From a virus (Duplodnaviria; Caudoviricetes): DNA of 55,617 nucleotides. A model generated the notes under the pieces. It saw only the letters and a program-made list of their open reading frames with translations, was not told the DNA's origin and searched no databases. Position 1 is the stretch's first letter. Every line of letters begins with the position of its first letter. The DNA lies in IMG/VR virus record IMGVR_UViG_3300024231_000789, positions 1-55,617 of that record; one strand, written 5' to 3'. Positions 1 to 55,617 of the stretch are shown piece after piece. The position numbers and the translations under genes are program-made.

Positions 1-814
1 TATTAGCACACCAGTGATACATTTTTGCTTTCTCACCGCTGGCTTTTTTTGCTTTTGCTCTAAGTTCTGTTACGCTACCGTTACAACTTGCACCACTACG
101 TTTTACACGCCCTGGTCTGCTTTTGCCTTTTTTCTTACCGTCAGCAAAGTTTTCTTCTACATTAGACTGTGGGTAACGGATCATTGTTTCTCTAAAGCGA
201 AAGTCTTTGTTGTGACCTTTGTTTAGTACAAAACCAAAACGCTTGTAGAACTTGATTAATCTATTCTTGTTTCCACCAAATGCATCATCTGGTGTTAGTG
301 CAATAATGGCGCCTTCTCTATCCATTCTGTCAACAATATCTTGCATTGCTTTTGTGCCTTGTCCAGCATTACGCTCATCACCTGACACTTCAATCTTAGA
401 TAACACATAACCTTTTTTAGCATCGCCATGTAATGATACTTCAACTTCTTCGCCTACATATGCTTTGACTGTTTTAATACCTTGTGCCTTGTATGCTTGA
501 AGTCTATGGTTACCATCTAATAGATATCCATTGTTGCCTATTACCATAGGTGGAAATTGAGATGTGTCTGCTTGTTTATATTTTTCAATATTGTCTTGAC
601 TCATTCCATCGCTTTTTACTGCGGTTGGAATCTGGTCGACTTGTATATCTTTGAGTGTAAACCCTTTATGAGATAGAACAAACTTTGACCAGTCTGAGTT
701 TGGATCCATTGCACCTGTATGTGTGCCTTGCATTTCCTTTGACAGTTTGTTCAGCATTTGTTGTGCTGTTAGACTTCCGTCTGATATGTTCTCAATAATC
801 TCCCTAATGAACAT
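1..814 (-). CDS. Multi-domain putative virion-internal protein: ParB/Srx-like + GNAT-like + basic C-terminal domain; runs off the window start; not in the ORF track
   Basis: Read by hand from the ATG at 814: MFIREIIE...PPMVIGNNGYLLDGNHRLQAY (ParB/Srx DGxHR)...RNAGQGTKAM...KFYKRFGF (GNAT-like)...VEENFADGKKKGKSRPGRVKRSGASC...YHWCAN; open to the window edge. Confidence 0.75.
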   Translation of the reverse strand, partial: MFIREIIENISDGSLTAQQMLNKLSKEMQGTHTGAMDPNSDWSKFVLSHKGFTLKDIQVDQIPTAVKSDGMSQDNIEKYKQADTSQFPPMVIGNNGYLLDGNHRLQAYKAQGIKTVKAYVGEEVEVSLHGDAKKGYVLSKIEVSGDERNAGQGTKAMQDIVDRMDREGAIIALTPDDAFGGNKNRLIKFYKRFGFVLNKGHNKDFRFRETMIRYPQSNVEENFADGKKKGKSRPGRVKRSGASCNGSVTELRAKAKKASGEKAKMYHWCAN

Positions 815-818
815 GGAA

Positions 819-1766
819 TTACCACGCTCTGCATGACCAGTAACGTGCCTTATGTCTTGGACCTGGGCTATCACAATTATGTCTTGCTCTGAAGCTCTTA
901 CGTCTGGCTGGATTGCTTTTTTTAATACGCATTGTTTTACGTTTTGCACTTGTGCCGCCATGACCAAAGTTTACTTTAACTACATTTCCTTTTGGATTTT
1001 TAACGTATACTTTGAACTTCTTAACATCGCCACGCATTGGTTTACCAAGTTTAACTTTACGTCCTTGGTATTCTGCTTCATCTAACGCTAAGTGTGCATC
1101 AATGCCAGCAGTTGATTTCATACCCCAATGTGCTGCCGCTTTCTTGGCTGCACCATATGATGAATCAGCATGACATTCATGCTTGCCTTTTTTAGCATGT
1201 ACACAAATGTATGGCTTTTCTTCTGCTTCATCCAATGTTTTACTAATATTTTCTACTGCTGTTGCTGTAGCTACTGCACGTTGAAATGCATTATCTTGGC
1301 CATATGCACTTGTATCATCATAATTAAAACCACTACGTTTCTTTTTAGCAGGTGCTTTTTTAGTATTTGGTACATCTTTACCACGTAATTTATTAATACC
1401 TGCTTTAGCCGCTTTAAAACCTTTAGCAGCTAATTTAGCTGCGCCGCCGCCTACAGCGGTTATTGCCGCATCTGTACCAATTTGTTTAGCTAATTGTGCT
1501 TTACTAATATCGCCTCTATCATATGCTTTTTTTGCTTGATATGCATCATAAGCACTCCATGCCGCACCGCCTGCCGCAATAGCTGCTGGTATAAGCGGAA
1601 CTAATTCTGTAATATAGTCGTTACCTTGGTCGTCAAACCAAACAGTCATTTCACCGTCTTCGTCTATATCTTGAAATATTCCTTCTACAACCATGTCGCC
1701 GAGTTCGATTTCTATGATATCACCCTTCTCTGGTGTATCATTTTCAAATAAATCATTAAGTCTCAT
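819..1766 (-). CDS. Modular phage protein, probably virion-packaged, with a C-terminal basic 'FRARHNC...RYWSC' domain
   Basis: 315 aa; GGAGG RBS and TATAAATA upstream; N-terminus MRLNDLFE; modules separated by ITE/LDEAE. Confidence 0.6.
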   Translation of the reverse strand: MRLNDLFENDTPEKGDIIEIELGDMVVEGIFQDIDEDGEMTVWFDDQGNDYITELVPLIPAAIAAGGAAWSAYDAYQAKKAYDRGDISKAQLAKQIGTDAAITAVGGGAAKLAAKGFKAAKAGINKLRGKDVPNTKKAPAKKKRSGFNYDDTSAYGQDNAFQRAVATATAVENISKTLDEAEEKPYICVHAKKGKHECHADSSYGAAKKAAAHWGMKSTAGIDAHLALDEAEYQGRKVKLGKPMRGDVKKFKVYVKNPKGNVVKVNFGHGGTSAKRKTMRIKKSNPARRKSFRARHNCDSPGPRHKARYWSCRAW

Positions 1767-1806
1767 AAGAAAATCCTCCGTTAGTTATATTTATACTAAT
1801 TGGAGT

Positions 1807-2016
1807 TTAAATCTCTTCTATCTCTTCTCTTTCAGGAGGGGCAGTCATTTCTTCCATTAGATCCTCAATTTTAATATTGTACTGCTCAATATATCTAATT
1901 GCATCAGCAGGCTTTTTAACTACTCCTGTACGTATTAAATAGTTACAAGCGACAATAAAATCATACTTTGATGCGCCTGAGGCATTAATTACTTCTTGTG
2001 GGTGTTTGGCTCCCAT
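1807..2016 (-). CDS. Hypothetical protein
   Basis: 69 aa with AGGAG RBS. Confidence 0.6.
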   Translation of the reverse strand: MGAKHPQEVINASGASKYDFIVACNYLIRTGVVKKPADAIRYIEQYNIKIEDLMEEMTAPPEREEIEEI

Positions 2017-2044
2017 GTCTTTCTCCTATGTTTGAGTTGTAAAC

Positions 2045-3199
2045 TTATACATTCTTAAGTCTCATAAGTGTATCAGTCTTTTTTACATTTTGTTTTTTTT
2101 CTAAAAAAACTTCGATAATTTCTTTATAGTCTTGCTTACGATTAGAACCAATACGTTCATATACTACATCTAGATAATCAAAGAATGATCTTTCGCGTAT
2201 ACAATTAGATTCGGGATAACTATTTACAATATCTAGAGCCTGTTCAATATATAATTTATAGTGTTTGGGTAGTATTGCAATATCCATTTCTTTTGGTTGC
2301 ATTATTATTCCGCCAGTAATAGAAAACTCAACTGTGTAAGGTTTCATTGTTTCATATATCCATTTTACATACAGCGGAAAAGTCGGTACAGCTACATTAG
2401 ACAAAGTAGTCCCAAAGTGTATATGTTCAATATTTTCAGTTGATGCATATGTTTTAACATTTTCTTCAAATCTATTCCAGTCTAATCCATATCTTATAAG
2501 TTGGCTGTCTTCCTTATAACTTTCATTACTAATTGTAATAGACCAACGGGCTGTTGAATTTTCTATAGCATTTATTAATTTTTTTAAAAGGTAAGGTTTA
2601 CTATTACCATTTGTAATTACATCTATTGTAACTTTACTAGTGTCTAATGTTCCAATATACTCAATTAGTTCGTAAAATAATTTACTAGCCGTGGGTTCTC
2701 CTCCAGAAAAAGTAAGTTGTAATATTTCTTCTGATGCCTCTATTGTACTTTTTAGCCAATGTTTAAATGCTTCAATTTGCTCTTTGCTTGTACGGTCAAC
2801 TATTTTAATTCCTTCTTCTTTTGCTATACTACTACTTTGTTCAGCAGCACAATATAAGCAACTCAAGTCACAAGTATTATCTAATTCTATTTCTATATTT
2901 TCAATCTGAGGAACATCTGCTTTGACATTATCAAAATTTTCCCATTTGTTCCAATAATTGATATAGCTTTTGCGTCCTTGATTAACTTCATTCCAACATT
3001 CCTTACAGTCTTGATGCTGTTTTCCGTCTAGCGTATCTTGTCTTCTTTTTTGAATTAATTCACTATTACTAAAAAAATCTGATGTCAACTTGGTTGGAAT
3101 ATCATAGTAAACTGATTTACAACAATGTCCAAGTGTACCTGATTTAAAATCTATATTTACATCTGTCCAGCTTTTAGAACAGGCTGTAGTATTATTCAT
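2045..3199 (-). CDS. Radical SAM protein with N-terminal Cys-rich (twitch-like) domain
   Basis: CDLSCLYC (CxxxCxxC), SGGEPT, TNG; N-terminal C...CC...CxxC. Confidence 0.9.
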   Translation of the reverse strand: MNNTTACSKSWTDVNIDFKSGTLGHCCKSVYYDIPTKLTSDFFSNSELIQKRRQDTLDGKQHQDCKECWNEVNQGRKSYINYWNKWENFDNVKADVPQIENIEIELDNTCDLSCLYCAAEQSSSIAKEEGIKIVDRTSKEQIEAFKHWLKSTIEASEEILQLTFSGGEPTASKLFYELIEYIGTLDTSKVTIDVITNGNSKPYLLKKLINAIENSTARWSITISNESYKEDSQLIRYGLDWNRFEENVKTYASTENIEHIHFGTTLSNVAVPTFPLYVKWIYETMKPYTVEFSITGGIIMQPKEMDIAILPKHYKLYIEQALDIVNSYPESNCIRERSFFDYLDVVYERIGSNRKQDYKEIIEVFLEKKQNVKKTDTLMRLKNV

Positions 3200-4361
3200 T
3201 GCCTATCTCCAAATTATGTGTTAAACCTAAAAGTTTATCAGTCTTTTTGTATTCTTGCTTTTCTTTCAAAAACTCTTGTATTATGTCTATATAATTTTCT
3301 TTATAGCCACTGCCAATTCTTTTACGTATGGTTTCCAAAAACTCTAAAGTGCCGCTTTGATTGTGTTGAGACAACGAGTATTGTTTGATTATTTGTACTG
3401 TTTGGTCTATATTCTTTTTAAATGATGTGGGTAATATTTTTACATCTAGATCTTTAGGGGTACTTACAGCCGTTCCTGATATAGAAAAAGGCTTATTGTA
3501 TTCTGACATTACATCATGTATCCATTGAACATATTTTGGAAATGTTGGTAGTGCAACATTATTCATTGCAACATCAAAAAGTATTTTTTCTACTTTTGGA
3601 TGCTGTGCATAGGTACGCAAGTTAGACTCAAATCTTCCCCAATCTAATCCATATCTAATTAAACTACTATCCTGGTTATAGCTTTCGTTGCTAATATGGA
3701 TGGCCCATTCGCTTTTAGATCTATCCATAGCATCAATAAATTTTTTAAATAAGAAATCTTTTGTATTGCCGTTGGTGGTTACTTGTATTTCTCCTCGCAT
3801 ATTTTCAAGCGATGCAATGTGATTAATCATATCATAAAATAATTTACTAGCTGTAGGTTCACCGCCCAAGAATGCAATATCGATCTTTGTTTGTGAATTA
3901 TTGACAGTGTCAGTCAGCCATTGTTTATAAACTTCAAGATCTTTTTCTGTAAACTTGTTTACAACTTTTACGCCTTCCTCTTGTGCAATCTTACTACTAT
4001 GATCAGGGTGACAGTATAAGCAACTTAAATCACATATATTATCTAATTCCATTTCTATATAATTTACTTGAGGTACATCTGGTTTAGCAGATCCAAAATC
4101 GTCCCACTCATTCATCCAGTCTTTAAAAGGTGTATTTCCACTTTCTATATCGTCCCAACACATTACACAATCAGAATGTTGGATATTATTTAAAGTATCT
4201 TGCCTACGTTGCTGTATAAGTTCACTATTACTAAAAAATATAGGTGTAATATCATCAGGCATATCATGATAGACGGATGCACAGCAATGTCCTAGCTTAC
4301 GGTTTTTAAAGTTAATGTTTACATCTGTCCAGCTTTTGGAGCATGCAGTTCTGTTTTTCAT
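3192..4361 (-). CDS. Radical SAM protein, tandem paralogue of 2045..3199
   Basis: CDLSCLYC, LGGEPT, TTNG; shares TACSKSWTDVNI and KKTD with its neighbour. Confidence 0.9.
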   Translation of the reverse strand: MKNRTACSKSWTDVNINFKNRKLGHCCASVYHDMPDDITPIFFSNSELIQQRRQDTLNNIQHSDCVMCWDDIESGNTPFKDWMNEWDDFGSAKPDVPQVNYIEMELDNICDLSCLYCHPDHSSKIAQEEGVKVVNKFTEKDLEVYKQWLTDTVNNSQTKIDIAFLGGEPTASKLFYDMINHIASLENMRGEIQVTTNGNTKDFLFKKFIDAMDRSKSEWAIHISNESYNQDSSLIRYGLDWGRFESNLRTYAQHPKVEKILFDVAMNNVALPTFPKYVQWIHDVMSEYNKPFSISGTAVSTPKDLDVKILPTSFKKNIDQTVQIIKQYSLSQHNQSGTLEFLETIRKRIGSGYKENYIDIIQEFLKEKQEYKKTDKLLGLTHNLEIGNE

Positions 4362-5386
4362 ACGCCTTCTTCTTCAAAGGGTATGCTCGCTAAGTTTTTA
4401 TGTTTTGCTTCTACCATGATATCAAAATCCTTACGGAAGCTACCAGCCCACTTATTACAAGCATCATTCCACATGTAATCGCTATGAGCTCGTAATTTAG
4501 CTTTTTTAAATCCTTGTTCCAGTAACACTTGAAAATCTGGCCGTTGGTCTCTTGGATGACCATCCAACAAGTCTTCGCGACTGACGCTATAGTGCATAGT
4601 AGGACGTACACCACGCCAACTGTCAATAATACGTTTAATACGATCGTCATTTCGATCAATGTACTCTCCTCCACTATGACACCAGTGATGATGTATATCT
4701 ATTACTAGCGCCACATCTTTAGCCAATTCGAGGCTGGCATCAATTCCCCAGGAGTTTTCGTCATTTTCAATAGTGATACAGTTTCGTGCTTCTGTAGACA
4801 GTCTTGGAAGGACGGCTTTGATACCGGCTGGACCTTGTCTGCCTGAGATGTGGACGTTACACTTGAAGTCTTGCCACTTCTGACCGTAACCCATCCACCT
4901 GATGATATCCGCATGATACTCAAACTCCTCTATACTTCTATTTACTATATTTTCATTATCTGACGCCAAAACAGTAAATTGGCCAGGGTGCATGCTTACA
5001 CGCACATCTAATTGCTTTGCAAGTTCGCCTACTTGTGACCAGCCTTTGGCTGCTGCATCACGTACATCGCTTTGTTTGTAAAACCAAGACCAGTCATCGT
5101 GTGTATAAGCAGGCATCATATTACTGCCTAGCCGTACCATACGTTGGCCTTCTGGCAAGTTACCAACATATTCAATAAGACGATATGCATTTTGCCAGTT
5201 AGTATCCAAACAAAACCACAGTTTATCTTCTGCCACTGATTGCTTTTGATTGTTAAGCCATGTAATAGTTGTACTACGCTCGCTATATTGGCCCTGTACT
5301 TCTTTAAGTATTTTTGGCTTTTGCGTCTGGTCTGGGTGCATGTACTTGCATGCAAATCCTACACGCTGTAAGTCTTGATTAAACAT
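4358..5386 (-). CDS. uvsE: UV damage endonuclease (UvsE/UVDE family)
   Basis: GFACKY, RVSMHPGQF, NVH, IENDE, DIHHH, HSDY, DIMVEAKHK motifs; start moved to the ATG at 5386 (MFNQDLQ), coupled to the upstream stop. Confidence 0.9.
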   Translation of the reverse strand: MFNQDLQRVGFACKYMHPDQTQKPKILKEVQGQYSERSTTITWLNNQKQSVAEDKLWFCLDTNWQNAYRLIEYVGNLPEGQRMVRLGSNMMPAYTHDDWSWFYKQSDVRDAAAKGWSQVGELAKQLDVRVSMHPGQFTVLASDNENIVNRSIEEFEYHADIIRWMGYGQKWQDFKCNVHISGRQGPAGIKAVLPRLSTEARNCITIENDENSWGIDASLELAKDVALVIDIHHHWCHSGGEYIDRNDDRIKRIIDSWRGVRPTMHYSVSREDLLDGHPRDQRPDFQVLLEQGFKKAKLRAHSDYMWNDACNKWAGSFRKDFDIMVEAKHKNLASIPFEEEGV

Positions 5387-5603
5387 ATGATTGCAATAAA
5401 TTGGTAGTTTGTTTTGCACTAAAGGTATGTGTAAATTTACTAGGGAAGTTTGCACGGATTGCTTGCTGTTGCTTGCGTGTATAAGGCACAGCGGTAAACG
5501 CATCTGAGCCGAATACTTGCTGTGCAAGTTGGTACTGCGATGCTGTAATTTTTTGTGCAAAGTTGAAAATAGTTAAGCCGGGTTCTGTGACTAGATAATT
5601 CAT
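5379..5603 (-). CDS. Hypothetical protein
   Basis: 74 aa, AGGAG RBS, follows a sigma70-type promoter. Confidence 0.65.
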   Translation of the reverse strand: MNYLVTEPGLTIFNFAQKITASQYQLAQQVFGSDAFTAVPYTRKQQQAIRANFPSKFTHTFSAKQTTNLLQSYV

Positions 5604-5632
5604 AAGTGTCTCCTAACAATATGTATATTATT

Positions 5633-5661
5633 ACTATATAGGTTTAAAAATATATTGTCAA
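5633..5661 (-). promoter_or_regulatory. Sigma70-type promoter
   Basis: TTGACA-17 nt-TATAGT on the minus strand. Confidence 0.7.
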
Positions 5662-5662
5662 G

Positions 5663-6208
5663 TTAATTCAGGTTGCTTAACCAATTTAATATCTCTTTTT
5701 TATCAAATTCTGGTTGTCTTCTGTGAGTTTCCGGCAAACTGTCCCATTCTTTTAATGCAGGGTGTGATTTTTTTGTTTCACTAAAGTAAAGCCCGTAGTG
5801 CCAACCTTCTCTCATCATTGCATGAACCCATCTATTGTGATGCCATTTGCCCATATCCTGTGACGCTCTTTCTAATAAAGACTCTTCTATATCTATTTCA
5901 TATGGATCAGCTTCATTGTATAGATTACTAATTTCAATATCAAAATCTTCTGGAAATACTGTTTCCCATCCTTGTAATATTATACCAGCCTCTTCAGGAG
6001 TCAAATCCCTAGTAAGAGGCACAGTATAACAATGCAAAAATTCTTCATTTTGTCTAACACCATACTCCATTGCTATTTGGCTATCACCGCTTGAATAGTT
6101 ATATATTAACCCATCAGGAGATAATAAGTCCACTACTTCGTACCATGCAATAGCATGTTGTTGCTCTAAAGGCATATCTGTTTTTAACATAATATGATGT
6201 TGATACAT
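5663..6208 (-). CDS. RyR-domain-containing protein
   Basis: C-terminal HNRW...GWHYG...KKSHPAL..WDSLPE resembles the RyR repeat. Confidence 0.7.
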   Translation of the reverse strand: MYQHHIMLKTDMPLEQQHAIAWYEVVDLLSPDGLIYNYSSGDSQIAMEYGVRQNEEFLHCYTVPLTRDLTPEEAGIILQGWETVFPEDFDIEISNLYNEADPYEIDIEESLLERASQDMGKWHHNRWVHAMMREGWHYGLYFSETKKSHPALKEWDSLPETHRRQPEFDKKEILNWLSNLN

Positions 6209-6528
6209 TAGTAACCTTCTTCGTCTTCATATCTACTAGATGTTCCTCTAGCATCTGATTGTGTGCTTACAACGATATTTTTATCGCTACTACCACTATT
6301 TACATAAAGTCCAAACCATGCTGCACCAGCACCTGTTACTACACTAACTAGGCCAGCTTGTGCCATGTTTGGATCTGTTAATGTCATAAACCATTCTACA
6401 ACATTATAAAACATATATATGTAAACAATAATAAACAGTCTTGGAAAAATACGTAGTTTATCAAACCAATATGGAAATGCTTCCCAACGACTTACTTTAC
6501 CATCATTATTTAGATCTGGTTGTGTCAT
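6208..6528 (-). CDS. Two-TM membrane protein (holin-like?)
   Basis: LRIFPR followed by two hydrophobic helices; AAGGAG RBS; ATAAATA upstream. Confidence 0.5.
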   Translation of the reverse strand: MTQPDLNNDGKVSRWEAFPYWFDKLRIFPRLFIIVYIYMFYNVVEWFMTLTDPNMAQAGLVSVVTGAGAAWFGLYVNSGSSDKNIVVSTQSDARGTSSRYEDEEGY

Positions 6529-6573
6529 CTTATACTCCTTACAGTCTACATGTATATTTATGCTTTAGTCAAG

Positions 6574-6601
6574 AAAAAACCTGCTAGTAAACTAACAGGT
6601 T
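6574..6601 (-). terminator. Intrinsic terminator
   Basis: AACCTGTTAG-TTTA-CTAGCAGGTT hairpin followed by a T tract on the minus strand. Confidence 0.7.
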
Positions 6602-6623
6602 AATTCATTTGTATTTTAAAAAC

Positions 6624-6890
6624 TTAGTATGCGAAATCTGCTACTGAAAAGTCGCCACCTAGTGCTGTGTCCATGTCCGCTGCTGTCCATGAACCGTTGT
6701 TTTCAACTGCTACACGTACATCGTTGCCGTCAATTGCGCCAACTAGGATAGGTGTTGCTTTTGATGCTACTGTTTTGTAGATTGTTTCTAGGTCTGCTTC
6801 TGCCATACCTGTTTTTGTGATTGTGAAGTGCGTTACTGAAGCCGTTACAAACTGGCCTGCTGCGTATACGTCATTTACTTTAGTTGTCAT
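6624..6890 (-). CDS. Small putative virion protein
   Basis: 88 aa, Ala/Thr/Gly-rich; own late motif, RBS and terminator, suggesting a monocistronic, highly expressed gene. Confidence 0.55.
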   Translation of the reverse strand: MTTKVNDVYAAGQFVTASVTHFTITKTGMAEADLETIYKTVASKATPILVGAIDGNDVRVAVENNGSWTAADMDTALGGDFSVADFAY

Positions 6891-6942
6891 TTAATATTTC
6901 TCCTAAATATTGATTTCTGTGTAGCTTTGCTACTACTTTTAT

Positions 6943-9900
6943 TTATCTAATTACTTCAATAATTTCAACAAAAATCGTCCAATCTACAGTATTATTTGCT
7001 GTTCCTTGTACATTTATTTTCAATGAATTATTGGTAGCATTTGCAACAATACTTCCTGTCCAAGAAGTGCCACTATCTGCTGTAATTATTGTATTATTAT
7101 TACCTATTAATGTTATATTTCCACCAGTTCTACTAATGATACCGCTAACTACAAAACTTGTATGATCTGTACCACTAGTTGCTACATATGTAACACTAAA
7201 TTTTGCTGTAGTATTATCCTCAATAGCAATTGGAGTACCGCCTTCTAATAATGCTTCTACTTCTGTGGCATCTGTAGTCTGTATAGCAATAACAAGGTCT
7301 CTCTTATTAGCAACATGACTTACAATACTAGTCTTTTGATTTACTGTTGCTTGATATTCTATGTCGTCTGTATAAAATCTGTCACCTGTAATTGTAGGTT
7401 CAGCCCAACGGTTATCTACATATGCCTCTGTTGATAATCCAGCTATACTAGGAATATATGGTTTATTATTTAAATCGTCATAATTACCACTGAACAGTGA
7501 TGGACGATTTGTTAAATCTGAATAGTCTCCACTAAACCCAATTCCCAAATCTGCAAAATCAATAGTTGCTACTACTTGATCAGGATCTGCTTCTGTCTCT
7601 ATAAGACTTAAACTACTACCATTACTCGTAAGAGTATACTCTTTACGTGTTGGGACATTCGTAAGATCTAAATAACTCCCACTAAACAGTTGTGGTCTAT
7701 TAGCTAAATCAAAGTAGTTACCACTAAAGTGGTTGCCACGCTCTACTAGCTTTTGTTCTACAAATTGCTCAGTTGCATATCCATCTAAGTTAATTTCACC
7801 ATCTGTTAATGCTGTGGCTACTGTTGCTGATACATATGATTGTGTAGCAAAAATACTACCAAAGTCATTGCTTTCCCAAAGTGAAGTTACTGGATTATAT
7901 TCTAGTAGATAATGCTCACTAGCATTTGCTGATTGAGGCAAAGACCCAACTGCAACGTCACTTAGATCATCTAGGTTAGCTATACCACCAATGCTTGCTG
8001 CAGCAACTTGTTGATTTACAAATGTCTCAGTAGCATAGCCTGTTAAGTCTACACTACCACTGCCACCGCCGCCACCTAGTAGCCCATTAGTATCTGTTAG
8101 ATCAGATACGTCTAAGTTTCCTAATTCTGTTGCTAGTTCTGTGTCAGTAACATATGTACTTAAATCTACACCGCCACCCAATGATGCTTGTGCTATCTGT
8201 GTTTGTACATATGTTTCTGATGCTAATCCAGTTACATCTGGAATAAGTGCATCTACTTGTGTTTTTGTGTAATAATCTGATAGGTCTACATTTCCCCCAC
8301 TCACACCTGCAATTGCTGTGGCAAGTTCGGTGTCAGTGACATAATTACTTAAATCTACAGTGCCGCCTGTTACTGCACTTGCAATTTTACTATCAATTTC
8401 TGTCTCAGTGATAAATTCACTTAAATTTGGCTTATTACTTAAATCATTATAGTTACCTGTAAATCTTTCCAACAGGTTAGTGGTGTCTGTTAGTTGACTT
8501 ACATCGCTTGGTATCGTTGGTTTGTTTAATAAATTATTATAATCAAGATCAATACCACTACTAATACTACTATTAATTAAATTGAGTATTTGTGATTCTG
8601 TTCTAAAATCTGAAAGATCAGTACTTGTTATATAATCGTTTAAAACTGGAAGGTTAGCTAAACTATTATAGTCGCCATTGAAAACACTTGCTGCATCTGC
8701 AGGAGTATAACCGAGTGCATTTAAAATATGTGACATAGTAATAGTAGTAATAAAACCACTATCATTAGTTAAGTCACTTGTCTTATCTGGTATCTCTGGT
8801 TTGTTTATTAGTAGGTTATAATTACCATCAAACAGTTGTGGCTTGTTTGTTAAACTATTATAGTTACCATCAAATATTGTAGGCTTATTTGTTAGATCAT
8901 TATAATCGCCTGAGAACGCATTTGATAATGCAATTGCATCATCTACATATGTTTCAGAAGCAAGTCCACTAACATCTGGTATTGTTGGCTTGTTTGATAA
9001 ACTATTATAATCTCCGTCAAATATTGTAGGCTTATTTGTTAGTGCATTATAATCTCTATTAAAAATTAAATTATCATTATCAGTTAAGTCTTTAACATCT
9101 GCAGGTACTGTTGGCGCTCCAACTAAAGAAGAATACTGTCCATTAAATAAACTTGGCTTATTGGACAAGTCATCATAATCACCACTAAAGGCATTTGGTA
9201 GATTAGAAATTGCAGTGTTAAGTTCAACTGTTGTGACATAGCCTTGCAAATCAATATCAACATCGCCATCTAAACTAGCAATTTGTTGATCTACATATTG
9301 TTTTGTTGTATAATCAGAATCATTTGTTAACTGGCTAATGTTTGTTACAGTGTTGAGTAAGTTATTACTATCAGTTAAATTACTTACATCAGATGGAATA
9401 ATAGGCTTATTTTTTAAATCATTATAGTTTCCACTGAAGTGTGGGCCAGTTGCCATATCGTGGGGTACAGATCCGCCACTTAGCAACAATGTTTCTGTAC
9501 TGCTCATTTTTTGGAATAATTTATTTCCTGTGTTAACTGACGGTTGTGCAGTTAACATTCTATCAACATTATCCCAATAATAAATGGTACCTAAGTCTCC
9601 TGGAAGTTCCATATAAGTCTTGGTACCAAACAAGCGTACACTAAAAGTATCGTCATCTTGCTTTACAACAACACCAGTAGGCTCTGTCTCATCAGGTTGC
9701 CATCCTGTAGGTGTGAGTGACAATGTTTCACCTACAAGAAAACCATGAGCATCTTGTTCTACTGTTACGTTTTTGTCTTTACTTGCAAAATTAAATCTTG
9801 AAAGAATTTGTATTGCAAATTCCTGTGTAAGGCCACCTGGCAATACATCTGGCAAAGGAAATAGATATGGTTTACCTTCTCTTAACTCAAAAAGGATACC

Positions 9901-10242
9901 ATCGTCTTTATCTATAGCACTCTCACCAAATTGTGTGGCATCACTTGCACTGTTTAATTGATCTTCATCTACTAGTACACAGTCTATCCTAGTAGGCCCA
10001 GTATTTTGTATTGAGTGTATTTTTAAAACTCTACCTTGGCTTGTAGTTGCAATATAATCACCAACATTAATATCTCGTGCATCATACTGGCCTTTTATCA
10101 TTCCAGTAGTGCCGCTATGTAATTGGGCAGTTACATCAATACTTGCATTATATGTATAGACAAAACCATGCTTCACATCTAGAGGATCTAGTTGTGTTAG
10201 TCTTACTGACAACAGTTTAGGAGAGTCTATGACAATTCCCAT
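6943..10242 (-). CDS. Long repeat-containing fibre/structural protein
   Basis: 1099 aa; many F[SDN]G[DN]YxxLxN[KR]P repeats plus DLSxYVT and ASETYV repeats. Confidence 0.7.
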   Translation of the reverse strand: MGIVIDSPKLLSVRLTQLDPLDVKHGFVYTYNASIDVTAQLHSGTTGMIKGQYDARDINVGDYIATTSQGRVLKIHSIQNTGPTRIDCVLVDEDQLNSASDATQFGESAIDKDDGILFELREGKPYLFPLPDVLPGGLTQEFAIQILSRFNFASKDKNVTVEQDAHGFLVGETLSLTPTGWQPDETEPTGVVVKQDDDTFSVRLFGTKTYMELPGDLGTIYYWDNVDRMLTAQPSVNTGNKLFQKMSSTETLLLSGGSVPHDMATGPHFSGNYNDLKNKPIIPSDVSNLTDSNNLLNTVTNISQLTNDSDYTTKQYVDQQIASLDGDVDIDLQGYVTTVELNTAISNLPNAFSGDYDDLSNKPSLFNGQYSSLVGAPTVPADVKDLTDNDNLIFNRDYNALTNKPTIFDGDYNSLSNKPTIPDVSGLASETYVDDAIALSNAFSGDYNDLTNKPTIFDGNYNSLTNKPQLFDGNYNLLINKPEIPDKTSDLTNDSGFITTITMSHILNALGYTPADAASVFNGDYNSLANLPVLNDYITSTDLSDFRTESQILNLINSSISSGIDLDYNNLLNKPTIPSDVSQLTDTTNLLERFTGNYNDLSNKPNLSEFITETEIDSKIASAVTGGTVDLSNYVTDTELATAIAGVSGGNVDLSDYYTKTQVDALIPDVTGLASETYVQTQIAQASLGGGVDLSTYVTDTELATELGNLDVSDLTDTNGLLGGGGGSGSVDLTGYATETFVNQQVAAASIGGIANLDDLSDVAVGSLPQSANASEHYLLEYNPVTSLWESNDFGSIFATQSYVSATVATALTDGEINLDGYATEQFVEQKLVERGNHFSGNYFDLANRPQLFSGSYLDLTNVPTRKEYTLTSNGSSLSLIETEADPDQVVATIDFADLGIGFSGDYSDLTNRPSLFSGNYDDLNNKPYIPSIAGLSTEAYVDNRWAEPTITGDRFYTDDIEYQATVNQKTSIVSHVANKRDLVIAIQTTDATEVEALLEGGTPIAIEDNTTAKFSVTYVATSGTDHTSFVVSGIISRTGGNITLIGNNNTIITADSGTSWTGSIVANATNNSLKINVQGTANNTVDWTIFVEIIEVIR

Positions 10243-10243
10243 A

Positions 10244-11023
10244 TTACATTACCACATTTATTAATGCATGTCCGTTCGCATCAGCACCTGTAGCTGCTGT
10301 ATTAACTTTAATTGTAAACACCGTTGTAAGTGTCTCAGGTGTTGTCTTAACAATATATGTAGCTGTAGGAAATCTCATACGATATTCATTTGTCTGCGCA
10401 TCATATCCCATGTATACAACACTTTTGACACTGCGACCAAATCCGTGTACAAATGTTATATCTGTACCGTTTACTGTAGCTGTAACGCCTGCTGGTAAAT
10501 TATCAATTGTTGTTGGCTCACCATTACTATCAAAATTAATTTGAGATGTCCAAGATGAACTATTTGATAGTGCTGCACCATCTAATTCTAATGTAATATC
10601 ATTTGCTGTTTCGTTTGCAGTAATACCTGATCCAGTTTTAATAGTTTTGAACTCTAATCTGTTATTGGCAAACTGTTTAAAAATTTTATTTCCGTCACTT
10701 ACTAAGTTGACAGCATCTGTAACAACTGGTTGGCTCGAGCTACCATTGTTAAGTAAATATGTGTTTGTAGTTCCTTGCGGAATATCATCTGTAGTCAGAT
10801 TTTCTAGCTTATGTATTAATAAACTAATATTTGATTCTGTTGTATCAATTCTACGTTCTGTCTTTGCACCTAAAAATACATATTGTTCTGCTTGAACTTC
10901 TGATAACGAATTTACTTCAACAAGGTTTCCCGCAACCTCATCGTATACATAAATCTTATCATGTTCTAATTTAAAGTCTGCATTTGCGCCTGATTTGATA
11001 CGTGTCACTCTTGTATTTGGCAT
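10244..11023 (-). CDS. Putative virion structural protein
   Basis: TTDDIPQGTTNTY and LEFKTIKTGSGI motifs typical of fibre-associated proteins; in an operon with the fibre gene. Confidence 0.55.
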   Translation of the reverse strand: MPNTRVTRIKSGANADFKLEHDKIYVYDEVAGNLVEVNSLSEVQAEQYVFLGAKTERRIDTTESNISLLIHKLENLTTDDIPQGTTNTYLLNNGSSSQPVVTDAVNLVSDGNKIFKQFANNRLEFKTIKTGSGITANETANDITLELDGAALSNSSSWTSQINFDSNGEPTTIDNLPAGVTATVNGTDITFVHGFGRSVKSVVYMGYDAQTNEYRMRFPTATYIVKTTPETLTTVFTIKVNTAATGADANGHALINVVM

Positions 11024-11850
11024 TAAATGTCTCCTAGTGTAATAATTTCAATAATATCATCTTCTAGAATAAAACCTGATTGGAAAATAATTTTATTATT
11101 TTCTACAATATATTCTTGTTGATGTATTTTAACTCTGTTTACAAATACTTCTAGGAAATACTCTAATATTGGTAACAGGTTATTTTGTTGATCTAAAAAT
11201 TCATAATTCCCTTGATTTGCTACGCCCGATACTCTTTTACTATGAACTAGTTTAACATCTGTTTCATTTGTAATTGTATCAATGTGCAATTCATCTTCTT
11301 CTGTTACATCATAGAACACAATGCTATTGGCATCTGTAAATGTATATTCTGCAGGGTTTACTCTGCGTCCATTACGATATACAATTGTGTAGTTTTCATT
11401 TAGTTCTATAAATTCATTATTGTGTATTTTTCTAAACTGGTATTCGTGGCCTGGCCCTGGGCCTGCTAGTACTACTTGGCTGCTTTTTAGCTCCCCAGTA
11501 AATCCATCTGGACCTCCTAGTTTTGAAGCAATACTTGCATTTACGCTAATTACGAGAGAATCACCATCGTTACTTGGCTGTATGTCAATTAAGTTTCCTG
11601 ATTTAAGTGTACGTAATTCAATATCATTACCATTTACACCATCACCATTAAGTATGGTTTGACCCTTTACATTACTTGTAATACCTGTAATGTATAGTTT
11701 GCCCGTAAGTTTGTCAGCGGCAACACTGTTGACGAACATTTTTTTACTGTCATCATATACAAGAATATCGCCTTCGCCAATTGAATTGTCTAGACGTATA
11801 TCAGGTAAAGGTAGTGAACTAATCCCACCACTAAATGCTTTAATTGCCAC
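11023..11850 (-). CDS. Putative virion structural protein
   Basis: GTG start with GAGGAG RBS; GDILVYD motif; two V[YF]xN..(x)EY repeat modules. Confidence 0.55.
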   Translation of the reverse strand: MAIKAFSGGISSLPLPDIRLDNSIGEGDILVYDDSKKMFVNSVAADKLTGKLYITGITSNVKGQTILNGDGVNGNDIELRTLKSGNLIDIQPSNDGDSLVISVNASIASKLGGPDGFTGELKSSQVVLAGPGPGHEYQFRKIHNNEFIELNENYTIVYRNGRRVNPAEYTFTDANSIVFYDVTEEDELHIDTITNETDVKLVHSKRVSGVANQGNYEFLDQQNNLLPILEYFLEVFVNRVKIHQQEYIVENNKIIFQSGFILEDDIIEIITLGDI

Positions 11851-11877
11851 GTTTTATCTCCTCGTTTGTGTATTTAT

Positions 11878-12249
11878 TTAGATTAAAAGAACTGCCTTAT
11901 CTAGTATACCATGCGTAATTGCATCATAAGAACCTGCTGCTAGGTAGTCTCTGTCTACTCTAACTCTAAGGTAAACAAAGTTTCCTTGGAAGGTAGTGCC
12001 TACTGTGGCAGTTTGATTTGTAAATTCTAGATATGAAGTTTCCTGGTCTAGTTCAATTATGAACCAGTCACTATCTGTAGGTGTTTCCATTAATGTAGCT
12101 TCTAAATAAATTTTTCCTGTAAAGTTGGAAACATGAAAGCTCATAGTTTGCAGTCCATCTGCATAACCATAATAACCGTCACCTTTGACACTTTCACTGG
12201 TGTATGATAATTCGTTTTGATTTGTTAAAACTATAACTGCGTTAGACAT
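11878..12249 (-). CDS. Conserved phage hypothetical protein (possibly structural)
   Basis: KGDGYYG..DGLQT...GNFVYLR; start taken as the ATG at 12249. Confidence 0.6.
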   Translation of the reverse strand: MSNAVIVLTNQNELSYTSESVKGDGYYGYADGLQTMSFHVSNFTGKIYLEATLMETPTDSDWFIIELDQETSYLEFTNQTATVGTTFQGNFVYLRVRVDRDYLAAGSYDAITHGILDKAVLLI

Positions 12250-12409
12250 CTTTACCAACTTCCACTAATACATTACCGCCAGCAAGTTCTTTAATAACTT
12301 CCTCAAGCTGACTAATAACTTCAGAGCTTAGAAGCTCACCAGGAGTATCTGAGTCACGTATAAGTTTACTCACTTTGACAACCATAATAGTTTCATTTAG
12401 CTTTGCCAT
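12242..12409 (-). CDS. Small hypothetical protein (55 aa, not in the ORF track)
   Basis: MAKLNETIMVVKVSKLIRD...VEVGKDV*; AGGAGAG RBS; ATAAATA upstream. Confidence 0.7.
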   Translation of the reverse strand: MAKLNETIMVVKVSKLIRDSDTPGELLSSEVISQLEEVIKELAGGNVLVEVGKDV

Positions 12410-12451
12410 ATTTCTCTCCTTTAATATAATAGTATTTATGCTATTTGGAGA

Positions 12452-13147
12452 TTATATTTCACTTAATAAAACTACCTTGTCTATATCGAATAATAAATCT
12501 GATTGGTATCTTAATTTGTAAAGCATAATAGATGCTTCATCATTTGTATAGAATGTAGGTAAATTTACAGTTCTATTTGGTGCGGCAGTTACATGATATG
12601 GCCAAGAATTATTTTTTAGATAAGATATATCAAAACGTCCATTTGTATAAACTATTCTGCTATCAGTAAAGGTATCATGTATAACATCAGCTGCTTCCTG
12701 TAATATTTCATTACTAGGCATACTTCTTTTGTTACGTCTGTAAAGATAATTACTTATGGGCTTTACTCTAAATTTATATTTTTTATAAAACAAACTATCT
12801 CTGTACAGTACATTTTCATCAAACTTTAATAATTCCTGCCTTTGCTCTAAATTTTTAGGAGTACATATTTCCTTAATATAAATTTGATATTCTGGTCTAT
12901 CAATTAAGTAGTTAATAAGTTTTTCACTATTTGTATATACTCTAAATTCAAAAGATCCCAACGCATGCGCCAACTGTCTAACTTTTTTATATTGGTTATC
13001 AAATAAATTAGGCAATGTAAGACGTTCTACATTTCCACCAAAATCATAAAAAGATAATCCTCCCAATGTAATCTTGGCGACATATTTACCATAATATCCC
13101 TTGTGTGATAAACGCCACGCAGGATGAGATGTAATATTTTTATCCAT
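12452..13147 (-). CDS. Hypothetical protein
   Basis: Long ORF; start taken as the ATG at 13147, overlapping the clpA stop. Confidence 0.6.
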   Translation of the reverse strand: MDKNITSHPAWRLSHKGYYGKYVAKITLGGLSFYDFGGNVERLTLPNLFDNQYKKVRQLAHALGSFEFRVYTNSEKLINYLIDRPEYQIYIKEICTPKNLEQRQELLKFDENVLYRDSLFYKKYKFRVKPISNYLYRRNKRSMPSNEILQEAADVIHDTFTDSRIVYTNGRFDISYLKNNSWPYHVTAAPNRTVNLPTFYTNDEASIMLYKLRYQSDLLFDIDKVVLLSEI

Positions 13148-15425
13148 TTCTAATAAAAACTTCTTCCTTTGTTTTATCATAATCTACTCTAAGGGTGTAT
13201 GCTTTAGGATGATCCAGCATAAACCTTGCCATTGGTAGTTTTACTCTTTGATTAATTAAACGTGCTAATGGCCTTGCTCCCATAGTAGGGTCAAATCCTT
13301 TATCTTTTAACATCTCTTTTAAATTAGAAGTCCATTCAATTGCTACATGTCTATCTTGTACATATGTTTCAATCTCTTTTAAGAACTTATCAATAATGTT
13401 TGGCATCTCTTGTTCACTTAAAGAGTTAAACTTAACTATGCCATCAAGTCTGTTTCTAAATTCTGGAGCAAAGAAATTATTAATTGCACTTTCTACTGCT
13501 CTGTGATTAAATGTTTCTTCATTAAATCCAATACTTTTAATAGTTGCATCCTTTGCACCAAGGTTACTTGTCATAACTATGATAGCATTTTTAGCACTTA
13601 CAATTTTACCTGTACTTGATGTAATTGTTCCCTCATCTAACAAGGATAAAAGAACACTCATAAGATCTGGATGTGCTTTTTCTACTTCATCCATTAACAA
13701 GACACAATTTGGATTGTCCTCTAAATTACTAATAAGCAACCCGTCACCTGCCTTACCATCGCCATGTCCGACATAGCCTGGAGGAGAACCAATTAGTTTT
13801 GATACTGTATGACTTTCTTGATATTCTGCCATGTCATATCGAATAAGTTTCATCTTCATACTTTCTGACAGTCGTTTTGCAAGTTCTGTTTTACCTACAC
13901 CAGTAGGACCAGTAAATAGATAGCTTGCAACAGGCTTTTGTGGATCTTTAAGTCCTGCAAGTGAAACTGTGATAGCGTCTGTTACTGTGTCGATTGCTTC
14001 CTGTTGGCCAAAAACTTTAGACATTAAGTGTTGCTTAACATTATCATACTTTGTACTTGAGCTTTGATCATCTTGTTTACCTAAGTGTTCTATAGGAATA
14101 CCCACAAGGCTTGAAATCTCTTCTTTAATCATATCCTCAGTAATTAGACTTACCCGCATTTCTGCTGGCTGTATACGATTCTTAGCACACGCTCTATCAA
14201 TAAGATCAAATGCTTTATCAGGCAGTTGCTTATTAAAAATATACTGGTTACTTAACTCTACAGCTAGACCTGATACACCTTCTTCAAAGTCAACATCATG
14301 GAAACTGCCATAAGTTTCTAAAGTTGCATTAAGTATTTCCTTTGCCTCTTCAACACTAGGCTCATTTACTGTAACTTTTGTAAACCTTCGTGCTAACGCA
14401 CTTTCCTTTTCAATAATTTTCCTATATTCTTCGTCTGTTGTGGCACCAATAACTTTTAACTTACCACTACTTAATGCTGGCTTCAACATGTTACCTGCAT
14501 CCATACTACCACTACTACTACCTGCACCAATTAATGTATGTATTTCGTCAATAAAAAGAATAATGTCTGGTGTACTTTCCAATGCTTCTGCTAATTGTTT
14601 CATACGCTCTTCGAAGTCACCTCTGTATTTTGTACCTGCAACTAATTTGCCCATGTCCAATTCATAAACAGTATCTCCCACAATTGTATCTGGTACTGAT
14701 TCTTCTACTACTAGTTTCGCTAATCCTTGTACAATTGCAGTTTTTCCTACGCCACTAGGACCTGCAAGTATTACATTGCTTTTCTTCTTACGTGCAAGTG
14801 TTTGTACAACTTCTGCCAGCTCATCACGTCTACCAATTACATCGTCAAAATCCTGACTTTCAGCATTTAGATCTTTACAAAAAGACTTGATAACATCTAT
14901 ATTATTTTTTTGTACTTTAGTTTGTTGCTGTTGTTGGGGGATAGTATTAGGTCCATATGATCCACTAATATGTTGCTTATAAAAATCCGTTGCTGTATCT
15001 GTTTCAGACTCTGACATCCATTTAATAACTTTTGTTTTACTCAGTCCCATTTGATCACAAAAATTTGCACTTATAGATTTATCTTCACTTAAAATACTTA
15101 ACACCAGGTCTAGCTGATTAATTACACGTTTGCCCTGGAACAATGCTTGTGTAAGAGCTCTATTAAATACTCTCTCTAGCATTTGTGTTTTTCTAGGAGA
15201 TGGTTCCTCAATAGGATTAGTGACAAGCTCTTTGCAATCATGTTCTAGAAACTGCACTAGAGCCACCTGTAGTCCTTCATGATCCGCCGCAATTTCCAAA
15301 CACATATTTCTTATTTGCGGATCATCAAGCACCACTGCTGTCAAGTGCTCTATAGTCAAATAATCATGTTTAAATTTTTTAGCCAAATCTATAGCAGTAA
15401 GTAAAATTTGTTCAATATCAGTCAT
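13140..15425 (-). CDS. clpA: ATP-dependent Clp protease ATP-binding subunit ClpA
   Basis: Clp-N domain, two AAA+ modules (GPSGVGKT/IDEIH; GPTGVGKT/MDEVEKAH), GSPPGYVG, IGF ClpP-docking loop, no ClpB middle domain. Confidence 0.93.
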   Translation of the reverse strand: MTDIEQILLTAIDLAKKFKHDYLTIEHLTAVVLDDPQIRNMCLEIAADHEGLQVALVQFLEHDCKELVTNPIEEPSPRKTQMLERVFNRALTQALFQGKRVINQLDLVLSILSEDKSISANFCDQMGLSKTKVIKWMSESETDTATDFYKQHISGSYGPNTIPQQQQQTKVQKNNIDVIKSFCKDLNAESQDFDDVIGRRDELAEVVQTLARKKKSNVILAGPSGVGKTAIVQGLAKLVVEESVPDTIVGDTVYELDMGKLVAGTKYRGDFEERMKQLAEALESTPDIILFIDEIHTLIGAGSSSGSMDAGNMLKPALSSGKLKVIGATTDEEYRKIIEKESALARRFTKVTVNEPSVEEAKEILNATLETYGSFHDVDFEEGVSGLAVELSNQYIFNKQLPDKAFDLIDRACAKNRIQPAEMRVSLITEDMIKEEISSLVGIPIEHLGKQDDQSSSTKYDNVKQHLMSKVFGQQEAIDTVTDAITVSLAGLKDPQKPVASYLFTGPTGVGKTELAKRLSESMKMKLIRYDMAEYQESHTVSKLIGSPPGYVGHGDGKAGDGLLISNLEDNPNCVLLMDEVEKAHPDLMSVLLSLLDEGTITSSTGKIVSAKNAIIVMTSNLGAKDATIKSIGFNEETFNHRAVESAINNFFAPEFRNRLDGIVKFNSLSEQEMPNIIDKFLKEIETYVQDRHVAIEWTSNLKEMLKDKGFDPTMGARPLARLINQRVKLPMARFMLDHPKAYTLRVDYDKTKEEVFIRNG

Positions 15426-16104
15426 TTCTTAACCTTGTTATAAAACTTTCTAAGTTTTCTTCTGTCAGTATTGGTATGTTAACATCCACATGGATTACCA
15501 AATTACCACGTTTCTTTGTTTTTCTGTCATACAGTCCTTCATTAAGTACTGTAATTATATTTGTGTCTTTCATTATGTCCAATGGTATTTCAACTTCTAT
15601 GTAATTGCCTGTTGGTCCAAGTATAATAAAAGGACGTCTCTTTAATAAATTGATAAAGTCTAACTTTTTATATGTAGCTAGATGAAGTCCACGTCTTGTA
15701 TATTCTGGGTGGCTCAGTTCCTTTATGTTTATAATATATTTGTTCTTGCCGTCTCTGATATAAAATTTGTCATCTTTGAGGGCTCCTGGAGGTACACTTA
15801 CATTAATATATACTTCTTCCCCATCAATGTCAACAGATATAATTTCATTTAGTCCATGTACTTGTTGATGAATACTAAGGCTTAAATTAACCATTTTTGT
15901 ATCTGGAGCGTTTACAACAGGCACATGCTTTTTGTTCATTATAGCCTCGTATGCAGTACTAATTGATAGCCATTGCTTTATCGTACCGCCGCTGTCTGGA
16001 TGATATCTTTTTGCAAGTGTTTTATAGGCAGACTTTATATCCTGCATACTTGCATTGGGTCGAATTTTTAATATGTCCCAAGGGTTATTATTGTTCTTTT
16101 TCAT
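15418..16104 (-). CDS. DnaJ/CbpA-like J-domain protein
   Basis: IKSAYKTLAKRYHPD J-domain; degenerate DnaJ C-terminal domain (RGNLVIHVDV). Confidence 0.85.
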   Translation of the reverse strand: MKKNNNNPWDILKIRPNASMQDIKSAYKTLAKRYHPDSGGTIKQWLSISTAYEAIMNKKHVPVVNAPDTKMVNLSLSIHQQVHGLNEIISVDIDGEEVYINVSVPPGALKDDKFYIRDGKNKYIINIKELSHPEYTRRGLHLATYKKLDFINLLKRRPFIILGPTGNYIEVEIPLDIMKDTNIITVLNEGLYDRKTKKRGNLVIHVDVNIPILTEENLESFITRLRND

Positions 16105-16444
16105 AGTATTGTTTATAGGCTGTTATTACTGCATTTTGCTGCTTTACAAGCTTCAATAAGTCAGTAACATTTAAAGTTAGTGCTTCGTAACCTTTTTCGT
16201 CTACAGCAAATACTACGATTTGTTTGTTTTCGTTCTTCAGTTCTTCAAAAACATCTTCTACATTATCAGGGGTTAGTACAATCCAGTTCAATGGACGTTG
16301 AGAGAATCTATCTACACTTGGAAGTTCCAAATTTGGTTTTTCCAATGGTGCTGATTTTATCGCTATAGATTGGGGTACACTAGAACAACTAGTTAGAACC
16401 ATCATTGATAGCATTAACGCAAGTAATATACTTGGCTTGTGCAT
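16088..16444 (-). CDS. Outer-membrane spanin (Rz1-like lipoprotein)
   Basis: Signal peptide with lipobox LTSC; Pro-rich; overlaps the 3' end of an i-spanin-like gene; AGGAG 6 nt before the ATG at 16444. Confidence 0.7.
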   Translation of the reverse strand: MHKPSILLALMLSMMVLTSCSSVPQSIAIKSAPLEKPNLELPSVDRFSQRPLNWIVLTPDNVEDVFEELKNENKQIVVFAVDEKGYEALTLNVTDLLKLVKQQNAVITAYKQYYEKEQ

Positions 16445-16856
16445 CTTCATCTCCTACTTCTGCTCCTGTTAATATTTCAAAGCATCTAAACAACTCTGTT
16501 GTACCTTTATTTAACACTTTTTCAATGTACTCAGGATCTTCAATTGCACGTTCTCCTACTGACATATCTCTACCGTCAGTACCTTGTCCAAATAATTTTT
16601 CTACATCCTCGACCTGTTTGCGAGCAGCTTCAAATTCTATTGTGAGTGTGTTAAATGCTTTTTGCATATTCTGCAAATCTTTTGCAAGTGCTTGGTTAGC
16701 TTCTGCTTGGATTGCAATAGCACCTTCCAGTTTTCCTTGATTTTCTGCATAGGTACGTAATGCTTTCTGTGTGTCCATATAATACCAATAAGCAACACCA
16801 GCAAACGCTGCGAAAGCTGCAAACATGATTAAATATACTTTAATTTTAGCAAACAT
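16389..16856 (-). CDS. Inner-membrane spanin (Rz-like)
   Basis: Single N-terminal TM helix, coiled coil, C-terminal Cys residues. Confidence 0.7.
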   Translation of the reverse strand: MFAKIKVYLIMFAAFAAFAGVAYWYYMDTQKALRTYAENQGKLEGAIAIQAEANQALAKDLQNMQKAFNTLTIEFEAARKQVEDVEKLFGQGTDGRDMSVGERAIEDPEYIEKVLNKGTTELFRCFEILTGAEVGDEDAQAKYITCVNAINDGSN

Positions 16857-17075
16857 TTACTTATACCTAAATACTATTCTTCCCTTTGTTAAATCATAGG
16901 GAGTCATTTCCAAATCTACTTTATCTCCTGAAAGGATTTTAATTTTATTTTTACGGATTTTACCGCTAACTATTCCTAATACAGTAACACCATTTTCTAG
17001 TTCTACTTTAAATGTAGCACCGGGCATACACTCTTTAATTATTCCTGTTACACTGATAGGTTCTTCTTTAGCCAT
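16857..17075 (-). CDS. infA: Translation initiation factor IF-1
   Basis: MAKEEPI...F.VELENG...[36 protein letters not shown], 72 aa; true start is the ATG at 17075. Confidence 0.95.
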
Positions 17076-17082
17076 ACTGTAT

Positions 17083-17823
17083 TTATATAAACTTTGGCAC
17101 AATAAAGTTTTCTGAAAACAGACTATGTGAAGACAAATTTGGATGCCAATCATCAAGAAATTCTAAATTATTTTCTTTACACCAATCAACTAAACATTCG
17201 TCAATATAGTCTACCCCATACATATCAAATGCTTTTTTACATTTGGTCCAACGTTCAATAGTTTTTTTTGCAGATGCGCCTGGCCACCATCTATCTGTAT
17301 CGTCAGCAAGAGCACCTGTCCATCCTCTAAACACAAAAACATTCACTCCTGCTGCTGATAACATACAAAGTTTACTTACTACTCTTGTTAGTAATATATC
17401 AGAGTCATGTGTCTGTCTTTGATTTGTCTTTAAATCGTAGTATTTGCCAGTCCATACTGTAGTTTTTTTACTACCAAAATAGCAATCATTTTTTTGCCAA
17501 CGCCCGTCAGGTCCGCCTCCAACAGGCATCATATCTTTTGGATCTAAAGTTATATTATTTCTAGATAAAATATCATCACTATATATACCACCGGTTCTAG
17601 TAATTCCAGTAAGTTGGTATGCTATTGTGGTATTTTTTAAATCATTTGTTAACATATATTGATCAAGATAATCAAGTAACTGTTGGTTCCCACCTCCATT
17701 AAATGAGAATTGTATATGTTTATCCGGACATAAGTGTTCTTTAAGTTTTTTTGCCCATGACGTAGGTTGTCCGTTTAAATATGGAGTTAGACTACATCCA
17801 AGTGTTATTAAAGTTTTGGTCAT
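17083..17823 (-). CDS. SGNH/GDSL-like hypothetical protein
   Basis: GCSLT, GGGN and C-terminal DDWHP motifs. Confidence 0.5.
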
Positions 17824-18299
17824 TAATATTCGTTTAGGAATTTAATACGTTCTGAAATTTCTTGGGCTTGTTTATTATATGTTTTTACATAATCTAAACT
17901 ACTATCTATAACTCTACTACTAAAATTTTCCTTACTCCAAGGAGTAGGTGTAGTGTTTTTATAACTAGTAAATTTAAAGTCACAACAATTGTTATCGACT
18001 CTTTCAACATCTTTAAGTATTTTTTCAATATTGAAAAAAAGTTTACTATCTCTGTCTAGTTCGACAAATACATTGTATTTTCCATTTTTGTTTGGTCCTT
18101 GGCTGATGTCTACATCTAAGAAATCATGTCCTGTTTCTAAAAACATACTTAAATCTTTAGCAGGGTCTTTATCCATTACCTCGAATGCAACCACAACAAC
18201 ATTTTCATCAGAACCAATTTTACTTTTAAATTGATCTATACTAATTGTGTCTGTGATAAGACTATTGAGATCGTTATTTTGTATTCCTTCATTCAGCAT
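17823..18299 (-). CDS. Conserved phage hypothetical protein
   Basis: 158 aa ORF coupled to its neighbours. Confidence 0.65.
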   Translation of the reverse strand: MLNEGIQNNDLNSLITDTISIDQFKSKIGSDENVVVVAFEVMDKDPAKDLSMFLETGHDFLDVDISQGPNKNGKYNVFVELDRDSKLFFNIEKILKDVERVDNNCCDFKFTSYKNTTPTPWSKENFSSRVIDSSLDYVKTYNKQAQEISERIKFLNEY

Positions 18300-18819
18300 C
18301 TTGAATATTTTCCTCGTCTGTTAAACCTTGGTCATATGCTTTTGTTACTGCATCACTGTCTACATCTTGTCTCTCAACACCAACAGCTGCATCTGCATAC
18401 CCGTCCATAAACTTACGTGGTAGTTCTATTGTTACTAACCATACTGGAGTTTCAACTCTCTTTGCACGTGCTTGGCCTGGTCTCATACCATCTGCACCGT
18501 CTCGAGTATCACTATCATCAGGAGTCATTAATTTTGCGGCACTTACTAAAATGTCTTTTGCATAGTAAACTTTGCAATTATTCTTAAGAAGTCTCTCTGC
18601 ACCTTCAGGATCTGGCATAAGTTTTTGAGGGTACATAAGAGTTACTGTTACCCAATATCTATCTATATGTGGTCCTTCTACAATTTCGCCTTCTATCCAA
18701 TTTTTGTAAGCATAGATGTTAAGATTGTCTAATACTCGCTCCATATCCATTAAAGTGTCCAATGCACTTTTTTTACTAATATTTTGTTTTAGAGTATCTA
18801 AAATATAATTTTGATCCAT
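18289..18819 (-). CDS. Conserved phage hypothetical protein
   Basis: 176 aa; YAYKNW..GE...GP...RYW...MPDP; TATAAATA upstream. Confidence 0.65.
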   Translation of the reverse strand: MDQNYILDTLKQNISKKSALDTLMDMERVLDNLNIYAYKNWIEGEIVEGPHIDRYWVTVTLMYPQKLMPDPEGAERLLKNNCKVYYAKDILVSAAKLMTPDDSDTRDGADGMRPGQARAKRVETPVWLVTIELPRKFMDGYADAAVGVERQDVDSDAVTKAYDQGLTDEENIQDAE

Positions 18820-18947
18820 TTGACTTTTCCTTATAGTATTATTTATACATTTTATGTATGTGTAGTTAATAGCAGTTATTCTTTAGTAAATACATACGAG
18901 CAGGCAAACAGTCTAACAAGAATAACAACCTATGAATAGGAGTAAAC

Positions 18948-19685
18948 ATGGCTAAAAGAGCTCAAACAACAAAAAAACAAAGGCATCAACAAGAACAAAG
19001 CGATGTCATTTCAGTAAAAAATTATAAAAGACGTGATAAACACGTACAAATCATACCCAAAAGCATTGCTCAAGAAGAATATCTCGATCTTCTTGAAAAC
19101 GATAACATCAACATTGCATTTGCAATGGGACCTGCAGGTACAGGTAAAACAATGCTAGGAGTTTTAGCGGCAATTAATGCACTAAAAACGGGACAATGTG
19201 ATAAACTGGTTATAACAAGACCCGCAGTCAGCGTTGATGAACAACATGGTTTCCTGCCAGGAACTCTAGTAGAAAAAATGGCACCATGGACAAGACCAAT
19301 ATTTGATGTAATGGAGGAATATTGGTCACCACAGCAAATTGAATTTATGGTTGGTGACAATGTTATTGAAATTGCACCATTAGCCTACATGCGTGGACGT
19401 ACATTTAAAAATGCGTGGATTATTGCAGATGAAATGCAAAACGCCACACCTAGTCAAATGAAAATGCTACTTACACGTATTGGTGAGAATAGTAAAATTG
19501 TTGTGACAGGAGACCTTGCACAACATGATAGAGGTTATGAGAACAATGGACTCAAGGACTTCTGTAATTTGCTAAAAAGTAAAAGAAGTAGCATGATTGG
19601 AGTCGTTGAATTCAGCAAGAGAGATGTCGAAAGACATCCTGCTGTAAGTGAAGTATTAGACATATACGGTGACGAAGATATTTAA
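18948..19685 (+). CDS. phoH: PhoH family ATPase
   Basis: GPAGTGKT, ITRPAV, GFLPG, PLAYMRGRTF, DEMQN, LTRIG, GDLAQ. Confidence 0.95.
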   Translation: MAKRAQTTKKQRHQQEQSDVISVKNYKRRDKHVQIIPKSIAQEEYLDLLENDNINIAFAMGPAGTGKTMLGVLAAINALKTGQCDKLVITRPAVSVDEQHGFLPGTLVEKMAPWTRPIFDVMEEYWSPQQIEFMVGDNVIEIAPLAYMRGRTFKNAWIIADEMQNATPSQMKMLLTRIGENSKIVVTGDLAQHDRGYENNGLKDFCNLLKSKRSSMIGVVEFSKRDVERHPAVSEVLDIYGDEDI

Positions 19686-19711
19686 AACAGTGACTTAAAG
19701 AGTTTGCCTGC

Positions 19712-20302
19712 TTAACTGTTAATAATGTGTTCGGCAATTGCCGCCCAATCGTCTAACCGAGTAATTCCATCTGCATGATCTTTATTATGTTCATGAGCAA
19801 TGAGAATTGATGTCAAGCCATACTTGAGACCACACTCTGCGTTTTCTACTTTGTCTTCGATCCAATACAAACCAGTACCGTCATACTTGACAAGTTCCTC
19901 ATCTTTATCAGCACCTGTATCCAAGCATACAACTTCATTAAAAACATTCTGTCCAAACAAGTTCTTTAGGTTACTAACCCGTAGCATTTGAGCTTTTTTG
20001 TCTAACGACAAACTTGTAATAGCAATGAATGTATAACCATGTTCTACAAGTTTTGCAACACCGCTACGTGCATCCCGCATTGCAGGAAGAAAGCCAACCC
20101 AGGCACTATCATTAAACTGTTTAACAAATGCTTTGCCTTCAGCTTTAGTGATTCCATAAAGTTCACCAATATCATATACACCAGGCTTTACGGCTGTCAT
20201 ACCTTGCTCTGTCATCCATTCTTGGAAAGCTAGTTCCCAATCAAGCACAACACCGTCACAGTCTGTGAGTATGACTTTGTCTTTTTTAGTAATATTTTTC
20301 AT
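19712..20302 (-). CDS. HAD-superfamily phosphatase/nucleotidase
   Basis: DCDGV motif I, ITS motif II, IEDK motif IV. Confidence 0.8.
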   Translation of the reverse strand: MKNITKKDKVILTDCDGVVLDWELAFQEWMTEQGMTAVKPGVYDIGELYGITKAEGKAFVKQFNDSAWVGFLPAMRDARSGVAKLVEHGYTFIAITSLSLDKKAQMLRVSNLKNLFGQNVFNEVVCLDTGADKDEELVKYDGTGLYWIEDKVENAECGLKYGLTSILIAHEHNKDHADGITRLDDWAAIAEHIINS

Positions 20303-20318
20303 TTTTTAATCCTTATTA

Positions 20319-20363
20319 TTTAACTTACTCTTATACTATAAAGCAAAGTGCATTGGTTGTCAA
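20319..20363 (-). promoter_or_regulatory. Repeated 45-bp early promoter cassette, copy 1
   Basis: TTGACAACCAATGCACTTTGCTTTATAGTATAAGAGTAAGTTAAA. Confidence 0.8.
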
Positions 20364-20393
20364 GCCTTTTTTTTTATATTTTTTAAGAAAGGT

Positions 20394-20428
20394 GAAACCC
20401 ACAGCACGGTTAGTACACTGTGGGTTTC
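20394..20428 (-). terminator. Hairpin, probable terminator
   Basis: GAAACCCACAG...CTGTGGGTTTC 11-bp stem downstream of the 20474..21196 gene. Confidence 0.6.
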
Positions 20429-20473
20429 GGTGTAAGTTGCACAAACATAAGGGAGTCTAACCGTTGTACCTCT

Positions 20474-21196
20474 TTAAATTCCTAGTAATGGATCAAAGTG
20501 TCCAAAACCAAATCGTCTTTCATGGCAGAACCAACAATCTCCACAATGCTTAGTAAAGTCCATTGTAGTATGTTCACAACTACGAGTGATTGGAAATAAT
20601 TCTTCTCGCATATTATAGTAGTCGTATATTTCAGCTACTGCCTTTTTATTAATTAATGTAAACGGTCTGTTAAACCTAAATACACCTGGTTCAAATTCTA
20701 TCTCTTTAACAGGATAGCGATCAGCAAAATCTAAATCTCTTTCTGGTGGACGGTGCTCTACCATATCCTCATAGCCTTCTGGGGTATCTTCATATTCTTG
20801 AAGTTCTTCTACACTAGGATTGGCTGTTATGCCCATAAATTGTATAGTATGTTCATCTTCAAGTAATGGAAGATTCATTACCTCCATGTCTACATCGTAA
20901 TGTTCACCACCCCTATTATCATTCTTTACATGTTCATAATTACCTAAACTATAATGACGTTCAACTACTTCCATAACTTTTTGAGCAAACTCAAATTGAT
21001 AAGGTCTTCCTGCATGATTAGAACTTGTAATAATAAACTCAATATCCGGATTATATTCTGTTCTATATTTTGCAAGCATGAATAATAAAATTGCACTATC
21101 TGCTCCGCCTGATAACTTTACAAGTACCCTACGTTTTCCTTGAATATTAATTTCTACATCGCCTTGACTAGTAGGCACAAGCATGGATTGGTTCAT
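20474..21196 (-). CDS. QueC-like PP-loop ATP pyrophosphatase
   Basis: LSGGADS PP-loop; TRSC...HCGDCWFCHER Zn motif. Confidence 0.75.
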   Translation of the reverse strand: MNQSMLVPTSQGDVEINIQGKRRVLVKLSGGADSAILLFMLAKYRTEYNPDIEFIITSSNHAGRPYQFEFAQKVMEVVERHYSLGNYEHVKNDNRGGEHYDVDMEVMNLPLLEDEHTIQFMGITANPSVEELQEYEDTPEGYEDMVEHRPPERDLDFADRYPVKEIEFEPGVFRFNRPFTLINKKAVAEIYDYYNMREELFPITRSCEHTTMDFTKHCGDCWFCHERRFGFGHFDPLLGI

Positions 21197-21378
21197 TTTT
21201 TCTTAGCCTTTGGCTTTGCTTTCCTACGTCCCCATTGTCCAACTTGTAAGTCTTCTGTTCGTGCATTGGGGGCGCATTGTGTAATCTTACCACCATTAGC
21301 TAAGTATTCTTTTACAGCATCACTTATCTCTTTGGCTTCTAATTCTTCTTCTTCATTCTTTAGTTTTTTATTAATCAT
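21193..21378 (-). CDS. Small hypothetical protein
   Basis: EYLANGGKITQC motif; GAGG RBS; TTGACA promoter upstream. Confidence 0.65.
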   Translation of the reverse strand: MINKKLKNEEEELEAKEISDAVKEYLANGGKITQCAPNARTEDLQVGQWGRRKAKPKAKKK

Positions 21379-21456
21379 TTATTCCTCTTATGCTTTGTGT
21401 TTACTATATGAATATAGCACACCATGACATAGTATGTCAACATTTATTTTGAATAT

Positions 21457-21675
21457 TTATACATAATTTTCTGCTTCATATTGAACAACCTGTACATAGC
21501 GGCCACCATTATATTTTTTTCGCCATATTTCAGCATAGCTTTCAGCTTCGTTTTCTGATTCAAACAACACAGGATCTAAATCCCAACAGTTGCCACCACC
21601 TATGCCACTATCTTGTGTAACATAGATCCAGTCATCTACTGAGAGATTTATTTTTACTGCATACTTTTTTTTCAT
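21457..21675 (-). CDS. Hypothetical protein
   Basis: 72 aa; TAATG coupling to the upstream gene. Confidence 0.55.
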   Translation of the reverse strand: MKKKYAVKINLSVDDWIYVTQDSGIGGGNCWDLDPVLFESENEAESYAEIWRKKYNGGRYVQVVQYEAENYV

Positions 21676-22055
21676 TATCGTCTCATACTTGCAATATCTT
21701 TTGCATCTTCTTTTTTATCAGCAAAGATAGGTACCATGTTTGATTTGTGCATTGTAGCGATACCAAGTAACTGGCGTTCACCACTGTATGTGTTGCCTTC
21801 ACGAGCAGGACCATGTCCGCATACTTTATCGCTTGTAGGCAAATTTGGACGGTTCTCTGCATAATCAGGAATATCTAATGTCTTGATATCACCACGTTTT
21901 GCTTTCCTTGCAGCTATTTGGTCAGGATGCACACCTTGTTTGCGTAACCATTTTTCATGTTCGGCTTGTGCTTTTGCTACTTTAGCATTAGGTTTTTTCT
22001 GTTTACGATTATATTTTGTTGTGGTCATATAAGGACCAACTAAATGCATAGTCAT
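21675..22055 (-). CDS. Conserved phage hypothetical protein
   Basis: MTMHLVGP...IATMHKSNMVPIF; GGAGG before the ATG at 22055. Confidence 0.7.
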   Translation of the reverse strand: MTMHLVGPYMTTTKYNRKQKKPNAKVAKAQAEHEKWLRKQGVHPDQIAARKAKRGDIKTLDIPDYAENRPNLPTSDKVCGHGPAREGNTYSGERQLLGIATMHKSNMVPIFADKKEDAKDIASMRR

Positions 22056-22252
22056 TGTGCCGCCTCCAAATTCTCTTCTACTTCTGAGTATATTTGTTTT
22101 AGTAGCGTTTGCAAGCATTTAGCCATTTTGAGTTGTTCTGGATTTAGACTAGCAATAAAATCTGAACATTCTTTTTGAGATTGTAATTCTTGCATATGCT
22201 CTAACATTACGATTTGCATATAAGTTAGACCATCTATTTCATATGTTTGCAT
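22052..22252 (-). CDS. Hypothetical protein
   Basis: GGAG RBS; TTGACA-17-TAAACT upstream. Confidence 0.55.
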   Translation of the reverse strand: MQTYEIDGLTYMQIVMLEHMQELQSQKECSDFIASLNPEQLKMAKCLQTLLKQIYSEVEENLEAAQ

Positions 22253-22302
22253 TTTACGCTCCGTAGTAAATTGATTATCCTTACAGTTTAGCGTAAATTT
22301 TA

Positions 22303-22680
22303 TTATTTGTCAATAGAAATTTCGTTTAGTCCAAATTCTCGGTCTAAGTATTTGTATTCTACCTTTACTGGATCCCATGCTTTTATATGTTCTATAACAG
22401 CGTTGGGGTCAAAAGGTCCACATGTATATACATCTAATTGTATTAATGCTGGATCTGGTTCGTTCCATACATGGCATGCCATGTGCGATGTTTCAATAAC
22501 CACCGCACATGTTGGGCCTTTGTTGCCCTTTATTGTAGTGATGTCAGCACTAATAGGACCAGCAAGAATCTTCATGCCAATCTTATCTACTAATGTTTTC
22601 ATCCACTCTTTGAGATCATGTTCATTAGGTGGATCATTTGCTTCAATTCGCAAAATGATATGCTTGTGAACTATCTCCAT
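22303..22680 (-). CDS. S-adenosylmethionine decarboxylase proenzyme (SpeD/SpeH-like)
   Basis: IETSHMACHVW self-cleavage motif and DVYTCG. Confidence 0.8.
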   Translation of the reverse strand: MEIVHKHIILRIEANDPPNEHDLKEWMKTLVDKIGMKILAGPISADITTIKGNKGPTCAVVIETSHMACHVWNEPDPALIQLDVYTCGPFDPNAVIEHIKAWDPVKVEYKYLDREFGLNEISIDK

Positions 22681-22689
22681 AGGTATAGC

Positions 22690-22851
22690 TTATTCTGATT
22701 TCCAGAATGTCCACAGACCGTATGCAATAGCTGCATATGCAGCCCATACCATTAGTCCTTGAAACATAAGTGCTATTACACCCATTGCAATAAGAGCTAC
22801 GCCATCCCAAGATGTACGTTCTCCGCTTCTACTTTTTATCCAATTAAACAT
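22690..22851 (-). CDS. Small membrane protein (53 aa, not in the ORF track)
   Basis: MFNWIKSRSGERTSWDG followed by two hydrophobic helices; GGGAG RBS. Confidence 0.7.
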   Translation of the reverse strand: MFNWIKSRSGERTSWDGVALIAMGVIALMFQGLMVWAAYAAIAYGLWTFWKSE

Positions 22852-22852
22852 T

Positions 22853-23050
22853 TTATTCTCCCTTCGTATATGGCTCTGTATCTGTTGAGATTTTATGAGC
22901 CATTGATTGAATTTCGTTAATTAAATTGTCGACATGATCATCACGTTCTTGTGTTTTTACATATCCCCCGTATTTAATAGAATGTAGCTGTTGAGCCTTT
23001 TTATGCATGATTTCTACAAGATAAATCATATCTGATATTTTATGTAGCAT
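22853..23050 (-). CDS. Hypothetical protein
   Basis: 65 aa in an operon. Confidence 0.55.
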   Translation of the reverse strand: MLHKISDMIYLVEIMHKKAQQLHSIKYGGYVKTQERDDHVDNLINEIQSMAHKISTDTEPYTKGE

Positions 23051-23058
23051 AATAGTAC

Positions 23059-23604
23059 CTAAAATTGCTTCAAAATGTACTCTGGATCAGTTACAGTATA
23101 TGGGTCAGTATCACGCTCTGGATCATTATCAAATGCACATTTCATACGCCCTGGTTCTTCAAAGAATTGCATAATTAAACCATCATCTACAATCATAGCA
23201 TAACGCCAACTACGGCATCCAAAACCACGAGCAGTAAAACATGATAGCATGTCTAATCCTTCTGTAAACTCTCCGTTTCCATCTGGCAGAACTTTAACAT
23301 TTTCAAGTCCTTGATCTGCCGCCCATTTGTTCATAACAAATGAATCATTTACACTCACGCAATAGATATCGTCAATATCTTTGTCGTAAAATTCTTGTGC
23401 ATTGTTTTCGAATCCAGGTAATTGATATGTACTGCACGTTGGTGTAAATGCACCTGGTAGTGAAAATACTACTACACGCTTACCAGCAAAATAGTCTGAT
23501 GTAGTTTTATCTTCCCAACGGAAAGGATTATCTCCGCCAATAGATTCGTCTCTAACACGAATCCTAAAAGTACAATCTGGTACTTTTGTTCCTACTTTAC
23601 TCAT
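23059..23604 (-). CDS. Peroxiredoxin (Prx5/PRX-like)
   Basis: LPGAFTPTCS, SVNDSFVM, PDGNGEFT, RSWRYAM. Confidence 0.92.
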   Translation of the reverse strand: MSKVGTKVPDCTFRIRVRDESIGGDNPFRWEDKTTSDYFAGKRVVVFSLPGAFTPTCSTYQLPGFENNAQEFYDKDIDDIYCVSVNDSFVMNKWAADQGLENVKVLPDGNGEFTEGLDMLSCFTARGFGCRSWRYAMIVDDGLIMQFFEEPGRMKCAFDNDPERDTDPYTVTDPEYILKQF

Positions 23605-23621
23605 CTAGTTCTCCTTTTATT

Positions 23622-23698
23622 TGGTGGGACCGGTAGGACTCGAACCTACGGTCAACCCGTTATGAGCGGGGGGCTTTAACCAACTAAGCTACAGTCCC
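23622..23698 (-). tRNA. tRNA with CAT anticodon, probably tRNA-Ile2 (lysidine, reads AUA) rather than Met
   Basis: GGGACTGTAGCTTAGTTGGTTAAAGC...CCCGCTCATAACGGG...GGTTCGAGTCC...CCCACCA; paired 1:72; encoded CCA. Confidence 0.88.
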
Positions 23699-23709
23699 TA
23701 TATTCTTGT

Positions 23710-24072
23710 TTACTCGTGTTCGCCGTTATTAGCACGGCCATTATATTTTCGTCCTGATTTTAATAGTGTGTTCAAGGACTCTGGATTGCGTTCCGCTTGA
23801 CGGAAAGTTACCACTGTAATTGTAATTGCTGAAATCAACAACACATGAAATGTTGCACTAATACCAAAGGCCATAAAACTACCTACCATTAATGCAAAAA
23901 TACCACTCCAAATAAAAAACAAACATTGAAAAATCATATGCCCTACCATAGGGTCTAAATTACGTAGTGGTGATTTTTCTACTGTCATTACACTGTCCCA
24001 CATTTCACGTGGTATTTTAATTAATGACGAGATAGTTGTTGCCCAACCAATTGGCTTAGGTGTATTATTCAT
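23710..24072 (-). CDS. Membrane protein
   Basis: WDSVMT..SPLRNL followed by 2-3 TM segments. Confidence 0.65.
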   Translation of the reverse strand: MNNTPKPIGWATTISSLIKIPREMWDSVMTVEKSPLRNLDPMVGHMIFQCLFFIWSGIFALMVGSFMAFGISATFHVLLISAITITVVTFRQAERNPESLNTLLKSGRKYNGRANNGEHE

Positions 24073-24101
24073 AATATTTTTACCTTTCTAAATTGTTATT
24101 T

Positions 24102-24188
24102 TGGTGCTCGCACCCGGACTCGAACCGGGACGCTATCACTAGCGAGAGATTTTAAGTCTCTTGTGTCTACCTATTCCACCATGCGAGC
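24102..24188 (-). tRNA. tRNA-Leu(TAA)
   Basis: AGAGA-CTTAAAA-TCTCT anticodon arm, long variable arm, GGTTCGAGTCC, CCA. Confidence 0.95.
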
Positions 24189-24192
24189 GAAT

Positions 24193-24269
24193 TGGCCTTC
24201 ACTATAGGATTCGAACCTATGACCTACTGCTTAGAAGGCAGTTGCTCTATCCAGCTGAGCTAAGTGAAG
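24193..24269 (-). tRNA. tRNA-Arg(TCT)
   Basis: ACTGC-CTTCTAA-GCAGT anticodon arm, GGTTCGAATCC, CCA. Confidence 0.95.
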
Positions 24270-24270
24270 A

Positions 24271-24480
24271 TTAAAGTTCTAACAACCTCCTAATTTGTTG
24301 TTCCAACTCTAGTATTCTTTCAGTTAGTACACTAACAGTTGTACGCAGATGTCCAGTATCATGTGGAGCAAATCTGCTTTTAAGTTCTTCAATCTCTTTG
24401 GTTAATACTTCGATATGATTAGTAAGAGCCATAACGTCAAGCTCTACAAATGCATCTATATCGTTTCGATCAATAACCAT
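24271..24480 (-). CDS. Hypothetical coiled-coil protein
   Basis: 69 aa; TAATG coupling. Confidence 0.55.
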   Translation of the reverse strand: MVIDRNDIDAFVELDVMALTNHIEVLTKEIEELKSRFAPHDTGHLRTTVSVLTERILELEQQIRRLLEL

Positions 24481-24815
24481 TAGGCAGTTGCTTCCGCTAG
24501 TTGTTTAACTTGGTACGGATGCACGCCACCGCTTGCATAGTATAATTTAAGGATAATTAAGTCTACGTCAGACTCGCTGAGGTATCCAATAACATCGTCA
24601 CAGTATTTATCTTGATAATCATCATGGATACCTGGAAGTTTTGTCATAATACCTTGGCTATTAAAAATAGCAATTTCATACTTGCCTTGGCTGCCGCCAT
24701 AGGCTCCTGGACCGTTGATTACACTGAGTGTATAATCACCACACTGGATAAGGGCTTGTTTGCCCGAATCCGTTTGTGATTTGTCCAACATTTCATAGTC
24801 TTTAAGACTGAGCAT
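24480..24815 (-). CDS. Hypothetical early protein
   Basis: YGG..GKYEIAIF...DDVIGYL; TTGACA-17-TACATT promoter and GGAG RBS. Confidence 0.65.
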   Translation of the reverse strand: MLSLKDYEMLDKSQTDSGKQALIQCGDYTLSVINGPGAYGGSQGKYEIAIFNSQGIMTKLPGIHDDYQDKYCDDVIGYLSESDVDLIILKLYYASGGVHPYQVKQLAEATA

Positions 24816-24874
24816 ATTTAACTCCGTTGTTTAACTATATATAATGTACTTTATTTGTCAGGGGATGTCAAGCA

Positions 24875-25075
24875 TTATTTGCTAAAAAATTTATCAGCCT
24901 CCTCACGTGCTTTCTTATCAACATGTTGATAATTTCCACGAACTCTTGTCGCTAGACTAATGTCTTCCAATACTTCTATTTTTTCAATAACCCTACTTAA
25001 TGCCCTTTGAGCATCAGGTGTTTCTTTGGCTATTTGTTTGTTAATAATCTCTAAAACTTCTCTACTGGTAATCAT
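24875..25075 (-). CDS. Hypothetical protein
   Basis: GAGGAG RBS; TTGACA-17-TACTAT upstream. Confidence 0.6.
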   Translation of the reverse strand: MITSREVLEIINKQIAKETPDAQRALSRVIEKIEVLEDISLATRVRGNYQHVDKKAREEADKFFSK

Positions 25076-25187
25076 TTTTCTGCTCCTCTAGTTTAATGAT
25101 AGTAACACTTCTAACTTCTATTGTCAAGAATTTATATTAGTATGTAGCGTACTATTATAGACATAAACAACTATTATAAATAGTGAT

Positions 25188-26102
25188 ATGAAATATACAA
25201 AGTACCAACCAGAAGAAAATCCATTCATGTTCTTAGTCGCAGACATTACACACAAATGTAATATGACATGTAAAAATTGCTATATACCTAACAGAGATAT
25301 TCCAGATATGGACTTTAATAAATTTGTAGAATTTATTGATCGTCTACCTAGAAGGACAATGATTAGGCTTATTGGAGCAGAACCAACAATGAACAAACAA
25401 TTACCTGACTACATTCGTGCCTTAAAAGAACGTGGACATCGCCACGGACTACTAACTAACGGACTAAGATTTAGTCATCAGAGATATGTAGATATACTCA
25501 AAGAGGCTGGTCTAGACACAGTGTACATTAGTTTAAATGGTGTAGATAACGATGATTGGTATCAAGAGATTGATGAAATGCGTTGCAGTACCAAAAAATT
25601 AAAAGCTGTAGGAAACATTATCAATAGTGGTTTAAATATAGAGACTGGTACAATTATTGTTAAGGGTATTAATGAAGATGCTCCAGCTAGACTAAGTAAG
25701 TTATTATTTGAAACACATGATGTTAAAAATACACTTATAAGAATCAAAAATGTAGGACAAATTGGACGACATATGGATGAGGCAGTTAACTCATTTACTA
25801 TGGATGAACTGATTAAAATATGTGCTGACGGTTTTGGTATTAGCGAAGATTTTATTCATGAATATAAAAAATCAGGACGCAATCCACTTAATCACGAACC
25901 AAATACTTGTGTTTTTCCGTTAGATGGAGTTGGCAAAACTATGCTACGTGGAGCATGGGTTAAAATTACTAATTGGATTGTTGATGAAGATGATATAGGC
26001 GGCATGCCAGACCCTGGTAGTATAAGACGTGGCCGTATTACAGAGGACTGGATGTGCGCTCCGTTCTTTGAAGATGTAAAAGCAAATGAATTCGGATATT
26101 AG
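25188..26102 (+). CDS. Radical SAM protein
   Basis: CNMTCKNC, IGAEPT, LTNG. Confidence 0.9.
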   Translation: MKYTKYQPEENPFMFLVADITHKCNMTCKNCYIPNRDIPDMDFNKFVEFIDRLPRRTMIRLIGAEPTMNKQLPDYIRALKERGHRHGLLTNGLRFSHQRYVDILKEAGLDTVYISLNGVDNDDWYQEIDEMRCSTKKLKAVGNIINSGLNIETGTIIVKGINEDAPARLSKLLFETHDVKNTLIRIKNVGQIGRHMDEAVNSFTMDELIKICADGFGISEDFIHEYKKSGRNPLNHEPNTCVFPLDGVGKTMLRGAWVKITNWIVDEDDIGGMPDPGSIRRGRITEDWMCAPFFEDVKANEFGY

Positions 26103-26110
26103 GAGTTAAA

Positions 26111-26356
26111 ATGGATATCGTAACACAAACAATAATTGACGTCATAAAAGATCTACAGGATGTAGAAATATCTTATGATGATGTACATGCAGGTAAACAA
26201 ATAGCAGACTTTGGTCTAGACAGTATAGATAGTATAGAACTATTATTAGAGTTAGAAGATAGATTTGATGGCATGGACTTACCTGATTTTGATAATGCAG
26301 AGCTTGCTAATTTGAAAGAAGTATGGCAGTATCTTACAGATAATTTACCTAGCTAA
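26111..26356 (+). CDS. Acyl carrier protein
   Basis: Acidic 81 aa; FGLDSIDSIELLLELEDRF phosphopantetheine motif; AGGAG RBS. Confidence 0.88.
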   Translation: MDIVTQTIIDVIKDLQDVEISYDDVHAGKQIADFGLDSIDSIELLLELEDRFDGMDLPDFDNAELANLKEVWQYLTDNLPS

Positions 26357-26914
26357 ATCATAACACCCAACTAATGCAAGTCTGGTTGCATCGCTTGTAC
26401 TATATACAGCATGCGGCCAACTAGTATTCAAAAATACTACTTCCCCTATCTTAGGTATATAAGCATGTAGATCTTTTCTAGATTTTACTACAATTTCCTG
26501 TGAGCCTTGTATTACACAAGTAAATCGTTCTTTAACTGGGTCATCAATATGAAAGTCAATCATACCGTTTGGATTCATTATAGCTAATTTGAGATTATAA
26601 ACATGACTACCCAGCACATCTTGTAAATTGTCTACAACAGATTGCATATTATATTTTGTAATATTAAAATCAATACTACTTGATGGGTTTGGTTGGCTTC
26701 CTTGCAGCAAATAGTGTGTAATTTTAAAATCACTATTCAATTGTATTCCACTTTCAGCTCTTAGATCTTTTGTAACACCACTTTCATCTCCCAGGTGTTC
26801 CATTGCAAATAAAGAGAATGCCTTAATTTTAGCAATTTGCCCATCCTCTATAAAGCCATAAGATTTAAAAGCAGGTAGATTACGTCTATTTTTCGCCAAC
26901 TTGATTTTGTCCAT
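26345..26914 (-). CDS. 2OG-Fe(II) oxygenase, Asp/Asn beta-hydroxylase-like
   Basis: HID...FLNTSWPHAV...R; start taken as the ATG at 26914. Confidence 0.7.
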   Translation of the reverse strand: MDKIKLAKNRRNLPAFKSYGFIEDGQIAKIKAFSLFAMEHLGDESGVTKDLRAESGIQLNSDFKITHYLLQGSQPNPSSSIDFNITKYNMQSVVDNLQDVLGSHVYNLKLAIMNPNGMIDFHIDDPVKERFTCVIQGSQEIVVKSRKDLHAYIPKIGEVVFLNTSWPHAVYSTSDATRLALVGCYDLAR

Positions 26915-26929
26915 ATAAATATTTATATG
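26912..26929. promoter_or_regulatory. Palindromic bidirectional late promoter containing both start codons
   Basis: CATATAAATATTTATATG is a perfect 18-bp palindrome. Confidence 0.7.
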
Positions 26930-27958
26930 CAAAAATTTCCAATACAATTTAGACTAGACGGAGAAGAAACTCCATACTGTAAAGAGCTACTGAGCAAAAC
27001 TTGGTACTTAGATAATTTAGATGATGCTAGAAGATTATACGAAATAAGATGCCTACAGGCACTTATAGGCGTAGATACAGAATCATTTGCACACAAATAT
27101 TTTATGCACAGTATAGACAAATTCGATGAACTAGCAAACTTAAAAGACTACTTTGATGAGAAAGAGTTTTACGAGAAACAACCAGATTTAAAACAATATT
27201 ATAAAGGCGATGTCCTTTCAAAGGATAATAATAGCAATAAAACTATAGTTGTTTTAAGCCACAGAGGACATTGGGCATATAGCCTTTACAATAACACGAG
27301 TCTAGAAAATTATAGGCATCCTGAATATCATTATCTAACTAAAAATGAAGATTATAACTACATTAGTTTCTTTGAAGATGAAACTAGAAGTTATCCTAAT
27401 CCAATATTAGAGCCAAGTAGCTTTTACAAAGGAGTTAATAATGGGGATTTAGATAGTTTACAAAAGATGGCAGATTTTGTTAAAGAAAAATATCCTGATA
27501 CAGAATACTATGTAGTAAGCGATTGTAAGGCAGGACACAGTTCTTGTATACTTGCAGAATATTTAAGTGCCAAAAAGGTATTTGTGTCGTCGCCTGTGAC
27601 TTTTTTAGACGCTGTAGAATTATGGGATTATTTAGAAATAGATGGATGTGTTAGTACAAAGTGTCTTATGGATATAAATTTTATAATGTATATAAGAGCT
27701 GTTCTTTATCAAGATAATTTTCTAACACACCAATGCAATATCAATTCAATTGCAAAATTTAATCCAGACATAGATTTTAATATCAATGGTGTTAGGGGAG
27801 ACTTTTTAATTTCCTCACATATTAGAAATATTGATGAAACACTTCCAAATGTTCAATTAAATTTAGTGAGCAGTAATAAGTGGATACATAACAATCATCA
27901 TATGTTAGGTTGGGTACGTAAACAAAATCTTATTGAGGATTACTTTTCAGAAAAATAG
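26927..27958 (+). CDS. Hypothetical protein (possible alpha/beta-hydrolase-like fold)
   Basis: 343 aa; YYVVSDCKAGHSS may be a nucleophile elbow; C-terminal HH. Confidence 0.5.
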   Translation: MQKFPIQFRLDGEETPYCKELLSKTWYLDNLDDARRLYEIRCLQALIGVDTESFAHKYFMHSIDKFDELANLKDYFDEKEFYEKQPDLKQYYKGDVLSKDNNSNKTIVVLSHRGHWAYSLYNNTSLENYRHPEYHYLTKNEDYNYISFFEDETRSYPNPILEPSSFYKGVNNGDLDSLQKMADFVKEKYPDTEYYVVSDCKAGHSSCILAEYLSAKKVFVSSPVTFLDAVELWDYLEIDGCVSTKCLMDINFIMYIRAVLYQDNFLTHQCNINSIAKFNPDIDFNINGVRGDFLISSHIRNIDETLPNVQLNLVSSNKWIHNNHHMLGWVRKQNLIEDYFSEK

Positions 27959-27978
27959 CGGAAGTTTCCTTCCGCTAT
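27955..27978. terminator. Terminator between convergent genes
   Basis: ATAGCGGAAG-TTTC-CTTCCGCTAT. Confidence 0.75.
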
Positions 27979-27989
27979 AATTATTCTGT

Positions 27990-28349
27990 TTAGAAGCTGT
28001 AAGTTACACCAACTTTCACATCACCACGAGCTTCCGCTTCTAGGTCATATGAAACTGTACCATATAGTTCTAATGTGTCAGTTAGATCATACTCTGCACC
28101 TAAGTCAATAGTTGGTAGTACATCTAGTGTATCACTAATTACAAAACCATCATTGTATAGGTTTAGGATAGATGAAGCTGATAGCTCTAGCTGATCCTGA
28201 GTCCATGTTAATTCTGGTGTTACCTTCGCGGTAGTAATTGATTGGTCTACGTTACGTTCTGCATTTAGCTCTCCGCCAAGGTCAAATTGTCCCGCCATGG
28301 CTGTAGAAGCCATAAAAAAAGCCGCTAGGGCCGTTGTCGTTAGTCTCAT
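27990..28349 (-). CDS. Small outer-membrane beta-barrel-like protein
   Basis: Signal peptide (AMA|G), alternating beta-strand pattern, C-terminal GVTYSF. Confidence 0.65.
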   Translation of the reverse strand: MRLTTTALAAFFMASTAMAGQFDLGGELNAERNVDQSITTAKVTPELTWTQDQLELSASSILNLYNDGFVISDTLDVLPTIDLGAEYDLTDTLELYGTVSYDLEAEARGDVKVGVTYSF

Positions 28350-28434
28350 TTTGAGTTCCTTCTTCTTCGTCGTTCATGTTGTCTTCGTAGCAACAAACTG
28401 CTCGTTGCCTCTAATTATTATTATTTTATCGAAA

Positions 28435-28693
28435 ACTGGCACTTCTGTTACCAGGTAGTACCCACCCTTGCATACCTAAATTAGGCTGCTAATGCCATTG
28501 CTGGCGCATAATTGTTATTTGCAATTATAAAATTTAACCTATTACGCTGTTACCCGGTTAACTCCACTTCACTTTCACACCTGTCGATCCTAGTTCAGCC
28601 CCATCATAAAAACATTCAGCAAATGTGCTTATGGTGGAGCTGCTCGGTACTGCCCCGAGGTCCAGTATGTGTCCACGTTACTTCAACGTTAAC
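28435..28693 (-). ncRNA. ssrA: Two-piece (circularly permuted) tmRNA, alphaproteobacterial type
   Basis: Acceptor piece ends CTCGG-GGCAGTA-CCGAG-CAGCTCC-ACCA (CCA ends at 28632); intervening hairpin; coding piece starts GGGGCTG at 28602 (G3:U70); tag ORF 28522..28481 ANNNYAPAMALAA*; outer ends approximate. Confidence 0.93.
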
Positions 28694-28698
28694 ATCAT

Positions 28699-28729
28699 TA
28701 TTTATAACATATATACATTTATGTGTCAA
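28699..28729 (-). promoter_or_regulatory. Composite sigma70 / late promoter of the tmRNA
   Basis: TTGACA-17 nt-TATAAA, with the -10 element also reading TATAAATA. Confidence 0.7.
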
Positions 28730-28734
28730 GAACT

Positions 28735-28935
28735 TTATTTAGAAGGAGTTAATTTTATATATGACTCATCTAATTCAATAGGAATACAATCTATCCCTTG
28801 GCCTTTATTTTTTACCAATATGTGTGCTTTGCTAAGTTCTTTACCACAGTCTTCTACTGTTAAATATGTTCCTACATGATAATATTGCATATCACCAGCA
28901 GGTGTTATTGCTAACCAAATTAATATCCACAACAT
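28735..28935 (-). CDS. Small protein with two Cys
   Basis: Hydrophobic N-terminus; GGGGAG RBS. Confidence 0.55.
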   Translation of the reverse strand: MLWILIWLAITPAGDMQYYHVGTYLTVEDCGKELSKAHILVKNKGQGIDCIPIELDESYIKLTPSK

Positions 28936-28939
28936 GTTG

Positions 28940-29413
28940 CTATCTCCCCGTTGTTACTAGCCATATGATAAAGAACAATACTCCGCCGCCTATCAAAAAA
29001 GTTATAAGTCCTACAATCCAAGCCATAATAGTTTCTTGACGTTCAATTTTAGCATACTCTTGCTCTCTTCTTTGTTTACGCATCTTTGCTTCAATTGCAA
29101 CAATTTCTTTCCATGCACTTGGACCATAAAATGTACTGATATAGTTGCGTAGTTCTTCACGCATTTCTTTTGCTTTTTGTTTATGTCCCCAGATTTCCAG
29201 AGCGTTTTGTTCTATTTGACTTGCTCCAAAAATCTTTTTAAACATTGGTGGATTTTCAGCCTTTGCATGTGCAAAGTCCAAATCACTCATGGCTGATGCA
29301 AATTGTCCTAAAGACTTGCCCATATCTGCGACTTCTTTGCCTGCATTAATAGCCTGCTTTACTGTATTAAATGCGGCAGTCGCCAGACCGATGGCGCTGA
29401 TTGGATCTATCAT
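28940..29413 (-). CDS. Helical protein with C-terminal TM anchor
   Basis: MIDPISAIG...; AGGAG RBS. Confidence 0.65.
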   Translation of the reverse strand: MIDPISAIGLATAAFNTVKQAINAGKEVADMGKSLGQFASAMSDLDFAHAKAENPPMFKKIFGASQIEQNALEIWGHKQKAKEMREELRNYISTFYGPSAWKEIVAIEAKMRKQRREQEYAKIERQETIMAWIVGLITFLIGGGVLFFIIWLVTTGR

Positions 29414-29487
29414 TTTAAAACTCTCCTTATGTTTGTGCTTACACTAATATTTAAGTACACTTTTAAGGAGATTTAAACAGTGTTTAA

Positions 29488-30297
29488 TTATACTCCAGTA
29501 GTAGTATTTTGTTTTGAAAAGTTGCCACGTCTAGCAATGTTAACAATGTGCGGCAAACCAACCAATATATTTCCTATATCTGTTCTTTGAAATACATCGT
29601 TCCATAATGAATGATCTCTCATATGATTATTTCCTGCATGATGATCTATACAACGTTCTAATAAAATAGGAAAGGGAGTTTTTTGTAGTTGCTCTAGTGC
29701 TTTACTGTTGTGCATAAAAAATATATCGTCAAATTCAATTATATTCATATTAGCATTCCATTTGACTTCACCCTGTGTTAGTGTAAATTTATCATCGTAT
29801 GTTGTATGATCAAATATTCTTGTCATATATTGATCAAGTTTTTCATGCCATCTTTCACAAAGAAACTCTTTATCTTTGTTAACTAAATTATTGTCCCATC
29901 TCCATCTTATTATCCAATCATATTCATGTGGATCATCTATTAAATTATAACATTCAAAAGCAGACCAATGTTGTGAATATGATCTTACAGAATAATTTAG
30001 ACCTTCTTCCACAAAGTCAGGATTGGTAATTCTTATCTCACCTTCCATTGTTCTAAAGCATCTATTCATAAAATCTTCTGCTACCCATTTTCTAACATCA
30101 TCATGATCAATAACTTTAATTTTTTTATAATCAAATTTAGATCTATCTACAGGTCTGCAGCTTTTCCAATGTACGCCATATAAGTCAACATTATAATGCT
30201 TTAAATGTTCTAAAAATTCTTTTAGATCATCCCCCTCTGTATCTCTGTTCTGATTAAATGTACGTGTTTGTCCTGATATACATATTGCTATTTTCAT
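29488..30297 (-). CDS. Glycosyltransferase-like hypothetical protein
   Basis: MKIAICISGQTR...YDWIIRWRWD...DDIFF pattern. Confidence 0.45.
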   Translation of the reverse strand: MKIAICISGQTRTFNQNRDTEGDDLKEFLEHLKHYNVDLYGVHWKSCRPVDRSKFDYKKIKVIDHDDVRKWVAEDFMNRCFRTMEGEIRITNPDFVEEGLNYSVRSYSQHWSAFECYNLIDDPHEYDWIIRWRWDNNLVNKDKEFLCERWHEKLDQYMTRIFDHTTYDDKFTLTQGEVKWNANMNIIEFDDIFFMHNSKALEQLQKTPFPILLERCIDHHAGNNHMRDHSLWNDVFQRTDIGNILVGLPHIVNIARRGNFSKQNTTTGV

Positions 30298-30341
30298 TAT
30301 ATAAAACCTCCAAAAATATTTATACTTAAATAAATACTAAC

Positions 30342-30662
30342 ATGGAAACACAAGCAATTGCAGAAAATTTAGTAGTATCTGTGCAACCTATTATTATATT
30401 ACTGGTTGCAGGGATTATTGGACTCTGGCTTAAAGACTTTATGACAAGTGTTGTGGCTAGTTTAAAATGGAAAATGAAGCCTGGATTTGAACCTGGAGAC
30501 ACTGTCTTTTTAGATGGAGAATCAGCAGTAATTATAAGCATAGGCTATAGAGAAACTGTATTTGAGATAGATAACGGTAGAGGAAAAGTTTGGCGTTATA
30601 TAGAAAACACAAGAATTCCAACACACAGACTTGAACAAATAATAATAAAGAAAGAAAAATAA
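30342..30662 (+). CDS. Minimal MscS-like protein
   Basis: TM helix, LKDFM, FEPGDTVFLDG...V..IG beta domain. Confidence 0.6.
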   Translation: METQAIAENLVVSVQPIIILLVAGIIGLWLKDFMTSVVASLKWKMKPGFEPGDTVFLDGESAVIISIGYRETVFEIDNGRGKVWRYIENTRIPTHRLEQIIIKKEK

Positions 30663-30663
30663 A

Positions 30664-31407
30664 ATGATTGATATGCAAATGGCGCTACGTTGCTCTCGTT
30701 TAAGCGATTGGGCTTACGGAGACTTACAACAGTTTAAAGATAATTTAATAAAACATGGCTACATCTTAAAGAGCTTAAAGTTTTTTAGTAGAGGAGGTGC
30801 CCAAGCATATGGAATGGAAACCAAAACTGGTGAAATTGTTATTGTATTCAGAGGAACAGAGCCAACACAATTAAGTGATATAATTGCAGATTTGAAAGCA
30901 TGGCCAAGTTTTAGTGAAACACGTGGTAAAGTACATGGTGGATTTAAAGACGAACTTAATAAAATTGAAGATTTAATTTTAGAATGGATGCCTAGCAAAA
31001 AAGATAAAACTGTTATTTGTACAGGACATAGCCTAGGTGCAGCAATGGCATCTATCTTTGCCGCTAGACTTCATAGCAGAGATATAGATGCAAAACTATA
31101 TACTTTCGGAAGTCCTAGAGTTGGTGATAAAATTTGGGCAAAACAATTTGAAAATATTGATGCATATAGATTTGTTAATAATAATGATATAGTATGTCGA
31201 GTACCTACTGATTTTTATTATGAACACGTAGGAGAGGTACATTACTTCTCATATAGTGGCAAGGTAATGATAAATGTAGGAGCATGGGCTCGCTTTAAAG
31301 ATAGAATTAAAAGTAGACTTAGATGTGTTGCTAAACTAGAATTATTTGATGCATTATATGACCATAACATGTCCAAATATACTGCTAGGGTTGATGAAAA
31401 TAAATAA
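30664..31407 (+). CDS. Class 3 lipase
   Basis: FRGT, VHGGF, TGHSLGAA, TFGSPRVG, NDIVCRVP, C-terminal DH. Confidence 0.92.
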   Translation: MIDMQMALRCSRLSDWAYGDLQQFKDNLIKHGYILKSLKFFSRGGAQAYGMETKTGEIVIVFRGTEPTQLSDIIADLKAWPSFSETRGKVHGGFKDELNKIEDLILEWMPSKKDKTVICTGHSLGAAMASIFAARLHSRDIDAKLYTFGSPRVGDKIWAKQFENIDAYRFVNNNDIVCRVPTDFYYEHVGEVHYFSYSGKVMINVGAWARFKDRIKSRLRCVAKLELFDALYDHNMSKYTARVDENK

Positions 31408-32377
31408 TTTCATCTTCTGTTTGGCCTTGGCTCCAAGTACCTTCTAGACATTTAATTACACAGCCCTGCTTATGCTTAGACACTGTACTATCCAGTTGTT
31501 CTTGACTTCCTACTAGTTCAGCTCTAACAAGATCATAGCAAGGATTTTCTACCTTATCCAAGGCTAACATCATCATATGCTCTATACCATTGTATCTCCA
31601 GTTATACCCTATTCTTGAATCTTTGCCAAGTACAAAGCCATCATATCTTACTGCATCCCATAGCATAAATCTTACATTGCTTGGATCACTATCCAGCACT
31701 TCTTGATTTTCTGTACTTACTACATTATTTTTTTCATCAATCACCACTGCATGACCATCATACATTGTATTTTGTCCTTGCGATAGCTTAATAAAATCGT
31801 CATTATGTATTGTAAAATTTTCTATTTCTTCTCCTGATTTTAATCTATAGGAGACCTTTTCATCATTTACAATTATATTAACTCTTAACCCTCTACTAAC
31901 AGGTTGTACTGCTGCAGGAAATTTATCATAATTATCCACAGTCCCCACTGTTGCATATCTAATAGGATAGGATGTAATTAGTCCTGGCCATACTTTGTTA
32001 ATTGTACTAATTTCTAGTCCCAAAGTTTCTGCCATAGTTTGATTTAATAGTAATAGGAATACAGGTGCATCCATGTCATTCATATGCATAAATGCCATTC
32101 TACATGCAAACTCAGCTTCTTTTTTATCAAACTTTTTTGATATTATATCTTCTATTATATGCATAAACCTAGGGAGACCCATACCGAATTTTTTGCCCAT
32201 GTGTTTAGGTTCAAACTCTTGCATGCCAAAATTTAACCAAGGATTATAAGCAATCTCGATTATTTTTTGTATACTAGATTCTTTTTGATATTTTTTAAGA
32301 ATATCATATTTTGCTTGTTGTTTGTTAGACAGTTGTACATTAGTAACAAAGCTAGACAATAATGCTATTTTACTCAT
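31385..32377 (-). CDS. Degenerate ATP-dependent DNA ligase homologue
   Basis: T4-gp30-like N-terminal domain (...TINKVWPGLI); motif I reads QPVSRGLR, III YDGH, IIIa FMLWD, IV QGCVIK; no OB domain. Confidence 0.65.
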   Translation of the reverse strand: MSKIALLSSFVTNVQLSNKQQAKYDILKKYQKESSIQKIIEIAYNPWLNFGMQEFEPKHMGKKFGMGLPRFMHIIEDIISKKFDKKEAEFACRMAFMHMNDMDAPVFLLLLNQTMAETLGLEISTINKVWPGLITSYPIRYATVGTVDNYDKFPAAVQPVSRGLRVNIIVNDEKVSYRLKSGEEIENFTIHNDDFIKLSQGQNTMYDGHAVVIDEKNNVVSTENQEVLDSDPSNVRFMLWDAVRYDGFVLGKDSRIGYNWRYNGIEHMMMLALDKVENPCYDLVRAELVGSQEQLDSTVSKHKQGCVIKCLEGTWSQGQTEDEIIYFHQP

Positions 32378-32407
32378 ACTACTATTTATGTATGTACTTA
32401 ATGATAA

Positions 32408-32431
32408 AAACTAGCACCTAGGTGCTAGTTT
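32408..32431 (-). terminator. Terminator hairpin
   Basis: AAACTAGCACCTAGGTGCTAGTTT palindrome followed by a T tract on the minus strand. Confidence 0.65.
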
Positions 32432-32616
32432 AAATTAGTTGGACTATATTGTTCTCCGTTATAACCTGGATAAGTATCATCTTCTACTCCAAAGTTACAA
32501 CTTGCAACGATAAGCAAAAATACTACTGCTGCATATGTTGTGCGCTTGCTCCATAAAATAAAACCATCAAACGCTACTTCAGCTTGCTTTTGCGCATCTT
32601 TCTTTACTTTACTCAA
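32425..32616 (-). CDS. Small membrane protein resembling aa3-type cytochrome c oxidase subunit IV
   Basis: QAEVAFDGF followed by one TM helix. Confidence 0.4.
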   Translation of the reverse strand: MSKVKKDAQKQAEVAFDGFILWSKRTTYAAVVFLLIVASCNFGVEDDTYPGYNGEQYSPTNLN

Positions 32617-33026
32617 TTTCTATTTCCTCGTAGTGCAAAATACATTCCACCTACCCATAACAGTACATGTAGGTTATCATATAAAATAACATCCATAAAA
32701 CTGTCAGGTTGGCCTACCCATATTACACCTGTCATAATACTACAAATTGTAATACCTGAAAATCTTGTTATCAAGTCTTGTAGTTCTTTTATTTTTTTAA
32801 TAATTACTGCACCGCCCACAAGCAATCCAATACCTGCGCCTATTTCACCGTACACCACAAACCACCAAACAAGTGCTGGTAGTTCCATAGATGCCGCATC
32901 ATCTGCACTGAATGGTAATTTGCTTAATCCTTGTTGAAGGAATACAATAGCTAAAGGTATTCTTAAAAGCCAATGGCTCATACAAAATTCTGGAATTCTA
33001 TCTACTACGTTTTTAATTCTTAACAT
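32613..33026 (-). CDS. DoxX family membrane protein
   Basis: LLRIPLAIVFLQQGLSK...GEIGAGIGLLVG...TR; about four TM segments. Confidence 0.75.
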   Translation of the reverse strand: MLRIKNVVDRIPEFCMSHWLLRIPLAIVFLQQGLSKLPFSADDAASMELPALVWWFVVYGEIGAGIGLLVGGAVIIKKIKELQDLITRFSGITICSIMTGVIWVGQPDSFMDVILYDNLHVLLWVGGMYFALRGNRN

Positions 33027-33106
33027 TTCTATTTCAAATCCTTTTTATTTGCCGCCCTTTTTCTTTGGGACTGGTTTTTTAAAGTATGTATGATCTGGAT
33101 CTATCA

Positions 33107-33241
33107 TTAGTAACTCGGATACATTTTGTGTTTGAACTCTGAAATCTCATCAGCTTTTTTATAATAGCCTCTGTTTCTTAGTTCTCTGATTGCCATACAA
33201 TAACTTCTGTATTCCATTGCTTTAATAAATTTCTTAAACAT
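33107..33241 (-). CDS. Small hypothetical protein (44 aa, not in the ORF track)
   Basis: MFKKFIKAMEYRSYCMAIRELRNRGYY...; TAATG coupling. Confidence 0.55.
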   Translation of the reverse strand: MFKKFIKAMEYRSYCMAIRELRNRGYYKKADEISEFKHKMYPSY

Positions 33242-33423
33242 TAATCAATCCTTGTCATTAAACGTTTTGCTTCTTCGTGGTAGCCTTCTCTCCATAGTGC
33301 TTCAGCTGCTCTTGCTCTGCCTGCTGATTCACCAATTGCCCATGCACCCATTGCAAATGCTACTAGGCCTCTACTCAGTGTCTTACCTAAATTAGATGTT
33401 CTTTTCATTACTAGCGTACCCAT
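33241..33423 (-). CDS. Small hypothetical protein
   Basis: GESAGRARAAEALWREGY; coupled to the DUF1127 gene. Confidence 0.6.
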   Translation of the reverse strand: MGTLVMKRTSNLGKTLSRGLVAFAMGAWAIGESAGRARAAEALWREGYHEEAKRLMTRID

Positions 33424-33662
33424 TATACAAAACCTCTTAGATTAGCATTAGTTTCAATTACTACTTGATCAACTAGTTTAACTGGCTCTGGTTTCTTATA
33501 CGAACTATGTGCAACATGCCAAATGTCGCCACGTGCAATACCAATATCATTTAATTCATGATTGGTTAATTTATTAAGTTCTTTGATAGTAGTACGAACA
33601 GCTGCTCTGTACTCTCTATTTCTATTAAAGTTAATTAGTGATGTGATAATACTGTTAATCAT
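33423..33662 (-). CDS. DUF1127 family protein
   Basis: RTTIKELNKLTNHELNDIGIARGDI. Confidence 0.85.
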   Translation of the reverse strand: MINSIITSLINFNRNREYRAAVRTTIKELNKLTNHELNDIGIARGDIWHVAHSSYKKPEPVKLVDQVVIETNANLRGFV

Positions 33663-33847
33663 TCGTTTATTCCTTGTGTGTGTCTAGTAGGCGCCTGCCC
33701 ATTATTTTCCAACATATAGTTGTAAGCAAACTGCCAATCGTTTGCATATTCTGTTTTTGCCCATGTAAGTAAATCTTTTCTATAACCGGAAGACATCTTG
33801 CCGCCGCCAAAAAGACTTGTGAAGGCACCAAATACGTTTAGTGTCAT
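33659..33847 (-). CDS. Small hypothetical protein
   Basis: WAKTEYANDWQFAY; GGAG before the ATG at 33847. Confidence 0.65.
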   Translation of the reverse strand: MTLNVFGAFTSLFGGGKMSSGYRKDLLTWAKTEYANDWQFAYNYMLENNGQAPTRHTQGINE

Positions 33848-33867
33848 TTTATTTCTCCATTTGTTCG

Positions 33868-33990
33868 GATGCTTGAGGAATAGCAATACCCCGTGTCTAT
33901 CCACGGCGCCGCTCTTTTTACGGATGAGTTATCCGCTTGTCTTTCCAAGTGCCACTCATTTTTTCTAAGCTGAGGTCGCTTTGTTTACAA
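33868..33990 (-). ncRNA. Candidate structured leader RNA
   Basis: GC-richer multi-hairpin segment between TATAAATA (33994-34001) and the RBS. Confidence 0.4.
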
Positions 33991-34088
33991 ATCTATTTAT
34001 AGCGCAAATCACAAGATCACGACTGCACGACCGTAAAAAACGATATGCATCTACTGCATACCTATTGCATACCTATTACTCGTGAAAA

Positions 34089-34114
34089 GACAGTGACATT
34101 AAGTGCCACTGTCT
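34089..34114 (-). terminator. Terminator after hsp20
   Basis: AGACAGTG...CACTGTCT hairpin followed by a T tract on the minus strand. Confidence 0.65.
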
Positions 34115-34123
34115 AAATTAATT

Positions 34124-34552
34124 TTACTTGATTTCGATTGCTCGAGGCTGCTTCTCTTCTGGTACGATACGCTCTAGTTCAATATAAAGCATTCCGTTTT
34201 CCATTTGCGCACCATTTACTACCACATCATCAGATAGTGTCCATACTCTACGGAATTTACGTTGTGCAATACCTTTGTGAAGCCATTTGGTTGATTCTGT
34301 ATCAATTTCTTCTGGGCTGTGCGCAATTGTAAGTTGACCGTTTTCTGTTGTAATGTCTAGGTCTTCTTTACGAACACCTGCTAGTGCAATTTCAATTTGG
34401 AAGTTGTTGCCTTCTTGGCGGATATTATAAGGCGGATAACCTGTGCTTGCCGCATTACCGTCTACATAACGGAACATATCTTCAAAAATTTTATCAAAAC
34501 CTACAGCATATGGTGTAAGTTTATTCAGGTCGAGTGTTGTTAGTCTTGTCAT
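34124..34552 (-). CDS. Small heat-shock protein (Hsp20, IbpA-like)
   Basis: YPPYNI, IALAG, HKGIAQRKF, ENGML.IEL.R.VPEE..PR.IEI. Confidence 0.93.
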   Translation of the reverse strand: MTRLTTLDLNKLTPYAVGFDKIFEDMFRYVDGNAASTGYPPYNIRQEGNNFQIEIALAGVRKEDLDITTENGQLTIAHSPEEIDTESTKWLHKGIAQRKFRRVWTLSDDVVVNGAQMENGMLYIELERIVPEEKQPRAIEIK

Positions 34553-34603
34553 AATTTATCTCCTTTTAAGCAAGATTAGTATTGAGACCCTTTAGGCGTC
34601 TCA
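34550..34603 (-). promoter_or_regulatory. ROSE-like RNA thermometer
   Basis: TGAGAC..GTCTCA hairpin, then ATCTTGCTT-AA-AAGGAGAT hairpin sequestering the SD with a bulged G. Confidence 0.7.
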
Positions 34604-34614
34604 GTTGTTAGTGA

Positions 34615-35397
34615 CTAAAAGAACCTTTTTACCTTTACATTCTTAGGTATAGGAGTGCCGTCACGTTTTGCACTCTTAGGCCCAAAATCAAATACATCGT
34701 CGATAGGAAAAGTTCTTATATCTTCACTTTTTATATCCAAGTACGGCTTTGTATCTAAGTTTGTTTCGTCTTCGTGGGCTACAAGATATTCTAGATCTCT
34801 TGTTTGGTACCATGCCAGACTTTCATCTGGATATCCAACCCCCACGACAATAATTGGCTCATAGCGAGGAATATCTTCATACCCTAGCCATTTTCTCCAT
34901 TCATCTGGATTAGCATCACCATTATGCATAGTATTTTGACTATATCCAGTGCGTAGTCCCATCATATTTGCTGCTAGAACCATTTGTCCTGAGCTAATGC
35001 CTACTGATTTTTGTTGGGTCTTTCCAAATTCTTCATCAAATAATTCATTAATGCCAGGACCAGATTCGTCTGCTGCCCAAATATCTTTATGTAAATCTTC
35101 CGGTGGTGTTTTACCGTAGATAAAGATACATGGTGCATGAACTTGTGTGTTGTGCATTGCACTATTTGTTTTTTTCCAATGATACCCCCATGTAAATCTC
35201 GCTGCATGTTCTTTAAGCATATCTTCGTTTGTAATTACTGTGAGATTAAAATCAACCTCATTTTGTTTGCTCGGTGCGTTGACTGCTATTTCTGTTAAAA
35301 AATCAATAGTCTCTTGGTCCACTTTTTTGTCTGACCAGTTGCGTTGTGCTTTGCGACTTTGGTGCATAGCTTTTAATATAAAATCTTTATCTATCAT
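34615..35397 (-). CDS. Nitroreductase family protein
   Basis: RKAQRNW, APSKQN, GISSG, AANMMGLRTG, GVGYP; start taken as the ATG at 35397. Confidence 0.75.
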   Translation of the reverse strand: MIDKDFILKAMHQSRKAQRNWSDKKVDQETIDFLTEIAVNAPSKQNEVDFNLTVITNEDMLKEHAARFTWGYHWKKTNSAMHNTQVHAPCIFIYGKTPPEDLHKDIWAADESGPGINELFDEEFGKTQQKSVGISSGQMVLAANMMGLRTGYSQNTMHNGDANPDEWRKWLGYEDIPRYEPIIVVGVGYPDESLAWYQTRDLEYLVAHEDETNLDTKPYLDIKSEDIRTFPIDDVFDFGPKSAKRDGTPIPKNVKVKRFF

Positions 35398-35413
35398 ACT
35401 TCTATTTATCTTA

Positions 35414-36595
35414 TTAATTGCCAATCGTTGATGATTCGTAAACTGGATTATGTGTTTGTGTACATCTTACAAACGTTGTACATTTGCTAAGTTGTTTCAG
35501 CTTCAATGCACCTGCATATGTGCATGTTGAGCGAATGCCTCCTAGGATATTCTGTATTGTGTTTTCAACTTCTCCTCGATAAGGCACTAACACTGTACGA
35601 CCCTCACTTGAACGATAGTTTTTTAATCCACCAAAATGCTTATCGTTTGCACTTTCACTACTCATGCCGTAGAACTGCACATAACGTTTTTCTTTTACTT
35701 TACGTTTATGGTTACTTAAATGATCACCAACTTCGTATTCTAATTCATCTGTTTCGTAATATCTTTTAATTACTTCACCACCGCCTTCATTGTGCCCAGC
35801 AAGCATACCACCAAGCATAACAAAATCTGCGCCGGCTGCAAAGGCTTTAGCGACATCTCCAGGGCAAGTACACCCACCGTCAGCAATAATGTGACCACCA
35901 AGTCCGTGTGCTGCATCAGCGCATTCGATGACCGCAGATAATTGCGGATATCCCACACCAGTTTGAATCCTAGTAGTGCAAACAGACCCGGGACCAATGC
36001 CCACTTTAATAATATCAGCTCCTGCAAGAATCAATTCCTCCGTCATTTCTCCGGTAACTACGTTACCTGCTATAATTACCAGTTCTGGAAACTGGTCACG
36101 TACTGTACGTACTCTTGCTGCAAAATGATCACTATAACCATTTGCAATATCCATACATACGTATTTTAAATTACCTCCAGCAGCTTTCTGAACATTAATT
36201 AACTTATAAAAGTCAGTATCACTTGTACCAATACTCATAGCAACATTGGCTGTACGCCCTGGATTTGCACTATTAAAATATTCTACAAGTTGCTCTGCTG
36301 AGTATGTTTTTACAAGACATGTAAAAATCTGTTGGCTGGCCAAAGTGTCTGCCATTTCAAATGTACCAACACCATCCATATTACTTGCCATAATAGGAAT
36401 ACCAGTGTAATGTGGTTCTTTGTATGGGCCAGCAGGATATCCTTGTGGCAATACATCAGTTGCTACAGCTGGTTCGTAATTGCGAAAGGTAAATTTACGT
36501 TCAAGACGTACTTGCTTTCGTGAACCTAGTGTACTACGTTTAGGACGTATTAATACATCCTTATAGTCTAGTTTTACATCTTGATCTATTCTCAT
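35414..36595 (-). CDS. guaC: GMP reductase
   Basis: [47 protein letters not shown]; start at the ATG at 36595. Confidence 0.93.
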
Positions 36596-37131
36596 TTTAT
36601 TGTCAATCCTAATTTTTGTAACGACTGTTGTACACAAATAGCTTGTGCTTTACAATCTTCAAGTGCATTGTGTGCATCAAATTTTAATTCTTTTCTTGGG
36701 TCACTGGGCATAATTTGAAATAATGTTCTGCTATCTCTAATTTTCCAGAAGGGCCAAGGATAGTGATGATCATATTGCCTAAACATATTCTCTAATATAA
36801 CAATATCAAATGCCGGCCCTTGTGCCCAGATACAGTCTACATTGACACACCATTTATTAAGTGCATCTAGAACTTCCTTAACAGGTGTTCTATCTAAATC
36901 TCCTAATGCTTCTTCACGTATGTGTTTAGGCTGACGAGCCCACCAATCAAGAGTACTATCATCAGTAGTGCGGCCATTTGCCAACTGTTCATCGACATCA
37001 AACCTATGGTAGAAAAAGTCTCTACTTGGTGTACTGACATTTGGATCAAATTTACATCCTCCTATAGTCAAAGCGACTGTGTCTGGAGTGTGCCCTAAGG
37101 TCTCCAAATCAATCATTGCATGTAGTGTCAT
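36592..37131 (-). CDS. DEDDh 3'-5' exonuclease
   Basis: [26 protein letters not shown]. Confidence 0.85.
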
Positions 37132-37548
37132 TTATTTCCTCTGTTCACAAACTCTATTTCTAAGATCTGTACTACTAAATCTATGATTACGACTGTTGAA
37201 ATATAAATCTATTCCTAACTTACGACATTCATTTTTACCAGTAAAGTCTTTTCTTTTATATTCTTCACCAAGTATTCTAACATCAATATCATACATTGTC
37301 AAGATATCAATTAGGTCTGCTTCAGTATTATATGGAATAATTTCGTCAACATATTTTACTGCTTTAAGCTGAGTGTATCTCTCTACAATTGTCTGTATAG
37401 GAGGATTTTTGCTTGTGGGACGATCCAAACTAGGATCCATTTGCAAGGCACAAATTAAATAATCGCATTGTGATTTGGCTTCACGCAACATTTGTATATG
37501 TCCTGCGTGTAATAAATCAAATGCAGATGCAGTAAATCCCACTGTCAT
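37132..37548 (-). CDS. Cytidylyltransferase (TagD-like)
   Basis: FDLLHAGH, YVDEIIPY, RFSST. Confidence 0.88.
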   Translation of the reverse strand: MTVGFTASAFDLLHAGHIQMLREAKSQCDYLICALQMDPSLDRPTSKNPPIQTIVERYTQLKAVKYVDEIIPYNTEADLIDILTMYDIDVRILGEEYKRKDFTGKNECRKLGIDLYFNSRNHRFSSTDLRNRVCEQRK

Positions 37549-37778
37549 TTTTTAGAGAACTTTACTACATTATGAATAAATGTTACTTTATTCTTTTTAT
37601 AATGATCTGCCAACTTTTTACAGGATGCCTTTTCCTTCATTGCCATAACAACTAACTCATCTGTGAGTTTATCATTATCACATGGATCATATGTATTACG
37701 ATTAGTGTTAGCAAAAATAGTCTTACCTATTTTTTCATCACTCGTAAATGCTGTCCAAGTTGGTCGAAACTTTTTCAT
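37545..37778 (-). CDS. Hypothetical protein
   Basis: 77 aa; ATGA coupling at both ends. Confidence 0.55.
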   Translation of the reverse strand: MKKFRPTWTAFTSDEKIGKTIFANTNRNTYDPCDNDKLTDELVVMAMKEKASCKKLADHYKKNKVTFIHNVVKFSKK

Positions 37779-38077
37779 TCAGATTCCTCTATTACTACGT
37801 CTAAAGGATATCCTGCATGTCTTGCTTCTGAAACAGTCTCTACACATTTTTGCTCTGCTACTTCGTAACTATATGTACCAGCTACTGCACGACCAGTTTC
37901 ATGTATATCTATCATAAGTTGCTCTGCATCCTCTGGAGTTCTTTTAAAGATTGCAATTAAAATCTGTATTACAAAATCCATAGGTGTGCTATCATCATTA
38001 AGCATAACGACATGATACTTATTGGGTGTCTTTAACTTAATTGCTTCAACGGATTCTTGTTTCTGTATTTGGGTCAT
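37775..38077 (-). CDS. clpS: Clp adaptor ClpS
   Basis: YHVVMLNDDSTPMDFV, IHETGRAVAG.Y.YEVAE.K, GYPL. Confidence 0.93.
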   Translation of the reverse strand: MTQIQKQESVEAIKLKTPNKYHVVMLNDDSTPMDFVIQILIAIFKRTPEDAEQLMIDIHETGRAVAGTYSYEVAEQKCVETVSEARHAGYPLDVVIEESE

Positions 38078-38307
38078 CTATTATCTTCTTTTGCAATGCG
38101 GCGTTTATGTCTAGCGCGGCTTGCCGCTTCTGCCTGCAGACGTTTTTCTGTTTTACTCACAAAATGCTTCTTATTGCGAATCTCTTGCATAATTCCATCA
38201 TTCATAAGTTTCTTTTTTAATTTTCTCATGGCTTGGTCTACATTATTATCACGTACTTTGATAAAAAACCCTCCATGTTCATTTCTTAAATGTTTATTGT
38301 TTGCCAT
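38074..38307 (-). CDS. rpsU: Ribosomal protein bS21
   Basis: VRDNNVDQAMRKLKKKL...GIMQEIR...HF.SK.EKR. Confidence 0.9.
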   Translation of the reverse strand: MANNKHLRNEHGGFFIKVRDNNVDQAMRKLKKKLMNDGIMQEIRNKKHFVSKTEKRLQAEAASRARHKRRIAKEDNR

Positions 38308-38315
38308 TTCTCTCT

Positions 38316-39503
38316 CTATTTAATTAAATGTGGCATCTTGCCATTAATAATTGTTTCTTTATTTACTAAAATTTTTTTAATACCTTTTTCAGATAAGTCT
38401 GAAGATTCATATTGTAATTCTAATAATGCTTGGTCGAGAATCTTTCTTAATCCTCTTGCACCTAGCTTCTGCTCAATTGATATGTCTGCTACAGCATTCA
38501 AAGATGCTTTGTCAAATTCTATATTTAAACTGTCCATACCAAACAGCTCTTTATATTGTTGTATGATATTATTCTTTGGTTCGGTTAATATCCTTACAAG
38601 GTCATTTGAATCCAACTCATTTAATATATTTATACTAGGCAATCTACCTACAAATTCTGGTATCAATCCATACTTAACTAAGTCAATAGTTTGTAAATGA
38701 TCTCTCCAATCTAAGTCTTTATCTTTTATTTCAAGCTCTGTAAAACCAATACGGTTTTTTCCCACTCTTTGCATCACAACATCATCTAGTCCAATAAATG
38801 CGCCCCCAACTATGAAAAGAACTTCACTTGTATCTATATCTACTTTTTCTGGCAACTGACCTGGTTTATTAGGAACAGTTATAACAGTGCCTTCCATAAG
38901 TTTTAAAAGACTTTGTTGCACACCCTCACCACTGACGTCTCTACTTAAACTGACATAGTCATTACGTTTGGCTTTTTTATCAATCTCATCTACATATATT
39001 ATTCCTGTGTGTGCTTTATCTAAATCATAGTCAGCTTCTTGTAATAGTCTATGTACTAATACTTCTGCATCGTCACCTGCATAACCACTTTCAGTAATAG
39101 TAGTAGCATCCGTAATCACAAAAGGAACATTTAAATGATCTGCCAATGTTTGTGCAATTAGCGTTTTTCCTGTGCCTGTTGGGCCTATCATTAAAACATT
39201 ACTCTTGCCTAATTTTACATCACTTGTATAATTTAGTCTCTTATAATGATTAGATACTGCTACACTAATAGACTTTTTTGTCCTCTCCTGACTTATTACA
39301 TAATCGTTTAATACACTGTGTAAATTTTTAGGATTAATTAAACTAGGAAGAGGCTTTTCTTTATAACTCTTATCATCCTGTACTATTTCACTACAAAGCA
39401 CGACACAACTATCACAGATATGAGTGTTATCATTACCTGCTAATAGCTTTTTGACTTTTGTGCTATCTTTGCCGCAAAAATTACAGATGGGAGTTTTAAT
39501 CAT
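38316..39503 (-). CDS. clpX: ATP-dependent Clp protease ATP-binding subunit ClpX
   Basis: C4 zinc-binding domain (CNFC...CDSC), GPTGTGKT, DEIDK, RDVSGEGVQQ, IGF loop, GARGLR. Confidence 0.95.
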   Translation of the reverse strand: MIKTPICNFCGKDSTKVKKLLAGNDNTHICDSCVVLCSEIVQDDKSYKEKPLPSLINPKNLHSVLNDYVISQERTKKSISVAVSNHYKRLNYTSDVKLGKSNVLMIGPTGTGKTLIAQTLADHLNVPFVITDATTITESGYAGDDAEVLVHRLLQEADYDLDKAHTGIIYVDEIDKKAKRNDYVSLSRDVSGEGVQQSLLKLMEGTVITVPNKPGQLPEKVDIDTSEVLFIVGGAFIGLDDVVMQRVGKNRIGFTELEIKDKDLDWRDHLQTIDLVKYGLIPEFVGRLPSINILNELDSNDLVRILTEPKNNIIQQYKELFGMDSLNIEFDKASLNAVADISIEQKLGARGLRKILDQALLELQYESSDLSEKGIKKILVNKETIINGKMPHLIK

Positions 39504-39939
39504 TTACTAGTCCTGGCATGGTCTCTATTTGAAGATACTGGTCTAACTGAACAATGCTAGAGAATATTAAGTATTTACTCTTGGCATTTATAAGCCTTAT
39601 TAAGTCTCTTTTTTTCTGCTTTAGGCTAACAAAAATTACAATATGGCTTTCATCTACTGATTTTAATAAGGCGGATGTGATATCTTCCACCTTGCAGGTA
39701 TCAAGATCAACTACCATAAATTCACAACTAGTACTCACGTGAAATAACCAAGCAAGGTTTCCACTTGTTGTATTTTTTTGCACATTAAATACGATGCTTG
39801 ACATAATATACTTTTCAAATAGTAATTTAATACCATCTATAAGGTTATCATCTGTACTCACAATTAATGCATTAACGCCATTTTCTGAAAGAAAAAGGTC
39901 GGGAGGAGTTACTGTATAACTCGAATTATCATTTTTCAT
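39496..39939 (-). CDS. Hypothetical protein
   Basis: VTPPD motif; coupled to its neighbours. Confidence 0.6.
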   Translation of the reverse strand: MKNDNSSYTVTPPDLFLSENGVNALIVSTDDNLIDGIKLLFEKYIMSSIVFNVQKNTTSGNLAWLFHVSTSCEFMVVDLDTCKVEDITSALLKSVDESHIVIFVSLKQKKRDLIRLINAKSKYLIFSSIVQLDQYLQIETMPGLVND

Positions 39940-41726
39940 TACACTGCTTTTTTGTTAGGGTTTTGTTCTATCAACTCTTTAATTATTCTGTATTCTGGAT
40001 TACCTGGTACGTATGATATTCCTTTATACATTATCTCATCAGTATACAGATTTTCTGTGGTTTCGTCAAGAATTTGTTTTGGTGTTTTCCAAATTCCTTC
40101 CTCTTTCATAGTTCTGGCTACTTGCTCTAGTACTCCAGGATCAGCTTTCTCTAACATACGTTCCAGCACTTTATCGTCCTGTTGATCTACTTCTCCGTTG
40201 TCCGTTGGAAGGTCTTGATGCGACCAAGATAAAGTTTCAGTATTATCTTTATCTGTTGCAGGTGCTGTTTTAACCTGCGGTCTTTTGCGTGATGGGTTTT
40301 GTTCTATCAAGCTGATACCTGAAATTACTAGTATTACTGCTAATGGATCAAACACAAGAACTAGGATAATAATTACCCATCTCACTGCTGACTCTAGCAT
40401 ATCTTTATTAGCTTCACCATAAACAAGTTCAGCTATATATTTTACAGGTCCAACTTCTGCTTCTAGTTTTCTGTAGTCTGCTTCTAGCTCATATTTTTTC
40501 TCTGTAAGTTTTTCTATTTGTTCGTTTGAAAGATTAATTTTGCTTAGTTGAGCGTTTACTATATCTTCAATAGATTTATCTGAACCAACTGTAATTTGCT
40601 GTCTTAATCTTTCAATAAGATCTTGGCTTGCTTGTATTTGATTTTCAGCACTCAATCTAATACGTGCGATTTCTTCCCTTGCTGTATTGATTGCAGGAGA
40701 CTCTGTGGCTCTCACATTATCAATAGTACTTAACACCTGAAGTTCACGTTGTTTAAGTGCAGGTATCTGAATCTCACGTATATCTTTAACTACACTTGCT
40801 AGTCTAGTACGTTCAAGATTAACTACGCTTGTTGCATCTTTACGTATAGTTGCAACTTGTGCATTTAGGTCGTTAACAATAATTTTTTGTTGTTCTATCC
40901 AAGTATTAGCAGAACGCCTTGTATTAGGTCCAGCAGCACCGTCAGGATTAGCACCTATTGTACTTTGTGCTTGCTTAATTTGCTCACGTTCGCCACTAGC
41001 AATCTGTCCTTCTACTTTTGTAATCGTTGCATTAATCGTTGCAATTTGTGCAACGATTGTATCTGCACTACTTGCATCTACAACAAGACTAGATATTTGT
41101 GTTTCGTATTCTTTTGCACTTGTTTCTAAACGTATAATTTCATCTTTAATATTTGTTAACTGGTCTTCATATGGTGATGTACGACTTGCATCGTCCAATC
41201 TCACATCTGAAATAATTTTATTCTGTTCATTAATTGCAGGTTGTATTCTTGAATATGTTGAATCTATACGCTCTTGTTCAAGATCTATTTGCTGTTGAAT
41301 AGATGCATTACCATCACCTTGTTGTGATTCTGCTTTATCAATTTTTGCTTCAGCTCTAGCAATAATATCTGTATTGCGAACTAATTCTTTTTCTATTCTT
41401 TCTAACTGTGCTACATTTTCACCTGCAGCACTTGTTTGTTCAATATGTGCTTTACTAAGGAAACCAAAAATACCCATACTTGTAATAAACATTAACAAGA
41501 TAGTTGCACTTGTTAAGTAAATTTTAACAAACCATTTTGCATTTTTCCAATTAAGATGCAACCATACTGCGGTAGTTAACTTACCTATTTCTAGTACTGA
41601 ACCCATAATAACAATAGGAATCATAGCTGCGGCAAAAATTGCCACAAGTCCTACAATACTATAATAGGCCGCTACTGCACTAATGCATAGGGCAACAAAT
41701 ATTGTCCAATAGCCATAAATTCTCAT
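39939..41726 (-). CDS. Membrane protein with a long coiled coil and a peptidoglycan-binding-like motif
   Basis: Three N-terminal TMs (…GIFGFLSKAH), coiled coil, EVGPVKYIA, TM with FDPLAV; central Q..IG..PDG..GP.T. Confidence 0.6.
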   Translation of the reverse strand: MRIYGYWTIFVALCISAVAAYYSIVGLVAIFAAAMIPIVIMGSVLEIGKLTTAVWLHLNWKNAKWFVKIYLTSATILLMFITSMGIFGFLSKAHIEQTSAAGENVAQLERIEKELVRNTDIIARAEAKIDKAESQQGDGNASIQQQIDLEQERIDSTYSRIQPAINEQNKIISDVRLDDASRTSPYEDQLTNIKDEIIRLETSAKEYETQISSLVVDASSADTIVAQIATINATITKVEGQIASGEREQIKQAQSTIGANPDGAAGPNTRRSANTWIEQQKIIVNDLNAQVATIRKDATSVVNLERTRLASVVKDIREIQIPALKQRELQVLSTIDNVRATESPAINTAREEIARIRLSAENQIQASQDLIERLRQQITVGSDKSIEDIVNAQLSKINLSNEQIEKLTEKKYELEADYRKLEAEVGPVKYIAELVYGEANKDMLESAVRWVIIILVLVFDPLAVILVISGISLIEQNPSRKRPQVKTAPATDKDNTETLSWSHQDLPTDNGEVDQQDDKVLERMLEKADPGVLEQVARTMKEEGIWKTPKQILDETTENLYTDEIMYKGISYVPGNPEYRIIKELIEQNPNKKAV

Positions 41727-42079
41727 TATCTTACTCCACTGTAATCTTCAGCAAGGCCAAGGTCAATTAAAGTATGATTTATGTTTATAAGTTTATTCTT
41801 CTCATCTTTAATGTAGACAATGCCCATTGTGCGACCGTATTTACCCCTTCTGTTATGCAGGGTTTCTACAATAAAGTCTTTAGGTAATAATTCAATCAGC
41901 TTAGACTTGACGATCAAACCTTGTTCCCTAACATTAATATCCTTGGACTTTGGATCTGGAGTAGCTATACCAAATAACTTAATTCGCTGACGAATACAGA
42001 TATCAAAGCCCAGATCTATGTCTGCATCTATGGTATCACCCTCAATTACTCTAATTAATTTTGCTTTATATGTGTACAT
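41726..42079 (-). CDS. Thermonuclease (SNase)-like protein
   Basis: RVIEGDTIDADIDLGF, LFGIATPD, GKYGR. Confidence 0.7.
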   Translation of the reverse strand: MYTYKAKLIRVIEGDTIDADIDLGFDICIRQRIKLFGIATPDPKSKDINVREQGLIVKSKLIELLPKDFIVETLHNRRGKYGRTMGIVYIKDEKNKLININHTLIDLGLAEDYSGVR

Positions 42080-42142
42080 ACAATAAAATCCTTACAAAAA
42101 AACTATGCGTCCGTATGGTATTTATTGGTTTTAAAGTTGTAC

Positions 42143-42847
42143 TTAACGTGTATTATTATCTAACCACTGTTTGGCTACACGATTTTGTGGTGGTGTTGAT
42201 AAGAAAGCACGAATATTCTTATCTACCTGTCTGAACTGTTCTGCTCTATCAGGATCCTCAAGTCCTCCGCTATTATCTAAAATATGGAAATTAGCGGCTC
42301 CAAATACTTGTTGAAACTTCATAAGGTTACTCTGCACTGTATTCCACATCTTGGATACAATCTCTGCTGGTAGTCTTCTAGCTCTTTTTTGATTACGTTG
42401 TTGTGCTACTTCCAAGTCAGTGTTAACAAATAACATCATTGTATCGTATCCCAATGCCTGCAATTGCTGTTTTAATTTTGAAACAGATCCAACATCCTTG
42501 CCTGTACCATCAATAATTAAGCCTAAACGACCACCAATATAACCAGTAGAGCCATCAGTGCCGCCTCGTCTTTTATCTGTTAGACTTTTTGCTTTAGCTC
42601 TTACTTCTTGACCTTTATCGCTATAAACTTCATCAGGATTGCTCAAGTCTACATTATTCTGTCTTGCAAGAAATTCATAAACTTCGTCACTGTTAACAGT
42701 TTTTAATCCTGTGCCTGATAAAACTTTGTTAGCCACAAAACTTTTACCACTACCAGGGCCACCTGATAAGAATACTGCCTTAAAAATATGTGGATCATTA
42801 GGACCTTCTTCAATAGGTCTAGCTGATAAAATGTCATGTACCTTCAT
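42143..42847 (-). CDS. P-loop kinase (zeta toxin/AAA_33-like)
   Basis: GGPGSGKS, VNSD, IIDGTG, QRNQKRAR lid. Confidence 0.75.
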   Translation of the reverse strand: MKVHDILSARPIEEGPNDPHIFKAVFLSGGPGSGKSFVANKVLSGTGLKTVNSDEVYEFLARQNNVDLSNPDEVYSDKGQEVRAKAKSLTDKRRGGTDGSTGYIGGRLGLIIDGTGKDVGSVSKLKQQLQALGYDTMMLFVNTDLEVAQQRNQKRARRLPAEIVSKMWNTVQSNLMKFQQVFGAANFHILDNSGGLEDPDRAEQFRQVDKNIRAFLSTPPQNRVAKQWLDNNTR

Positions 42848-42851
42848 ACGT

Positions 42852-43409
42852 TTATTTAGCTATTGATTTAAATTTGTCTACGATTCCGTTGTAATCATAT
42901 AAATCTGATGGATTGGGTATTCTTAACTTCAGTAATATTCTATCTTCATTCTTTGCAAAAGGTACACAATGCATTTCCCTTGTGTTCAGTATTGCGGCGT
43001 CATAGTAAATAGGATCTGGATAGTCTATAAATTGTACTGGTGTATCAAAACCCTTTAATACAAAATTCATACTTACCTTAACAACTTTATCAACATGCCA
43101 TCTTAGTTCTTCACCCTGGTATAATTTTAAAAACTGTGGGTATAGATAGCTTACATCTAGCTCAAGGATACTTGATATTTTTTCAGCAAGCCTCAAAGCC
43201 TCGCCTCCTTGAACAACTGAGACTTGCCAGTCATGATTATCAAACCATTTTGAAGCGGTCTCATGGCTATCACTAACCAATCTGTCATAGCTACCCGGAC
43301 CAAATACATTACTGTAGTCAGAATTTTCTGCTTCCTGTAATATTAAATCGAAATCAAAGTCCTTGACAAAACGGTCAATATTATAGACATATTTTTCTTT
43401 ATCAATCAC
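42852..43409 (-). CDS. 2OG-Fe(II) oxygenase-like protein
   Basis: WHVD...MNF...LNTREMHCV...R. Confidence 0.6.
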
Positions 43410-44020
43410 TTTTTAGTGACTACCTTGTCTGCTAATCCCCAATCAACTGCATCTTGTGCTGATAAGAATGTATCAAACTTCATTGTCTCAAACATATCTT
43501 CATACGTTTTACCTGCCGTATTGTGCTTAACATATGTTTCAGTAAGTTGGCGATTAAGTTTTTTACTTTCCTCGAAACTACGGATTACATCCGTCATTTC
43601 TAACTCTTGTACATGCACACTACCTGATGTGCCACGTGTGCCTGAACTTACACGATGGATCATTGTGCGACTATTTGGCAACACAAAACGCTTGCCTGGT
43701 TCACCTGCCATTGCCAAAAAGCTACCCATTGAACATGCCTGTCCCATCACGATTGTTGATACTGGAGCATTAATAAACTGCATCGTATCATAAATTGCTA
43801 GTCCAGATGTAACACCACCGCCAGGGCTGTTGATATAAAAATTAATATCTTCATCACTATTTTGTGATTCTAGGAAAAGCATTTGTGCTACGACTAAGTT
43901 TGAACTCTGATCGTTTACTTCTCCATTTAGCATTACAATTCTGTCTTTAAGTAGACGACTGTAAATGTCATATGAGCGTTCGCCACGCCCTGTTTGTTCT
44001 ACTACCATAGGTACTAGCAT
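43406..44020 (-). CDS. clpP: ATP-dependent Clp protease proteolytic subunit
   Basis: [25 protein letters not shown] (catalytic Ser), MIH, D.FLSA. Confidence 0.95.
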
Positions 44021-44104
44021 GTTTATTTCTCCGTTTCTATTGCTGCTTGAAAACTTTTTTCAAACAGTTTACCAAGGCCAATTAATACTGACCAAAATAT
44101 AATA

Positions 44105-44224
44105 TTATAGATGATTATCTCGGTCCAATTCATTATGCTTGACCTTTCCTGTTATGTATCCGGCAGTAAATGATACTGCTATTACTCCTAGTAATACTAA
44201 TGAGTGCCATACAATAAAACTCAT
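44105..44224 (-). CDS. Small membrane protein (39 aa)
   Basis: AGGAG RBS; one TM segment. Confidence 0.45.
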   Translation of the reverse strand: MSFIVWHSLVLLGVIAVSFTAGYITGKVKHNELDRDNHL

Positions 44225-44225
44225 T

Positions 44226-44375
44226 TTATTCTCCTTTTTTAATATAGTGATGTGGATACGCCTTAGGGCGTTCCTGTTTAATCATTTCCATGTGAGCTTC
44301 CGCTTCAACTTTTGTATCAAAACGTGCCACTGCGACTTCGTTTTCCATACGTGGAATATAAATTACTTCAAACAT
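44226..44375 (-). CDS. Small hypothetical protein (49 aa)
   Basis: AAGGAG RBS; MFEVIYIPR... Confidence 0.5.
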   Translation of the reverse strand: MFEVIYIPRMENEVAVARFDTKVEAEAHMEMIKQERPKAYPHHYIKKGE

Positions 44376-44377
44376 AT

Positions 44378-45220
44378 TTACTCCTTATAACGAGCTTGTA
44401 AATCAAAGATAATACTGTATCTCTGATCGTGTTGAGGATCTGGATTGGGCGTCATTCCATGATATGTTGGTATCCAATTGCTACGTTCAGCATCTTCACC
44501 AAACATCCATAGCATATTGTTACCATCAAGTCCATTGATATGTTGCCACTCTCCGGTTGCGGTATTTTTAGCATGAAACTCTTCAAAGTTTTCACCCAAG
44601 TGTAAACCTCCTAGTGTTTCATCACAATGTTCATCGCCAAACCTTTCTGTATTGTGTTTACGATGAGCAACTCTTGTTTCGTCTGTTGCTACTGGTACAG
44701 TATACTGGATAACCATTAGCTTGTAAAGTACTTTTTCCCACTGATCAGATTGATCACTATAACACTCTTTTAAATAGTGTTGTAAAATTGGCTTATAGGT
44801 ATTGTGCATTTCTATAAAATAGTCTAACTCAGGTAATATGCCTGATGCTTTTTCACCTGTCCAATCGTAAATGTATAATTTACGTCTTTGCACATAATCG
44901 CCTACGTCAGAGTCCTCGTCATACCAAGTCTCTGGACCATGCATAGTATCTATATCATAACCAAAGCAAGGGCCTTGGTGCTTTAATGCATAGCTTTTAT
45001 CTGGTACATTTTCATCTTTCCAATCCTCTACAGTAGCAGGATCAGAAGGATCAATGTCATTAATTTCCATAAATTTATTTGAGTCTAATGTTTTAAAAAG
45101 CTGGTCAGCAACTGCATAGCGGTCGCTGTACACAGTCTCCAATGATGGAGAATGGGTCACTGGCCAGTGGCCAGTAACTTGCATATCTTCCAATTCATTT
45201 TTACTGAATAAAGTTGTCAA
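44378..45220 (-). CDS. 2OG-Fe(II) oxygenase-like protein
   Basis: HCD...PTYHGM...RYSIIF facial-triad and RxS pattern. Confidence 0.6.
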   Translation of the reverse strand: MTTLFSKNELEDMQVTGHWPVTHSPSLETVYSDRYAVADQLFKTLDSNKFMEINDIDPSDPATVEDWKDENVPDKSYALKHQGPCFGYDIDTMHGPETWYDEDSDVGDYVQRRKLYIYDWTGEKASGILPELDYFIEMHNTYKPILQHYLKECYSDQSDQWEKVLYKLMVIQYTVPVATDETRVAHRKHNTERFGDEHCDETLGGLHLGENFEEFHAKNTATGEWQHINGLDGNNMLWMFGEDAERSNWIPTYHGMTPNPDPQHDQRYSIIFDLQARYKE

Positions 45221-45437
45221 AGTGTAAGTATGCTCCTTCTTGGGATCCCCTTACTATTTTAGCAGTGTTATCCCTTAGTTGAATTTCTATAACATGATTA
45301 TCAGCAAGAGTGCTTAACAAAAACTCAATGCCTTCTTCATGTCCTTTGCGTAATCCTGATCTATAATTAAACCAGGCACATGCCATTACAAAGATACCTC
45401 CTACAATCGCATATGAGTAGGGAATGGCTCCAATCAT
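45201..45437 (-). CDS. Small membrane protein
   Basis: N-terminal TM; G..KG..EG motif. Confidence 0.5.
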   Translation of the reverse strand: MIGAIPYSYAIVGGIFVMACAWFNYRSGLRKGHEEGIEFLLSTLADNHVIEIQLRDNTAKIVRGSQEGAYLHFDNFIQ

Positions 45438-45439
45438 AT

Positions 45440-45580
45440 TTATGAACCCATACGCCCAGACACGACCTTAGGCGCACCTTTTACGTATTCTGTTTTATGA
45501 ACATCTGCCGCTTGGTCGCGAGTAAGACCTTCATAACGTACACGCTGATTGTCAGCATGAGTAACTTCAACATACCACAT
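45440..45580 (-). CDS. Small hypothetical protein
   Basis: AAGGAG before the ATG at 45580 (MWYVEVTH). Confidence 0.55.
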   Translation of the reverse strand: MWYVEVTHADNQRVRYEGLTRDQAADVHKTEYVKGAPKVVSGRMGS

Positions 45581-45590
45581 TTTTATCTCC

Positions 45591-45803
45591 TTATGGGTAG
45601 TTAGACCAAAATTCGTTCCACATTTCTGAAACATTTTCTTCAATTGTTTCTGCATCAAGATAACCCCAAAGCTGTCTTTGTTTTGCCATGGCAGTTGCTT
45701 TTGCAGATACTTCACTGACGTGTTCACACTCGCCAATCACATTAGCTATGTCGTCCCATAGCTTTTCCTCTTCATCCATGAGCAGTGACTTAAATGCTCC
45801 CAT
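45591..45803 (-). CDS. Small acidic hypothetical protein
   Basis: AGGAG RBS. Confidence 0.6.
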   Translation of the reverse strand: MGAFKSLLMDEEEKLWDDIANVIGECEHVSEVSAKATAMAKQRQLWGYLDAETIEENVSEMWNEFWSNYP

Positions 45804-45815
45804 AATATATTTCTC

Positions 45816-46154
45816 CTATTTTAAGTAATGTGGACCAGTCCAAGCAACACTAAAGTCTCCAAAAATGTTACCACGAGCGGCATTTGTTGCTGGTGCATTC
45901 CAGCCTGCAGCTTTAAGGATATCACCTTTTTTAAACTTAGGACCATCTTCTTTAACAATAAAGCCCCATACACCATTGTCACGTATAATCTTAATATACT
46001 TTTTGCCTTCTTTGATAGTAAAACTATTTTCAAAGTTAGCAAGTGTTTTACCAAAATAACTATCTGGCTCTGGTGTACCACGTCCGCTTGCTGTAACAAA
46101 CTTTGTATAATCTGCTTTACATTTTTGGATTAGTGTTTGGATTTCGTTTTGCAT
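45816..46154 (-). CDS. Conserved phage early protein
   Basis: GKKYIKI...VWGFI...GDILKAAGWNAPATN.ARGNI...W.GPHYL. Confidence 0.7.
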   Translation of the reverse strand: MQNEIQTLIQKCKADYTKFVTASGRGTPEPDSYFGKTLANFENSFTIKEGKKYIKIIRDNGVWGFIVKEDGPKFKKGDILKAAGWNAPATNAARGNIFGDFSVAWTGPHYLK

Positions 46155-46171
46155 ATCAACCTCTATGTTTT

Positions 46172-46216
46172 TTTAACTTACTCTTATAATATAAAGCAAA
46201 GTGCATTGGTTGTCAA
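46172..46216 (-). promoter_or_regulatory. Repeated 45-bp early promoter cassette, copy 2
   Basis: TTGACAACCAATGCACTTTGCTTTATATTATAAGAGTAAGTTAAA. Confidence 0.8.
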
Positions 46217-46266
46217 GAAAAAAGCGAATAAAGTTTTTCAATAAAATCAACAACTTGTAATTTTTT

Positions 46267-46521
46267 TTAATATCTTCCTGAATTAATTTCAGCCATTTCT
46301 AGCTTATATAATGTTTTAGCAAGCGAGTCATCAGAAACTTTCTCTTCAATTTGTTTGATGTGTTTGCATTTTTTATAGGAAGGACAATTGCAAGAGAAGC
46401 CATTATTATGCATCTCAATTGCATACATACCACTACCTTGAACATGCCAGGTAGTACCTACGGCCCAATGTTTCTTAGTTTCAATTATTTCACTAGGATA
46501 TATTCTTGGGCCGTATTTCAT
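46267..46521 (-). CDS. SWIM zinc-finger protein
   Basis: CNCPSYKKCKH. Confidence 0.7.
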   Translation of the reverse strand: MKYGPRIYPSEIIETKKHWAVGTTWHVQGSGMYAIEMHNNGFSCNCPSYKKCKHIKQIEEKVSDDSLAKTLYKLEMAEINSGRY

Positions 46522-46820
46522 TATACACTCTCCACAATACCAGTAATCATGCTGTTTGGAACTCGTGTAACTGTGCGGCCAAAAGGCGTTGCACCAGCGG
46601 CTACTATTTCTGTAGTCTTACGGTTCATCTTTTTAATAACACCAGTGTGAACAAAGCCACGTGATTCCCAAGTAACAGTATCACCTTTTTTCATTCCATG
46701 GGTAGCATTACGACCAATGAATGTGCTTTGACGCTTCCATTCGTCAGCAACAGTATTCAAATCTGCTTGGGATTTAATTTTGCGAATTGCTTCAATTGCA
46801 TTTTGGAGTTCGATATTCAT
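46521..46820 (-). CDS. Hypothetical early protein (SH3/KOW-like C-terminus)
   Basis: KKGDTVTW...GVIKKMNRKT...RVP. Confidence 0.6.
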   Translation of the reverse strand: MNIELQNAIEAIRKIKSQADLNTVADEWKRQSTFIGRNATHGMKKGDTVTWESRGFVHTGVIKKMNRKTTEIVAAGATPFGRTVTRVPNSMITGIVESV

Positions 46821-46834
46821 CACAACCTCATTTG

Positions 46835-46879
46835 TTTAACTTACTCTTATACTATAAAGCAAGACATATTGGTTGTCAA
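46835..46879 (-). promoter_or_regulatory. Repeated 45-bp early promoter cassette, copy 3
   Basis: TTGACAACCAATATGTCTTGCTTTATAGTATAAGAGTAAGTTAAA. Confidence 0.8.
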
Positions 46880-47139
46880 CCTTTTTCTTCCATTTTTTTA
46901 ATATATTTTTTGATACTTAATCCATGTTTCTTTTTAAATTCATAGCTTGCATGAAAATGATCAAGTGCTTGATCGTCTAACCGCGATGTTGCATCTTCTA
47001 TATTCTTTAGTTTCCATTCTGTAGATGGGTTATCTTTTTTCCATACTTTTCGTTCTTCCAATGTTCTGCCGCAACCTGGGCAGAACCCGTCTTGGTTCAC
47101 GCCACATAGACTAACGCATGGTGATACAATATCTATCAT
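46876..47139 (-). CDS. DUF1289-like Cys-rich protein
   Basis: SPCVSLC...CPGCGRT.EE...W. Confidence 0.75.
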   Translation of the reverse strand: MIDIVSPCVSLCGVNQDGFCPGCGRTLEERKVWKKDNPSTEWKLKNIEDATSRLDDQALDHFHASYEFKKKHGLSIKKYIKKMEEKG

Positions 47140-47143
47140 TAAT

Positions 47144-48100
47144 TTAAGGAGTTTCTACGTATGTGGATGGTACAAGTTGTACCCAGTCAGTGCCATTATA
47201 TCCACTGAACATTTTAGTATCAGAATTAAATATCATTTGTCCCTCTTGTGGATTAGATATAAGATCTCGTTGAGCTGTTGTGTATGAAGGCAAGACAAAA
47301 GTAGAACCTACAACAACTGAACTTGCATCTACATCGCCATCTAAGTCACCATGGAAAATAGGATTAGGTGTTGCATTATCCTCAACAATTAATGTTGCGC
47401 CTGTTCTATTATATACAGGACCATTCCAATTACCCATTGTTTGTGTTTGTGTAAAGTCAGCTGAAGCACCAGTAAACACTGCAATGCCTGTAACATCTAG
47501 TGTACCAGTATCTATTTCATCTGTATTCACCTCATGTACTGTTAGTGAAGCATCTGCTGTGCCTGTTCCTGTATCAAGTATAACTGCACTACCATCAGGT
47601 GTAGTAACATCGCCTGCTACGTTTCCTAAAACTGTACCTGTGAATGTTGTGCTTGTACTAGATACATCTACAATTACTGTACCATCTGCTTTAAGCACAT
47701 CGCCTTTAAAGGTAGCTGGTGTATTAGCATCACCCACATCTAAAACTCTAGTTCCTGTTGGATCAACTGCATCATATGCAACATTACCAATAAGATTGCC
47801 GCTTATGTTTCCTACTAAATTACCTTTAAATTGATCTGCAACCAATGTTCCTTTGCTTAGACTTGCGTCTAATGCATTTACATCGTTAACTGTATTATTG
47901 CTGATTGTTATACTGTTAATAAGTAAGAATTCGTTAGTAGCAGAATCTCTTACTAGCCCTGCATAACTAGTGGCACCTGTTCTTCCTAAGAATCCTACGT
48001 CCTTATCAGCTGCTGAGTCTTTTCCAAGAAACAAAAGATTGTCAGAGAAATCAACAATCTCACTTTTTGTCATTGTAATATTAAGTTTTCTGAAACCCAC
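47144..48100 (-). CDS. Putative tail fibre / virion protein
   Basis: G-N-V repeats; C-terminal LPSYTTAQRD...GQMIFNSDT..F.GY.G.W module. Confidence 0.65.
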   Translation of the reverse strand: MGFRKLNITMTKSEIVDFSDNLLFLGKDSAADKDVGFLGRTGATSYAGLVRDSATNEFLLINSITISNNTVNDVNALDASLSKGTLVADQFKGNLVGNISGNLIGNVAYDAVDPTGTRVLDVGDANTPATFKGDVLKADGTVIVDVSSTSTTFTGTVLGNVAGDVTTPDGSAVILDTGTGTADASLTVHEVNTDEIDTGTLDVTGIAVFTGASADFTQTQTMGNWNGPVYNRTGATLIVEDNATPNPIFHGDLDGDVDASSVVVGSTFVLPSYTTAQRDLISNPQEGQMIFNSDTKMFSGYNGTDWVQLVPSTYVETP

Positions 48101-48139
48101 TAGACTACCCTTCCATAATAGTAGTATTTATATAATAGG

Positions 48140-49240
48140 CTATGTAAATTGTTCTGCATATGGATCAAACTCTGTTCCACATTTCATAGCACAAACACCT
48201 AGTTTGCCTTCTTTTATACTTTTAAGTTTCCAACTACTTTGTATATTTCTCATAATGCCACTATCAAATACACCTTGTATTCCAAAATATTTTGCATTAA
48301 GCATTTCTTTTCCGCCAGCCGCATCAATAAAGTCCCAAATTTGTTCTACTTTAGGATCTTTATGCCACCACTTATACATGCGTCCGGCTGTCCAACAACA
48401 AGGCATAATTAAACCTTCTGCTGTAACAAACATACTTTTGTTCTTATCGTTTTGGGCAACTTTACATTTAATACTGGCTTGGTTATAGTAATCCATCATA
48501 CTACCATAAGTTTTCTCAATCTCTTTTTGCTTTAGCAATGCAAGATTTTGGTACTCTTCTTTTTTAGGTTTTGCTAAGTTTTGTTTTTCATTACCTTTAC
48601 GGTCTGTTGCTTGGTGTGTCTCTTTAGACTTGTTTGTGATGCTACTAATAAATCTACCAGTTTTCTTCTTCATAAACTTTTCTACACCCCACTCTTTAGC
48701 GAGCTGTTCTGCACGTTCTACATCACACTCACTATGTTCAAATATTAGATAGTCCCATCTGGCTCTGCCACCCGCGGCAATAAATGCTTTCATGTTACGC
48801 TCTACGAACTCCCAACGTACATTTTGTCTATACAAATGATTAGTATTCTCAAGTCCATCTACACTAAAGATCACAGCGCCTTTGCGTCCAATAACTTTTG
48901 CAAGCTCTTCCCACCACTCTGGCTTTTTAGCACCAGCATTTGTATTCATGCTTAACCATATATTGGGATTATGTTTTCTAAAGTATCTAAAAACTTCTAG
49001 AGTGTCACTTGCACTGATAGGATCTCCCAAGTTACCACACATGTACATAACTTTGAGCTGTTTAATAAAATCAGGTGTAAAAATATCCATGCAGTCTTCT
49101 AAACTGAGTTCTTGTTCATCATTTCTAATATGCTGATTAACTGCACCACCATTTTCATTGCGGTCGCACATAGGACAAGCAGCATTACAACGCTGTGTAA
49201 TCTCTAAGTGAACTTCTTCTATTTGAGTATGATCATACAT
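48140..49240 (-). CDS. Radical SAM protein with C-terminal twitch/SPASM-like Cys
   Basis: CNAACPMC, CGNLGDP, FSVDG, PCC, CAMKC. Confidence 0.9.
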   Translation of the reverse strand: MYDHTQIEEVHLEITQRCNAACPMCDRNENGGAVNQHIRNDEQELSLEDCMDIFTPDFIKQLKVMYMCGNLGDPISASDTLEVFRYFRKHNPNIWLSMNTNAGAKKPEWWEELAKVIGRKGAVIFSVDGLENTNHLYRQNVRWEFVERNMKAFIAAGGRARWDYLIFEHSECDVERAEQLAKEWGVEKFMKKKTGRFISSITNKSKETHQATDRKGNEKQNLAKPKKEEYQNLALLKQKEIEKTYGSMMDYYNQASIKCKVAQNDKNKSMFVTAEGLIMPCCWTAGRMYKWWHKDPKVEQIWDFIDAAGGKEMLNAKYFGIQGVFDSGIMRNIQSSWKLKSIKEGKLGVCAMKCGTEFDPYAEQFT

Positions 49241-49593
49241 TAACTAAACAACGCTCCAAATATAAAATAGTCTGTTATAAAGGTAAGCTCTGCTCCTATG
49301 AACACTGCCCACCAGTAGTTTCCTATCCAGTCCCATATTTTCTTAATTACATACCAAGCAATTAATACTCTTACTGTGTACTGTATATTACTTATTATTG
49401 TATCAATAATACTGGTCGGATCAACTCCGTAATAAAACCAAAACACTAGGAAGTCATAAGCAAAACTACACTGTGCCATTATAAGTACTGATTCAAACCA
49501 AGTTAATCTTTTATTTAAAAACTTAACAATATTTGCACTTATTAATATTCTATAGCTTACATAGACTATATTGGTTATTAATAGTTCAATCAT
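49240..49593 (-). CDS. Integral membrane protein with an internal duplication
   Basis: About four TMs; halves resemble each other (NIVY..RILI / NIQY..RVLI; F.YDF / F.TDY). Confidence 0.6.
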   Translation of the reverse strand: MIELLITNIVYVSYRILISANIVKFLNKRLTWFESVLIMAQCSFAYDFLVFWFYYGVDPTSIIDTIISNIQYTVRVLIAWYVIKKIWDWIGNYWWAVFIGAELTFITDYFIFGALFS

Positions 49594-49864
49594 CCAATAC
49601 CATCTTTACGTCTTTGCCTGGCCCAACCTCACTAGGCATACCATCATGCTCCCACACATAATGTTTAATTACCGCTTTATACCACATCCAACTATTATGA
49701 TGTGCGTCTTTATTAAATTTATGAATACTATTATTGTCTGCTGGCATTGTACTAATTGCACGAGCCGCCTCTTGTTGCAATTCACGAGTGCTTAAAGCAT
49801 CTAACATCTCATCAAACTCTGCCATTGTAAGTTCAAAAATTTCATCTAATTCATCATCGTTCAA
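49586..49864 (-). CDS. Hypothetical protein
   Basis: 92 aa coupled ORF. Confidence 0.55.
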   Translation of the reverse strand: MNDDELDEIFELTMAEFDEMLDALSTRELQQEAARAISTMPADNNSIHKFNKDAHHNSWMWYKAVIKHYVWEHDGMPSEVGPGKDVKMVLDD

Positions 49865-50111
49865 TTTTATTGATTCCTTGTAATTTAATCATCATTGCTA
49901 ATTTTTCATCTGCAAAATATATTTTAATCCACTGATACCCATGTTCGTCAATACCCATCTCTCCAACTTTAAAGTCTTTACCATAACTTAAATTATATGT
50001 TTCAGTAATTTGACTTGTAATATTGGCTACACTATCTATTCTTGCAATTTCATTTGTAAATTCAGTATAGTCAACTATATTATAGATAATATGTGCATAA
50101 TATGCAATCAT
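49854..50111 (-). CDS. Hypothetical protein
   Basis: 85 aa coupled ORF. Confidence 0.5.
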   Translation of the reverse strand: MIAYYAHIIYNIVDYTEFTNEIARIDSVANITSQITETYNLSYGKDFKVGEMGIDEHGYQWIKIYFADEKLAMMIKLQGINKIER

Positions 50112-51493
50112 TATTTTATACCAATAAGCATAAATCTATTATATAAATGCGTATCCAGTTCTCCTTCATAAAATATATTACTCATTGGGTATTTACTTTT
50201 TACTACGTCCATATCTTTACAACAGTTTGAATGTTGCTCGTTTTCAAAATAATCATTAGTCTGTAACACAACAAATGTTCCGTCAGGCAAATTCTCAAAC
50301 CATTCATCATTCATATGTTCACAGCTGGTATTAACTACCATATCAAACTTATCTAATCTTCTCCATCCATAGTTCTCAAAAATACTATCCTTGTCTTTAA
50401 ACATTTCTGTACGCAGATCTTCACTTATTTTTTCAATTACAGCATCTTTATCTTTAAATAATTCTTCTCGAAGTTCCACACTAAACTTTTCAATTACATC
50501 ATCTTTATCTTTAAATATATCTTCTCTAATTTTTTCCTTACTAGTATAGCCTTGTCGAATATTATCTTCTTTTGCTTCTATTTCCTGTGCATATTTTGTT
50601 TCTTGTTTTTCCAACCAAGTATCAATCTGTTCTTGTCTTTTAACTGTTAATGAATTTTCCTGCTTTTGTATCCATTGATCGATCAGCGTCTGTCTTTTGT
50701 CAGTCAGGTTTTGTTCCTGTCCTTCCATCCACTCAGTAATTTGTTCATCACGTTTATCAAAATCATGATACCAGAGCTCTTTTTGGTCTCTCCATTGCAA
50801 CCTGGACACATCTGCTGTAAAAGGATTAAAACGTTTATCATCTAATTCCTCTGCGTATAATCTCTTACATGGTCCTACAACTGTGTCATCAACATCAATA
50901 CTTGTAATTTTATCTACTTCAAATTGATCAAACAAGAAGTGTGCAAGGAAGTTATACCAACCTCCATAGAATACAACATTACCTAACGGGCCATCTACAA
51001 TATTAGCAAGCTCAGTAACCATCCATAGTTTACTTTTAATTTGTCCTCTGCTATAAAAATCTCCTAAATTAGGAATGTCTAGTTCTTGATTAGCAAAGTA
51101 TGACATAAATCTGCTCGTACGCTGTAACAAGGAGTCATCAGGAATATACCAAGCCAAAAATCCTATCAACTGTCTAGCTTTGATATCCAAGTCTTCTAGT
51201 TCACTGTGCATAGCAATGTTAAAGAAGCTCTGTAATTTATCGCTCATAACTTCTTCTTTTACATCACGCACCTTATCTTCAGGAGGCCAAGCTTCTGGCT
51301 TCCATAATATTTCTTTACGTGCATACTTTTTTGCCATATTAATAAGTAAATCTCGTTTACGAAATTTATTATCATGATATAATGCTCTAAAAACTAGCTC
51401 ATAGTCTTCATCGTACGATTCTATAAATCTAAAATATTCACTTAATCCACATAACCAGTGGTGTATTTCCTGAAATTCAGAGTGCTTCATCAA
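50111..51493 (-). CDS. Class I SAM-dependent methyltransferase-like protein with a coiled-coil insertion
   Basis: GQIKSKLW, YGGWY, SIDVD, ...DMVVNTSCEHM, QTNDY, RFMLIG. Confidence 0.6.
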   Translation of the reverse strand: MMKHSEFQEIHHWLCGLSEYFRFIESYDEDYELVFRALYHDNKFRKRDLLINMAKKYARKEILWKPEAWPPEDKVRDVKEEVMSDKLQSFFNIAMHSELEDLDIKARQLIGFLAWYIPDDSLLQRTSRFMSYFANQELDIPNLGDFYSRGQIKSKLWMVTELANIVDGPLGNVVFYGGWYNFLAHFLFDQFEVDKITSIDVDDTVVGPCKRLYAEELDDKRFNPFTADVSRLQWRDQKELWYHDFDKRDEQITEWMEGQEQNLTDKRQTLIDQWIQKQENSLTVKRQEQIDTWLEKQETKYAQEIEAKEDNIRQGYTSKEKIREDIFKDKDDVIEKFSVELREELFKDKDAVIEKISEDLRTEMFKDKDSIFENYGWRRLDKFDMVVNTSCEHMNDEWFENLPDGTFVVLQTNDYFENEQHSNCCKDMDVVKSKYPMSNIFYEGELDTHLYNRFMLIGIK

Positions 51494-52181
51494 ATGTCTT
51501 CCTTAACCATTCCCAATCGTTAATTTTACGTAGGGCTTCTGTATTGTTCTTATAATGTGTACCAAAATCTCGTCCTTGTTGTGCGCCTAATAATGCATAC
51601 TCACCAAACTTACGGTTTTCTCCACGTGTACACCATACTTCCAAGCGATAAGTATCATCAATCTGTTTATTATGATCAATAATGTTACTAGATAGCTTTG
51701 TACATTCACGAAATGCACTACGCCAAGTATTAAAAGGATCAGTATTAAATGCTGTAGTGTTTGCTACCTCAAATTTAGGAACAAATTTTGCTCCAATACT
51801 TGTGGTCATATCTACTTTAAACTCACTGACATTTAATAAATTACGTTTAGGAAATAGTTTAAGTCCTCCGTATCCATATATCAAATCGTTAATAGGATTG
51901 TGACTACGATATGTAAATACGCATTCTGTTTCTGGTACTCCAGGATAGGCTTCTCGTCTATCACTTGGTTCAAATTTAAATTGAAAGTTTTCTTGTATAA
52001 CTGCATCAGCATCGCAAACATAAAAATAACTTGTTTTAGATTCTTCTGCAGCTGCTTGATGAGCCTGCAATAAACCTTTAACACCGTCAATTCTCTTTGC
52101 ATTGGGTGCAAAGTATTTTAATATTTTAAAGTTTTCATCTGCTGATGGCTCATGATAAGTGAGCATAAAAACATCAAGCAT
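51477..52181 (-). CDS. Glycosyltransferase-like (GT-A) protein
   Basis: DVFMLTY.EP, AH..AA, DAD, YGYGGLKL, WRSAFRE. Confidence 0.6.
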   Translation of the reverse strand: MLDVFMLTYHEPSADENFKILKYFAPNAKRIDGVKGLLQAHQAAAEESKTSYFYVCDADAVIQENFQFKFEPSDRREAYPGVPETECVFTYRSHNPINDLIYGYGGLKLFPKRNLLNVSEFKVDMTTSIGAKFVPKFEVANTTAFNTDPFNTWRSAFRECTKLSSNIIDHNKQIDDTYRLEVWCTRGENRKFGEYALLGAQQGRDFGTHYKNNTEALRKINDWEWLRKTFDEAL

Positions 52182-52219
52182 ACACTACTCCTTCTATTCT
52201 GTGGGGATACAATTATTTA

Positions 52220-52846
52220 TTAACTTTCTTTAACTGCTCGATGTACTTCAAAGTCTAACCAATACTCATGTACATCTTTAATATATTTTTCATTGGCATC
52301 TTTTTTTAATATTTCGTCTACTTCAGGATCCCAATAGGCTATGGGCCAATCTAAATCTCTACTAACTTGTTCTAGATACTTTTGTGTATATAGATACAAT
52401 AATTCTTGGCTTAAAAATCTACACTCAGTATTTTCCATTAGCCATTTAAAATGATCATGTGCTAATGGTGTGGTATGTTTGCCACGCACACGTTCCTGTT
52501 GATATTTTAAAATATTTTGATCTCTGCCAATAATAGCAACATCAATACTATCAACATACTCTTCTGCTGTATTCACAAAACGCTCAAACAAAGGTATCTT
52601 TGGTTTTTGATCGTTATAATAAGGACAACTAATACTGGTTACAAAATATTCGCTCTGTGTCCAATCAAAGCTATGGAGTAATAAAGGATCTTCCCAATAC
52701 TTTGCAAAGGGCTCGTGATGATGCCCTTCCCAATATGTATTGAGAAGTGTCTTCCATCCAAAGACATCTTCATGCAATGCTAAACATTTACTAAACAGGT
52801 GATTACCACTGCCTTGTGGGCCTGTTAAAATTAAGAGTCTTGCCAT
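52220..52846 (-). CDS. Sulfotransferase-like P-loop protein
   Basis: TGPQGSGNH..S, HEPF, IIGRD. Confidence 0.45.
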   Translation of the reverse strand: MARLLILTGPQGSGNHLFSKCLALHEDVFGWKTLLNTYWEGHHHEPFAKYWEDPLLLHSFDWTQSEYFVTSISCPYYNDQKPKIPLFERFVNTAEEYVDSIDVAIIGRDQNILKYQQERVRGKHTTPLAHDHFKWLMENTECRFLSQELLYLYTQKYLEQVSRDLDWPIAYWDPEVDEILKKDANEKYIKDVHEYWLDFEVHRAVKES

Positions 52847-52884
52847 AGTCTTAATAATATAACGATACTGCTAGTTTGTCAAGT

Positions 52885-53511
52885 TTATTGTGCTAATGGA
52901 TTATCTAATGCTCTCTGTAATCGTTTGTTAAGTCTTGCTTCTAACTCTTTTAATTCACGTTCTACATCTGATCTTAATGATTCGTTTTTACGGTCTGCTT
53001 CTGTACGTAAGCTATCTGCTTTCTGATCATAGTCTACTTGCAACTGTCCACGTTTGTTTTCAAATCGTTGATCAGCAATATCAATTTTACTTCTTACGTC
53101 TGTTTCCATATCATTAATATCATCTTCAACCTGATCCATAATTTTCTCAACTCTCTGAATGTCATCTCTTATTCCATTCTTTAAGTCCTTAACATATGTA
53201 GTATGCTCGTCATTATTTTCTTTAATAAATCCCATCTCTTCTTTAAATAGGTCTATCTCTTTGCTAACAAATTCCATGTGAGCTTCCACTGTTTTTTGGT
53301 GCTCTAGCAATACTGCTAATTGTTTATCTAAACCACTTAAATCTGGTGCTACATACTTTTCTATTTTAGCTTTCATATTTCTATAATCATTATAGAATTC
53401 GAAGCCTCCCCAAGCAGCACCACATATTGAACTGATTACTGTTATAACAAGGAATAGTTTACCACCAGTAAACTTTACTCCTCCAACTTCTACTGATGTT
53501 TTATCACTCAT
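52885..53511 (-). CDS. Membrane-anchored coiled-coil protein
   Basis: N-terminal TM, coiled coil, C-terminal ALDNPL. Confidence 0.6.
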   Translation of the reverse strand: MSDKTSVEVGGVKFTGGKLFLVITVISSICGAAWGGFEFYNDYRNMKAKIEKYVAPDLSGLDKQLAVLLEHQKTVEAHMEFVSKEIDLFKEEMGFIKENNDEHTTYVKDLKNGIRDDIQRVEKIMDQVEDDINDMETDVRSKIDIADQRFENKRGQLQVDYDQKADSLRTEADRKNESLRSDVERELKELEARLNKRLQRALDNPLAQ

Positions 53512-53522
53512 TTACCTTCTCC

Positions 53523-53852
53523 TCAAAAATTAAATTGTAGTCCAACAACGATTCCTTTTTTATCGTCGTCTACTGCTGGCATTAAAAATAGGTTTTTATA
53601 ATTAAGCCTAAATGTAGGCGTTACATCATAATAGTATCCTGATGCTAATCCTATTTCTATTGATGTATCATAGTTAATATCATATTCGTATCCTGCGAAT
53701 AAACTTAACTTATTAATACTGTTGTAATATGCTCCTGCTATTATATTACTTTCTGTTTTTGCTTTACAATATGGATGAAAAGAATTATATTCATATTCTT
53801 CATTAAGTCCTATATGCAATGTTACTGCTATGCCACATAACGTACTAAACAT
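53523..53852 (-). CDS. Small beta-barrel-like protein
   Basis: GAYYNS...SLFAGY, GLASGY, C-terminal LQFNF. Confidence 0.45.
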   Translation of the reverse strand: MFSTLCGIAVTLHIGLNEEYEYNSFHPYCKAKTESNIIAGAYYNSINKLSLFAGYEYDINYDTSIEIGLASGYYYDVTPTFRLNYKNLFLMPAVDDDKKGIVVGLQFNF

Positions 53853-55617
53853 TAATCCATCCCCTCATATTGTTGATCGACCATTTGTTTATGTTTTAGT
53901 TCACTAGCTAGGCCATTTAGTAGACCTCTTTGATTTTCTGGAACTCTTCTGTTCTCATAAATTGTTTCGTCTTTGTATAAATCTCCGTCAGATAATCTAA
54001 GTTGTCCATAAGCATTAAATCCTGGCACATAATTAATTAATGCACTTATTTGTGCTTGTAGAGCTTGTTGCTGTTCTAATGTAACGGCTCTTCCCATAGT
54101 ATCAGCTAATTTAGACAACTTACGCTTGATGATTTCTTTCATCTTTTTGCGCTTTGCTGCTGCTTTTTGTTTCGCTGTTAATACTTTTTTCTTTGCGGCG
54201 GGTTTGGCGGTTGGTTCGGCTTCGGTTTCGCTGGTCTCAGATAACGAATCGGTATCTCCTTCGTCTCCGTTCCCACCGTCACTTTCCTCATCTGTTTGGT
54301 CGTCACCCACTTGCTGTTCCACATTATCACTGGACTCTTCTTCTGTCGATTCTTCATTTTTTGACTCGTCTACTTCCTCTTCTTTTACTTCTTCTGGTTG
54401 TGATTCTTCAATATCTTCCTCAATACTTGAATCTTCACTAACCTCATCAATTGTTCCCTCGTCATTGTTTGTATCCTCAATTGTATTTACAGGTTCTTCT
54501 ACTATTTCTGGCTCTTGTATAACATTTTCTTGTAACTCTGCTTCTATTTGTGATTCTACTTCCATTTCTATTGATTCAATAGTAATTTCTGGAGCTATTA
54601 CTTCTGGTTCTGGCACAGGTACAACTGGTACAATTACTACTGGAGGTACAACTGGCACAACTGGTACAACAACTATTGGAAGTGGAGCGGCAATAACACT
54701 ATCAACAACTGCATCGCCTGTGCCTGTTCCTTCAATTACAACTGGTGCTGATGCTGTTGGTGTTTCTACTACTGGCTCAACATAACCTGTACATTGTGTA
54801 TCATATTGTGGGTTTTGTAAACACTGCTGATCAAAATATGCAGCGTCATAGCCTGGGCAACGTATGTCATATAATGTATTTGCTTCACATTGTTGTGTGA
54901 AGTATGCACCTTCATAACCAGGGCAACTGCTATTATATAATGTATCTAATCCACACTGTTGATTTAGGTATGCAGAATCGTAACCTGGACACTCACTGCT
55001 ATAGAGTGTGTCTGCTGTACATTGCTGATTTAGGTATGCGGCATCGTAACCAGTACATCCGCTGTCATATAATGGATCAGCATTACATTGTTGATTATAG
55101 TATGCCGTTTCGTAACCAGTACATCCGCTGTCATACAATGGATTTAAACTACATTGTTGATTATAGTATGCTTGATCATACCCTGGACACTCAGCGTCAT
55201 ACAATGGGTTTGCGCTACATTGTTGATTATAGTATGCTGTTTCGTAACCTGAACACTCACTATTATAAAGTGGGTTTGCACTACATTGCTGATTAAAATA
55301 TGCTGCTTCGTATCCATTACACCCACTATCATATAGTGGATCTGCCTCACACTGATATGTATAGTATGCTTCTGCATATCCAGGACAACCAGTATCATAC
55401 AATGGATCAGCACTACACTGCTGGTTGTAGTATGCTGTATCGTATCCACTACATTCTGGAGAGTAGAGTGGATCTGCCTCACATTGCTGTGTAAAGTATG
55501 CACCTGCATAACCCGGACAACCTGAGTCATAAAGTGGATCTAAACTACATTGCTGGTTATAATAGGCTGTATCATACCCACTACATTCACTGTCGTATAA
55601 CGGGTCTGCATTACACT
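53852..55617 (-). CDS. Cys/Tyr-rich repeat protein with Pro/Val and acidic linkers; starts beyond the window end
   Basis: The frame of the tracked ORF stays open to 55615 (CNADPLYDSECSGY...). Confidence 0.75.
   Translation of the reverse strand, partial: CNADPLYDSECSGYDTAYYNQQCSLDPLYDSGCPGYAGAYFTQQCEADPLYSPECSGYDTAYYNQQCSADPLYDTGCPGYAEAYYTYQCEADPLYDSGCNGYEAAYFNQQCSANPLYNSECSGYETAYYNQQCSANPLYDAECPGYDQAYYNQQCSLNPLYDSGCTGYETAYYNQQCNADPLYDSGCTGYDAAYLNQQCTADTLYSSECPGYDSAYLNQQCGLDTLYNSSCPGYEGAYFTQQCEANTLYDIRCPGYDAAYFDQQCLQNPQYDTQCTGYVEPVVETPTASAPVVIEGTGTGDAVVDSVIAAPLPIVVVPVVPVVPPVVIVPVVPVPEPEVIAPEITIESIEMEVESQIEAELQENVIQEPEIVEEPVNTIEDTNNDEGTIDEVSEDSSIEEDIEESQPEEVKEEEVDESKNEESTEEESSDNVEQQVGDDQTDEESDGGNGDEGDTDSLSETSETEAEPTAKPAAKKKVLTAKQKAAAKRKKMKEIIKRKLSKLADTMGRAVTLEQQQALQAQISALINYVPGFNAYGQLRLSDGDLYKDETIYENRRVPENQRGLLNGLASELKHKQMVDQQYEGMD
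54782..55617 (-). repeat. At least 13 tandem 66-bp (22-aa) coding repeats
   Basis: Consensus C-x-x-[DN]-PLY-[DN]-x-x-C-x-GY-x-x-AY-x-x-QQ. Confidence 0.9.

Follow-up and report, generated by a model that had tools for sequence, protein, structure and literature searches.

A tmRNA and Clp gene block with a divergent ClpX in a clade of marine T4-like jumbo phages

A 55,617-nt stretch of viral DNA (IMG/VR record IMGVR_UViG_3300024231_000789), analysed here at its full length and referred to as the window, carries a two-piece tmRNA together with genes for ClpX, ClpA, ClpS, ClpP, a J-domain protein and Hsp20, all within about 31 kb on the minus strand and syntenic in relatives. The block is probably a parallel quality-control and translation toolkit of a marine T4-like jumbo phage, in which ClpX would have been re-specified. 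We favour reading the tmRNA and the Clp machines as modules that work in parallel during a long infection, and we do not see them as a closed viral pathway of tagging and degradation, because ClpX is altered and host proteases are the more probable readers of the tag. The tag-and-degrade pathway proposed earlier from the DNA alone is thus only partly supported.

Results

The gene block belongs to a large uncultured phage clade

The window corresponds to an entire IMG/VR virus record with an estimated completeness of ~15%, and no structural phage gene was found in the window itself. In three of five long relatives, genes for the T4 gp23 capsid protein and the gp21 prohead protease share records with the Clp genes; since these contigs join the same block to gp23 and gp21, the window is a fragment of a marine jumbo phage of T4-like type, with a genome of roughly 365 kb. 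The IMG/VR record and these syntenic contigs together confirm the viral origin. IMG/VR contains ClpX relatives at 58 loci and ClpA relatives at 36, often both on one contig and ~23 kb apart, as in the window. Among 51 clade loci, the syntenic block retained ClpS in 50, bS21 and a 147-aa ORF in 48 each, ClpP in 41 and Hsp20 in 40. The parts of the block look intact, and it is conserved across dozens of relatives forming a large uncultured clade, all records of which are fragments (15-60% complete). Translation, chaperone and metabolic genes surround the Clp block, structural genes not being among them. Near-identical DNA (at least 58% of sampled words) was present in 20 of the 24 runs listed (20 studies; seawater/marine); six of these 20 runs are labelled RNA, their RNA-library data being contigs and no proof of transcription.

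Table 1. Features of the gene block (positions in the window).
Feature	Position	Strand	Basis or remarks
ClpA	13140..15425	-	N-domain, D1 KYR loop, D2 GYVG loop, IGF docking loop
J-domain protein	15418..16104	-	DnaJ and DnaJ_C domains, HPD motif
IF-1 homologue	16857..17156	-	PF01176, E 1.2e-21, residues 35-97
tRNA-Met(cat), tRNA-Leu(taa), tRNA-Arg(tct)	23622..24269	-	three tRNAs
Two-piece (permuted) alpha-type tmRNA	28434..28748	-	RF01849, RF04321, ARAGORN
Terminator-like hairpin then T run	28436..28454	-	3' end of tmRNA gene; consensus scan only
Promoter-like element	28699..28729	-	just upstream of tmRNA core; read from sequence
Hsp20, IbpA-like small heat-shock protein	34124..34552	-	PF00011, E 3.4e-17
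ClpS N-degron adaptor	37775..38077	-	PF02617, E 1.6e-28
bS21 homologue	38074..38307	-	PF01165, E 8.7e-13; between clpX and clpS
ClpX	38316..39503	-	zf-C4_ClpX and AAA_2, Walker motifs, IGF loop
Conserved 147-aa ORF	39496..39939	-	predicted CheY-like (flavodoxin-like) fold
ClpP peptidase	43406..44020	-	PF00574, E 6.4e-65

The tmRNA is under constraint

Two Rfam models, RF01849 alpha_tmRNA (28434-28748; 132.4 bits, gathering threshold 50, E 5.6e-36) and RF04321 tmRNA_permuted (28481-28693; 125.3 bits, gathering threshold 47), agree with ARAGORN, which called a permuted tmRNA at 28390-28725 with the tag ANNNYAPAMALAA; the ssrA gene with a C-terminal LAA tag reported in the earlier note is therefore genuine. 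The tag ORF ends at 28481 with the stop TAA; after maturation, the RNA is expected to have its CCA 3' end at 28632, and its coding piece to begin with 5' GGGG at 28602. As read from the sequence, the acceptor stem is GGGGCUG/CAGCUCC with a G3:U70 pair, followed by an encoded ACCA. The 7-bp stem, ACCA and G3:U70 recur in 15 of 17 distinct tmRNA sequences of relatives, the stem being maintained via six different compensating stem sequences. ARAGORN produced 24 tmRNA matches in loci L001-L097 (18 distinct contigs by contig names), all with a tag ending in [L/M/I]AA, the classical ClpX/ClpA degron. The tmRNA is thus under constraint, as seen in its covarying stems and constant AA-type tag end; the latter shows selection for some AA-reading protease, which could be the phage's own. 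Among 401 genomes sampled from the class to which a Rhodobacteraceae MAG belongs, the best match to the tmRNA reached ~73% identity over ~90 nt.

Directly upstream of the tmRNA core, TTGACA and TATAAA(TA) separated by 17 nt form a putative promoter, which the sigma-70 scan omits because its rule demands that the -10 hexamer have T as its sixth base. The same element can alternatively be read as a T4-late-type TATAAATA box (match at 28699-28706).

ClpA, ClpP, ClpS and the chaperones retain their family hallmarks

Domain matches confirmed clpA, its coupled J-domain gene, Hsp20, clpX, clpP and clpS where they had been located previously, and the IGF docking loop attributed to both ATPases is present in their translations. 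ClpA is colinear with residues 7-722 of E. coli ClpA (E 1.5e-164), including the N-domain and without the middle domain. Its docking loop reads SIGF (SIGL in E. coli), IGF being found in 33 of 35 ClpA copies of relatives, its D2 carries a four-residue insert after GYVG, and its best NCBIfam match, TIGR02639, scores 753.9, below the cut-off of 993.15. The clpA start is overlapped over 8 nt by the stop of the gene for the J-protein, which is class-B-like (PF00226, E 1.9e-10; PF01556, E 3.7e-09; YHPD in the sequence), shows no G/F region and no zinc finger in its sequence, and has HPD in 25 of 25 aligned copies of relatives. Hsp20 scores 113.6 bits against NF008013 (IbpA), below the model cut-off.

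The ClpP triad aligns with that of solved ClpP chains (Ser in ACSMGSF, His in MIHR, Asp in KFDTF), and the MIHRVSSG string pointed out earlier is present in the translation. The protein has no propeptide and bears ~10 extra residues in the handle region after the catalytic His; the SMG active-site Ser motif occurs in 41 of 41 copies of relatives. It scores above the NCBIfam subfamily cut-off (NF001368, 253.4 vs 249) and below the equivalog cut-off (TIGR00493, 230.4 vs 308.6). Its assignment as a head protease was rejected: the head-maturation model gave 88.9 bits (cut-off 120), the true-ClpP model being best at 253.4, and relatives already have the gp21 prohead protease. ClpS (PF02617, 98.7 bits vs 23) has 3dnj as its best solved relative, and its NDDSTPM and His align with the same residues of solved ClpS chains; every score against NCBIfam equivalogs was under its cut-off. 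Relatives retain the motif ND[D/E/N]xTP + H, with the pocket His in 56 of 56 copies.

ClpX looks rebuilt at three loops

ClpX exceeds both NCBIfam equivalog cut-offs (NF003745, 491.2 vs 359; TIGR00382, 452.3 vs 370.75), its zf-C4_ClpX domain matches at E 1.1e-13 with C7, C10, C30 and C33 invariant in the alignment, and its ClpP-docking loop reads RIGF, IGF being kept in 58 of 58 relatives. Three other loops depart from the canonical form: the pore-1 loop is GYAG (canonical GYVG), pore-2 has Ser at the position of E. coli Thr199, and the RKH loop is three residues shorter, with RKH lost. The window and all 48 full-length clade relatives combine GYAG and xLSRDV with a short loop lacking RKH, as against GYVG, Thr and GGRKHP in 80 of 80 cellular ClpX from many phyla. 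Divergent ClpX-like proteins are common in metagenomes (the RKH string is missing in 101 of the 150 best metagenome cluster representatives), so loop variation is not peculiar to this clade. The phylogenetic comparison with cellular homologues suggested in the earlier note, run for ClpX, placed the phage proteins in a distinct monophyletic clade (49 tips, SH-like support 100) on a long stem (0.51) with no specific bacterial sister; the closest cellular ClpX is 45-50% identical to that of the window.

In E. coli, these loops read the ssrA tag, with Y153, V154, T199, V202, R228 and H230 as critical contacts; R228A raises KM at least 50-fold, T199S alone costs just ~4-fold, V154A is not among the mutants quoted from that study, and human ClpX, in which positions 199 and 230 are both Leu, fails to degrade ssrA substrates (PMC7652416). 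The joint effect of V154A, T199S and RKH loss on tag binding is extrapolated from the E. coli mutants. By analogy, phage ClpX would be a poor candidate for an ssrA-tag reader and, being altered at these residues, most likely picks other substrates; recognition of the tag could be regained if ClpX bound it in another way or with the help of an adaptor not yet recognised. The GYAG loop from which an altered specificity had been proposed is thus real and one of three coordinated changes; the specificity shift itself is suggested by the comparison with E. coli.

A conserved ORF precedes clpX, and translation genes are interspersed

The stop of the 147-aa ORF overlaps the clpX start by 8 nt, and all 48 clade loci with room for this ORF have it immediately upstream of clpX. 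The ORF has a conserved disordered N-terminal tail and yielded no Pfam match (Response_reg included) and no NCBIfam match. The top structural matches of its AlphaFold2 model (pLDDT 80.7) are receiver domains (Foldseek E 4.5e-4; VIA Z 11.2, rmsd 3.0, 116 residues aligned), with deoxyribosyltransferase-like folds tying at Z 10.8. Response regulators of the CpdR/RssB type are ClpX adaptors, and this type was considered for the ORF.

The bS21 homologue (TIGR00030, 44.4 bits, cut-off 28.95) has a stop that overlaps the clpS start by 4 nt, and the real start of the IF-1 homologue is probably downstream of the listed TTG. Neither of these genes, nor the three tRNAs, figured in the earlier note's list.

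SmpB and SspB were not found in the phage records

A six-frame search of the window found neither SmpB nor SspB, in agreement with what had been noted before. When the search was extended beyond the window, none of 24 phage records, window included, contained a match to SmpB (PF01668), and none of 15 (window and 14 relatives) a match to SspB (PF04386); with the ClpX tag loops also altered, these counts speak against the near-complete viral tag-and-degrade pathway that had been put forward. SmpB could sit in unsampled genome parts, given the fragmentary clade records. Hsp70 and Leu/Phe-transferase were each found in 0 of the 14 relatives' records.

Similar gene sets occur in other giant phages

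The gene set is not new, and the novelty first claimed for it was too high: similar sets are present in Atu_ph07 (PMC6102473), AP-J-162 (PMC11242549) and Phosso. The available part of the Atu_ph07 report lists ClpX/A/B/P/S, with DnaJ (gp293) adjoining ClpA (gp292), and describes ClpA as conserved group-wide in Rak2-like jumbo phages (PMC6102473). In the Atu_ph07 record itself, we confirmed ClpS and ClpP, and ClpX and ClpA by tblastn, and found no alpha-type tmRNA. This phage therefore resembles the window in ClpX, ClpA, ClpP, ClpS and a DnaJ beside ClpA, and differs in that it also has ClpB, a soil alphaproteobacterial host, a 490 kb genome, a ClpX that keeps GYVG and a GRKN loop, and just ~39-46% protein identity. 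Sinorhizobium phage Phosso (PV764938.1) has all five of ClpX, ClpA, ClpS, ClpP (two copies) and an alpha-type tmRNA (108 bits); SmpB was not found in its record. For Sinorhizobium phage AP-J-162, a tmRNA, six Clp ORFs, Hsp20 and DnaJ are reported, without description as a pathway in the available text (PMC11242549). Unlike the window, the Phosso/AP-J-162 group has a canonical GYVG ClpX with a GRKN loop, genes scattered over ~470 kb instead of lying within 31 kb, and a soil host.

The window tmRNA had a sole DNA match in the phage collection, Melnitz (4 records, 75% identity over 28% of the query). Methylophilales phage Melnitz and pelagimyophages are, as here, marine and T4-like, with an alpha-type permuted ssrA behind a promoter, a putative one in the window; Melnitz differs in its size (~141 kb), in a glutamine riboswitch carried by its ssrA, for which the window has no Rfam match at gathering thresholds, and in that Clp genes go unmentioned in the available part of its description (PMC9004378). 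Moraphages, large aquatic T4-related phages that we liken to the window by published description only, widely share VOGs including ClpA, PhoH and T4-type structural genes, and some of their genomes carry DnaJ and DnaK; they differ in reaching only 307 kb and in their predicted Bacteroidota hosts, and the available moraphage text does not mention a tmRNA (PMC12619734). Bacterial trans-translation (ClpXP/SspB) and the ClpS-ClpAP N-degron pathway (E. coli, Caulobacter) involve the same families and have in common with the phage G3:U70, an AA-ending tag, IGF loops, the ClpP triad and the ClpS pocket residues. The phage system differs from them in that no SmpB or SspB was found, in a ClpX without GYVG, Thr199 and RKH, and in the ClpP handle and ClpA D2 insertions.

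Discussion

We consider it unlikely that the parts make up a single integrated viral pathway, with the phage tmRNA tagging stalled products and phage ClpXP and ClpAP degrading them, for example for recovery from host RNA-cleaving defences or for amino-acid recycling. The proximity and synteny of all parts, the degron-like end of every tag and the IGF loops of both unfoldases fit such a pathway, as do a D1 KYR loop retained by phage ClpA, which in E. coli engages ssrA tags (PMC8666677), and the tagging role that the Melnitz authors proposed for phage tmRNA (PMC9004378). Weighing more heavily is that all three tag-reading loops of ClpX, critical in E. coli, are changed clade-wide, that neither SmpB nor SspB was found in the phage records searched, and that ClpS antagonises ClpAP on ssrA substrates, its inhibitory effect being documented for E. 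coli (PMC8666677). Still less probable is a main role of the Clp ATPases and ClpP in assembling virions or replicating DNA, as chaperones or translocases with no relation to the tmRNA. Iyer et al. raise the possibility that phage ClpA and ClpX help virion assembly (PMC7824862), and the Atu_ph07 authors suggested replication control (PMC6102473), but the relatives have a dedicated gp21 prohead protease adjoining gp23, the Clp block sits amid non-structural genes, ClpP scores as a true ClpP, and ClpS points to N-degron proteolysis.

We give very little credence to a cellular contig or to decaying, functionless passenger genes: the window's want of a structural phage gene and a nearest cellular ClpX at 45-50% identity would be compatible with either, but the T4 capsid and prohead protease genes on syntenic contigs, the open frames throughout, the catalytic and docking motifs that persist in relatives diverged by 53-72%, the covarying tmRNA stems, and the monophyletic ClpX clade with its long stem and no specific bacterial sister all argue against them.

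For the parallel toolkit that we favour, we infer the following course from homology. The tmRNA would be transcribed from the promoter-like element directly upstream, processed into two pieces and charged with alanine (G3:U70 being present), and would act with host EF-Tu, ribosomes and SmpB, the reliance on host SmpB following from the failure to find one in the phage. It would release stalled ribosomes and append a tag ending in LAA, whose more probable readers are the host's proteases, ClpXP or others, or else phage ClpA under limiting ClpS. N-degron substrates would be degraded by ClpS-ClpA-ClpP, the J-protein may recruit host DnaK, Hsp20 would hold unfolded proteins, and phage ClpX would most likely select a different substrate set. 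The new leads for this clade are an apparently rebuilt ClpX and the conserved ORF of predicted CheY-like fold that overlaps the clpX start.

Gene content and viral origin of the window

Almost all genes of the window are tightly packed on the minus strand, at a GC content of 31-39%. ARAGORN, Rfam, Pfam and NCBIfam recovered every gene named in the earlier note at its claimed position, and the motifs it had read (GYAG and IGF in ClpX, IGF in ClpA, MIHRVSSG in ClpP) are present in the translations. The Pfam scan, which covered 70 window ORFs in all (NCBIfam being used too for the named proteins), added bS21, IF-1, PhoH, SpeD, a peroxiredoxin, four radical-SAM proteins, UvdE, an IMPDH/GMP-reductase-like enzyme, an Rv2179c-like exoribonuclease, an SNase-like nuclease, a class-3 lipase and a cyanophage OMP-like domain; ARAGORN and Rfam agree on three tRNAs. 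The radical-SAM, PP-loop/QueC-like and 2OG-Fe(II)-like ORFs together suggest nucleotide or RNA modification chemistry.

Features of the window
Feature	Position	Strand	Basis or remark
Radical-SAM proteins (four in all)	2045-4361		Pfam
Radical-SAM	25188-26102	+	Pfam
Radical-SAM	48140-49240		Pfam
ClpA	13140-15425	-	Pfam/NCBIfam
J-protein	15418-16104	-	Pfam/NCBIfam
IF-1 homologue	16857-17156	-	Pfam; near clpA; unlisted in the earlier note
PP-loop/QueC-like ORF	20474-21196
2OG-Fe(II)-like ORF	26345-26947
alpha_tmRNA	28434-28748		RF01849, 132.4 bits
tmRNA_permuted	28481-28693		RF04321, 125.3 bits
Small conserved ORF	33241-33423	-
Small conserved ORF	33423-33662	-	DUF1127
Small conserved ORF	33659-33904	-
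Hsp20	34124-34552	-	Pfam/NCBIfam
ClpS	37775-38077	-	Pfam/NCBIfam
Ribosomal protein bS21	38074-38307	-	Pfam; between clpX and clpS; unlisted in the earlier note
ClpX	38316-39503	-	Pfam/NCBIfam
147-aa ORF	39496-39939	-	stop overlaps clpX start
ClpP	43406-44020	-	Pfam/NCBIfam

The window is a complete, linear IMG/VR virus record with a CheckV completeness of 15%, and no structural phage gene was found in the window itself. Relatives of its ClpX are encoded at 58 IMG/VR loci (45-66% identity) and of its ClpA at 36 (39-72%); on many of these contigs clpX and clpA occur together, ~23 kb apart, as they do in the window. A full genome of ~365 kb is implied by five long relatives, which measure 124-222 kb and are 34-60% complete. 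ClpP and ClpS were matched in all five, and alpha tmRNA, the T4 gp23 major capsid protein and the adjoining T4 gp21 prohead protease in three each, which places the lineage among T4-like jumbo phages. The viral origin of the contig, on which the earlier proposal depended, is thus supported both by the record as a whole and by gp23/gp21 in the long relatives.

Near-identical sequence is present in 20 of the 24 public runs listed; these belong to 20 studies, with seawater, marine or aquatic samples throughout, and six of the runs carry an RNA label. Contigs from four RNA libraries, which prove neither transcription nor its level, cover positions 28001-44100 fully (all 30 bins, 4/4 runs). Contig depth is uneven: in run X3 it rises from a baseline of 42-61 up to 871-1036 at 32.8-33.9 kb, and the contigs over three small conserved ORFs within 32800-34000 stand 10- to 20-fold above their neighbours; depth over this interval is raised in the other three runs too. 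High expression may account for this, although contig depth is not a sound basis for ranking genes.

The tmRNA is maintained, and its protein partners were not found

ARAGORN and Rfam alike call a permuted tmRNA, whose tag in the window is ANNNYAPAMALAA. In its acceptor stem, GGGGCUG faces CAGCUCC with ACCA behind it, which gives a G3:U70 pair and an encoded CCA. A TTGACA-17 nt-TATAAA(TA) element stops 6 nt ahead of the start of the permuted-model match, and at the gene's 3' end the terminator scan finds a hairpin with a T run behind it. Over the whole window, terminator-like sites number 16 vs 8.2 and, in the same consensus scan, sigma-70 promoter-like sites do not exceed shuffles (70 vs 72.3). 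The T4 late-promoter consensus TATAAATA is not enriched in the window either (12 matches vs 10.2 expected); as an anecdotal observation, seven matches precede a gene start or the tmRNA core by 6-25 nt (1788, 18840, 25175(+), 26914(+), 30317, 48125 and 28699).

Among 97 loci of relatives, ARAGORN called 24 tmRNA genes, on 18 distinct contigs as counted from contig names. The relatives' tags are ANDNYSPEMALAA, ANNNYEPEMAMAA, ANANYEPEMALAA, ANDNYQPEMALAA, ANYEPEMAIAA, ANDNIAPDFAIAA and AEDNFAIAA, and every tag, that of the window included, terminates in [L/M/I]AA. A script recovered the 7-bp acceptor stem, ACCA and G3:U70 in 15/17 distinct tmRNA sequences, the remaining two having intervening segments longer than its search window, and the stem is preserved via six different compensating sequence pairs. 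By these features, selection maintains the gene in its role as a tmRNA. Where RNA-library contigs break within the gene, the breaks do not coincide with the processing sites expected.

A BLAST search with the tmRNA in 401 genomes of the class to which a Rhodobacteraceae MAG belongs returned core matches only (the best at 73% identity over ~90 nt), and five named alphaproteobacterial genomes gave no match. The alpha type is in any case a weak host clue, because Melnitz, a phage of a non-alpha host, has such a tmRNA according to the extract used of its description (PMC9004378).

That neither smpB nor sspB is seen in the window, as the earlier note had remarked, was borne out when both were searched there, and the result extends to other phages. 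SmpB (PF01668) was found in 0/24 phage records, namely the window, 20 IMG/VR records (three of them distant megaphages, 97-100% complete), Phage G, the Agrobacterium jumbo phage Atu_ph07 and the Sinorhizobium phage Phosso (PV764938.1). SspB was found in 0/15 records, and Hsp70 and Leu/Phe-tRNA protein transferase in 0/14 each; positive controls on well-known genomes matched as expected. All records of the clade itself are fragments, so SmpB and the other partners are likely, but not certainly, absent from its full genome. As these partners were not found, the phage parts would depend on host SmpB, DnaK and N-degron generators.

The block around clpX is conserved

To follow the neighbourhood, 82 window proteins were compared by tblastn with the 97 loci, and a separate second count was made on ClpX loci only. 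At the 51 loci of the clade, ClpS was present in 50, bS21 and the 147-aa ORF in 48 each, a 595-aa membrane/coiled-coil ORF in 43, an SNase-like ORF in 42, ClpP in 41 and Hsp20 in 40. In most relatives clpX and bS21 are separated by one additional small gene, and bS21 and clpS by another. Overlaps of neighbouring window genes (J-protein/clpA and 147-aa ORF/clpX, 8 nt each; bS21/clpS, 4 nt) suggest translational coupling. The HPD motif is kept in all 25 of the relatives' J-proteins. A more distant IMG/VR phage group (loci L049-L051, L053, L055, L057 and L058) shows clpX-bS21-hsp20-clpS synteny; its ClpX is of the canonical GYVG/RKH type, it lacks the 147-aa ORF, and the rebuilt ClpX can usefully be set against it as a natural contrast.

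ClpX is altered in all three loops that read ssrA

Aligned with solved ClpX chains, window ClpX has GYAG for the pore-1 GYVG, SLSRDV for the pore-2 SITRDV, and a loop 3 residues shorter and without RKH in place of GGRKHPxQE. As given in the part of the eLife 2020 ClpX structure study drawn on here (PMC7652416), ssrA binding and specificity depend critically on Y153, V154, T199, V202, R228 and H230; KM rises at least 50-fold with Y153A, V154F or R228A, and T199S costs ~4-fold. According to the same source, human ClpX, which has Leu at 199 and 230, degrades ssrA substrates only once the pore-2 and RKH loops of E. coli ClpX have been introduced (PMC7652416).

The triple loop change is common to the window and 48/48 full-length clade relatives (the partial loci L044, L045 and L056 were left out of the tree and motif table), and the ClpP-docking IGF is kept in all 58 of the relatives' ClpX copies. 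Cellular ClpX from species-representative genomes of many phyla has GYVG, Thr and GGRKHP in 80/80 cases, and GYVG with a GRK[H/N] loop is also kept by phage G, Atu_ph07, Phosso and, among IMG/VR phages, by seven ClpX of greater distance. In a FastTree phylogeny of 139 sequences, the GYAG ClpX form one clade (49 tips, SH-like support 100, stem 0.51), and this single tree gave it no particular bacterial sister that would point to a donor. The best cellular ClpX are 45-50% identical to window ClpX and spread over many phyla.

We also compared the best 150 of the 50%-cluster representatives from 1.84 billion proteins. Among these best 150, GYVG is found in 131, GYAG in four (one being the window's own cluster) and the RKH string in only 49; ClpX-like proteins of unknown origin with variant loops are thus common in metagenomes, which speaks against uniqueness. 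No paper in the literature searched has GYAG and ClpX as whole words. The top ClpX tblastn match, 'Acinetobacter phage MD-2021a' (L181, CAKLQH020000005.1), was set aside: its tig-clpP-clpX adjoins a TonB-dependent receptor and looks bacterial, and matches to it should not be counted as phage Clp genes.

ClpA, ClpS and ClpP retain their functional motifs

Window ClpA aligns colinearly with its E. coli counterpart from the N-domain onwards. Its D1 KYR loop, shown in the available part of a JBC 2021 study to be critical for ssrA-tag engagement (PMC8666677), is intact, and KYR or a conservative variant is found in 36/36 ClpA copies; IGF is present in 33/35 relatives' copies, with VGF in one and LGF in one. 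Separately, in window ClpA a 4-residue insert rich in Gly and Asp comes after the D2 GYVG (GHGDGKAGDG); E. coli ClpA lacks it, and 34/35 phage ClpA relatives share it.

Window ClpS, for which 3dnj is the best-aligned solved chain, keeps NDDxTPM and the His pocket residues, and the pocket His is found in 56/56 relatives' copies. By the same partial source, ClpS inhibits recognition and degradation of ssrA-tagged proteins by ClpAP (PMC8666677).

Window ClpP has a mature-like N-terminus, the Ser, His and Asp positions, and ~10 extra residues after the catalytic His. This insertion presumably sits in the handle region. All 41 relatives' ClpP copies have the Ser motif; 14 are of the MIHRVSSG-plus-insertion type and the other 27 have the canonical MIHQP[S/K]GG. 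That this protein is instead a head-maturation protease was rejected on NCBIfam scoring and on the presence of gp21 in relatives. A second, weaker ClpP paralogue occurs in three of the five long relatives and in Phosso, far from the main clpP (G001:C1:31442-31909, G002:C1:93196-93642, G004:C1:172803-173312; Phosso 115158-115679); it is more divergent, ~213-229 aa long, and scores 93-112 bits. A mixed ClpP ring might result.

The gene upstream of clpX encodes a predicted flavodoxin-like domain

The 147-aa ORF has no family match in Pfam or NCBIfam. Its AlphaFold2 model, built from a 24-sequence alignment, is a five-strand, five-helix alpha/beta domain (pLDDT 80.7, pTM 0.75) with an N-terminal tail predicted to be disordered yet conserved. 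The best Foldseek matches are response-regulator receiver domains (E 4.5e-4), and VIA likewise gave a receiver domain (Z 11.2), tied with deoxyribosyltransferase-like folds (Z 10.8), so that only a flavodoxin-like fold class is established. The protein atlas gave leads only (OKR_DC_1_N, 0.89; a cluster with Response_reg on 22% of members, 0.86).

In all 48 clade loci with enough space for it, the ORF immediately precedes clpX, and none of the 7 GYVG-type clpX loci has it; this pairing is one evolutionary event, with no independent replication. RssB is, beside CpdR, a second precedent for a response-regulator adaptor. Caulobacter CpdR is described, in the portion used of the source, as a response regulator serving as a ClpXP adaptor (PMC11519897). 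With these precedents, an adaptor role for the 147-aa ORF is a lead worth testing. Complex prediction with ClpX, run with no controls, scored 0.00 and 0.00 and speaks neither way on binding.

Discussion

The gene set is of a known kind, as shown by published phages (compared here through extracts of the cited papers) and by our own searches of Phosso. Huge phages were reported with tmRNAs, SmpB, IF1 and S21 (Al-Shayeb et al., 2020; PMC7162821), and the marine T4-like phage Melnitz with a two-piece alpha-type tmRNA by Buchholz et al., 2022, who count tmRNAs of any kind in 402/18,146 phage genomes (PMC9004378). Atu_ph07 has ClpX, ClpA, ClpB, ClpP and ClpS, with DnaJ adjoining ClpA, and ClpA is conserved among Rak2-like phages (PMC6102473); phage ClpP, ClpS, ClpA and ClpX are discussed by Iyer et al., 2021 (PMC7824862). 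The Sinorhizobium phage AP-J-162 has a tmRNA, six Clp ORFs, Hsp20 and DnaJ (PMC11242549), Phage G a tmRNA, ClpX and ClpP (PMC12484599), and in moraphages ClpA is among the widely shared VOGs (PMC12619734). Phosso encodes ClpX, ClpA, ClpS, two ClpP copies and an alpha tmRNA; it has no SmpB. Both bS21 and IF-1 are known from huge and marine phages. To our knowledge, phage Clp proteases, tmRNAs, bS21 and IF-1 are known gene content of giant phages, none with a demonstrated role. The extracts of the compared literature draw no link between the tmRNA tag and phage Clp machines and do not mention a loop-altered ClpX. What is new here is modest: a marine T4-like clade with known modules inside ~31 kb (13140-44020), distinguished by a clade-wide, probably re-specified ClpX and a conserved neighbour known by fold only.

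The earlier note had proposed a near-complete viral tag-and-degrade pathway, which as a closed system has only partial support. The parts that it named are present and their viral origin is supported; SmpB and SspB were not found, and the ClpX sequence, if anything, argues against a specific connection between the tmRNA tag and this unfoldase. A tentative joint reading, which we consider rather unlikely as a whole, is that ribosome rescue is split from the phage ClpXP and that the re-specified ClpX is paired with a phage CheY-fold adaptor. The CheY-fold partner, whose gene overlaps the clpX start, would then be a viral counterpart of the CpdR/RssB adaptors and would steer ClpX towards selected proteins of host or phage, while whatever the phage tmRNA tags would be left to host proteases or ClpAP. 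If the phage ClpX reads the tag normally, the window would be an ordinary further case of the known gene set.

Altogether, the clade, abundant enough to show up in 20 marine studies, offers a natural experiment in which the ClpX motor, zinc finger and ClpP-docking loop are kept, all three ssrA-reading loops are replaced, and a tmRNA with a classical AA-ending tag is retained. Which protease reads the tag, and what the rebuilt ClpX and its neighbour select, would tell specific remodelling of host proteolysis from mere added capacity.
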